Below, in pieces: positions 1-64,000 of a stretch of 64,000 nt of DNA (position 1 is its first letter; each line of letters starts with the position of its first letter). Source of the DNA: Callorhinchus milii (lineage: Eukaryota); the NCBI RefSeq assembly GCF_018977255.1, contig NW_024704742.1, positions 58,158,001 through 58,222,000 of the forward strand, written 5' to 3'. The translations under genes and the position numbers were made by a program. Under the pieces are notes generated by a model. The model did not search any database and was not told the DNA's origin. It saw nothing but the letters and a program-made list of their open reading frames with translations.

Positions 1-1845
1 TATACAGAGAGAGAGAGAAGGGTATAGAGAATTATGTATATATCGAGAGAAGGGTATAGAGTAGATATGTAGAGAGAGAAGAGTATAGAGAGAATATATC
101 TATATAGAGAGAAGGGTATAGAGAATATATATATAGAGAGAATGGTATAGAGAGAGAAGGGTATAGAGAATATATATATAGAGAGAGAAGGGTATAGAGA
201 GAGAAGGGTATAGAGAGAGAAGGGTATAGAGAGTATATATTTATACAGAGAGAGAAGGGTATAGAGTATATATATAGAGAGAAGGGTATAGAGTATATAT
301 ATAGAGAGAAGGGTATAGAGTATAGAATATATAGAGAGAATGGTATAGAGAGAATATATATAGAGAGAGAAGGGTATAGAGTATATATAGAGAGAAGGGT
401 ATAGAGAGAATATATATATAGAGAGAAGGGTATAGAGAATTATATGTATATATAGAGAGAGAAGGGTATAGAGAGAGTATATATTTATATAGAGAGAGAA
501 GGGTATAGAGTATATATAGAGATAGAATGGTATAGAGTATATATATAGAGAGAAGGGTATATAGAGAATATATAGAGAGAAGGGTGTAGAGAGAATATAT
601 ACACATAGAGAGAAGGGTATAGAGTATATATATATAGAGAGAATATATATAGATAGAGAGAAGGGTATAGAGAATATATAGAGAGAGAAGGGTATGGAGA
701 ATATGTATATATATAGAGAGAGAAGGGTATAGAGCGAATATATATATAGAGAGAGAGAAGGGTATGGAGCGAATATATAGAGAGAGAAAGATAGAGAATA
801 TATATATAGAGAGAGGGAGAGAAAGGTATAGAGAGAATATATATTATATATAGAGAGAAAGGTATAGAGAATATATATAGAGAGAAGGCTATAGAGAGAA
901 TATATATAAAGAGAGAAGGGTATAGAGAGAATATATATAGAGAGAGAGAAGGGTGTAGAGAGAATATGTACACATAGAGAGAGAAGGGTATAGAGTATAT
1001 ATATATAGAGACGGGTATAGAGAGAATATATATAGATAGAGAGAAGGGTATAGAGAGAATATATATAGAGAGAAGGATAGAGAGTATATATATATAGAGA
1101 GAGAGAAAGGTATAGAGAGAATATAATATATAGAGAGAAAGGAATAGAATATATATTATATAGAGAGAGAAAGGTATAGAGAATATATATACATAGAGAG
1201 AGAAAGGTATAGAGAGAATATATATATATAGAGAGGGAAAGATATAGAGAATATATATAGAGAGAGAAAGGTATAGAGATAATATATATACAGCGAGACA
1301 AAGGTAGAGAGAATATGTATATACAGAGAGAAGGGTATAGAGAGAATATATGTATATATAGAGAGAAGGGTATAGGGAGAATATATATGTGTATAGAGAG
1401 TGAGAAGGGTATATAGAGAGAATGTATATATACAGAGAGAATATAAGTGTATATATAGAGAGAGGGGTACAGAGAGAGAGTGAAAGGTACAGAGAGAATG
1501 TATATTATATATAGAGAGAAAGGTATAAAGAGAATATATATATACAGAGAGAGAAAGGTATAGAGAGAACATATACATATATACATATATATATAGAGAG
1601 AAAGGGGTAGAGATAATATATATAGACAGAGAGAAAGGCATAGAGAGAGTATATATTATACACATAGAGAATATATATAATAATTCTTGCATTTGATATA
1701 ACTATATATCTATATATCTCTTCACGTCTTCTAGACATCTCAAAACGCTTAACAGATATATATATAGAGAGAGAGAGACATAAAGGTGTGTTTATATATA
1801 TATACATTATATATTTTATTTATTATAATATGTAATATATAGTAT
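1..1845. repeat. Compound (TA)n/(GA)n minisatellite-like low-complexity tract in RWDD4 intron 1
   Basis: Dozens of degenerate units like tatatagagagagaagggtatagagaa, with almost no C on the + strand. The minus-strand Y/I/L/S-rich ORFs here are artefacts of the repeat. Confidence 0.95.
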
Positions 1846-2215
1846 ATTTACATTTGTATAGCGCCTTTCACGTCAGGAGGACGTCCCAAGGCGCTGAGAC
1901 ATCTCAAAGCGCTTTATATATATATATAAATAGAGAGAGAGAGAAAAGTATAGAGAGAAAAGGTATAATAATAATAATCCTTGCATTTGATATAGCGCTT
2001 TTCACATCATCTAGATGTCTCAAAGCATTTATATAGCATTTACATTTGTATAGCGCCTTTCACGTCAGGAGGACGTCCCAAGGCACTGAGACATCTCAAA
2101 GCGCTTCATAGAATATATTGTAAAGTGAATTGACTGTATATTTTGTGGGCGAAACGCAGCAGCCAATTGCGCACAACATTGTCTGACAAACAGCCATGGA
2201 CTGAGTGACCAATTT
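1846..2215 (-). mobile_element. Rearranged SINE/L2 3'-tail fragments
   Basis: Two near-identical copies of tacatttgtatagcgcctttcacgtcaggaggacgtcccaaggc.ctgagacatctcaaagcgc (about 1848 and 2041), plus SINE body ttttgtgggcgaaacgcagcagccaattgcgcaca. Confidence 0.8.
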
Positions 2216-2587
2216 TTAAAAAAATATTTTTGTATAGAGAAAGAGAGAAAAGTATAGAGAGAGAGAAAAGATATATATGCACACACACACATAATATATA
2301 TATACACACACACACGCAAAGTGCAATCCCAAATTACATTTGTAAAGCATCTTTCACATCGGGAGTACATCCCAAGGTGCTGAACAGTAAGGGATTAAGA
2401 CCTACCTTGTGCGGATTTCTGTGGGTGTCAGACTGACAATTAAAAAAAGCTTGTTTGATTGGCATATTTCTACAATTAAAGGAGAGTGTTTTCATGAGTT
2501 TGCAATTTAAATACTCATCAATTTCTTGCTCCCATCAAATATCCCATTGTGGTGAGGTATTTACTTCAGCTTGGATCAAGATTATGA

Positions 2588-8624
<6,037 letters not shown>

Positions 8625-8821
8625 CAGGGTTTCAGAACTGGATCCAAATAAACCTGGAGAATCTGTTTCGTTTTGCTGGAAAGTGTGTTAATTTTCCTCA
8701 GTGTGTCTTTACAGAAAAATGTTTTTATAAACAGTAAAATGGCAGCATTTGTGTGTTTTGGTATGAAATCACTGAGTGCTCTTTATTTTTCTACTCACTG
8801 ATAGAGTTGCTGATTCTTATA

Positions 8822-8928
8822 GACTAGTTGTACCCGTTGCAGCTGAGCTTGCGCCCAAAGCATCCAATGTAGATTGACACAGACAAACACGCAGACAGAC
8901 ATTTCATCTTTATACTCATCTAGTAGGA
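8822..8928 (+). mobile_element. Possible short non-autonomous Helitron/Helentron-like relic
   Basis: Begins actagttgtacccg..., has a cagacaaacacgcagacagaca microsatellite near the 3' end, then tttatactcatctagtagg. This layout resembles Lep1/HINE-type non-autonomous rolling-circle elements. Confidence 0.4.
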
Positions 8929-10229
8929 CTCCTATGGGAGAACTCATTTTGCTTTGCTGTTCTTTGAGTGGGCAACTCATTTTGGTGCGCCGTTTAGGTC
9001 ATTTCAGCATTGAAGTTCAGCCGCGCTGTTCTTTGTTTTTCAGTTTCATTTAATGGGTCTTTTGACTTGCATTTTTACTTATTCTTGAAAGGTTTGATTT
9101 TTCGCTTAGGCATCTTTATAATGATTAATCTAAATGTATAATTTATAATCATTGGGACGTCCTCCCGAAGTGCAAGATGCTTTAAAAATATAATTTTGTT
9201 GTAGCCCCAGCTTAGCTTCTTCTGTGTTCTTTATTTTGTTCCTGCTGCCACTTGGCTATGTGCATGCTCTGTGACGCAAGATGCCACAGCGCCACAATCA
9301 GCCGGTCCGGCCACTAGGTGTAACTGCAGTGCGTGCTTATATACGATGCCACAGCACCACTATGACTTGGCGGCCACCAGGTGTAACCAGCAAAAAATGT
9401 TAAACTGAAATACATTTTAGGTCATAACTCATAAAAGATAGGCGATGCCTATGTCACTCCCAGTTGCAAGACTTTCTGATGAGGTATACATCATGTCTCT
9501 ACGTCAATCAGTTATTGAGAACCTGAAGCGCAGACAGACATTGTTGTTCTATTAGCATAAAGAAGTGAAGATGTAATCCAGTTTCACCAAATAAATCAAA
9601 TAGTGCCAGCCCTGGTTGTACCCTTTGCCAAGTGGTGAACTTAAATTGTGGCTTCCAAAAACGGTAGTCAGTTAGCAGCATATTAAGGAGTGAATGCTTT
9701 GATTCAGCTTAATTTCATGGTAAAACAAAAGTTCAGTATTTTATTGAGCGTGGCAAAAAGAGTGTTTCAGCACATCTGTAATTGTACAGTTCATTTTGCC
9801 ATTTTAATAGGAAGCGGTAGTCCTGGAGTAATCTAAGTTCCGAGACTTGTGTGAAATACGCTATACAAATGAAAGCTGTTGTACTCATGGACTGCCCCGA
9901 GGTTCTGTCACCCTGTATGATGACTTGAGGAAAATCAAATTAATATTCAGGGTTTTAATAAAGCTTTATTATTTATGAATTAAATTAACTTTTTTGAAGT
10001 TGTACATGTGTTGCCATATCGGTCATTTAAACTAGGGCTTGCTGGATTGTACTTGGAACGTACTGTATCAACTACTTTGATATGAATCTGTAGATTAATG
10101 TAGAATTATTGTTGCATGCTTTTTCACTATAGTTCCTTCCTTATGAACTGTTTCAGTTATCTCCTGTGCATTTTTAAAAAAATATACCACTGACTAAAAC
10201 AATATGTGCCTTTTGTATAGTGCATTAAC

Positions 10230-10610
10230 TTCAACAACAACAAATTACATTTGTATAGCGAGTAGGGGTAGGGGGTGACCGCAGGCATGGTTGAAGCGGA
10301 GGATCTTGAAGGAGGCAAGGGAGGGGTTGAGGCGGAGGGACTATGGGATGGAATTCCTGAGGGTGGGGGCAGAGAGGCTGAAGGCCCACTCGCCAATGGT
10401 TGGCAGGGCGAGGGGGAGTTGAAGTAGGCCGGTGCCTGCTGAGTGGAGGGAGTGGACAAGTTGGTAGAGGGTTAGGCGGTCACAGATGTAGGGAGGAGCA
10501 AAGAGTGGAGGGTTTTAAAAGTGACCAGGATCTTGAATTGAGTGAGGGGGAATCAGTAGAGCCAGATGAGGATGGGGTCGCAGAGCCTGGTGCAGGAGAG
10601 GACACGGGCT
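10230..10610 (-). mobile_element. L2 LINE 3' fragment
   Basis: Begins with (caa)n and tacatttgtatagcg (L2 tail in reverse), followed by the G-rich reverse of the L2 ORF2 C-terminus. Confidence 0.85.
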
Positions 10611-11091
10611 CTGTGACCCTATCAGCCCCACCCTCGCCTTACTCCACTGCTTCCCATCACACAGAGGATACAGTTCAAGATCCTGGTCCTCACCTCAAAG
10701 CCCTCCATGGCCTCTCTCCCCCCTACCTCTGCGACCTCCTAACCCTCTACCATCCTGATTGCTCCCTCAGCTTTGTGGGCTCCTGCCTGGTTCACATCCC
10801 CCGCCTCGCTAACCCACTATTGGCGGGCGGGCCTTCAGCCATTCTGCCCCCACCCTCTTGAACTCCGTCCCGCAGTCCCTCCATCTCTCCCACCCCTTGC
10901 CTCCTTCAAGACCCATCTCAAGACCCTCTTTGACTGTGCTTTTGATCTTCTTGATTCCCCCCTGCCCTCCACCCCCCCACCCCCCCCCCACCTCCCCACC
11001 CCCCATCTCGGGTCCGAAACTCTGTCCGTCCAGTGCCTTGGGATGTCCTCCCAACGTGAGAGGTGCTATACAAAAGTAATTTTGTTGTTGT
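10606..11091 (+). mobile_element. L2 LINE 3' fragment
   Basis: ...[15 protein letters not shown]... then ttcaagacccatctcaagaccc, tail gggatgtcctcccaacgtgagaggtgctatacaaa...(ttg)n. Confidence 0.9.
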
Positions 11092-11475
11092 TGGAGACTC
11101 GAGTATGCATTTGTATATTGTTGGAGTTTAACTAGCAAAGCCTGCAAGCATTCTTATAATTAACTATAATTTTGAAATCACTTTTCTTGGGCAAAACCGT
11201 ACTGCAACTTTTTACATTGAATTATTGTGGGGAAATTGCACCGCATATAGATTTACCCGATGCTCCAACACTTCATTACTATTTGAAACCATTGACAACT
11301 GAAGTTGGTCATCTTGAAGTTTGTGAAAATACTTGAAAAACTCTGAAATGGTCTTTTTCTTAAGACTTTGTGAACCAATTTGATGCCAGTTTTTCACTAT
11401 AATGGTACATTTTTTTTATAAACAAGATTTCAGTACCTTATGTTACTTTAGAACACTCAAAAATCTGAACTAATG

Positions 11476-11773
11476 GGAGTCCTGTAGCTCAGTGGTTAGA
11501 TCACTCGTCCTGCAAGCGAGACACCTGGGTTCAATTCCAGGCAGGGCGAAACCTTGGGCAAGTTTCCTTACTCCACACACCTAATAATAATCTCCAAAAA
11601 ACAATAATTGGTCATTTTCAATCCATGACAGTTTGTGGGACACTGCTGTGCACAATTGGCTGCTGCATTTCTCCCACAAATATACAGTCAATTAACTTTA
11701 CAACATATTCTGTGAAGTGCTTTGAGACATCGAGAAGATGTGAAAAGCATTATATCAAATGCAAGGATTATTA
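11476..11773 (+). mobile_element. tRNA-derived Deu-type SINE, full length
   Basis: ggagtcctgtagctcagtggttaga...gggttcaattcc...tgtttgtgggacactgctgtgcacaattggctgc...caaatgcaaggattatt. Confidence 0.93.
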
Positions 11774-12277
11774 TAAATGTAAGTCTATTGCCTGCAAGAG
11801 AAAAATGAACATTTCAGATACCTTTAGGACACTTTTTCCGAACATTGTTTCCCTAATTTTATTTTTATAAGGCATTGGAATCACTCTTTGTTTCACAACC
11901 GTTCCAAGAGGTTCAGTCGACCGCTGGTGTCTCACTATAAATGGTCATTATTCATGCCTTGACTGGATGTTGGCAGGCTAATTTACCACAGGGGAATTCA
12001 CAGCCAAGCTCAATCCTTTTGCTCACCCAAAGTTCATACGTGTTCACCTTCCAGCAGGAGTCTACAGATTGCAATCAGAGTGGGAAGACTGGATGGTTTC
12101 CTTTCCAAAGCTCAGGATCACTGTGGTCAAGTATGCAATATATTGTGGCAGATCCAGGCATTTAAACGTGTAATGTTCATCATCCGATAAATCCCACTTT
12201 TTATGTGATACACTTTTATGAAAATATTAATGTGCACAAGTGGCAAATGGGCTACACTCGGAGGCTCGGCTGTTGTG

Positions 12278-12562
12278 ATTGCGTGTGTGTCTCCATGTGA
12301 GTCTGTCTGTATCTCTTCTGTATGTGTGTGTGTGTTCATGAGTGTGAATGTGTGTCTCTCTGTCTATGTGTGGGTATCATTGTATCTATGAGTGTGTGTG
12401 TCTCTCTGAGTGTATGCGTCTCTCTCTGTGTCTGTGAGTGTCTTTGTCTCTGATTGTGTTTGTCTCTGTGTGTGTCTTTCTGTGAGTGTGTGTCTGTGGG
12501 CGTGTGTGTCTCTCTGTGTCTGTAAGTATATGTCTCCCTCTGGATTTCTGTGACTGTGTGCG
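12278..12562. repeat. (TG)/(TC) degenerate microsatellite
   Basis: tgtgtgtctctctgtgtctgtgagtgtg... Confidence 0.9.
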
Positions 12563-14039
12563 GTGCCGGCTCTGAGAGGCAGGAGGTAGTGAGCTTCTGT
12601 AGCCTTGTTGGTCTTCCCCCCACCCCCAAAAAATGGCCACCCAGTTTTTGTTCAAGAAGCAATTAATAATTTGTTTTGCAACCATCTAGCATGTGTTATT
12701 TCCTTATGTTTAGCTTTTATCAATAAAGTAAAAAAAATAGAGGTAAAGTGTACCTCAATAGCACCAATCAACACACTACAAACACCCCCTCCCCCCCGCA
12801 CATTTCCACAAAATCTGCAAATTTCCCTGCAATTTTGGGCAAATATGTCTGCACTTTTCTATTGGCCCAAGGTGTGATTAAAATCCTGACTTCAGAGTTG
12901 CCTAATGGTATACTTCAAAATTTAATGTGATTGAGTGAAGTTTTTTTTGTCATTACAGAAAATCTTAAAGAATATCTGACTTTGTCAACTTTGCCTTTAG
13001 AAATGTTTGTACTTTGCTAGACAGCATTAAGAAGGAATTGAGATTTATATTGTTGTCTCCATTTACTCAATAATTCTTATGGAACTCATGCTGAGGTTGG
13101 GTGTCAAATGTGTCAGTCTTATCAAAGTGTAGCTACTACTTTAACTTCATTCTCTCCATAAAAGTTCATTAAAATATCTTGTTTTGTTCAGTGAACTTCC
13201 TACCATGGGAGCTCCATCACCAAAGCACTGCAGCAATTTGAAGAGAATTTTAAGATTTACAATTTAAAGAATTGAAGGAGAAGTCCCACAACCACTTTGT
13301 CAGAGCAACCGGGATAGGCAATCAATGCAGCATCACCCACATTCTGAGACGGGCTTCAACAGATCCCACCCACTCAAAATCTTAAGAGTTTCTTTCATTA
13401 GTATTTGCGACATAGGTGCAGCTTAAATAAACTCATCCAAAATCAGCTCATGGTATTTCATATCACCAAGTTTGTCTTAAAATATTTTTTTCATTATTTT
13501 CAATCGAACATTTATGGCAGACAATACATCAGTTCTGGGAACAAGCTGAGGAACTAAGTTAACCTGAAACCTTGCCTCTATATGAATGCAATTTATTTGT
13601 TTGTTTATTACTCTATTAATAATAGACAACTGTCCCGACCCAACTGTCCAGCACCTTGTGAAAGGCGCTCTATAAATGAAATCTTGTTGTTGTTGTTGTA
13701 TTAGATCTGAGGATAGGACCTAGATATGTTTTGTAAATTGCTGTTCAGGGATAATATTGGATTTCAGCCACGGGCAAAGTGACCAACACTGCTTAATCAG
13801 AAGTGAATATAATGTAATTATATAGAACAGTGCGGTGAGACAATTGAGATAGATAAAACATCAGACAACTTGTTATTTACAAGTAGAAGTGGCAATTTGC
13901 AACAGCAACATTGTACAAGTAAAACTGATGAGGAGCCCATGAATTAGATTTTGAGGGCTGAATTTGGATGAATCGAGAATATAATTGTTTCCTGGTTGTT
14001 CTCGGTATGCTGTGAGTGTGCATTCCCTTCCAACAAGTT

Positions 14040-14143
14040 ATGTCTGAAGTTTCCATGTGTAGAGCATTCTCAGTTTGGTTTAGAAACTCTTAAGCATGGT
14101 GATCGGTTTCTGTATGTGTCAGACACTTGGCTGACAAAAAAAA
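14040..14143 (+). repeat. Unclassified interspersed repeat (hairpin+A-tail family), 3' fragment
   Basis: tttccatgtgtag...attctcagtttggttt...tgtgtcagacacttggctgacaaaaaaaa; homologous to the copies at 24800, 25385, 32580 and 45205. Confidence 0.75.
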
Positions 14144-14415
14144 TTATGTGCAAATTAGCTGTTGGGTTTGCCTGTAAACAAACTTCATTACACTTTACAA
14201 AAACTCTGAAGCACTTTTGAGATGTTTCAACGCGATAAGGCACCATATCAATGCAGGGATTTTCATAAACCAGGATATACAAGTACAATAGAAATTTGCA
14301 TTGCCTTTCAAGTCAGAAGGATACACCAAGGGGTTGGGACATTATACATGATATTCACAAATACTGCAGCATCCAAAAAATCACTTTTCTCGTTCAGCCG
14401 AGTGTCTGACACATA

Positions 14416-14781
14416 GAGTCCTGTGATGTACGTTTTGAGCACTCATCTTGCAAGCGAGGGGGACCCGGGTTCAATTCCAGGGTAGGGCAAAACCTTAGGC
14501 AAGCTTCCTTACTCCACACGCCTCTGTTTACCTAGCAGTAATTAGGAACCCAGTTGTTCCAGTCAATTGCCGCATCATTTTCCAGGGATAATAATCCCTC
14601 AAAAAAAATGTGCTCACTCAATCCACAACTGTTTGTGGGACACTGCTATGTGCAATTGGCTGCTCATTTCACCCACAAAATACAGTCAATCCACTTCTAC
14701 AATATATTCTGTGAAGTGCTTTGAAATGTCTCAACTACATGATAAGGCACTATATCAAACGCAGGGATTATTATAATTATT
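14416..14781 (+). mobile_element. tRNA-derived Deu-type SINE
   Basis: Family head, body and (att)n tail. Confidence 0.9.
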
Positions 14782-15269
14782 AATGTCAACCTGGGCAAAC
14801 AGTGCTTTATGTGCGAAAATCAGGTCCTCCAAGTAGGTGATGAAATTGACCCCAGGTGGGAAGACACCACTGGAGAAGGCAGAAACTGAGTGCTGTGTTT
14901 GTGTAGATGAAGATTCAAATTGAACAAGCAGACTGCTGTACTTCAGAAACTGGCAGAGAGTACAGTACAATACAATAATGCAATTTTACGGCAATAATGG
15001 TGACCAAGGACACAAGGAGAAATGATTGCACTTTGTGTTTCAGGCAAAAATCACACAAGCAATCCAAAACGGCAAACGTCAGCCAGTGGATTTGATACCT
15101 CAGAAAAATCATTAACCTGTTCTTTGAAAGTTATAAAACTTGGCAATGCACTGTTCTAGTTTACATGAATGGTTTACTTTCCAAGCAGAAATGCTTGGTG
15201 GTCGATTGTTAAGACCTAATTCAACTTTGTTTTTATATTGGACTGTGTCCAAGTGGCTAAATTGTAATA

Positions 15270-15592
15270 ACATAATAATAATCCTTGCATTTGATTTAGC
15301 ACCTTATCACGTCATTGAGACGTCTCAAAGTGCTTCACAGAATATACAACAACAACATAATTACATTCATAGAGCGCCTTTCACGTCGGGAGGACGTCCC
15401 AAAGCGCTGAATAGTCAGGTATCGGGGCCCGAGCATGGGAGAGGGGTGGTGTAGGAGTGAGGGAAGGCAGAGAGGTGGGGGGGCGACCAAAGGCACGGTC
15501 AAAGAGAATTGACTGTATATCTCGTGGGTGAAACATAGCAACCAATTGTGCACAGCAGTGTCCCACAACCAGTCGTGGATTGAGTGACCAAT
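15270..15592 (-). mobile_element. SINE 3' half interrupted by an L2 tail fragment (about 15348-15505)
   Basis: SINE tail aataatccttgcatttg...cacagaatatac, then caacaaca...tcacgtcgggaggacgtcccaaagcgctg, then SINE resumes at gaattgactgtatat. Confidence 0.8.
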
Positions 15593-15892
15593 CTTTTTTG
15601 TAGCAGAATTAGAATTTAAATGATTTAAATGATTCTTCCATTGCTTATGTGCGCAATTGTTATTTTTTTAAGTTCTGTGTGCATAAAGTTCCACTGATTA
15701 GCTAGCAGAGTTTGTTCTCTTTATTTCACGTCTAGAGTTGTTTTCCTTTATATCCCTGGTTCATTCCCTCCAGGACAAGGCAGATCAAACATTTTGGCCA
15801 AGCAAAATGGTTAACAGGCTGCGGGCAATCAATTCAACTGCTCCTTTTCATTAGCTGTTGCAGGGCTTTCATCTCCTTGGTGTATGAATTGA

Positions 15893-15919
15893 GTTTCCAT
15901 GGTAATCTATCCTAATTGG
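15893..15919 (+). promoter_or_regulatory. Candidate RFX X-box plus inverted CCAAT box upstream of the NACHT-WD gene
   Basis: GTTTCCATGGTAAT (13/14 match to GTYNCYATRGNAAC) at 15893-15906, ATTGG at 15915-15919, and a consensus donor AG|gtaagt at 16052/16053. Confidence 0.35.
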
Positions 15920-18900
15920 CTCACAGTTACACAAAACACCATTAACAATGAACTGGGGCCCGTGGTTTCTATCCGGCTGTAAGATCCTGGGAATCTCATA
16001 TACTTGCGACCCTGTTAGATTGTTATTTTGGGGTTGATCGCTTTGGATGGAGGTAAGTTTTGCATCTTGTAATAACTTAGATCATGATGTTTCTTCTCTG
16101 GACTCCCCATAGCTGATGTTTCCGAAGGGAGCTGTGCCTGATCAAATGTTTCTGCTCAAGCTCTCCGTGCAAGTAGTTTATTATGTAGAGAAAAGCACCC
16201 TCTCCTTCTTGATGACACTTCCTTTTTTTTCATGGGGACGTTTAAATGTTCTGCCTACTTCCTCTGGGAAGTAAAACAAGTAAAGGGCCGAGGAAATATC
16301 CTGCTTCTGTGCAATATCTATGACATATGGGGAAATGGTACAGTTTTATTGGAGTTGCTTTTAAAGCCTGTTACATTTTCAATCAAGTGGTTGGAGAATT
16401 TGGTTCCATTTATTTACCTAAATTCTGACTGAAGGCACCATTGAATGCAAACTTATTCTGCCCAAAATGATGAATCATTCTTCTGCCTTCCCCCTAAAAT
16501 GTTTGTCAGTTACTTTATTTCCATGTATTTTTTTCTTGCAGGCAAAAATAATCAGTTTTCAATGGTAGGTTTATACGGAATTACTAATATTCACACTAAG
16601 AGTGAATGAATGAATGCCCAAGGCCAGAAACTCATAAGGTTTGCATCTGTTTTGCCTACCCAATCACTTGTATAGAAAGAGAGGCCTGAAGATGTTGCAA
16701 ATCATTTTCATTCCATTAACTACAACAGCACCATAAATTGTTGGTCTTCTGTTTCAGTTCAATCCACTTCACCTCTGCCAGCAAACTTTCGAAGTTGATG
16801 TCCTCAAGAAAATCTGTTTTACTTTTCTGAGTTTGAATAACTGCTTCAATCAAGATTTGTCCAGAGCAATGGATCAGAAAGTCTGCCATACAGTAGCTAG
16901 CTGGAAGGCAAGATATCATTTAATGGTTATTTGTTTAACTACAAGCTACTTTTAGTACTATTACATCAGAGAAGAATTTAATTAGGAAGTTTGTGTTGGT
17001 CCATTGATCAGTGAGGTTAAGGGTGTGCAGGCCTCTCCATTGACTTTTTTTTAAGAAGATTTGAATCTTCTCATGGAGCTTTTTAGATCTTGTGTCGAGG
17101 CAAAAACTAAATATAACCCTAATGTATGGTAAAACTGGCAAACACATTATACCACATTACTAACTATCATAAATATCTACACAACAGTATCTCAGCACTC
17201 AATATTAGAGCAGCTTTATCCAGTACACCACTGTGGCCAATGAAGTAACAGATTGGCCACAAAATACAAAATTCAGCAGAATTCCAAGTACAAAACCGTT
17301 TGAAGCCATTTTTCTGTCACCAATGCAGAAGTAACAATCTATATAAAAGCCTCTTTATGTTTACCTTCTATTCAAACAGTAGGCAAAACCCAGTGCGATA
17401 CAAGCAACATAGAATATACACAAAGGATACAAGGGGGGACATATTCTAGTGATTTGTTAACGATTGTTTGTTGCTGATGCTGCATGAACTTCAATTGGCC
17501 ACATTTTTAGGTGCAATTGATCATATGTGGTCAGTGGTCAACCCATTGGACAACTCTGTTATAGATGACTATGTTTTTTTTTAAATCAGGAAACAGAAAA
17601 GAATGTTAAACCTAGAAATGTTATAGATTTTACCTTTTCTTTCCCAACAAATTAGAGGAGACTAATTGTAGAATACAATTTATAAAATAAAAGCAACCAT
17701 TCCCGACCCTGACACTCAAAAGAGAAAATAGCAACTTGCTATCTACATTTGTTTTTATTTGCAGAGTATTCTGTGTACTCCTCGAGCAACTTAGATCCAA
17801 GGCAAATCCAAGACTTTGTGCTTTGAGAATGATGGTTGATAAATTCGTGAAGAGAGTCCAGATTATAGCCATAGCAATTTGAGTAGCTATTATAGACAAC
17901 GATTCTGGAGTCTGGGCACCTCTGCTGTTAGCAACATAAATTAATTTCATTCAACCTGTTAACCGTAAACTGATCATAAACCCGGTTCTCTTCCCCCCAA
18001 CGCATACTCACAGCTAATATTACTGGTCATGAATCTTCTTATTTGATGCTGATGGTTTAGTGAGTGGGTGTGTGGGAGGTATTGTTGCACCTTCCCCTTT
18101 ATCACTAGTTGCTGCTTGTGTTCCCCTCTCCCCATCCTGTTTCTACTGGTTTCCCCCCTTCCTCTCGTTTTAGTTTTGAATTGCATTCACGTTTCCAAGT
18201 GACAAACTTGGAAACTCTGTGTCTTTATCTCAACAACATGCCTTCAACAATCCTGAGTGTTTGCTGTTCCAGTCTGGGCTGCCATCTCCCGCACTTGTCA
18301 GTCTGCCTGCAGATCCATAGTTTTCTGCTGTGGATCTGCATTCCTTAGTTTAGGGACTGGAGCGGAGAATACCCAGACTTTTATATACTGTACATTCAGT
18401 CATACTAACTATTGGAAACAGGGTCCCAGTTTACACGAGCAATCCCTTTAGAATTACTCGTCTATCAAATTCTAAAAAAATGCGACTAAATTTAAATAAA
18501 AAATGCAAATAGGTGCAGATCCCCTTTCTGGAATTAGGTTTGCTAAAGGCAAGGCTGCACGATCTTCAACATGAATACTATCCTTACAAAGCGGAGTGTT
18601 TCTTCCAGGTTTACTAAACTGTACCTGGGGTGTTGCAGTTGTGACATACAAACTGGGTTTGGGTGGATCAAAGCTCTGATGACCGCCTTTTGAGTCGTGT
18701 TTCTTTGGTGGGAGGGAAGAAATCCGTTTTGTTGAATAGAAATATGAGTTGCTATTTTGTCTAAGATAGACAGACGATTGTACTGTACAGACATTGCACA
18801 ACACCTGTCCTCAACCATCCACCTGGGCACATTATTCACATAGCTAAAATGTGATCTCGTTAATCCAAGCTTTAACATGTTTGGATCAAATGAAAGTCTG

Positions 18901-19578
18901 TGTCTGAAACCCTATAGTCTGTCGTTAGCAACATTTATTATAGCCTTCGAGATAATTGTGGGCTATGGTGTAATTTTAGTCTAATCTTTCGTAATAAAAC
19001 AGCTCAAACAATTGAGATCTGGGACAGAGAGCTGGAAAGAAGGCAGGTGCTGGTTGCTATGACTGGTTTTTGCCAGGTAGAGATCTGAACTTGAATGAAC
19101 TGTTTGATCTGATAGCTCCCAGTGAGTGAGTTGCTGTGTTTGCTCTGTTGGGCGGCAGTGGAACTCAAACGCACAGCCATTTTATTCGATCCGATCAGGA
19201 TCTGTTAAAATCTGAAAGATTCCCCCCGACATTTCTGAGTAATCCGAGAAGAGGACGAATGAAGAGAGTCCGCAGAGGCTGGAGAGGAAAGGCACCCAGT
19301 ATTGACAGTGACTCTGCACGCTAATCAGGTGCAAGTGACCAAGTGTTGGGCGACCTTCCTTGCAAATTCACGGAAATGTTTTTGGAGCTGGTTATTTTGC
19401 TGGATCGTTAGTCACAGAGTGCCAAGTCCATTTCCAATGAATATTTTTCTTCCAAAACTGTTTTCAGAAAGATTCGTCTCCCCCTCTACCTGGATCACTT
19501 ACCTGTCGATAAGCACAGCTTAAGTTTGCAAAAGACCCAGTAACTGATTAGAATTAACAGACAGACAAGACAGACAGC

Positions 19579-19629
19579 ATGTGGACCTCTTACACCAACA
19601 GGATCCTGCCTGAGAAGAAGTTGAGCAAA
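19579..19629 (+). CDS. NWD-like coding exon 1 (putative start)
   Basis: cagcATGTGG...AGCAAA|gtaagg; [17 protein letters not shown], phase 0. Confidence 0.55.
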
Positions 19630-22600
19630 GTAAGGAAGACTTTCTTCTTTTTATTTATATACATATATATATATAGTGTGATTTTGTTGATATTATTCTC
19701 CTTCGTATTTCTAACGACTTGTTTTAGATCTATTTGATGCCGGTAGAATAATTGTGAAGTCTGGAGTTAGCAGCAACAAAAGCCCTTCACTTCATAGAAG
19801 TTATGTGACAAAAGTGTATAGATTGGTGCACAAACTCTCTATACACTGCATCTACATCTAGCGGGCATTTATAAACTCTGTAGAGGGAAGAGAGGTCATG
19901 AGCCAATGTGTTGCAGCAGATGATTGAGTTCTGTAATGAAGTTTGATCTTTTAACTATTGGACTTTGCTGATGGTGTTCTTTCCTCTTTGCCCCCTCCCC
20001 CCACACACCCCCTACACTCCCCATCATTTCAATATATGTACATTTCATATTAATGCCTCTGACTTGATAATGGGAAAATATTATTAAGGATTAGACCATT
20101 GCAAGTTTTCTGATCATATCAGACTAAAGCAGATCTAACATATGTATATAAATAATAATAATATATAATAATCCTTGCATTTGATATAGCGCTTTTCATG
20201 TCTTCTCGACATCACAAAGCGCTTCACAGAATATGCTGTAAAGTGAATCGATGGTATATTTGTGGGCGAAACGCGACAGCCAATTGCGCACAGCAGTGTC
20301 CCACAAACAGTCGTGGAATGAAAATGACCAATTTATTATTGTTTTGTTTTGGAGGGATTATTATTATTAGGCTCTGTGTGGAGTAAGGAAACTTGCCCAA
20401 GGTTTCGCCCTGTGCCTGGAATTGAACTCAGGTGTCTCGCTTGCAAAGCGAGTGCTCTAACCACTGAGCTACAGGATATACATTTCCACCTGCCTATTCA
20501 GGTGGAGGTTAAAGATCCTATGACACAACTTAAAAAGAGAAGGGCGTTTCCCCCTGGTGTTCTGGCCAACAATCCTCTCGATTTAAAAAAAATTGTTCAT
20601 TCACTCAGTGGCAGGTTTTAAGATATTGTTTTGGCCAAAGTATTCACCACATTTTATAGTTAATCCTGTGAACATTTCAATTACGTGATAAAGTACTAAT
20701 GTATATCAAATATAATGATTATTATCAGAATTATTACATTGTTTTGCAGGAATATGATCAATTAAAGGACGCTATAGTTCTCCCTCCAATTGGTAAAGAT
20801 CTTCTTGGAAAACCCTCTCCTCTCATAGCTCACAGAATGCAGGTAGTTTTTAAATTGTTGTATTGTGAACGTATTCACATGTATACATGGATTCTCCTCC
20901 CGCTCTCACCCGGTCACCTGCGGGGTACCCCAAGGATCATCCTTGGCCCCATCCTCTTTCTGATCTACATGCTTCCTCTTGGGGATGTCATCCGTAGAAA
21001 TGGGGTACATTTCCACATGTATGCAGATGACACCCAACTCTATTTTTCCACCTCTCTTTGCGACCTCCAGTCCCCTGATGTTCTGCAGCTCGTGTACTGT
21101 CCCGCACCAGGCTACGCGACCACATCACTCCCAACCTCGCTCACCTCCACTGGCTCCCCACCCCCCAGAGGATCGAATTCAAGATCCTCATCCTCACCTA
21201 CAAGGCCATTCACGGCCTTGCACCCTCCTACCTCTCCGACCTACTATCCCCCCATGTACCTACCCATACCTTCCGTTCATTTGGCTCCGATCTGCTCCAC
21301 ATCCCCCACCCTAACCGCCCTACCATCGGTGGCCGGGTCTTCAGCCTCTCAGCCCCCAGGCTCTGGAACTCCATTCCCCAGTGCCTTCGCCGCCTCCTCC
21401 CTTTCCTCCTTCAAGGCCGGTCTCAAGACCTTTCTCTTCAACCACGCCTTCAGCTCCCCTCTTGACTCTCTACCCCCTCCTCACTCCCGCCCTTCCCTCC
21501 CCTCCTCGCTCCCTCCCTTCTTTCCCCTCACCCTGACCATGTCCCCCCTGCTCGGGTCCCGACCCAACTGTCCAGCACCTTGGGACGTCCTCCCGACATG
21601 AAAGGCGCTCTATAAATGCAATCTTGTTGTTGTTGTTGCTGTGTCAGCCTGCCTGTCAGAACTCAGGGGCTGGATGAGCGCAAACTTCCTTCAGCTGAAT
21701 GTTGATAATACGGAAGCCGTACTCTTTGGCTCTCATCAACATCTAAAATCTCACGGCTCTCATCTCCTCCACCTACCCGACCTCCCCCTAAAACTCTCCG
21801 AACCCGTACGCAACCTAGGCATCAGGTTCGACCCCCAATTAACCTTCCTCCCCCACATCCGGTCCCTCACCAGCACCGCCTTCCACCACCTCCGACGCAT
21901 CGCCCGTCTCCGCCAATACCTCTCCCCAAAAGCCGCTGAAACCCTGGTCCATGCCTTTGTCACCTCTCGGCTGGACTATTCTAATATCCTCCTCGCCGGT
22001 CTCCCATCCACTACCATCCATAAAATCCAAATCATTCAAAACTCTGCCGTTCACATTCTCACCCCACCAAACTCTGTTCCCCGATCACCCCAGTCCTTGC
22101 CAGACTGCACTGGCTGTCTATCCCAGAGAGGATCGATTTCAAGATCCTCACCCTTGTATTCAAGTCCCTGCATTCCTCTGCATCCCCCTACCTCTCTGAC
22201 CTCTCTCCTCAAAACAGTACCCGTTGCCTCCGTTCCTTCGGGTCTGGCCTCCTTCTCGTCCCTCGAGTCCTCCGCTCCACCTTTGGCGGCCGTGCCTTCA
22301 GCCACTATGCCCCGAGGCTCTGGAACTCCCTTCCTCACTCCCTTCGCCTCGCTCCCTCCCTTCCCATTTTCAGGTCTCTGCTGAAAACCTTTCTTTTCGA
22401 CATCGCCTTTGGTCACCTTTCTCCCCCTCCCCCTGGCTCGGCCCCGGGATCCGTTACTATGAAGCACTCTGAGATGCCGTTTGGGTGGAGGGCGCTATAT
22501 AAATCCAAGTTGTTGTTGTTGTTGGTAAAATATGACAATACTTTTAAAATAGATTTAATGGCAACTGGAATGTTCCCGACATCTACATTGACATTATTTT

Positions 22601-25600
22601 CTTTCTGCTTTGAAATATTCATCTCTTCAACTTTATTTTATTTAACCTTTAAACTCAAGCCGAGGGAATGTTCATTTGTGCACATATTCTTACCCGTACC
22701 AAGTCACCCCAGTCCTGGCTCCTTTTTGCAGAACAGATCGAATTCAAAATCCTACTTACAAATCAATTCATGCTCTAGCACCACCCTACCTCTCCGACCT
22801 TCTTACATCCCACTTACCTACCCCCTTTGCTCAGTGGGCTCTGGCAATCTACACGTTTCTCGTCCACTCCGCTCCATCACCTGCAACCACGTTTTTGTTT
22901 GAATAACTTTGCCCTAAACAGTTACCATTTGGGAAAATCTTGGAACCATAACCACATTATGCTTAGAAAGCAAATTGACGCAAATAAATTTATATTCACC
23001 CTTTAGGATAGGATACTGTAACATTCTAAAGGTATTCTTGTGACTGTTGACCATTACCATGTGAACAACGGAGAAAAAGATGGACAAAACAATACAAGTT
23101 TACTTCACTGCAATGTCAGTTGAGGAACAATGCTTATGGTTGAAATAATTTTCTCTTAGTCAAAAGTAAATACCATATAAATTAATGGGTATACAGTACA
23201 AGGATAGAACTGGTTCTAGAATTTGCTTCTGGGTGGGGTGGTAGGAATGGTTGGGGGGGTAGGATGTGTGGGGGGCATTAGATAAGTGAGAGGTAGTATG
23301 CATAGAGGACTATGTGGAGAATAAACACTGGCACCGTTAGTCACTACATATAACATTATATCCCTAGACCTTAGATTGTCCAGCGCCTTAGGACATCTTC
23401 CTAATGAGAAAAGCATGCTATAAACATAAATTTGTATTGTGCTTTAGCCTGTGAAGCACTTTGAGACATTCTCCTGACGTGGAAGGCGCTGTGTCAAATG
23501 CAAGGATTATAACTGGACCCAGGTGTTCCGAGGTGAGGACAGTTCTACTTTAAATGTCCTTATTGTAATGTGAAGGAATTTTGTTTCCAATAGGAGAGGG
23601 CTTTAAAAAATCAAAATCCATCCAGTAACCTGCAGGATCTCTTCTTCTCCCCTCGGATTGTGGACTTACACAGGGTTTCTTACACAATCGTGGACCTTAA
23701 GAACAGCAGAGTGAGTTGGTGTAATATTTGAAAGATAATACTTGGAGAGAGGTATTTGGAATTTGTTTTTTCAATTATAATATTTCTAAATTGCTAGATA
23801 GCAGAGCGTCATTGGAGAGTGCCTTACAGAAAAATCAGCAGCAACACAGACGACAAAATCAAAACCCATTTGAAGGTATGGAATTCTTGTTAATGCCTGT
23901 CCCTTTCCAATACATTTAACTTATTCTAAGATCAGTGAAGTTAAGGTTAATAACAAGCAAATATCAGTAAAAGTGAAAACAGTGAAACTAAATCAGCTTT
24001 GCCTTTTTTGTTAGTTAATTAGGCAACACAGACTTACTTTAAAATGAAAGATTTTTAAAAATGTGGCCCTTTGGGAATATTGTTAACCAACTTATAATGA
24101 GGTTCTGTATTATTATTGGCATATAGTGCATCTTAGGATCAACTGAGAAAATGACTTGAGGCACTTTGTTAACTAAATTTTTAATGCTAAGAGACATAAC
24201 TGTTTATACTGTGCTTACTGACATATCTCCACTTACTAAGATGAATAGCAGCATGTCTATATCTTGTATTTACTATCAGCGTGACTTGTACCGACGGCAT
24301 TTGAAACGGATTATTCAGCATTACAGAGATGGGTCATCATCAGACGAAGGTGATGGAAGACCCTTGGGGAATAATGGACCCATGATTCAGAAGCTAGAAC
24401 AGGTTAATTTCAAAAATTGCATTACAATCAATTATATAGCCACAGTACAACCTATAGGTGTTTGTGTTATTTAAGGACAAGAGAATCTAAAATGTCATAA
24501 ATGGAAACTAGATTTATTGTGTTGATTGTGACTTCTTTTTGTCGATTTTCATATTGTGAAATTTCAAGCAAAATTTGGAAGAGGCAAATTGTGAATCCCA
24601 AACTTAAGTCCAAACAGGAAAGAGCCAGGGTTTTACACATTAGAATTTTTTTTATCTTTGCTGATTTGGGCACAGCATTTACAATCTTTTGCTTATGAAT
24701 TTTGCTGTAAATTTTCCACTCTTCCCACTCAATATCTATTAAACCTATAAGCCAAAGACAGAGAAGGTTCTCCTAGAAGGACAGACCCAGGAAGGCTTGA
24801 CACATAATGCTTTCAATGGCAAGCTATGCGGTTTTAGCTGGTTAAACTCCAGCAGTAAGTCAACACACACTCTGCAGTATCCCCAAGCCTTGGCTCTTGC
24901 CAGTCTGCACCTAATGCTCTCTCTCAGCAAAGAGTCCATATTCCATCCTAATACACAGAATTTCCATGTGTAGGTGGGATGCATAGAATTCTCAGTTTGG
25001 TTTGGATACTCTTATGCATGGTGATGGGTTTTCACATGTGTCAGACACCCGGCTGACCTAACAAAATCAGAATCCAATGAAAACCTACACCGCAAAATTG
25101 CTCTGAATTGGCAACCTTAGCAGTCATGTTACAGTTGTTTGGGAACTTTTCCAGAACTTGTAGTTGTGATTAGCACATGAAAACATTTAACATTGTTGCT
25201 CAGTTAATTTATAGTGCAGCTTAGTTATAGTGTAACTAAAGAATACTTTTTATCTTTGAGTCACACTACAATGTCTCAGAGACTAAATTCAACACAGGAA
25301 CAACTGATCCAATTTTGATTCCTGGTAATGGTACAAAATGTTAGGTTCAACCAAAGACTCAGCATTACAAATCACTGCTAAGTGTATTTATTTGGTCAGC
25401 CCGTCTGACATATGTGAAAAACCATCACCATTCTTACAAGTATCCAAACAAATTGAGAATTCCAGGCATCCCGCCTGCACATGGAAATTCCGTGTTTTGG
25501 GTTGGAATATGCATTCTCTCCCTGGAGGGCCGCATCATGCTAATCCTGAAGAGTATTGGTTGAAGGCTGGCAAGAGCCCAGGCTTGGGAACCCCAGAGTT

Positions 25601-28600
25601 TGTGTTGGGCACTGTTACAGTCTAACCAGCTAAAATCACATAGTTTGCCGTAACAGCTTTGGTTTGCGAGATTGAGGACTAGTCTACACCACAAATTCTC
25701 ATTGATCAGCCAAACTATTGACAGTGCTTCATATTGCTGGAGACCTGCCTAGCTTTGCTGGTTCTAAGATTTAAACCTAGAACCTCGTACACAAAGTGGT
25801 CAATGAAATTAACCATGTGGGATGTTAGAGATAGGAAAGGAAAAATCTTACAGAATCCACTGCCAAGTAAGAATTGGGTATAGTTACAATATTCAGCATG
25901 ATCAAATGGCTCACGAGAAATCAGAGTTTGAGTTTGCATGTGTAGAATGGTTACTTAGGGTGATGTACTAGATGTCTGTAGATACATACAATACCGGCAC
26001 AGAAGAAATTGAGGGGTTGGGGGGTGGGATGAAGGACAGAAAATAATAAGTATTAACCCATGTCTACAATTCTTTGATGCAAAACCAATGCTTCACGGCA
26101 CCAAGTCGAGGCTAACACACAGCTCCAATGCAGTGCAGGGGGAACACTGCCTGTTCAGGTGGATGTTAAAGATTCCACAGCACTATTCAAAAAGAAAATG
26201 GAGTTTATCTTGGGGTCCTACCCAACAATCCCCAAATATTATTTGTCACTCATTCCATGACTGTTTGTGGGACATTGCTGTGCACAAACTGATTGCTAAA
26301 TATGCCCACAAAATACACACAATCACACCATTTTACAGTATATTGTGCTTATGGTTACCTCCTCCCTCAGCTTGGCGTCAGCCTCTGTCACTGTGAAGCG
26401 CTCCGAGACTCTGCCCCATGTGAAGAGCGCTATATAAATGCAAGTTATTGTTCTTATTTTTACAGTAAATTCTGTGAGACACTTCGAGATTTCTGGATGA
26501 CATGTTAAGGCACTAAATCAAATGCCAGGATTATTGTTATAAGTACATTAATTTTATTATAGATTCCATTCAGATAGTATCAAGCCTCAAATTTAGTTTA
26601 CATTGTTTATATATCTTATTCAGAACATTTTTTTCTGTCTCAAAGCCTCAAATATTGAAGCTTTGAGATAGCTATTTCTCCCACAAAATATACAGTCAAT
26701 TCATTTTACAGTATATTCTGTGAAGTGCTTTGAGATGTCTCGAAGACGTGATAAGGCAATATATCAAATGCAAGGATTATTATTGTCTATTTTGAAAGAA
26801 ATTCAATGGAATAAATTATTATTTTTGATTTTGTTGCTTAAAATTAAATTGAATCATGTCTGGCCTTCTTGTTAACCTAGTCAATATCCAAATATAAACT
26901 GTATTCTCTTATTTTCTCGACAGTCAAGTGAAACTTCATTACCTCAGGATACTTCCTTTAAACCACCACTATTCCAGAGTGGTTATACAGCCAGCAGTGA
27001 AGAAAGCTCTTCATTCAGTCTGGGAAATGAATTAGTCAAAAGCAGAAAATCAGATCGCTTACTAAAACAGCAAGGAAACCAGCCAAGCGTCTGTAAAATG
27101 TTACCATTAATATCCGGTACATTCAATCAGGTTCAAAGTTTGGAATCTGATTCTTACGATGATCTCAAGAAAGAGCAAAGTTTGAGGTCATGGCACACTG
27201 AAAATTCAGAGGCTTTTGTATCATGTTCTTCTGTGACCACTCAGTCAACAAACAGTGAGGTACAGCAATCTCAGTCAAAAACCATCGGCAAATGGGGAGG
27301 TTCCACACGGTCTAAAATCCTGATGAGCAGAAGTGAGCCAAATCCTCAGATAGATATTGACTTTGAAAGTGAAATCATGAGAGGAAACATCAAAATAACC
27401 TGTCCAAGTCAGAAGAAAAGGTTTATGACGTATATCTGTAGTAGCTACATAGGTAACTATTTTTAAGCAACATATTTCTGTTCTATTCACCTATGTGGCT
27501 GTCTCAACATTAAACCAATGAAAAACCGAATGGTGAAAATGTATATGTTTCAATTGTTGGGATAGTAGCCAGAATCAAGACAGTGGATGGAAGGTAAGCG
27601 GGGAAAGCAGTGGAATGTCAGAATCAAGCCGACTCTCTTGTTACTGTCTCGGTAGACTGGGGCATAAATGTTTTGCAAGATTGTATTTACCAGGTTTATT
27701 TGCAGTGAAGAATCCAAAGAGGTAATGTCATTATTCCATCAAAATGCAAAATACAGTTGGTTTCTTTTAATTGTAATTAACCAAAAGTGAACCAAGAAAA
27801 TGTATTGTGGTGAAGGTGATTTTTGTGAGGCCAGTAAATTTACCACAGTAACATTGGAGTTTATAATGTGTAAAGAGCTCCATAAATTAAAATACTTTTA
27901 CCTTTGCAGATACAGAGCATGAAAGCAATGCATTAATGGAAAAGGTATACCCCAGACTAAATAAATATTGCAAAGAAAGAGGTTATGACTTCAAGATGGT
28001 TGATCTCAGATGGGGAGTGAAGAATGGGATTTGTGATAACCATACCACAGCTCAGCTACATCTGGACGTACTTAAGGAATGCCAAATGTCTGAAGGGTCC
28101 AACTTCATAGTAAGTGGAACAAAAATGTGTGACAACAAAAATGTTGATGCTGAAGCCCTGGAATTGTAATGATTTTAACAGATCCAATGTCATGGTTATT
28201 CAGTTGATTCCATTAAGAAACATTGGGATTTTCATCCAATATATATGTTACAAAATAGATACATCACACCACTTTATATTCTGTGAAGTACTTGAGACAT
28301 CTCTTTCCACTTAGTTCCTGTTAACCCTGCATGCCAAAGCCCTATCAATCTTGCTATATCAATCCTTGCATTTGATATAAGGCGCAATATGAAATATAAG
28401 CATTGTTATTATTACAAATGACACAGTGGTTGTGTTTGTGTTATAGCATATTTACATTGACTATTGATAGATATGAGTTGAGAACTGCTTTTGCAATGAT
28501 TACCATTCATGCTCCTTCACTGTACCACAGCATCTATTTTATTTTTATACAACATATATAATCTTCATTGTTCAGTGAAAATAAATAATCTAAAATTAAG

Positions 28601-31600
28601 TCAATTTATTGGATGGTTACATTTTCTGCTTCACCATCTTTAATTTCTCATTGGTTTATTTTGATGTTCAGTTGGTTTCTTTAGCACATTTTTTGAATGC
28701 AGGGTGATTGCTTGTATAGTTAACTTCCTTGTGATTGTATTGTCAAACCTTTGTTTATTCGTAGATTTTAATTGGGCACAAACGTGAGGTGCCTCTACTT
28801 CCAGAGAGAATAAATAAAGAAACATTTGAAGCTATTCTTAACTTTATGGAGACCAAGAAAATGAAGCTAACTCAAGGAACCAATTCAATTACAATTTTCA
28901 ATTCCAAAACATGTCAAAAGACATTGAATTCCATAAAAAATCTAGCATTGCAAAAGCTGACTTAACTAACAGTTCACATCCACATCAACTGCCTGGTAAG
29001 GAGTTACCAGGAAATCATGATACCACTGAAGATCTGTCCAGCCACGTGCACCAGACAGAAGATATATCTTTTAGTGGATCTCTGCTGGAAGTGTCTGAAA
29101 ATGTGTCAGACTTTGAGCTTCTTCAGCAGTGGTATAAACTGGATGAAAACTGTGCCCCTGGAATTTACAGACTTCAGGCAATCAGGTTAGCACAATTTCA
29201 TGTTAAATTGCTCATCTTGCTTACACCAGGCAATGTAGGAAGCCAACAATGGTTGGGGTGAAAATAAAAAAATGTACTGGACCAGTAAGTTGTGATTTCC
29301 TTAACTGGGATGTTTTTTTCTTTTCTAAGAGCAATTCCAAACATCATCTACAGTACAATAACTTTTATTGCAATTTTCTCTCAATCTGAACTGTGTTTCA
29401 TTTTGCAGCAGATACTACAGAGACTTTTACAGCAAGGATCCCCTACGCAGACAACACACAAAGAATAACTGGGCAGGTTGTTCCCAGAAACTCTATAGTA
29501 TCCTTCAAGAATTTGCCCCTCTGGCCCTTGATGAAAAAGCAGCCTCAAGTCTACTGAGAACAGGTAGAGACGGGAAAAAGTACAGTAATGGTTTTAACTG
29601 CAGAACAATGTGAAATAAAAATAAGAAAATTTATAACTGTGTTGCTATAATAAATATCAATAATTATCATTGCACTTGGTGTAGTACCTTTCCCATTGGA
29701 TGTCTCAAAGCACTTTGCAGGATTTACTGTAAAATATAGTGGCTGGTATATTGGTAGGCAAATGCAGCTGCCAATTTGCACACAGCAGTGTCCCACAAAC
29801 AGTCATTAATGATTTAAGAAATTACTAATTTTATGTGTGGGATTTTTGGCCAGGGCACCAGGAGAAACTCCCTTCTCTTTTCAAAAATACTGCCATTGGA
29901 TCTTTACTGATCCTTCTAAAGAGGCAAAGAAGACCTTGATTTAACATCTCATTTGAACGACCACACCTCCAACAAACCAGCTGTTGACACCCCAGTGCTG
30001 TATTATAGTGTCAGTCCAGACTGTATGAGGTCAGAGGCCTGGTATGGGTTTGAACCCCAGGTTTTTGACTCAGAGGCAAAAATGCTATAAACTGACCCAG
30101 GCAGGCATCTCTAACATTGCACCAAATCAAAATTGAAAATATTCTAACTGCTATAAAAATTGGGAGTATCAAGTATCATTAGAATTCCATCCTTTATGAC
30201 TTGTTAGAGCCAATAATAAAAGTGCCAACAGAAGTACCTATACTATCAACCAAAAGAGTGCCATTCATCAAAGTTTGAAATTAATCACCATTTAAGGCAT
30301 TCCTAATCTACAATATAGTTGTTTCATACTCTATTGCTGGGTCTTTATCTCTGCTGACACTGAGGACACAATCTTATTTTAATTAGTAATTAAATCCTCT
30401 GTGTGATTGGAAGGGTACCAGCTACAGTGAAGTTTCACATTGTGCAACCATTTTTTATTGATGCCAGAAGCCAAAAGTAGGTTCTCCATGACTTCTGGTA
30501 TTCGTAAACAATTCCAGAAATTGAATTTAACAGTGAAACTGTTATATTGCAAAAACACACTGCAACTTTTAGCACCCAGACGCCCATATTCCCATCTAGT
30601 TTGAAACCATTTTGTCTTAATATTTAAAATAACAGAATGGTGAAAAATTCTTAATTTGGAAGCCTGTTATTTTTAATCACTTCCATTTTCAAATTAAATT
30701 TAAGAATTAATCACAATTCTGCATGAGCTTAAATTCTAAACAAAATAGTTTTAGTGGCTAAGACCAAGTGAAATTTAAGACCTAATGTTTGGGGTATATT
30801 GGTAAAGGCAATAGCATTATATTATCTAGGTAGTAATCATTTACTCGACTTTTGTGCCACCATATGAAAGATTTTTAGTCCCTTCCAGATTGTCTTAGAA
30901 AGGACATTGTACCTTGTGATGAAATTTACTGTTTAAATGTGCTACCTTGTTATAGAGGGCAACTTTCAGAAGCAATGTTAAATCTAGCTCCCATCTGCCT
31001 GTTCACATTACAGATCCCATGGCACTATTGAAAAAAGAGAAAGGAGTTTCTCCGAGTGTCTAAACACTGGAATTTACATTTTTCTTTGCCTCTTTTTCTC
31101 AATATTTCAGTTCAAGAACGCGAGGTTGAACAAGGTCTGCAAACAAAAGGACCCCCAGAGGAATGCTGCCACTGGTTTAAGAGGAATATTACTGACATCA
31201 ACTACAATCTGTCAAGTGTTAAAGCTTCAGATTACATTGACGTATGTCCACAAAAGGCAGAGTTAAACAATTCACTGCATAAAACTCATATGGAATTTCT
31301 GGAAAGCATTCATGCTCAGGTAATAACAAATAATGTAGTTTAATCCTTCACTTGGTGTGTTTTTGTGATGTGAATCATTGCATGTGGAGTCCTGTAGCTC
31401 AGTGGTTAGAGCACTCGCTTTGCAAGCGAGAGACCTGAGTTCAATTCCAGGCAGAGGGCGAAACCTTGGGCAAGTTTCCTTACTCCACACAGAGCCTAAT
31501 AATAATCCCTCCAAAACCAAATCAATAATAAATTGGTCATTTTCAATCTACAACTGTTTGTGGGACATTGCTGTGCGCAATTGGCTGCCGCGTTCGCCCA

Positions 31601-34600
31601 CAAATATACAGTCAATTCACTTTACAGTGTGTTCTGTGAAGCGCTTTGGGACATCTAGAAGACGTGAAGAGCGCTATATCAAATGCAAGGATTATTATTA
31701 TTATTAATCCTCACGCCATCTTAGTTGCCATTCCACATGACTTTTAGCTGGAAGAATGATGTGGCTCTCCTGTCTATGGCTCATGTGACCGTTCTTCACA
31801 TGTAAGTGTAGATAGCAAGTGTCATTTTCCGCTTCAGTTCTGTCCTCTCCCAGTAATCACACACATACTGTTCTCAGTCTAGTATAACTACCAATGCTCA
31901 AGTTGAGAGCTTCTAGCTGAGGAGAAGCCAGTGGTCAAACTTGGGACCTTAGTGGTCTGTGCGGCTCAATACCATACCAGTGAATACATTTAACCAATTA
32001 ATTACTTGGAGGGCAGAATCACTCAGCACATATTTAGTTATGGAAATAATGTGCTGCACATTTAATAATAATATTAATAATCCTTGCATCTGATATAGTG
32101 CTTTTCACGTCTTCAAGTCTCAAAGCACTTCACAGAATATGCTGTAAAGTGAATTGACTGTATATTTGTGGGCGAAACGAGGCAGCCAATTGCGCACAGT
32201 TCTATTTACAGTTCGCGGTATATAATTAAATGGGCACTTCATTTAAATTGGATATGCCATTATACATCTGAACAATAGGCCATATTCATCTCAGCTATTC
32301 ATAATTGATTGGGATCTACGGTATCTCTTTTCCTGCCAATATTAGGTGATTTTATTGTATTCAAAATCAGTCACCCAGTGAAATTTATGGCATGCTTGGG
32401 CTAATTTAAACTTATCTCTCAGAAAAGAGATTATTGCAATGGAATTGAAGTCTGTGAATTTAAAAATGTATACATTTACGATTAAATATAAGCTCTTAAT
32501 GAAAGTAGAATAGTTATTTATAATGTGGTTCTATAAAATGTGAAACTACTACTTTGTTAGTTCATGCTTTGAGACAATTCTTTTTTTGGTCAGCCGAGTG
32601 TCTGACATATGCGCAAACCCATCCCCCATTCTTAAGAGTAACCAAACCAAACTGAGAATTCCATGCATCCCACCCACACATGGAAATTCCAGTGATATTT
32701 GTTGGGATGGAATGTGCACTCTCTCCCTGGAGGGACACAGCCTGTTTACCTAATTCTGGAAAATATTAAGTGCAGGTTGGCAAATAAAAACAGGCTTGGG
32801 GACTCCAGAGTGTGTGTTGGGGTACTGCTGGAGTCTAACCAGCTAAAACCTCATAGGCAGCCATTGAGAGCACTGTCTGGCAAGTTTTCCCATTTGTTGT
32901 TCAGCTAGGACCACCCTACCCGTTAGGGCTTTGGCTTGCAGAGTTAACTGGAGCAGAGTGGGAAGAGTCCCTGCTCCTCAGTGACTGGTCTGCCCTTTCA
33001 ACCTCTGCGGATGAGCCAGGCTGTCTGTGTTGTCATCAGCATTTACATGAAAAAAGCGCTATGTAGATGTAAATTGTTTATTTGATGGCAAGTGAAACTG
33101 TGAGTAATGAGAAATGCTATCCCATGCAGCTACGCCACACCAATATTTATGAGTACAAGGTCAGCTGGGGAAGGGACGGAATCAATCCATACATTACCAG
33201 ATCTCACTTATACTATGTAGAACGGCTTTGCACCCACTTCCAAAAAACTGTCATCAACCAATTTAACAGGTCAGTGCTTCTGAATTGCTTTTTTTTAACA
33301 GTTATTCAATTCATTGTTGAGGTACAGTAACATACTCTTTGAAGTTGGCATTAGCAATAGTAACTGAATATTATGATGTATTTCTGCCAAGTCTAATATA
33401 AACAATTAAGACGCAGAAATATATTTTTGCCTGAAACAACTATTGATATTTTCAGCAGTTAGTAAACATCTTTACGGTTTAGTTAACAATCATGGGGTCA
33501 CAATTTCACCTTGGCTCTAGATTTGCTCTATAACATAGCATTTCAAAGTGTCCAGTATTTGGCAACTTGTTGAATTCAGTCTTAATTTCAATTAATGTAA
33601 CTTTCTTCAAAGGATTCACAGAAAAAAAATCAAAATTAAAATTATATTTCATAATTTGTCAAATTCTGAACGCTCAGAAATGTTACATTCACAAAATAAA
33701 CCTCGGCCCAGGTAGAATTGTATCCCTTAGTGACGAGGGCATTATTTTCGTAGAATTGTTAACATGATAAGTAAATGAGACAAAGATGTTTCCATATTTA
33801 AATCATTGCCTTTTTGTGCCAAAAGCTTTTATTTGTTATTTAGAAGTTTCATGGTTTGGAAATAATTTTCTATAATGTTCATAGTCTAAAGATGGTGCAG
33901 CCTCATTCATCAATGATGTTACAGGGTAGGTAGGGTACTTTTTAAAAGCCTGGAATTCAGAATTGAGTCAAAAGGTTCCAGTTGTGGAAGGATACTATAT
34001 ATATCCAGGTTGTTGTTATATGGTTTCCCTCCATGCACCCTCTCATTTTGAGAGGTAAGGGAGAGAAGGAATTTTGTATGATCTCTAAACAATGGCAGTT
34101 AAATTGCAAAGTTAGGATCTGTGTAATGGAGGTATATGTTGACAGTTTACGACAACAATAACAAGATTACATTTGTATAGAGCCTTTCATGTTGGGAGGA
34201 CGTCCCAAGCGTTGGACAGAGTACAGCATTTCAGACCCGAGCTGGGTGGGGGGGGAGGGAGGGGAAGGGGGCTGGCCAATGGCATGGTTGAAGAGGAGGG
34301 TTTTAGGGTTAAATTAGGATTAAGACTTGAAGGAGGCTAAGGAGGAAACGAGGCAGAGTAACTGGGGATGGAATTCCAGAGGTTGGGGGAAGAGTGGCTA
34401 AAGGCTCTCCCACCAATGGTGGGGCGGGTGGGTCGGGGACGTGGAGTAGGCCAGAGCCGGCTGAGCGGAGGGAACGGGCGGGTTGGTAGGGGGTTAGGAG
34501 GTCGCAGAGGTAGGGTGGGGCGAGGCCATGGAGGGCTTTGTATGTGAGGACTAGGATCTTGAACTAGATCCTCTGAAGCATAGGGAGCCAATGGAGTTGG

Positions 34601-37600
34601 GCGAGAGTGGGGGAGATGGGGTCACGGAGTTTGGTGCGGGAGAGGACACGGGCTGCAGAGTTCTGGATTATCTGCAGCCTGTGGAGGGAGGAGTTGGGAA
34701 GGCCGACAAGCAGGGAGTTTGCATAGTCGAGCCTGGAGTTGATGAACAAGAGTTTCAGCGGCCTGAGGGGTGAGGTAGTGGCAGAGTCGGGCAATGTTAC
34801 GGAGGTGAGGGAAGGCAGAGCGGGTCATGGCTTGAATGTGGGAGAGAAAAGACAGTTGAGGTTAGATGTTCATCCAAGCCTTCTACAACAATAGAAAAGG
34901 TATGAGAAAAGCAGGGAATTGGAAATAGAGTGGGTTAGTGGAAGGAGGAGCAAGCAGAAATATAAGATCAATAATTCAAATGGTCTCCTTCTAAGCTGTG
35001 ATTTGTATGATTCTACACTCCAAAGCAATTAAAAAGTGATTTTTTTCTCACCTAAGCAATTTGAACCCAGCAATCACAACAACTTGCATTTATATAGCAC
35101 TTTTCACACAGATAACATCTCAGAGCTCTTCACGTTATAATAATAATAATCCTTGCATTTGATATAGCGCTTTTCACGTCGGGAGGACGTCCCAAAGCGC
35201 TTCACAGAACAAACTGTAAAGTGAATTGACTGTATATTTGTGGGCGAACGCGGCAGCCAATTGCGCACAGCAATGTCCCACAAACAGTCGTAGATTGAAA
35301 ATGACCAATTTATTATTATTTGGGGTTTTGGAGGGATTATTATAGAGGAAGGAAGAGGCGAAGGGGAGGTGATGATCAGCACAGATGAAGAGATTGGCTT
35401 TTAGAATAAATTTAAAGACAGATGGGGCAGAGGTGAGATGGATGATGGGTAGGATAAGGGAGTTCCCGAGGTTAGGAGCATAGTCCATGAAGGCTTGCCA
35501 CCATTGGAGGGTGGAGGAGGTATGGGATGCCCGAGTTAGGTGAGAGGAAGGCCCAAGGGGAGGACACTCCACCTTACTAAGCCAATCTGGAACCTTGGCG
35601 TCTTGTTTGACCCACATCTGCGTCATGACCTGCTCTGCCTTCCCCCACCTTCTCAACATCGCCAGGCTCCACCACTGTCTCACACCCCCGAAACCTTCAT
35701 ACATGCTTTCATTACATCGAGGCTCGACTATGCAAACTCATCGCTTGTCGGCCTCCACAACTCCTCCCTCCATAGGCTGCAGATCATCTAGAACTCTGCA
35801 GCCCACATCCTCTCCTGCACCAGGGTCTGTGACCCTAATAACCCCATCGTAGCCCAACTCCACTGGCTTCCCATCACACAGAGGATACAGTTCAAGATCC
35901 TGCTCCTCACCTTAAAAGCCCTCCATTGTCTTGCTCCCCCCTACCTCTGCAACCTCCTAACCCCCTACCATCCTCCTCACTCCCTCTGCTCAGGGGGCTC
36001 CGGCCTGCTTCACGTCCCCCGCTTCGCTCACCCCACTATTGGTGGGTGGGCCTTCTGTCACCCTGAACTCCATTCCGCAGTCCTTCCATCTCGCCCCCTC
36101 CCTCGCCACCTTCAAGACCCACCTCAAGACCCTCCTCTTCAACCATGCTTTCGATCTTCCTGATTCCCCCCTGCCCTTCACACTCCCCAATCCCGACCCC
36201 CAGCTTGGGTCTGAAATTCTCTCTGTCCAGAGCCTTGGGATGTCCTGCCACGTGAAAGGCACTTTACAAATGTAATTTTGTTGTTGATGATGTTTTTGTT
36301 GTATTGAGGTAGGAGAAGATCAGCGAGAAAGGGAGGTGCTGGGTGGGAAGGGTTTCCAAACCTCTATTCTAAACAGAATCAGTTGACAGGATATACTTAA
36401 TCATAAATAGCATTAGCTTGGTATTGTTAATCTGAGAGGTGAAAGGATCAGCTGGTGTTCCAGATCAGGTGTAGCATGTGTTAGATGCAGTTTGTTCCCT
36501 GCACAGTATCCCAATGAAAGCATTTCAGCTCCTTGGCACATCCTCCCGATATGAAAGGTGCTATACAAATGTGATTTTGTGTAGTTATTTTGTATTTGTC
36601 TTTACCACAACACTTTAACCAGAATAATACAAAATAGTACAAAAAAATATTTTCTAACTTTTATATTTAACTTTATTTAAGGTTTATCGGTTCACAGAAA
36701 GTTGAGAGTTCACCAAGTGCAAGAAGATGTGACCTGATTAAGAGCTGGGTTAAGGAAGATACATTGGAACACGTGCAGCACTGTCAGAGGCTGTGAGTCT
36801 TCTTACAGATAATCCACAAAACTCATCAGCAAATTAATAATGCTTGCATTTGATATAGCGCCTTATCACATCATTGAGACATCTCAAAACGCTTCCCAGA
36901 ATATACTGTGAAGTGAATTGACTATATATTTTGTGGGTGAAACGTGGCAGCTAATTGCGCACAGCAGTATCCCACAAACGGTCGTGGATTGAGTTACCAA
37001 ATTATTATTATTTTTATTTATTTACTTTTATGAAAGGATTATTACCCCTAGAAAGTGATTTGTCAATCAACAACAACTGGATTCATACTTAGTGCTAGGT
37101 AAATAGAGGTTTTTGGAGTAAGGAAACGTGCCCTACATTTTGCCCTGCCCAGGAATCAAGCCTGGGTCCTCTCGCTTGCGAGGCAAGTGCTCTAACCAAT
37201 ATGTTATTGTATCACCTTCATACCTAAATTGCTTTCAAATAGAACCTGTCCAGTTTCCATGTAGAGCGGATTAAAATATTCAAAGAAAGCATGAATAGAC
37301 AATACAAATATAGAATTTCTTATGCTGTGTTTGTACGACTGGGAAAAAAAGCCACTTTGCTCCTATGGTTTTAGTGAGGTTAAGCTGGAAGCCCAATTTA
37401 TACAGTACTTTCCACTTTATATCTTTGTGAATTGTAATACCAGCTCCTAATAACGTTAAGAGAGGTCTGTTCATACTTCCTGAACTCTCCGATGGGCCCT
37501 TGTGGTGAATGGTAATTCTGAAATGCTTGTAATTGTTACTGTTCTCTGAGTAAAACATAAACTTACCTTAAAATGTTATACCAACAATTTGTATTTCCAC

Positions 37601-40600
37601 TTTGTTATCCAGATGAAAATCCACATTCAAAATGCTGATTCAGGAATGAATACATAGCAGAGGAAATGTTTCATTGAGAACACAGGGGGCTGAGGAGGAA
37701 GGGGTGTGTTGGAAAGGGATAGACTCTGTAAGAAGTCTGCAATGACTTCTATAATAATTAAGAGGTTTGGTTTTGTTTTGTTAAAGGGCTTCATTTTTCA
37801 TGGGAAGAGAAGCTTGTTTGCTTGACCTGAAGAAATGCCTGCACCATTCAAAACAAAGGCCGATTGTACTCGTTGGGGAAGTGGGATGTGGAAAGAGTGC
37901 TCTCGTGGCTAAGACTTCCCTTCTGGCTTCCGACTGGATCTCAGGGTAGGACATATTTACATCACATAGGCTAATTGATTACACAAACAAAACACATCTT
38001 TACATTTCCAAGAATTAAAAATTCACATCTGCTTGCTGTTGTCCATTGGGTTTGTCTAAAAGTATTGATAACAACATGTTCCAGTAAAGGAAGGGAAATG
38101 AACTGACATTTGTTTTCTCCTAATCCAATTTTCCTTTCTATTTGAAAGTGTGAATTTCATTCTTCCTATTTTCAAGGGATGCCTAAATCTAAACCCAAAA
38201 CATTGGTCTATTTCAATGTGTTGATATGTTTCCATGTGATATAACATTACAAGATCCAAACTTTGCAAAATTGTGTATTTTTACTGTGCTGCACTCGAGT
38301 TTTAAAACTAACATTGTAGGGGAGAAATTTCTCTTGGGTCTATATTTATTCTATTTTCTTAGTATTTCAGAGCTTCCAGAATTTAGCATTTTTAAAATTT
38401 TTTGATAACTTTGAACCTATTTTATTCTGTTATTCTTGAAAGAAACTTAAAGATAACTGGCTTAAAAATTAAAGCTATATTTAAGAATTTGCCAAATTCT
38501 CAGTGTTCTGAAATACTACGAAAATTTAATAAATCTACACCTGAGTGGAATTTTTGCCTCTGTGTGTCTGTTTCAGTGACTTGCGGCAAATCGTTCGTTT
38601 TGTTGGGATCACTGGAGAGAGTAGGGACATTCGTTTGCTTCTCCAGAGCCTGTGCTACCAACTTGCTGAAATGTACAATAAAGAAATACATTTCTCAGAG
38701 GTATTACAAATAACTGGTGAATACAGTTTGACTGGGCTAATTATAGACATTTCTTGTTAATATGTATATTAGATTGGAAATAAATTCTTATGAGATGCAT
38801 ATCAGACAATTGCATTCAGAATGTATTTAATGGGTATATCAAATGACTTTACGTCTATTAAATTGTTTTGGGTCTTGACATACATTCTATAAATGTGATC
38901 TGTTACTAGGACATCTGTGGGATGCTGAATGAGTTTGCTGGACTGCTTGAACTTACAACAGAAGACAAGCCCCTCTTGATCAGTTTGGATGGTTTGCAGG
39001 AATTGTCTGATCATGATGCCCGAAGCCTTTCATGGCTACCACAAAAACTGCCAAAAAATGTCTACTTCATCATTTCCACATCTACTGAGGGTAGTCAGGC
39101 AGCATTAAAGGTAATTCATTAAGTGTGCTAAACAACTGTAAATTGGTTAATGGCTTTTTTGTAGCCTTTTAAATCGATCAATCTGGACTTTGTAATGACT
39201 GCAGCTTTGTTTAAATTTCTAATAATTGGCAATAGTCACAATTCTATCAGATCAGGAAAAGAAGCAATTCATGCTTATATTTACTCTCTGGTTAAACTGC
39301 AGTTTTCCTGAATTATTCAGTTTTTAATGTTTCATCTTTTAGATGGTATCACTAATAAAAGACTTACGAGAATACTAAAAGAGCCTAATTATCAAAAGTA
39401 ACTTTATTACTGTAACATTACCCTAGAAAGCTATAATATGCACATAAAATGAAGCTAAAGAAACTGAGCCTTATCCCATTTGTCTAACTACATACAATTA
39501 TACAGCTATTTTCCTAATTCAAGGGTGCATATGGAGTTAATTTTAGATATAATATAGCTATCACTGAGCCCAATGTCTAGAAAGTGTGCAAAAGTCTTCT
39601 AATCCACTTCATGCTCTATATTTGCCCATTCTGCTTGGCAATTTGGTCACAATGGCAAAGCTGAGACTGATAGTTCAATATGTGGGACAAATCACCATCA
39701 TTCACTCAGCACACCAATAGCCAGAGGTTATAGAATTATTCTTAAGAAATAAGCAATGGTATTAGCAAAATGTTTGTATTGAATTAACAAGAAAGTGAAG
39801 CACATTTGTAATAAACCCTTTTTAAAAAAAACACAGAAGCAGAAGGATGGGAATGTGTTTCATATCCCACCTCTTAGTTCCATTGAAGTAGAGGAAATGA
39901 TCAATCGATGGCTAGAGAAAGATCAACGCAGACTTACAGCTGATCAATGGCATTTACTTCTGGAAGCTTGCTCTGCTTGTCCTATACCTCTCTACCTCCA
40001 GTGTGCATACAGCGAGTCCCTGCGCTGGTGCTCCTCTATCCCAGTCACAGATATATATCTGCCACAACATTTACATCAACTATATTCAGTAATTTTCAGC
40101 AGATTGGAAAAAGAACATGGGGAAGAGCTTGTGAAGAAAGTGGCAGCGTTAGTGACTCTGTCGAGAAATGGCATCACGCTGGATGAAATGACAGATCTCT
40201 TATCTTTGGACCAGTTGGTGATGCAGGAGCTCCACCAATATAAAAATGAATCTCTTTCCAGGGTCCCTCTGGTGATTTGCATTAAGCTACAAAGAGACTT
40301 GAGAGGACACTTGGTAGAACAGAGGACAGACAATACTTATGCATTGAACTGGGCCCATTCAGTGCTGAATCATTTCTGTATAGAAAGGTACCTGATATCC
40401 AAAGAGTCTCAACACATGGTTTTAGCAAACTATTTCCAAGGGAAACAAACAACCATCTCAGGACAGTCAAGCAACTCTGACGAGAAAGAGCTGAATACTC
40501 AACCTCTGGCTTGGGTTGTCGAAAATGATTCTAAAGTGAACTATGTATACAATCAACGCAAATTGAATGGAATTCCTTACCACCTGCTGAAGTCAAATCA

Positions 40601-43600
40601 GGTATCGACCCTGATAACTGACTGTCTTTTTAATTTTGAATTTCTATTACACAAAGCATGGGGCTTGTCCATTACCAGTGTGGAGGAAGACTTAAAAGTA
40701 GCAATGCTAAAGGAGAGGTAAGCTGACAATATCTTTTTGAATTCATTTGCACTCAGGATGAATGAACTTCAAGCTTACAAGTCTACAAATCTCTTCATGC
40801 CATGGCACTTCCCTACCTCTCTAATCTGCTTCCTCTCCACTCCACCACTCGCCACCTCTACTTTGCTGCCTCCAGCCACCTGCTTGTCCCTCATTCCCTC
40901 TGCTCCACCATCAGTGGCCGGGCTTTCAGACATTATGCCCGAAAACTTTGGAACTCACTCCCTCAATCCTTCTGTCTCGCCCCTTTCCTTCATCATTTTC
41001 AGATCACAGCTGAAGACCTTCCTCTTTGACTGTGCTTACAGTCACCTCCCACCTTCTCCCAGCTTAGCATCTAAGCAATTTGAGATGTTACCCGGCGTGA
41101 AAGCTGCTATATAAATGAAAATTGTTGTTGTTAATCAAATTGAGCTCATTATGAGTGGTTGTAAGCGACATAAATCATCCCAGATATCACATAGATTGAC
41201 TGGTCTGCATCCATTTTCTTACCCTGTGATTTTAAAAATTCACCTATAAATATGAGATTATTACACTTTACATAAGCTGGATGTTGTTTTGAGACAATTT
41301 GATGTGATAAGGTGCTATATCAAATACAAAGCTTATTATTTTAAAAATTGTGTTTATATTCTCTAAATAATGTAATGTGAATAAAATGTTTCCTTTTTCA
41401 TTTGTGATTTGTTTTTCAGAATGCATATCTGTGCAGTGGCAAGTTAATAATCAAACAGAAAAGGCTTAAATATTTTATATTTATAACACAGGAATATTAA
41501 GGACTTGAACCTGCTGAGTGAAGCTGTCCAGTTATCCAAAAGAGTCTTGCTTCGAGATCCTGGTCAGTTGGCTTCGCAGCTTTTAGGTCGTCTCCAGCAA
41601 ATTATTGCAGAGGATAAACCAGTGACTCCAGGTAATAAAGAACAGTGATATACACAGACAGTACAATACAAATTTATATTGATATACTCCCTTTCAAGTC
41701 AGAAGAATGTCCCAAAGCACTTAAAAGTACTGGCTAGGTAGTATAACACGCAGCACAATCAGTTCTCTCAACAAACCCAATGAGGAAGTGAAGTTGGAAT
41801 AAAATCATGGATTATGAAATGTGAAGGAATAATAAAATGAGTCAAATACAAATCTTAGATTAAAGCTTCATTCCGACATGTTCTTCTCTCTGCTGCAAGC
41901 GCTCCGATAAACACATATATTAATTATACTAATTATAAAACAAAATTTAGGAGGGCCTTTGTAAATTCTGACATGGCATATGCATTACATTCCCTGCAGA
42001 TGATCCCAGAAAATATCCCTACCTCCTGAGTCTACTCAGTCAGTGCCAGTCGTCAATTCCTTTTCTTGTACCATCGTTCACCTGTCTACTGTCTCCAGGA
42101 GGCTTACTGTATGACACACTGGGAGGTAAGAGGGAATTTATTTCTCGGGCTGTACGGAATATTAAATCTTGGCCTATAAACACATTACTCCCCAGTGGAC
42201 ATAGTTATTTTACAAATCTGAGAGTTGCCCATATGTATGGTCATTTTCTTTTTTCTAGCAGAGGATGTGCACTCTCTCACAAAAATGACTCACCCTGCTT
42301 TTCTAAACCTGGAAAGGTTTGATACTTGTTGATAAGAACCAATATCTTGGTTACCCACGATTAGCACAACTTGCAAATTAGACTTCACAGTATTTCTCTG
42401 GCATAGAGTCTTGTATGTTAAATCTGACACACCTTACGTGTGTTTAAATGTTTATTTTTATTTAAATGCAACTTTTAAATAAGGATCAGATAATTGTACA
42501 GTTCTTGCACAATTGATTATGCAGGTCACACAGACATGATCACAGCAGTAGCAGAAACCCAGAAGAATCTACAAGCGGTCACCGCATCCAGAGATGGGAC
42601 ACTGAAAATATGGGATCTGAATTCCAGCAAAGTGGTACAGACCGTTTATGGAGTCGGAAAAAACATCAACTCCATCACTGTCTGCATGGATAACAGTCTG
42701 GTTGCAGTTACTAAGGACAACTTCCTACAAGTTTGGGAGATTCATTCCGGAAAAGAAATCTTTGCAGTCAACGACTCCTTAGATTCTCCAGTAGTGATAT
42801 CTGCATTGGATGGGCAACTCTTGCTGGCCTTCTACGATGGAAGCCACTGTGTTAGAGTAAGTACATCTCTCAGTGATATAAAGAAGTAGCCCAGCAAAAT
42901 ATTTTTATAGCAATGTCTATTTCAATGTCTCAAAGTGCTTTGCAATAATTATTGTCAACAGTTGATATCAACAATTGAATGTTTTGGAAGGCAAACCCAA
43001 AAGCTTTGCAAAACAAAGGTCCCAAAAATAACCATGAGGTGAAATAACTAATTCATTTAGATCATTGGTGGCTGGGACAATAGCAGAAACTTCCTTCTGT
43101 TTTCGAACATTGTTATGAGATCTTTAACTTCGATTCTAATTATAGGCTGATGGGACCTCAGTTTAATGTCTCATCCAAAAGGCAGTGCTGGCTCTCCTTG
43201 CCCTCCATTGGAGTGTTAACTTAGAATGAGAGCTCAAGACCTTATACGAAATTTGAAGCCATTACCACTAGCAAGAGTGCTACCAAACAAGTCAAGCTGA
43301 CACCCATATGAACCAAGAAGGCAAACAGTTCTGTCAGGCCACCACAACCTTCCACAAAAAGAAACAAAGTTTGCAAAGCAAAAAAAGTGTTAGAACATTT
43401 CCCCAATGTCAAGTGTTATCACTCATTTCAGTCTGGGTATGTTTTTAACATCTGAATTTTTAAACAAATAAAAAATGTCTGCATCTTCTTGTGTTCTTGT
43501 GTGAACAAGACAAGATGAGCTTCCATTCTATTTCATTTCTAAAGAAAACTTTCTTTTAATATTTCATGCAGGATTGTTTTGAGGCTCTCAATCCTGAGGC

Positions 43601-46600
43601 TCAGGAGTACACTCACTGCACTGGCCCAGTGACAAGTGTCAGTGTGGAGGAGATTAGCGAATCGCTTTTTGGGGGTATTAAACCCCCACAAAAAAAATGT
43701 AGTCACTTGATCCACGACTGTTTGTGGGACATTGCTGTTCACAAATGGCTGCTGCATTTCGCCCACAAAATACACAGTCGATCCACTTTACAATGTATCC
43801 TGTGAAGCACTTTGAGACAGACGTCTCAACGACGTGATAAGGCGCTATATCAAGTGCAAGGATTATTATTATTTTTGAAAACCTCTGCCTTCACTGATAA
43901 CATTCCCTTCAAAAACCTATTTGAATCTCAGAGATATTTTAACGATATATTAATTTGAGGCCATTGATTTGAGGAGTCAGCCTGGACTCACTTGAAAGTG
44001 CTATATCAAATACTAAGATTACAATTATTTTATCTGACCTTGAGTATTGTTTCCTCTCTGTGTTGTACTTCCAACTGTTTACTTGCATCAAAGTAAATTT
44101 GTATTCAGTGGAGCAGTGGTGGCCAACCACTTTGGTCAATCAACCAAATAAATATTCTTGATTGAATACTATATTTCTTGATTCATGGCCACACCAGAAA
44201 CATCACCACTCAGTAGCTACTGGAAACAAAGCATTAGTTGAAACAGATTCACCTAGACTAGTGCGAATATTTGGGGGGCCAATTCTTGACAGCCCCACAG
44301 GCCATGGGTTGGCCACCAATGCAGTAGAGTAACGTTACTTTACCCAAGTTCCTCTACCTACAGGACAGCAAGGAAACAATGAACCCTCCTCTCCCTGCTG
44401 ATCAACTGAGTGCTGAGTGCCCAGACCTCAGATAAGATGTTAACAACTGGAAAATGCGTTACCAGTGAAATTGAGTTAAATGCTTACATAATCCAGTACA
44501 GTCAAATTGTTTGTGGTCACTAGGTTACCGGGTTACAGGGTGGTACCTGAAATAATTGATAGGCATCAAATTATGTCATTTTAACCTTCAGCACTTTAGT
44601 GCAATGGGGGGTGGATAACAATTTAAATCACAACTCAGGGGGATAAGATGTATGAATGTTACAATATTTTAAAGCTTTATTGTCCCACAGCTATGGATAT
44701 TAATTTTTCTGATCTACAAGTAGGAGGTAAATAAACTAACATAGAAAATATTTCTGTGATTTTGGCAGGTGTTTGATTTGGTTAACTCCTGCAGTCTGCT
44801 GCACCAGGTGACCATAATCCCAGAGGATGACCCTATACATAAAGATCACTCCATTTTAGTGTCCCAGACTTCGGTGAAAGATTATGTTCTTTTTGCCTAC
44901 AGGTGTGTTTTGGATTTATCTTTTTCTCTTTATTCTCCAGTTCAAAACTAAAGATAAGGTGTTACTTTTTGAGACAGATAATACGATAATTCTATTAATT
45001 AGATAATAAGAAGCTTATTCTGCTGTGTTCCACTTTACTGTCTATGGATGGTTCTAGCAGGCTGTTAGTTATAAATTAGCTGCTGCTAACAGCCAACACG
45101 TGACTATCCTCCTGCGTGCAAACCCTCAAGTGTTCAGTGGTTTGAGATATCCTCCTGACATGAAAGACCTATATGGTATAAATGCAATTTATTGTTGTTG
45201 TTGGATGCATGGAACTTTGGTTTGGTTGGATTGAACTTTGATAAGTTTGGTTTGGGTACTTTTAAGCATGGCAATAGGTTTCCCCGTGGGTCAGACACTT
45301 GTCTGACCACAAAAAAAACTCTAGAGAATCTATCCTGTGACTTTGAAACACTTCGCTTTATTCTCCAAACTAAAGTACATTATCATTATTGGAGACCATC
45401 TTTACCTCTGAGCTTGCTCTTTTCTTCACCACATTATATGGAGCGTTTGGTTTATTTATTCATGCACTGCAAGATTAAGGGAAGAATCTTTAATTCCATC
45501 ATTGTGAACATGGCACACAGCATGGCACACACAGTTAGTGAATGATAGCAAGTCAGGTAATATATGTCCATCAATATGATCATTAGAAGGGCAGTTATCT
45601 TTGTGGAGAAGTGCACTACAGAACAAAAGAAAACCTTTGCTAGGCTGTTATAGCTATCAGTTTTCGGCCATTAGTAAGATTATCGTGGATCTCTGTATTC
45701 TGCTGTGGTAACAGAGACTGTCAGATTAGATCAGCATTGAAGATGGTATTCCATTTGTGTTATTGCTGGAGATCGAATGTGATAACTTCCTATTCACCTA
45801 ACAATTTAACAGTATCCAACAGATGGTATCATATAGTCATGACATAGGGGGTGGGTTGTTGGGGTAGATCTCCAGTAATGTAGATGAACTTTCAAATTAA
45901 CTAATGCTTTCTGTCAAATACACCTGCCCTCCGTTTCAGTGAGTGATGTGTAAAGTGTTTGCTGTTTGTTACTGCAACCATAGTAAACAAACTTTTAAAG
46001 GTAAAAAAAATATATAAACTGCTGCCTTATAGTCTGGTTGGAAAGGAAAGGATCTGTCACAAATCAAAATATAGGACGTAAGAATAGATGGGAAGCTGAA
46101 AGAGATCTAGGAGTATGAGTTGACTCATTAATCACTATGTCAAAACAGTGTGAGAAAGCAATAAGCAAGGCTAACAGGATGCTGTGCTACATTGAGTTGA
46201 GAACAGTTGAGTTAAGCACTCCAGACGTCATACTCAGGCTATAGAATGCTCAGGTCAAATTGCTCCTGGAATATGCAGATAGATCCAGTCACCACAGCAC
46301 AAGTGGAGGGGGATGGCGCCTAAGCCCTGGAGGTGGTGTAAAAGAGAGCAACAAGGGTGATCCCCAAAGTTGGAAGAATTAACTACGAGCAACGATCAGT
46401 GGTTAGAGCGCTCACCTTGCAAGTGAGAGACCTGGGTTCAATTCTCAGCAGAGCGAAACCTTGGGCAAATTTCCTTCTTCCACATGTCTGATAATAATCC
46501 CTCAAGAAAAGCAAAACAATAAAATTGGTCACTTCAGTCCACAACTGTTTGTGGGACACTGCTGTGCGCAATTGGCTGACGCGTTTCGCCCACAAATATA

Positions 46601-49600
46601 TAGTCAATTCACTTTACAGTATATTCTGTGAAGTGTTGTGAGACGTCTAGAAGACATGAAAAGCATTATATCAAATGCAAGGTTTACTATTATCATTAGC
46701 ATCTCAAAGCGTTAAACAATGGCGTAGTTTGATGCTGAGCTGGGGAGAAAAGGGAGGTGAAAAGGAAAGTCTTCAGGTATGTTCTGAAGATGGGTAAAGA
46801 GGGACCAATGTGATAGGATAGCATCAGGGAGTTCCAGAGGTTCGGGGTGCAGTGGTTGAGGCACGACCTCCAGTGGTGGAGCAGAGGGGTCGAGAGATGT
46901 GCAGAAGGCCCAAGTCAGCCAAGTGAAAGGGATAGATAGAGGAGTGGGGGTGTGAGCAGGATGGAGGGGAACAAGGAGCCAGAAGGAGCTTTGGTCACAG
47001 AAAGAGAGAGAGAATGTTGTTTGTAACTTTGACGGGGGTGTCTCAGTGCTGCGTCCAGGGCAGAAACTAGGCTGGAGGGCTTCAAGCAGGGAGTGGAGGG
47101 AAAGGTGTGAGCACCAGAAAATTGGCCACAAAAGCTGCTGGATTTTACTAATGACAATTTCCCTGACAATCCTCAGGGAAGGAAATCTGCCTTCAATACC
47201 CAATCTGTCCTACTAGTCATTCTAGTCCAATTCTGTGGATGACTCCTAATCCTTCTGAAATGGCTCAGCAATCAATAAGTTAGAGATGGTTTTTCACGGC
47301 AACTATGGATGGTCAATAAATGCCAAAATTCTGCCAATGTCTCCCACATCCTTAGATTAGTTTTTTTTTAAAAAAAGACAAGTTTCCAAGTTTTATTTTG
47401 TTCAAAATGGAAAAAGTTTCTTTCCACAAAACACAAATGAAAAAATTGACATTTATTGATGGCTTCCACTTATACAATTAAACTAAAATGATCCGCTTAC
47501 CATTAAATACAATAAGCTGAGTGTAAATTATGTATCATTTGGATTCTGTTTGTGACTCTTAAGTAACTTAAAAGTCAATGAGAGTCTGACAGTGTCCGGG
47601 GGTCATTGTCAAGTCACAAGTTATGAGTGCTGGTATAGTGTGCATATAACAACCACCTAAATAATTCATCTTTAGAGAAAACAACTCAGGCAAATGTATT
47701 CATGGTTATCTTCTGGGTTGCGTCATGCAGGCAATTGATGAAGATTAATTGGGAAATTATTGGGACTGGAATATTTTCAATAAAAAATCAATTAACTTAC
47801 TTAAATTGAAATAAACATCTCTGAATTTTCTTGGATTTTCTTTGTTCATAACTTTTCCAAAACCGAGGAAAGTTGATATGAGTTCCTTAAATTTTAAAAA
47901 AATTCCTTCATTCAAGGAAAGTGGCCAAAGAAATGGATTTGAGGAAAAGTACAGAGTGGATCTAATCAGATTTGTGTCTCTGTTACAGTTAACTCTAATA
48001 TGTGTCCATAGTACTGACTGATTAATGAATAAGCCCAATATAGTCCAAAATTTGCAGAAATATAAAAGGAAAACTATAAATATTGGAAATCAATCTGAAA
48101 CACAAAAATATTGGTTTAGAATTCCACAGTTCATCCAATAGCTGAAAATGAAAGATAGATTAATATTTAGGTGTTGTCCTTCATCAGTACAGTACTTCTC
48201 AGTAATGCCTCTGCTTGAAGACTTCCTCCTATAAATGCTTGCTGTCTCAGGTTGTCCTGAAATAATTTTGAGTCTGGCAGCTGAAACACAAACAAGTTAG
48301 AAGCAGACAAGGAGGCTATCGAAGTGTACTGCAGTGGTAAGCAATAAGTAAGAGGGGAATGGATTTTGCATTCTGTCAGGGTAAGAAGAACCTTTAACAA
48401 ATCAGACACTCATTCCTTAGAGGTTTTTTAATGGGCTGAGAATATCTCTTTAACCATCTTGGTGAACAATATGATTGTCATATGATGACCTGTTTTAGAT
48501 TGTCATGCATTAATCGTTTGTTTGTTCTAAATATTATTCTCTTTGTCAGGAGCGCGAAAGAAGCAATGGTATTCAGTGCTAAAAAGGGAACAGTGGTTGC
48601 CAAGTTATCAGCCTTTGATGAAGCAGCATCCGTCCAAGGAGTGGCAGTGACTAGCCAGTATTTTGTAGTTGTCTGCAGGTATATTATTCTTCCATATCTG
48701 TAACTGAGTCTTGAGAAGTGAGGTGCAGTAATAAAAAAAAGGCATAGAATGGAAGCTCAGAAATTCCACTGAAGTCCTTTAGCTCAGTGTTTAGAGCACT
48801 CACCTCTCAAGTTAGAGGAGCTTGGTTCGATTCCCAGCCAGGGAAAAACTTTAGATAAGTTTCCTTACTCCACACACCTCTGCTTACCTAGCAATAAGTA
48901 GGAACCTGGTTGTTAGTCGATTAGCGGATCACTTTTCTGGGAGTAATAATCCCTTCAAATAAATAAATAAAATAATAATGATTTGGTCACTCAATCCATG
49001 ACTGGGACACTGCTGTGCACAATTGACTGCCGGATTTCAAACAAAATATACAGTCATTTCACTTTACAGTATATTCTGTGAAGTGCTTTGAGATCTCTTG
49101 AAGACATGATAAGACGCTATATTAAATGGAAGGATTATTATTATTATTCCTATTCACCATATTACAAATGGGTAATAATTTATCGGGGAACTGTGTTTTG
49201 TTTTTACTCTCATAGTCATGATTTAAGTAGAATCTCTAGACTCAAACTGAACAATTTCAGGTTCTTTTGATACACAATACACCTTCCACTAACCAGAAGA
49301 GTTACTCAATGGTAAATGCCCAGATCTTGTTTGAAAAATGTGATATCACTGGTTATTATTATATATTATATCAATATATATATATAAGCCAATTGCTTCC
49401 CCGGGTAGTAAACACTCAAAAAAAAAACTTTTTTTTTTGGTCACTCAACCCAAGACTATTTGTAGAACACTGCTGTACATGTTTCGCCCACAAAATACAC
49501 AGTCAATCCATTTTGCAATATATTCTGTGAAGATCTTTGAGACATCTCAATGATGTGATAAGGCACTATATCAAATACAAGGATTATTACTATCATTGAA

Positions 49601-52600
49601 AATTGTGTTCCAAAGTTGACTTTGATTACTGGTTTAGGTATGAATATCTACTCTTAAGTATGAGTGAAATCTTATGGGATGACTCTCTGTTTGATGATAA
49701 GTATACTGACCTGAGTGGAGAGCATGTATTATTCCATGTTTGCACCACACCACTTTCACTAAATTCACCAAGCAGAGGATCCTAGGTCTGTAAGTTTACC
49801 AATAGCCAAAGACTACCTGGCTACATATAGTGGATTAATATTTTGCTTTTTTGGAATGCTTTATTCCAGGTACCCCTATCTGAGAGTCCGAGAAATAATT
49901 CATATTGAGTTGTTTAGCATACAGGACTTTGCATACATCCGCACAGTGAAAGGTTGCTGCAATGATCACATCTCCATCTTATCTGTAAACCACTTGGGTT
50001 CTCATATTGTGGCTCTGTGCTCCTGTGTTAAGACAAACATCACTGAGATCATCTCATGGAACTTAGAAACAGAAGAACATAAGCATCTGGCCAAGTTCTC
50101 TTCTATAGCTATTGCAGGCAAGTGAGCTTTCATGGAGATATTCAATTGTCTATATGTGTTGCATACAGTGATTTTACTCTCCAGTACCAATGCTTGCAAA
50201 AGCCAACATCACAGATCATCAGCAGCTTATATGAGGTGAGGGAATCATTTATCCAAACCATATAGGAAGAAATGGTTAGAACTGAATACAAATTGATCTT
50301 AAGAGGTGGCAGCACATTGGTAAAGAACAATGAAGCTGCAACATCTGGTAAAACATGGAATAACTCACAAACAAATCATGAGGTTAAGGCACCAAGCAGA
50401 AGCCAGGCACTCCCGATTAAGGAAGGAAGCACTGGCAGCAGGTTGTACTTGGACACCTTGTGGGTACTTTTGATGATATTGCCTGAGATCTGGAGAGAAT
50501 CGCCTGTCTACCCTGTTGCTGGAACCAACATAAATAATCGGGTGGGATGGGTGGGAGTTTGCCTGTTTTTTGTTTGCTGGAGGATTTTACATGGGTTTCT
50601 TTGAAATGCCACATTTAAACAATAAGTAGACAATCACACAGTGTGTGAGGTTAGCTCCATGAGTTGTTTATGTGTGCATCAGATAGGATCAGTATATATT
50701 CATGCAAAAGGACTTGTTTCAAATAGTTTATTTTATTAAATTAAACAAAAATAAGGATCTTCCCATTAGAATGCATCCTGGAGGAGGAGTAAAGCAACTG
50801 TGACGATTATACAGCTCTGTTACATTATGGATTGAGATAGTGTGGTACGGATAGCATGTTACATTGTAGCTTGTCAAAAGATTTTTCAATCTAGATTTAA
50901 GAGTGTTGTAAGATATTCAGGAAAGTCCATGTTTCCTTCTAGCATTGTGATAAAAGGCAGAAGGAATCACGTTTTATACTGTTTGTCCAATGAATGGACA
51001 AGAAGGGTTGGTAGATATTTTTCTGTTATTCTGAAAACTTGAAGACAATGCTGAATGTTTAATATTCAATAGTTAAAAAATGTTTCCTGCAGCAAATGTT
51101 GAAACAATTTATAAAGTTTGGTTATTTGGAGCATCCGTACTCTGTGCTTAGTTAGTTTATGCTACCAGGGCTACAACCGGTCTCCCTCTTCCTGGACTAG
51201 GAAGAGCCCTGCTTGAAGTTTGTCTGTGTGAACATTGGATGAGGACAGCTTTTGTTTGGCTATAATGCCTTCCTTGAGTATACAATATATTGACACTCAC
51301 TACCAAGGTCCAACATGAAGAATGGCCTCTTGGGTTAGATTGCCAAAACACTCCTACAAAACTGTACCGCAGTACTAAATGATTACTATTAGATATGATA
51401 AATATATATGCAGTTGAATAATTGATATCCCAAAAATTTAGGTGTATGTTTTGACTTGCGGTTCTGCCTGGCTGTCTGCAAAGGAGAGAGCTTCCTGCGA
51501 GTGTGGAATCTGGCTTCTAAAATAAATGATCAATCTTTGAATGTCAACGTGACTAAGATGAAGAAAACAAAAGGGATTGAGGAAATTTTTCCTATGAAGA
51601 ACTATCCCAGGTTAGTGCGGGAAAACCAATCACGGTATTGAATTAATATTAGGAAATTCTTCATTTTGCCATGAATTATCACAGCTTTGAAACTGTTTTC
51701 CTCCTCGTTGAAGTTCTGTGCACTGTATTTAACAAAAAAATTGTAGTCAGACATCCAGACATCGCTAGTAAAATAGCTTTATTAGCTCTTAGCAAAGCAT
51801 TTTTGCAAAGTTTGTGCAGTAGAGGTATTATGGTTTTATGTAGAAAGCGGGAGGAGGCATTGTAATTAAAAGGTTTGTCAAGATCTAATAAACAGGCTTG
51901 GTGAGTTGAGTGGTATCCTCCAGTTCCTGTTTCCTATATTTCCTCTAATCTGCCAAAATATACCCCAATCACTCCACACAGTTGGACCGTGCTGAACCAC
52001 CTATCCTATGTTGATAATGTCCTGAAGAACACCATCCCAGACCCCCACGCAATCACCGAGTGATCCATGCGGCATGTAGTCGAAACAGTTCGAAAGGGGG
52101 AGAGGGTAGACCCGATCCGGAGGTACCCTTCGGCGACAGCCAGATACGTCTGGCTAAACACCTTGTCACTGGTCCTGACCAACAACCATCAGGACATGGC
52201 CTGGCTGGCGATAAAAGGCCCCCGCCCCCACCCCAGGGCTTGCATGCACAGTTGAGATCTGGCCCAGTCAGCACATTGCCCTCAGGCCGGCTGCAGAGGC
52301 CTGGAACCGTGGACCACATCTTCCTGGAGTGTTGTTACGCAAAGGCGGTTTGGAAAAAGATGGGATGGATTCTCTTACGGTTTGTCCCTTGGGTCCCGCT
52401 GTTACGGCACTTGGTGCTGTACGGCCTGTTCCCGGGCACTCACTGCGAAACCCTCATCGAGAGTGCCTGGAGGATCATAAACTCGGTAAAGGAGGCACTT
52501 TGGCATTCCCGAAACCAGGTGTTCTTCTGGCAGAATAAGGGGACAGTGAGGGCCTGCCTCAGGCTCACACACTCTAGGATCAGGGACTATATACTGAGGG

Positions 52601-55600
52601 ACAAGCTGAAGTTTGGCTCAACCACAGCAAATGCCAAATGGGGCCTGACTCTGGCAGGAGCCGCTCCGAAACAAGCCCGCTGAGGGCACACCCACCAGAT
52701 ACCCCACGAGGGCACCCAAAACTGACTGAAGTAAGTGTACAGAAGGACACTCGAGATGTAACCAAAGAGCATCACAAAAATGTATTGCACAGTAAACATG
52801 TGCACGTGGTGCACATCGGGGCACCTTCTGAAAGTGGCAAGTGCGTCTTATTAGTGCGTGTGTGGGCGCGCACATGGGGGTGGTGTACACAGGTTTTAAA
52901 GGGAGCATCCCAAAAAACGTGTGCACAACTTATGTGTGGTGAAGGAATATACCGTAAACAACGGAATGTTTTTTTGTATCGGGAAGAAGGGAAAAATTGT
53001 AACAGAAGATGTGTTTGTTTTGGATTTCTGTTTATAAATAAATATATATTTTCAAAGAAAAGTCAAAATATACCCCAATCATAGCTTATATACATATGGA
53101 TGTCAATAAATTAAGATAGAATTCCTTGTTGAAAGAGTTTGTACAATAAGTATTTACCAACTCACTGCTTCTGTTAAAAATGTTTCTATAAAATTTCTGA
53201 TTGTAATTATTGAGTTTAATTTGAGAAGCCTATTATAACACATTGAATGTTCAACAAGGAGACCAAATGTCCATTGTGACTGATAGTTACAGCCTGGTTT
53301 TCCTTAGAGGGTGAGTTGCTGATGGAAAAGGATGTCCTGACATCAACTAAATTTTCAACAGGGAATTTGCTGTGCAGTGTACACCGTGTGTCCTCCTGAA
53401 ACCTTACCGACCTATCCACTCTCTCCATTCAGCGGGTACTGGCCTGCTCTATGTCCCCCCCCACTGCCCCCCCTGCCTGCTCCACCATTGGAGGTCAGGT
53501 CTTTAGCCTTTCTGAACTCACCCTCTGGAACTCCATCCTTGGACCCCTCTACCTTGCCCCTCCCTTGCCTCTTTCAAGGCCTGCCAAAACCTTCCTTTTT
53601 GACTGCGCCATCAGTCATCTTATAATAATAATAATCCTTGCATTTGATATAGCGCTTTTCATGTCGGGAGGACGTCCCAAAGCGCTTCACAGAACACTGT
53701 AAAGTGAATTGACTGTATATTTGTGGGCGAACGCGGCAGCCATTTGCGCACAGCAATGTCCCACAAACAGTCGTAGATTGAAAATGACCAATTTATTATT
53801 GTTTTTGGTTTTGGAGGGATTATTATTAGGCATGTGGAGTAAGGAAACTTGCCCAAGCGAGTGCTCTAACCATTGAGCTACAGGACCCACTTCCTACCAC
53901 CATCCCCCTTGCCCTCCACCCCTCTTGACTCCTAGCCCACAGCTTAAGTGCAAACCCTTCACTATCCAGCACCTTGGGATGTCCTCCTGATGTGAAAGCC
54001 GCTAGATAAATGCAATTTATCTAGCAACTCGTGGCTAGTTGATCTAGGATAATGGGAGGTGAGGATTTTGTTTGCACTTTATTCGAAATTCGAAGCCCCC
54101 CTGCAGGGTTCTGTATAAAGAATACGATTAGAAACAATCACACCTAAGATTGTGCCTTTCTCTTCACCACAGCTGCGTGATCAATGGAGCCTTTATTACT
54201 AACTTCATTTTTTTTGCTAAAGAATGTTTGGGAAAAATTCTAGAAGCAAATGAAAGGGAAATGTAGGTGTTGTGTTTTTTTATTGTTTAAGATTTTTTTT
54301 GCAGCTACGTAGTGTGCAGAGGCTTGAATGCTGAAACCTTTACTGTGTGGAACATAAGAAACTCAAAGTGCGAAGGGCTTCCTGTCCGAGTAGAAAGAGG
54401 TCTGTTTGAGAGTACAGACATTGTACTGGTGAAGGATATGAAGCTGTACATCCTTTCAGACAAGGGCACAGTCACTTTCACTGGAACACATCGGCCTATC
54501 TTCCAGGTATTTAACCTAAGTATGTCTGTCCTCTTATTTCCTTTCACTGGACAATGGGGTTGAAGAGCCACTGCTGATGAAACCGGTAAAAGTTGCTGAT
54601 GGAAAAATACATCCTGACATCAACTAAATTTTCAACATGCAATCTGTGGTACACCATTTTGACTTTCGATCTGATGAGATATTGGGTAAGAACTAAAGAA
54701 GTGGGGTTAGGAATGACTTTGATGGCTCAGTTGCTAGTTCTCAGTTGTTTGCTGATGGCTCAAATTATGCATCATGTTCAAATCTCTGAGAAAACTCAAA
54801 ACTCAGTTTACATCAGGTGAAATGTGAGGTGAAATGCCAATAATAATTCCAACTTCATCAACCAGTACTTTTTCAACTAAATGTAGACACAGCAGTTGTA
54901 TGGATACTATTGCACAGTATATTTGAACTGTAAGAGTTGACATTGATATAAGAACTACAAGAAAACAATTTTAAAGTTAAGACTGAATTCAACGATTAGC
55001 CACATCCTGGATTATCCAGAACTTTTCATAGAGTAAATCTAGACCTAAGTAGAATTTCTCCCACTTGTGTCTGACTATTGAATGCAGATTAGCTGTTTAA
55101 CAATCTGGTTACTTTCTGCTTTCCAGAATGAAGTGTTCACTGTTTACCTTGTGTGTTCTTCAGACCCTGTTGGTGTATGATCTCCTTAAGAAGAAATACT
55201 TAAAGAAAATATCTTCCCTGTACATTGTGCCGAGTTTTAAACATGAATATAAGATCCTGGAAGGAGATCTGCTTCTAGGGATATCAGAAAACAGGTGGGG
55301 ATACCTTTGATGAATACATAATGAATGTAATGCAGTGCAGGCTGAGAGTCATAATGAAAACTGCCAAGATCCATTATCTATGTTGATTCTAGGTCTCCGG
55401 CTAATAAAAATGCATTTTTTTTTGGATGTAAGTGTGAAACATTAGATCTTGTACAATATTCAGGCAACAGATTAGATAATAGTAATCCTTGCATTTGACG
55501 TAGCGCCTTATCACATCTTCGAGACATATCACAGTGCTTCACAGAATATACTGTAAAGTGAATTGACTGTATATTTTGTGGGCGAAACGTAGCAGCCAAT

Positions 55601-58600
55601 TTCATACAGCAGTGTCCCATAAACAGCCATGGATTGAAGTGACAAATTTTTTTTGAAGGAATTATTATCCTCCGAAAAAGTGATCCATCAATCGACTAAC
55701 AACTGAGTTCCTACTTACTGCTTGGCAAACAGGGGCGTGTGGAGTAAGGAAATTTGCCCAATATTTCACCCTGCCGGAGATCGAACCTAGATCTCTCGCT
55801 TGCGAGGCAAATGTTCTAACTGCTGAGATGGCATGTTCCATCCGATTCGTATCTTTAGAGCACTGTTTGACATGACAGATTGTTTCCACCTACAATGTCT
55901 TACAAGGTTTCATATTTTTTCCATCTGTTTGTATCAGACAATACATTTTACATCACTCTGCAAGAAATATTTGGAATAGGTATTGCAAGTATACTATGTT
56001 TAGGCTTTTTATTAAAAGAAGGCCAGAGTTAGCAACAAAAACAGTTCTCATTGATCCTGTTCATTGTATGCTATTACTATATTTCCAATATTACACACAA
56101 ATAAACTATGCAGCTCTGTGCTGTGTATCTCACATGTCTGTTAGAGTCTAAGCTATACAACAACAACTTCCATTTTTTATAGCGCACTTCACGTGGGGTA
56201 GTGCCTCTCAGCGCTTGACAACAATACTTAAAAGGGTATTGAATAAATACTTGAAAATATATAATAAAGCGTATAGGAAAATAACGAGAGAATGGATTAA
56301 AGTAGCTAGCTACAGTGAGGGAACCAAGTTGAACATAGACCCTTTTGTTTTGTTATAGTAGAAGGAGCTTTATACTGCTTTAGGAGGTAGAAGAAATCCT
56401 TCTTCCATTCCCTAGCACTGATAGCCCTGATCTTCTTAATAAGCAATTGACTCTAATGTGTATATTTGTATAACAATGCTTGTGATTTGTTTGTCAAAAG
56501 AGATCACTTCATTATCTGGAACCTGAAGACTGGAATTATGGAGAATCGGATTCGTCCTGTGTACAAAGACGATATGTCCTTATCGAATAGTCTTCCTTCT
56601 CATGTGACTTCAATGGACAATCTGTACAAGGAACTCCTGTGCAAAAGAAAATCAAGAGATATAGAAGGATCAGGAGGTAAAGATGTTTCATGGAGATACA
56701 CAGGCTGGAAATCTGCAGTGAAGGTCGTCAGAAAATGTTGGAACTAAATAGCATGTCAAGAAAGATAGATTATTATGACTGCAAAGATGCTTAGTATTGT
56801 ATAGTGAGAATAGGCTATCCATATTGTAATAGCTATGGTATAACCTGCTACTTGATGCTGTAGACAGATATGCCATAAATGAGATTCCTAACAACCTGCT
56901 AGATATAGTGAAATATTCCCACAGATAATATTGATCATTTACGTCATGGTTGTTTGTGTGACATTGCTATGTGCAGATTGGCTGTCATATTTGCCTACAA
57001 ATAAACAGTCACTAACCACACACACTTTTTTTGTGAAATGGTTTGAGAGGTCTCAATAATGTGGTACAGAAGCTATATGAAATGAAAGGATTACACACTA
57101 ATACTAATTGTCATTATTATTAATATTATTATGTCTGTGCTCTACATTTCTACCAAGCTTTATGATACTCCCCTGCACCCCCTTTCTTCTTTCCCCTCTC
57201 CCAGCTTGGACTCCCAGTCAGCTGTGTGAAGCCCTTTGAAACATGCTCCCGACATGAAAGAAGCTACATAATGTAAATTATTGTTGTTGTATCATCCTAG
57301 GAGATAATCAGTAAAAAGAATTCCACAGTACACCAATTTTATTTAGACAGTTTCAAGATCTTATTAATTTGTACTTGGCTTTTGCTGTTGACTTTACTTT
57401 TTTTTAAACCAATCACACTTTATTCACGTCTTTGTAATATTCAGGAAAGAAAATAACTACTAAAGATGGAATTCAACAAGAATCAGTGATTAACATTCGA
57501 AAGGCTTAATAAGTGATTCATTTCCATCTTCTACTTCTATTTAGTTTGCAATGAGGTGAGGAGGAGGCTGAGAAATCCTCTGGCTTTAGCAGAAGAGTAG
57601 TGTCAGTGCCAATGCTTGCCCAGCTTGCCTGGTGTTCCCTTCCTTTTGGTGTGACATGATTATAAAAGTGGGGTGAAGAGTTACTCAGTACACCTGGGAC
57701 TGCTAATGTTGAATACCAGGGTAGCCTGAGCCCAAAACAACAGACCTGAAGGGTAGCTGTGGAGTGAGTATTGTGCTGCTCACAGGTCAGGGTAGCTTGA
57801 CTTGATTTTCCTATATATAAAAATAATAACACAATTCTGTCTGTGCATCTGTGTAATTTCAGTGTATCTCACGCCCTGGGAAAAGCGTAATGAGACAAAG
57901 ACAGCTCGGAAGAGGAGGCACGAGAAGGACGTGAGGCAAGAAATAGAAAGATTGCAGCAGTTTGCTGATGAGAAAACAAACAGTATTGATCAGTACCTGC
58001 TAAGTGGGAATGAGAAGGTGAGAAACATATTACAGTAAACTCCCAGCTTCCGTTTCACCCCAGAAATGTTATGGTATGATTTTGAAAAAAGTCCAAGTAA
58101 CATTATTTATATACACTAAAACCCTGGCTAACTGGACTACTGGACTAATGGAAGGAGGGATCCAGAGCTGGACATGATAAGGTGTTGTACCAAATGTAAA
58201 GATTATTATTAATTCTGATTTTTGTTGGTTAAATTAAGACGATATTGCACTAACCTGCACTCCAACTCATATGCCAGCAGTCCACTTTTGGAGTTTGTGG
58301 TCACATGCCACTGGACTAAAGGTAGATATTGCAAGATCAGAAATTCAGAGATTGAACAAAATCTAAATTTATATATTATAAAGGAATCATGCTTCAATAT
58401 ATCGCAGTATAATGAAAAGTATTTGACCCATTTAAGTGGTTCAGTCCTTTTTTAAACAGGGTCATGCTAAAAGTAGGTATTATATGGTGCTAAAAGGTCT
58501 AGAGTTAGCAGAGGAGGAAAGAAGAAAGCAGTATTTTACAACAACAACTTACACTTATATAGCACCCTCCATGCAGAGTAGGGTCTCAGAGCACTTAACT

Positions 58601-61600
58601 GTGAAGAATACCACATTCTGATTTCAACTGGAATCTTTCTTTCAGATAATTGTCTGTTCCTATTTTGCACATCACCTCACAGTCTTCAGCTTGGACACCA
58701 AGTCTCACACTCACACCCTCGAGGACAGGAGGTCAATGCTTTTCTTGCACAGTGCTGCACTGACACACAGTGGCAGCTACCTGGTGCTTTCAAATTACAA
58801 TGAAGTTCAGAAAGTGAGTTATGTCACTCTATGGAACCTGCACACTGGTAAGGTAATATCAATGTATATACTGTAATACAACATTCGGCAGCGTTCTACA
58901 GAGTTTTGATATTGTAAATAGAAAATATTTTTGGCTGGTGAGGCACGTAAGGGCTGAAAAATTGCTCCTCGGGTAAGCTTTAAAGTTACTGTCTATTTAC
59001 CACTTTCCTCCACTCAACCTAAAAATGCAGAACAATTGTAGACTCCCCTCACTATTCCAGCTGAGATCAACTAACTATCACAGTACAGGACAGAATCCAG
59101 GTTACCTCCCTAGTCTGTATGATTTAGTAACACACTGAATGATGGATGTTAAACTATTGATTCACTTTCCATCAATAACATGCTATTTATTTCATAAAAT
59201 AACATGCTATTTTATGATTAAGTAACTTTCTCTCTCTCTCTACTCTCTTTCCATTATATTGTGTGTGTGACTGTCTCTTTATACACAAAACGTATAAAGA
59301 GATAAATTAATCCCTTTAAAAAAGATTAATATGGTCACTCAATCCACGACTGTTTGTGGGACACTGCTGTGCGCAATTGGCTGCCGCATTTCGCCCACAA
59401 AATATACAGTCAATTAACTTTACAGTATATTCTGTGAAGCGCTTTGAGACGTCTCGAAGATGTGATAAGGCGCTATGTCAAATGCAAGGAATATTATTAT
59501 TATTAAGTAAATACCTGTGCATATAAATTGTGGTACTGTACACACATTTACCATTCATCTTTGGAAATTAAAAGCGATATTTTTATTGACATTCTGTGTT
59601 CAGGTCACCAAGAGGTTAAGAAATGAACCCGACGTGTGTTGCAGTGCGATCATGGATGGGGCTGATCGAATTGTGTACGGTGTCATGGAAGCAAACAGGT
59701 AATTGTGGCAACGTTTTGACAGTCCTATTGTTTCCATTATGCTTTGACAGTTCTATTGTTTCACTGCCCCAGAAAGATTCAGAGACATGACAAAAGACAG
59801 CAGCTTTAATTACACTGATCCCAACAGATAGGCTTTCCTCCAACCCACAGCCATGCCTCACCACAAACAGATAGGAAAGATACACTGTAGTGAAGCCTAG
59901 AGACGTTCTATAATAGAAAGAGGTTATGCCATATTGAAATGAGCTTCCTGCTCTCTTTAAAATCCCTCACGACCATTTGCAGACGTGAAAGGTGCTATAT
60001 TAAATTAAAGGATTCTTTTATCTTTTATTTTGTGTATCCTTTTTCTCTCCTGACCACCATATGTGTTCGAGCCTTCATTACATTCCTGACTGCTGGGATT
60101 CCCTGCCTCTATTTCTCCACATTGCCACCTCTCTCTATCTTTCTTTAAATCACACCTTAAAACCTATCTCTTTGACCATGCCTATGGTTGTTTCCCCCTC
60201 CTCACTTGTTTGGCGTCCAGCCCTCCCACTGTGAATTGCTCCAAGATGTCATCCTTCATAAAGAGCGCTATATTAATGCAAGTAGTTATTGTTTATTTAA
60301 CAGCCTTCTGAGGCTTGGATTGAGGCACATTGTTAGGGTAGATTAGATTTACCCTGCATCTACCTGTTCTGTATCCTAAATTTATTGGAAATTCTGAAAA
60401 CATTGTTAATAAGTTTCAAGATTTTATTTTTTTCAAAAAAAATCCTTTTTTNACTGTTCTAGAGTGCGAGTCAAAGATAAGGTACCAGAAAAGCAGCTCT
60501 AGTCAAGCGACCAGCCATCTTACACTTAGCTGAACTGTTTTAATTTTGCCCAGTTTTATCTTCATTGTTCTTTCTCTATCCTGAAAGCATCAAATTTTGC
60601 TGAGATATGGATTCTGACAGCTCTGGTGTTTTCTTAAACTAGCTATTCTCTATGGTAGACAGTATATGTCAACAGACTATTCAATGCCTACCCCTCATAG
60701 ACTCCTTCATCATCTCCAGGCTCGATTATTCCAATGGCCTGCACACAGGTCTCCACTGCTCTTCTCTACACAAGCTGCATCCCATCCAGAACTCTGCAGC
60801 CTGTGTCCCATCCCTCGTGAGGCTCCGCAAACCCATCAGCCCTTATTCTCACTCGGCTCCACTGGCTTCCCATCCCTCAGCAGATCATATTCAACATTCT
60901 CGATTTCAAATGCTTCCATGGTCTATGCGATCTCCTGCCCGGACATTCCCTCGTCCATCAATGATGGGCAAACTTGCAACCATTTTGACCTGCTCTCTGG
61001 AACACCACGCCAGAGTTCCTCCACCTTGTCACCTCCCTACCCACCTTCAAATTCTACCTTAAGGCCTATCCCATTGACTGCATTTTTAGCCACACTCCGC
61101 TTTCCTCAGCTCTTTTCTCCACACCCCTCCCTCCCAAGACTTGGGCTTCCAGTGAGTTGTGTGAAGTGCTTTGAAACAGCCTCCCAACGTGAAAGACCCT
61201 AAATAAATATAAATGCTGTTGTTGTATCATTTTAAAAAATGATCAGTAAAAATGTACAGGACACCAATTTTATTTCAACTGTTTCCAGATCTTATTTGTG
61301 CTTACCTTTTGTTGTTGACTTTAATTTTTGTTTTTAACCAATCAACTTTATTACTATTTATAAAATGAAATAAATATTAAAGATGTAATTCAACAAGAAT
61401 CAGTGATTGACATTCAAAAGGCTTATTAAGTTATAATAATATTAATAATCCTTGCATTTAATATAGCACCTATCACGTTTATGAAGATGTCTCAAGGTGA
61501 AAATTAAGCCGTAAACGGGATGAATCAAATAAGTATTCAAAAAGTTAAAAAAAACTAATTGACTTGGATTTAGTCAGTAATGACTGCCTAAATAAAATAA

Positions 61601-62622
61601 TAGAAACAAATTCATACAGTAAATTATAAATGAAATTCCAGTAGAGTATCTCTTGTTTGGGAGTGAATTGTCCTGTGGTGCCACCTATTGGTATTAGAAT
61701 AATAATAATCCTTGCGTTGGCAATAGGACCTAATGAAGTCGTTGAGAAGTCCCAAAGTGCTTCACCGAAGATATTGTAAAGTGGATTGTGTATTTTGTGG
61801 GGGAAACACAGCAGCCAATTGCACACAGCATTGTCCCATAAAAAGTTGTGGGAGTTATAAAATATTGTGGTGTGTGTTAAAATCACAGCTCTCAATTTTT
61901 TTACAGCCGTAACAATCAGGTAGTTTGTTTCCAGATTTGTGTTTGCTTGCTATCGTGGTGATCTGTTGCTTTGAGCAAATGACAGCCTTTCAGTAGATGA
62001 GTTTTGTTTGCTTTGCTTTAAGACTGAAAGTATGGGATCCATTCAGAAAAGGCCACAAGACTATTTCAGGATATGAAAAGTTTAACCTAAATATGAATAG
62101 TAGAGTGCATCTGACAGATAATGGAACAAAGGCTGTGATTCTGGCAGGTATGTGAATTTAATTTTAATATAACATTTTACACAACTGTACATAATATTGT
62201 GGGAAAATATCAGGGTGTGAAAATATTTTGCAGGGTGTGCACTTATTCACCAGAAGTGCTACAATTGGCTTGAACACTCAGGATATCGAAGAAAAAAATA
62301 AGTGAAATTGTATTTTCCTTAACATATGAAAGTATTTTAATATTTATTATTTCCTTCTCTCGTTTTCTTCTCAGACGATGTGAGTCTATGGGATCTCGAA
62401 AAAGGCACAGTCCAGTCCATTTTTACTCCCGATAGTGTGATCCGGTGCATGTCCTTGGCCTTCGAAGATAATAATATTCTTCTTGGCATGAGCGACAACC
62501 CTGCCCTCATTGTACTTAAGCTGATGTCGAAGGACACAGTGAAACTGAGTTCAAAAGAGAACTTGTTTGGAGAAGCCAGCAGTAGTGAGGATGAGGACAA
62601 TTCTAATTTTAGGTCAGGGTAA
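19579..62622 (+). CDS. NACHT and WD40 repeat domain-containing protein (NWD1/NWD2-like STAND NTPase), about 2070 aa, 31 coding exons; apparent 1-nt frameshift in exon 8
   Basis: join(19579..19629,20750..20842,23594..23710,23798..23875,24280..24402,26924..27452,27910..28109,28765..29185,29409..29563,31111..31319,33130..33269,36682..36792,37787..37945,38577..38700,38910..39110,39837..40717,41492..41631,42000..42125,42525..42856,44769..44902,48550..48678,49870..50117,51442..51610,54305..54506,55164..55294,56501..56676,57863..58017,58646..58852,59604..59698,62023..62147,62375..62622) = 6209 nt, one short of 2070 codons. Motifs: DUF4062-like [25 protein letters not shown]; Walker [14 protein letters not shown]; Walker [27 protein letters not shown]40 GHTDMITAV...[13 protein letters not shown]. 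Exons 1-5 rest only on splice sites and frame continuity. Confidence 0.88.
20151..20476 (-). mobile_element. tRNA-derived Deu-type SINE, full length
   Basis: Reverse complement of the family; ends tgctctaaccactgagctacagga. Confidence 0.93.
20750..20842 (+). CDS. NWD-like coding exon 2
   Basis: ttgcag|GAATAT...ATGCAG|gtagtt; [31 protein letters not shown]. Confidence 0.65.
20885..22523 (+). mobile_element. L2 LINE 3' portion with RT core, interrupted by a second L2 3' fragment (about 21084-21637)
   Basis: [37 protein letters not shown] ... [insert ending (ttg)n] ... [29 protein letters not shown]...[17 protein letters not shown]; frameshifted; (gtt)n tail at about 22509-22523. Confidence 0.93.
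23594..23710 (+). CDS. NWD-like coding exon 3
   Basis: caatag|GAGAGG...AGCAGA|gtgagt; [39 protein letters not shown]. Confidence 0.65.
23798..23875 (+). CDS. NWD-like coding exon 4
   Basis: tgctag|ATAGCA...TTGAAG|gtatgg; [26 protein letters not shown]. Confidence 0.6.
24280..24402 (+). CDS. NWD-like coding exon 5
   Basis: tatcag|CGTGAC...GAACAG|gttaat; [41 protein letters not shown]. Confidence 0.7.
24800..25066 (+). repeat. Unclassified interspersed repeat (hairpin+A-tail family)
   Basis: ...ttttagctggttaaactccagcag...atttccatgtgtaggtgggatgcatagaattctcagtttggtttgg...gtcagacacccggctgacc. Confidence 0.8.
25385..25670 (-). repeat. Unclassified interspersed repeat (same family, inverted relative to 24800-25066)
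   Basis: ggtcagcccgtctgacatatgtgaaaaacc...gagaattcc...acatggaaattcc...tctaaccagctaaaa. Confidence 0.8.
26110..26785 (+). mobile_element. Degraded Deu-domain SINE with nested L2 tail and a second SINE tail
   Basis: cctgttcaggtggatgttaaagattccacagcactattc...ctgtttgtgggacattgctgtgcac...; tails at about 26430, 26520 and 26760. Confidence 0.7.
26924..27452 (+). CDS. NWD-like coding exon 6 (Ser-rich linker, start of DUF4062-like domain)
   Basis: cgacag|TCAAGT...ATAG|gtaact; 529 nt open; ends ...[26 protein letters not shown]. Confidence 0.82.
27910..28109 (+). CDS. NWD-like coding exon 7 (DUF4062-like)
   Basis: ttgcag|ATACAG...TTCATA|gtaagt; [37 protein letters not shown]. Confidence 0.92.
28765..29185 (+). 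CDS. NWD-like coding exon 8 (contains apparent frameshift)
   Basis: 5' frame [25 protein letters not shown]... stops at TAA 28963-28965. The -1 frame, open from 28842, gives ...[22 protein letters not shown]; donor AG|gttagc. Confidence 0.8.
29409..29563 (+). CDS. NWD-like coding exon 9
   Basis: NAGNAG acceptor tgcag|cag|; [36 protein letters not shown]...; ACAG|gtagag. Confidence 0.85.
29665..30102 (-). mobile_element. Older SacSINE1/AmnSINE1-like Deu-domain SINE
   Basis: ttggccagggcaccaggagaaactccc...gccattggatcttta...tttaacatctcattt...tttgaacccc...ctcagaggc, which is the reverse of the Deu central domain and tRNA head. Confidence 0.75.
31111..31319 (+). CDS. NWD-like coding exon 10
   Basis: tttcag|TTCAAG...GCTCAG|gtaata; [10 protein letters not shown]...[11 protein letters not shown]...DYIDV. 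Confidence 0.88.
31386..31706 (+). mobile_element. tRNA(Ala-like)-derived Deu-type SINE, full length, young
   Basis: ggagtcctgtagctcagtggttagagcactcgctttgcaagcgagagacctgagttcaattcc...gtttgtgggacattgctgtgcgcaattggctgccgcgttcgccc...(att)n. Confidence 0.95.
32065..32200 (-). mobile_element. SINE 3' fragment
   Basis: aataatccttgcat...tttgtgggcgaaacgaggcagccaattgcgcacag. Confidence 0.85.
32580..32880 (-). repeat. Unclassified interspersed repeat (hairpin+A-tail family)
   Basis: tttttttggtcagccgagtgtctgacatatg...aaactgagaattccatgcatcccacccacacatggaaattcc...ggagtctaaccagctaaaacc. Confidence 0.82.
33130..33269 (+). CDS. NWD-like coding exon 11
   Basis: atgcag|CTACGC...AACAG|gtcagt; [20 protein letters not shown]...[12 protein letters not shown]. 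Confidence 0.88.
34152..34865 (-). mobile_element. L2 LINE 3' fragment
   Basis: Minus-strand ORFs ...[36 protein letters not shown]...LHWLP; L2 tail at the left end. Confidence 0.93.
35137..35342 (-). mobile_element. SINE 3' half, young
   Basis: (taa)n ccttgcatttgatatagcgcttttcacgtcgggaggacgtcccaaagcgc...cagccaattgcgcacagcaatgtcccacaaacag. Confidence 0.9.
35540..36287 (+). mobile_element. L2 LINE 3' fragment
   Basis: NLGVLFDP...[22 protein letters not shown]...[14 protein letters not shown]; (ttg)n tail. Confidence 0.93.
36682..36792 (+). CDS. NWD-like coding exon 12
   Basis: tttaag|GTTTAT...AGGCT|gtgagt; [36 protein letters not shown]. Confidence 0.82.
36834..37198 (-). mobile_element. 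tRNA-derived Deu-type SINE
   Basis: Reverse complement of the family tail, body and head. Confidence 0.9.
37787..37945 (+). CDS. NWD-like coding exon 13 (NACHT Walker A)
   Basis: ttaaag|GGCTTC...TCAGG|gtagga; FMGREACL...[19 protein letters not shown]. Confidence 0.93.
38577..38700 (+). CDS. NWD-like coding exon 14
   Basis: tttcag|TGACTT...TCAGAG|gtatta; [33 protein letters not shown]. Confidence 0.92.
38910..39110 (+). CDS. NWD-like coding exon 15 (NACHT Walker B)
   Basis: tactag|GACATC...TTAAAG|gtaatt; [14 protein letters not shown]...[18 protein letters not shown]. Confidence 0.93.
39837..40717 (+). CDS. NWD-like coding exon 16 (post-NACHT helical/winged-helix region)
   Basis: 881 nt open; ...[14 protein letters not shown]...IPLYL...[11 protein letters not shown]...[17 protein letters not shown]...[16 protein letters not shown]...[15 protein letters not shown]|gtaagc. 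Confidence 0.95.
40790..41131 (+). mobile_element. L2 LINE 3' fragment
   Basis: ...[16 protein letters not shown]...[14 protein letters not shown]; tail gtgaaagctgctatataaatg...(ttg)n. Confidence 0.85.
41492..41631 (+). CDS. NWD-like coding exon 17
   Basis: acacag|GAATAT...CCAG|gtaata; [28 protein letters not shown]. Confidence 0.92.
42000..42125 (+). CDS. NWD-like coding exon 18
   Basis: ctgcag|ATGATC...GGAG|gtaaga; [38 protein letters not shown]. Confidence 0.92.
42525..42856 (+). CDS. NWD-like coding exon 19 (WD40 repeats)
   Basis: atgcag|GTCACA...GTTAGA|gtaagt; GHTDMITAV...[16 protein letters not shown]...LQVWEIHSG. Confidence 0.95.
42905..43302 (-). mobile_element. Old degraded Deu-domain SINE
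   Basis: gggacctcagtttaatgtctcatccaaaaggcag...cctccattggagtgtt...gagtgctacc, similar to the copy at 29665-30102. Confidence 0.6.
43690..43872 (+). mobile_element. SINE 3' half
   Basis: ccacgactgtttgtgggacattgctg...gtgataaggcgctatatcaagtgcaaggattattatt. Confidence 0.88.
44769..44902 (+). CDS. NWD-like coding exon 20
   Basis: tggcag|GTGTTT...TACAG|gtgtgt; [14 protein letters not shown]...VKDYVLFAY. Confidence 0.85.
45205..45318 (+). repeat. Unclassified interspersed repeat (hairpin+A-tail family), 3' fragment
   Basis: ggatgcatggaac...agtttggtttgggtacttttaagcatgg...gtcagacacttgtctgaccacaaaaaaa. Confidence 0.7.
46070..46380 (+). mobile_element. CR1 LINE ORF2 fragment, degraded
   Basis: gagatctaggagt...cagtgtgagaaagcaataagcaaggctaacaggatgctg (ERDLGV...[13 protein letters not shown] motif). 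Confidence 0.7.
46396..46695 (+). mobile_element. tRNA-derived Deu-type SINE
   Basis: tcagtggttagagcgctcaccttgcaagtgagagacctgggttcaattc...caaatgcaagg. Confidence 0.9.
46715..47160 (-). mobile_element. Degraded L2 fragment
   Basis: gggagttccagagg...; gtctcagtgctgcgtccagggcagaaac (reverse of the F.P.RSTET motif). Confidence 0.65.
48550..48678 (+). CDS. NWD-like coding exon 21
   Basis: tgtcag|GAGCGC...TGCAG|gtatat; [19 protein letters not shown]...YFVVVC. Confidence 0.87.
48772..49147 (+). mobile_element. tRNA-derived Deu-type SINE
   Basis: agtcctttagctcagtgtttagagcactc...ggttcgattccc...(att)n. Confidence 0.9.
49390..49592 (+). mobile_element. SINE 3' half
   Basis: tggtcactcaa...tttcgcccacaaaatacacagtcaa...aaggattatt. 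Confidence 0.8.
49870..50117 (+). CDS. NWD-like coding exon 22 (GC donor)
   Basis: ttccag|GTACCC...GCAG|gcaagt; [15 protein letters not shown]...[23 protein letters not shown]. Confidence 0.85.
51442..51610 (+). CDS. NWD-like coding exon 23
   Basis: atttag|GTGTAT...CCCAG|gttagt; [29 protein letters not shown]. Confidence 0.87.
51972..53063 (+). mobile_element. 5'-truncated Tx1/L1-clade non-LTR retrotransposon with 18-bp TSD
   Basis: Frameshifted ORF2 C-terminus: [20 protein letters not shown] / [19 protein letters not shown] (CCHC zinc knuckle) / [11 protein letters not shown]...[18 protein letters not shown] at 53037-53042. TSD caaaatataccccaatca at 51954-51971 and 53064-53081. Confidence 0.9.
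53400..54020 (+). mobile_element. L2 3' fragment interrupted by a minus-strand SINE (53623-53887)
   Basis: L2 ...ctctggaactccatcc...aaaaccttcctttttgactgcgcc | SINE (reverse, with B-box region deleted) | L2 tail ccagcaccttgggatgtcctcctgatgtgaaag. Confidence 0.85.
54305..54506 (+). CDS. NWD-like coding exon 24
   Basis: ttgcag|CTACGT...TTCCAG|gtattt; [17 protein letters not shown]...[11 protein letters not shown]. Confidence 0.88.
55164..55294 (+). CDS. NWD-like coding exon 25
   Basis: cttcag|ACCCTG...AACAG|gtgggg; [16 protein letters not shown]...LLLGISEN. Confidence 0.87.
55477..55826 (-). mobile_element. tRNA-derived Deu-type SINE
   Basis: Reverse complement of the family. Confidence 0.9.
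56501..56676 (+). CDS. NWD-like coding exon 26
   Basis: caaaag|AGATCA...GGAG|gtaaag; [19 protein letters not shown]... Confidence 0.85.
57863..58017 (+). CDS. NWD-like coding exon 27
   Basis: tttcag|TGTATC...GAGAAG|gtgaga; [32 protein letters not shown]...YLLSGNEK. Confidence 0.87.
58646..58852 (+). CDS. NWD-like coding exon 28
   Basis: tttcag|ATAATT...GGTAAG|gtaata; [16 protein letters not shown]...[11 protein letters not shown]. Confidence 0.88.
59330..59505 (+). mobile_element. SINE 3' half
   Basis: ggtcactcaatccacgactgtttgtgggacactgctgtgcgcaattggctgccgc...aaatgcaaggaatattattatt. Confidence 0.9.
59604..59698 (+). CDS. NWD-like coding exon 29
   Basis: gttcag|GTCACC...AACAG|gtaatt; [31 protein letters not shown]. 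Confidence 0.87.
60690..61223 (+). mobile_element. L2 LINE 3' fragment
   Basis: [16 protein letters not shown]...[11 protein letters not shown]2-type tail. Confidence 0.85.
61700..61850 (-). mobile_element. SINE 3' fragment
   Basis: aataataatccttgc...cagcagccaattgcacacagcattgtccca. Confidence 0.75.
62023..62147 (+). CDS. NWD-like coding exon 30
   Basis: tttaag|ACTGAA...GCAG|gtatgt; [17 protein letters not shown]...GTKAVILA. Confidence 0.87.
62375..62622 (+). CDS. NWD-like terminal coding exon 31
   Basis: tctcag|ACGATG...; [25 protein letters not shown]...[19 protein letters not shown]. Confidence 0.9.
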
Positions 62623-63539
62623 TTTCTAAATAGCCACATTTTTAGTCTTCTTACATTGACTGATTGCTCCACTAAAATAGAGCAAGTCATAAAATAGTCA
62701 CAAAAATTGGATATTTATTGAAAATATAGTTTAAAACTGTTGCTAGAATTTAATAGGATTGAAAAATTGTTGTATTGTTCCTTATTATTAAAAACCTTTA
62801 GTATTGCACAACTACATTTTTTGTGTTCAGCTCAATCTATTTCCCTTTTGTTTAGAACTGCAATTTAGCAATATTCTGCACTTCATACTAGACTGTTCTT
62901 AAACATGGTACCATTATCATGTTTGCATGTGTCATTAGATACCCAGCTGACCAGATAAAAATTACTTATTACCCATTTCACTGAAGTCAGCTTGGAGACT
63001 TGCTGCTCCAATGTCTTTTAGCTGAACAGGGAGTGTCCCAAAAGCAGCACAAGGTCTCTCCTGATTTTCTTTCCAGTTTGGGAAGGCAGCTGCTTGAGCA
63101 TCAGTTTCCCAGCAACAGAACTTAATGAAATGGAAGATTGACCTTGGATCCAAGGCCTGTAAGGATGCAGTTCTAGTTATCTTGAACTGAACTCTTGATG
63201 GATTTTTTTGTACAAGATTTAGTTCCAGATGAGGGAGTTTAGAACAGCACCCCACCAGAGAACAAGCTGGAAATTTACACCACAGCTATAATTCAAACAT
63301 TGTTTTGATTACATCACAAGTGAAGGTCATTCAGTCAGATGTCATCCTTTATAACAATATAAAAGTTATATTGAATACGTGAAAAGCGCTATATCAAATG
63401 CAATTATTATATTATTATATAGTGGTTGCACATTATTAGTCCTATCAAAATCGTGAACGGATAGTTAGTAATAGTGACAAAACAGGAAGGATTGTTTTAG
63501 GTTCTGATACATAAAAACTACAAACTAAAAAACATTTGT

Positions 63540-63850
63540 GGAGTCCTGTAGCTCAGTGGTTAGAGCACTCTCCTCGCAAGCAAACAGACCTGGGTTTGAT
63601 TCCCAGCAGAGCGAAACCTTGGGTAAGTTTCCTTACTCCACACACCTAATAATAATTCCTCAAAAAAAACAATAATTTGGTCACTCAATCCACGACTGTT
63701 TGTGGGACGCTGCTGTGCGCAATTGGCTGCTGCGTTTCGCCCACAAATATACTGACTTCAATTTACAGTATATTCTGTGAAGCACTTTGAGACGTCCAGA
63801 AGATGTGAAAAGTGCTATATCAAATGCAAGTTTTTTTTAATTATTATTAT
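63540..63850 (+). mobile_element. tRNA-derived Deu-type SINE, full length
   Basis: ggagtcctgtagctcagtggttagagcac...gggtttgattccc...caaatgcaag...ttattattat. Confidence 0.93.
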
Positions 63851-64000
63851 TTCATTCACGCATCCACTGATCAAAATTGTTTTAGATCCATACCAAAACA
63901 ACAATTGTTATTAGATATTGAATTATTGAGCAAACAGCTTTGTTGAAGGCAGCTTTTTAACCTTTGCAGAAACACCATTTCATAATAAAGATGCAATTTC

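Follow-up and report, generated by a model that had tools for sequence, protein, structure and literature searches.

The window, a 64,000-nt stretch of the Callorhinchus milii genome, very probably carries an intact member of an orthology group of STAND proteins, made up of a TIR-like (DUF4062/TeTIR) domain, a NACHT ATPase, and a WD40 region, which is at least as old as the protostome-deuterostome ancestor and is separate from NWD2 and probably also from NWD1. The architecture and the domain are known.

Gene structure and genomic context

The coding sequence spans positions 19579-62622 of the forward strand, with the ATG at 19579 and the TAA at 62620-62622, and is divided into 31 exons delimited by splice-site inspection; the exon model was guided by tblastn of related proteins, which gave a colinear exon chain from 19.5 to 62.6 kb.

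2618-7082 (+): RWDD4 coding exons (five seen), from tblastn with the RWDD4 parts of fused teleost models and Pfam RWD
19579-19629, 20750-20842, 23594-23710, 23798-23875, 24280-24402, 26924-27452, 27910-28109, 28765-29185 (+): exons 1-8
29409-29563, 31111-31319, 33130-33269, 36682-36792, 37787-37945, 38577-38700, 38910-39110, 39837-40717 (+): exons 9-16
41492-41631, 42000-42125, 42525-42856, 44769-44902, 48550-48678, 49870-50117, 51442-51610, 54305-54506 (+): exons 17-24
55164-55294, 56501-56676, 57863-58017, 58646-58852, 59604-59698, 62023-62147, 62375-62622 (+): exons 25-31
28872-28873 (+): one base missing from the assembly, apparent frameshift in exon 8, from contigs of 4/4 runs
50118-51441 (+): GC-AG intron 22, the sole choice compatible with phase and homology, made from these rather than from reads

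The other 29 of the 30 introns have GT-AG ends. A preliminary description of this DNA had proposed 31 phase-compatible exons encoding about 2070 aa; the number of exons and the length hold, but the phases do not, since in the assembly the exon lengths add up to 6,209 nt, which would need one more base to be divisible by three, and translation of the unmodified join meets a stop at residue 464. The contigs of 4/4 public runs (two studies; region 26850-29640) contain one additional base, in two alleles, after 28872/28873, and the protein with an X at the exon-8 break counts 2,069 aa without an internal stop. Furthermore, a 5,271-nt contig of one run, whose RNA status is a guess as the run is not listed as RNA, joins exons across introns 6, 7, and 8 at the modelled GT..AG ends; its 4,464 letters beyond exon 9, compared with 4,442 nt for the modelled exons 10-31, fit a transcript reaching the stop codon. 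The gene is real and spliced (three introns covered), and among the junctions that the preliminary description had set out for confirmation those of introns 6-8 are borne out by this contig. The exon-8 frameshift is an assembly error, because all four runs carry the base and splicing of introns 6-8 is seen in one contig; the C. milii assembly thus hides the gene behind a one-base error. That the protein is 59-62% identical, from end to end, to five proteins of sharks and rays also argues that the gene is not a chance reading.

A decaying pseudogene in C. milii is hardly credible on this evidence. The frameshift of the window assembly and the loss, in this species, of the equivalent of TEP1 R914 (see below) would speak for it; against it, the missing base is found in 4/4 runs and is carried by the 5,271-nt spliced contig, no other stop occurs in 2,069 codons, and the end branch of the window protein is not long (0.21 in the IQ-TREE phylogeny), so that decay is largely refuted. 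A pseudogene or a micro-intron in exon 8 was likewise considered and ruled out by the reads that carry the missing base.

The claimed position beside RWDD4 was confirmed, the exons of this neighbour being located upstream in the same orientation. The linkage recurs in fused gene models of two teleosts (Pfam RWD match), in a bichir model that begins with an RWDD4 exon, and in a corn-snake protein filed under RWDD4; such models are due either to prediction errors or to read-through transcription. Human RWDD4 presumably lies between ING2 and TRAPPC11, neither of which was identified in the window. A low-complexity TA/TC-rich repeat occupies window positions 1-2240, upstream of RWDD4 exon 2, and about 20 copies of a SINE-like repeat of about 300 bp, together with several LINE-like reverse-transcriptase fragments, are located in introns (the class is the author's reading; examples of repeats are 3266-3640, 20149-20476, 31383-31716, 21082-22410, 34152-36289, and 52018-52683). 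A short high-copy element is found at 28300-28345.

Domain organization and conservation

The order of domains in the encoded protein is the one that had been claimed, including the motif VDLRWG, which lies at 27999 on the forward strand.

19579-27406 (+): N-terminal extension, aa 1-315, with weak conservation among vertebrates over the first ~150 aa and low identity beyond
27407-36694 (+): TIR-like DUF4062/TeTIR domain, aa ~316-710 (profile, Pfam in the amphioxus orthologue, AF2)
37860-39944 (+): NACHT ATPase, aa ~768-940 (motifs, Pfam NACHT in the catshark orthologue, AF2)
37875-37898 (+): Walker A, GEVGCGKS at 37875
38985-39002 (+): Walker B, LDGLQEL at 38985
40092-40424 (+): NWD1-like winged helix (Pfam PF25469, 45.7 bits, cut-off 27)
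42122-62547 (+): degenerate WD40 beta-propeller region, aa ~1286-2045, group-specific and strongly conserved
57874-57972 (+): basic helix-like insert in the propeller region, aa ~1798-1830, conserved
62560-62619 (+): LFGE plus Ser/acidic C-terminal tail

The exon-6 frame of the N-terminal extension gave no Pfam match; TROVE and vWA are not among the Pfam rows listed for the orthologues, and only 315 aa precede the TIR-like domain. This latter is kin by sequence to the TIR-like domain of TEP1 and is located directly upstream of NACHT, as in the TeTIR/NIR/DUF4062 proteins. In particular, a profile of 12 relatives matches the TEP1 TIR crystal chain 11gz_A (E 2e-15), and Pfam DUF4062 is found in the amphioxus orthologue (28.8 bits, cut-off 24.7); it is not among the 25 of 29 Pfam families listed for the catshark protein. 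Within the domain, a variable insert at aa ~425-515 (28846-29117) is probably disordered. The AF2 model of a monitor-lizard fragment (48 rows, pLDDT 80.5) has a five-strand alpha/beta core, and the catalytic Glu is predicted in the helix before the fourth core strand (strand D). The top three VIA rows of this model are TIR domains (Z 9.9-10.4, rmsd 3.3-4.1, 133-141 aligned), tied with tubulin-/flavodoxin-like folds, and lower matches include MilB (Z 9.1), RCL/DNPH1 (Z 8.7), and SARM1, while Foldseek on the TIR-domain model returned nothing at E<=0.001.

DUF4062 is reported as a TIR-like NADase in three preprints (bioRxiv 10.64898/2026.05.01.722283, 10.64898/2026.09.04.749371, 10.64898/2026.09.21.753143), according to which TEP1 is active, NWD2 is weak or inactive, and NWD1 and NPHP3, as well as three prokaryotic members, are inactive. 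The earlier statement that such a protein has no known output is therefore out of date.

The NACHT ATPase looks intact: Walker A and Walker B lie in a NACHT fold followed by the winged helix, as expected of a STAND protein, and Pfam NACHT is recognized in the catshark orthologue (33.7 bits, cut-off 26.7). Among the vertebrate rows with a residue at each position, the Walker A Lys is conserved in 101/101 and the first Walker B Asp in 106/106; the second Walker B acid is Asp or Glu in 102/105 and is Gln in C. milii. The NACHT model (AF2, coelacanth fragment) has Avs3 as its best VIA row (Z 16.6), followed by resistosomes and Apaf-1 (Z 13.1); it informs on the ATPase only, because the gene model of this fragment lacks the catalytic helix.

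The long WD40 array previously described is present as a propeller region, but its repeats are degenerate, with one stretch passing Pfam WD40 in the catshark orthologue and 11 WD-like repeat ends recognized by pattern at residues 1316-1993 of the window protein. In the PDB the best 60 of 289 matches are all WD40 proteins, with no NWD structure among them, and the ESM Atlas gave generic DUF4062/NACHT clusters only. The propeller region has the highest share of invariant positions in 32 full-length members (47, or 6.2%, versus 4.8% in NACHT and 3.5% in the TIR-like domain), and its identity to amphioxus is 45% versus 37% for the ATPase part. Such conservation, which is the sole basis of the argument, would suit a fixed ligand and suggests that the propeller has a single fixed ligand or partner, probably an endogenous one. 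The His-rich motifs WNLETE.HKH (aa 1548-1557, exon 22) and.AHH (aa 1850-1855, exon 28) are nearly invariant across the group, and the propeller regions of 32 members have seven invariant His and one invariant Cys in common, a possible metal or ligand site. Both the basic insert and the LFGE/acidic tail are kept from limpet and amphioxus to lizards, and the former is eroded in Alligator sinensis; the two elements may pair with each other or serve as targeting motifs.

Orthology, age, and distribution of the group

In an unfiltered search of 1.84 billion representatives, of which the best 150 of 7,849 matches were ranked, long proteins of amphioxus, two hemichordates, a starfish, a crinoid, and a sea cucumber, together with those of a brachiopod and a limpet and two annelid long proteins, follow the vertebrates; a brittle-star protein came from the search with the anole protein. 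FastTree on the TIR-NACHT-helical core (119 rows, one row left out) unites 24 vertebrate rows with 12 invertebrate ones (branch support 100), and a quick IQ-TREE run under a mixture model, with 64 rows, SH-aLRT as the only measure of support, and a root on three rows labelled prokaryote-like by the author, places 14 vertebrate and 10 invertebrate rows on one branch (SH-aLRT 100), both trees being built without vertebrate NWD1, certainly canonical NWD2, and full TEP1. In both, the window protein is sister to sharks and rays, a position that would suit a holocephalan.

Scores of the propeller region are 353-708 bits with 10/12 invertebrate members, the other two being truncated, and do not exceed 68 bits with 102/103 other long relatives or 37 bits with 30 NWD2-named proteins; the one exception among the 103 is a protein with a short N-terminus that appears to be a further member. 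Judged by sequence, this region is the clearest marker of the group. The common branch and the propeller scores with the invertebrate members indicate that the group predates vertebrates; in fact, orthologues in amphioxus, hemichordate, echinoderm, brachiopod, mollusc, and annelid do not agree with the vertebrate paralogue initially proposed, as the gene is not a vertebrate duplicate.

The idea of a separate ancient NWD-family gene, on the other hand, is supported by the tree, the AU test, and the species that possess both genes. Thirty NWD2-named or related fish and shark proteins form a distant clade, and joining the group with it is rejected (p-AU 9.8e-5; 36 rows, LG+G4) by a test that was run after the first tree was seen and in which the NWD2-named branch is long. 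Both genes are present in 8/8 species checked, with identities to the window protein of 41-53% for the group versus 24-29% for the NWD2-named proteins. The NWD2-named clade comprises proteins of teleosts, gar, sturgeon, and sawshark, one of whose models is fused to RCC1 and HECT (a HERC neighbour); the RWG loop is lost in this clade and the catalytic column is Asp in 23/28 rows. The clade may be an NWD2 paralogue; the phylogeny thus separates the group from NWD2-named proteins that are perhaps not canonical NWD2, non-mammalian vertebrates may hold four NWD genes, and the count of "third" in the preliminary description may be wrong. Separate NWD1- and NWD2-like genes are reported in C. elegans, with a pre-vertebrate split of NWD1 and NWD2 (PMC8871372), which makes an old third branch plausible.

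The protein could also be a moved or mis-recognized orthologue of NWD1, or of canonical NWD2, as might be supposed from the RefSeq/GenBank names NWD1, NWD1-like, and NWD2 on many members and from trees built without vertebrate NWD1 or certainly canonical NWD2. This is very improbable, on evidence that is indirect as regards vertebrate NWD1: the same names sit on proteins of several different clades; human NWD1 is described with 19 exons, 12-13 WD40 repeats, and a location at 19p13.11 (PMC4039239), as opposed to 31 coding exons and a degenerate propeller; a direct NWD1 orthologue is reported in whale shark and zebrafish (PMC8455134, PMC4852459); and a lizard query matched no mammalian protein even though NWD1 is conserved in mammals.

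The gene is already predicted by annotation pipelines, unnamed or misnamed NWD1, NWD2, or RWDD4; the Astyanax member is Si:ch211-212k18.6 in UniRef, and dozens of species have "uncharacterized LOC" models of the same gene. Many NWD1/NWD2 labels of databases in non-mammals therefore belong to another gene. No description of the group as a family was found in the literature searched, which left most subscription journals outside. The three DUF4062 preprints, in the parts available, name TEP1, NWD1, NWD2, TTC41, and NPHP3 for mammals without mention of the group, whose members may be listed in their supplements, and the fish NLR surveys list, in the parts available, only NWD1 and NWD2 (PMC6988351, PMC10253273).

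An exon-16 search and an anole-protein search gave 47 (497-2,000 aa) and 104 (1,078-3,432 aa) matches, respectively. Matches at the level of orthologues occur in sharks, rays, bichir, sturgeon, gar, bowfin, teleosts, coelacanth, caecilians, salamanders, frogs, lizards, snakes, and alligator, to which lungfish and further crocodilians were added later. The range is wider than the cartilaginous fish in which the gene had been said to be kept, and a restriction to them is ruled out by the orthologues of bony fish, lungfish, coelacanth, amphibians, squamates, and crocodilians. The 47 and 104 matches of these word-filtered searches with length limits include no protein from birds, turtles, mammals, or cyclostomes, so that a loss in birds and mammals is, at most, likely; the suggested loss in mammals agrees with this result, which extends to birds and turtles. 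Each vertebrate seen appears to possess a single member, and Lingula has two. The crocodilian models are mostly split (1,153+398, 735+398, and 676+398 aa), with full-length proteins in two alligator records, because of either an annotation artefact or early decay in archosaurs.

Pocket residues, proposed activity, and comparison with known systems

The activity of TEP1 is reported to need E1008, C959, F902, R914, R942, and R976, and is abolished by F902A and C959A; F902 corresponds to DNPH1 Y24 and C959 to the DNPH1 general acid D80, and the catalytic Glu also shapes the pocket (10.64898/2026.09.21.753143). The numbering of 11gz_A was fixed from R908, R954, and R976 and then carried to the alignment via one relative; side-chain positions derive from the alignment, not from coordinates. 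The tallies refer to 119 vertebrate rows, including fragments and near-relatives, counting rows with a residue and with one row left out. In the window protein the corresponding residues are the following.

27431-27433 (+): Tyr324, place of TEP1 F902 / DNPH1 Y24 (alignment)
27924-27926 (+): Ser336, place of TEP1 R914 (alignment; no other letter in 4 covering runs)
28059-28061 (+): His381, place of TEP1 C959 / DNPH1 D80 (alignment)
31122-31124 (+): Glu594, place of the catalytic TEP1 E1008 (alignment)

The E1008 column is Glu in 100/101 vertebrate and 12/12 invertebrate rows, and in 104/104 rows of a second alignment. A loss of the catalytic Glu was considered and rejected: TEP1 E962, in the helix after the RWG loop, is absent from the group, but E1008 lies in a later motif that is kept. 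The vertebrate rows have Arg at R914 (94/96; Ser in C. milii) and at R942 (99/100, but only 2/12 invertebrate members), Lys at R976 (99/100), Tyr at F902 (91/93), and His at C959 (97/100), whereas the 12 invertebrate members have Glu in 12, Tyr in 10, and Cys in 9, and 74 other family rows have Phe (67/70) at F902, Cys (67/72) at C959, and Glu (73/73). The TEP1 SSTF loop is CGGY in the group, and W943 is replaced in 28/100 vertebrate rows, mostly of teleosts. The full TEP1-type set is therefore absent, as at F902, C959, R914, R942, and R976 the group has Tyr, His, Arg, Arg, and Lys, and C. milii Tyr, His, Ser, Arg, and Lys. Species-specific changes of C. milii are CSSYI for the CGGYK phosphate loop (27437-27451), Ser336, and the Gln at the second Walker B acid (38997-38999), and such changes at fixed positions are possibly a lineage-specific weakening.

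The tentatively preferred reading, close to an even chance and drawn by analogy, is a ligand-gated STAND protein with a retuned N-glycosidase output. The propellers would keep the NACHT ATPase shut until a conserved, probably self-made, ligand is bound, as in APAF1 and as proposed for TEP1; nucleotide exchange would then lead to a ring in which the TIR-like domains are clustered and the N-glycosidase is switched on. By alignment, the pocket combines the catalytic Glu and three basic phosphate/ribose contacts with a fixed Tyr, to which vertebrates add a His that is likewise fixed, and the output could be a base exchange to a signal nucleotide or the cleavage of a 2'-deoxy or other non-NAD nucleotide. 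A Tyr at this position reportedly marks NDT/DNPH1, with their 2'-deoxy preference, and ThsB proteins tied to His-ADPR, constrains the Glu with 2'-OH substrates, and occurs in EcThsB2, which has no NADase activity (PMC11204291). The fixed Tyr and, in vertebrates, His beside the kept Glu and basic contacts would thus favour a retuned reaction over bulk NAD+ destruction. Against a retuned enzyme stand the missing R914 equivalent and the Gln at the second Walker B acid of C. milii, the R942 present in 2/12 invertebrates, the W943 changed in 28/100 vertebrate rows, the loss of TEP1 activity in F902A and C959A, the missing NADase activity of the Tyr-bearing EcThsB2, the weak or absent activity of NWD2, NWD1, and three prokaryotic members, and the modest TIR fold match, which is tied with tubulin- and flavodoxin-like folds and has no Foldseek counterpart at E<=0.001.

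An ordinary ligand-gated NADase, as TEP1 or the bacterial Avs2-NIR, which would cause cell death or arrest by NAD+ depletion and tolerate Tyr, His, and Lys, is improbable. It would agree with the kept catalytic Glu and basic contacts and with an architecture that matches TEP1 and the NIR-bearing Avs proteins, but a Tyr at this position reportedly restricts the Glu when the substrate has a 2'-OH (PMC11204291), and the single-copy pattern and the highly conserved sensor are unlike a pathogen arms race.

A pseudo-enzyme, whose TIR-like domain binds a nucleotide or a partner and whose ring is a scaffold, as proposed for NWD1, is rather unlikely, yet better placed than this. The conservation of the Glu is no proof of catalysis, because human NWD2 keeps it and is reported as weakly active in the DUF4062 preprints, and because the residue also shapes the pocket; moreover, NWD1, NWD2, and NPHP3 are inactive or weak in the three preprints, the N-terminus of Nwd1 is reported to bind Paics (PMC7186558), and two of the six TEP1-essential residues are changed group-wide, with a third lost in C. 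milii. In contrast, the changes are fixed to one new residue (Tyr 91/93, His 97/100) rather than drifting, Glu, R914, R942, and Lys976 are jointly retained throughout the jawed vertebrates, and it is the NWD2-named clade that has Asp at the Glu column in 23/28 rows.

A bolder version of the retuned enzyme, decidedly doubtful, would be an animal NLR-like receptor lineage that already existed when protostomes and deuterostomes split, combines a conserved sensor for a fixed ligand with a Tyr/His/Glu enzyme making a signal nucleotide or cleaving deoxynucleotides, and was kept from sharks to alligators, was lost separately in birds and mammals, and would for this reason have been missed by human-centred TeTIR/NIR studies. 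Until now such a chemistry has been associated with bacterial Thoeris II and with DNPH1/NDT. Strong activity is reported only in TEP1 among the human DUF4062 members; the group is a further, single-copy-looking branch present in zebrafish-type teleosts, Xenopus, and anole, which are accessible to knockout. From the fixed Tyr/His pocket a different chemistry can be predicted in concrete terms, and the conservation of the propeller suggests that its ligand is conserved as well.

As in TEP1, the TIR-like domain directly precedes NACHT and WD40 follows, and the catalytic Glu, R914, R942, and the RWG loop are kept in the group; unlike TEP1, the group has neither TROVE nor vWA, it has a variable insert of about 90 aa and a helical insert before the catalytic helix, Tyr, His, and Lys replace F902, C959, and R976, the CGGY loop replaces SSTF, and the propeller sequence is unrelated. 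NWD1 and NWD2, as well as C. elegans QUI-1 and T05C3.2, share the domain order and the NWD1-like winged helix (PF25469), but the group differs in an N-terminus about 315 aa longer, 31 coding exons, linkage to RWDD4, and a group-specific propeller with the basic insert and the LFGE-acidic tail, and none of its members was seen in birds or mammals. In particular, it is 24-29% identical to the NWD2-named proteins of the same species, and its 31 coding exons and one passing Pfam WD40 stretch differ from the 19 exons and the 12-13 clear WD40 repeats of human NWD1. The effector-ATPase-repeat sensor plan is that of APAF1 and bacterial Avs, with the ATPase model matching Avs3 (Z 16.6) and Apaf-1 (Z 13.1), but NACHT takes the place of NB-ARC, and a TIR-like effector that of the CARD of APAF1. 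Finally, a Tyr aligned with the ribose-contact position beside the catalytic Glu is shared with DNPH1, NDT, and the ThsB of type II Thoeris, whereas, in contrast to DNPH1, His takes the place of Asp and the domain is embedded in a STAND protein of 2,000 aa.
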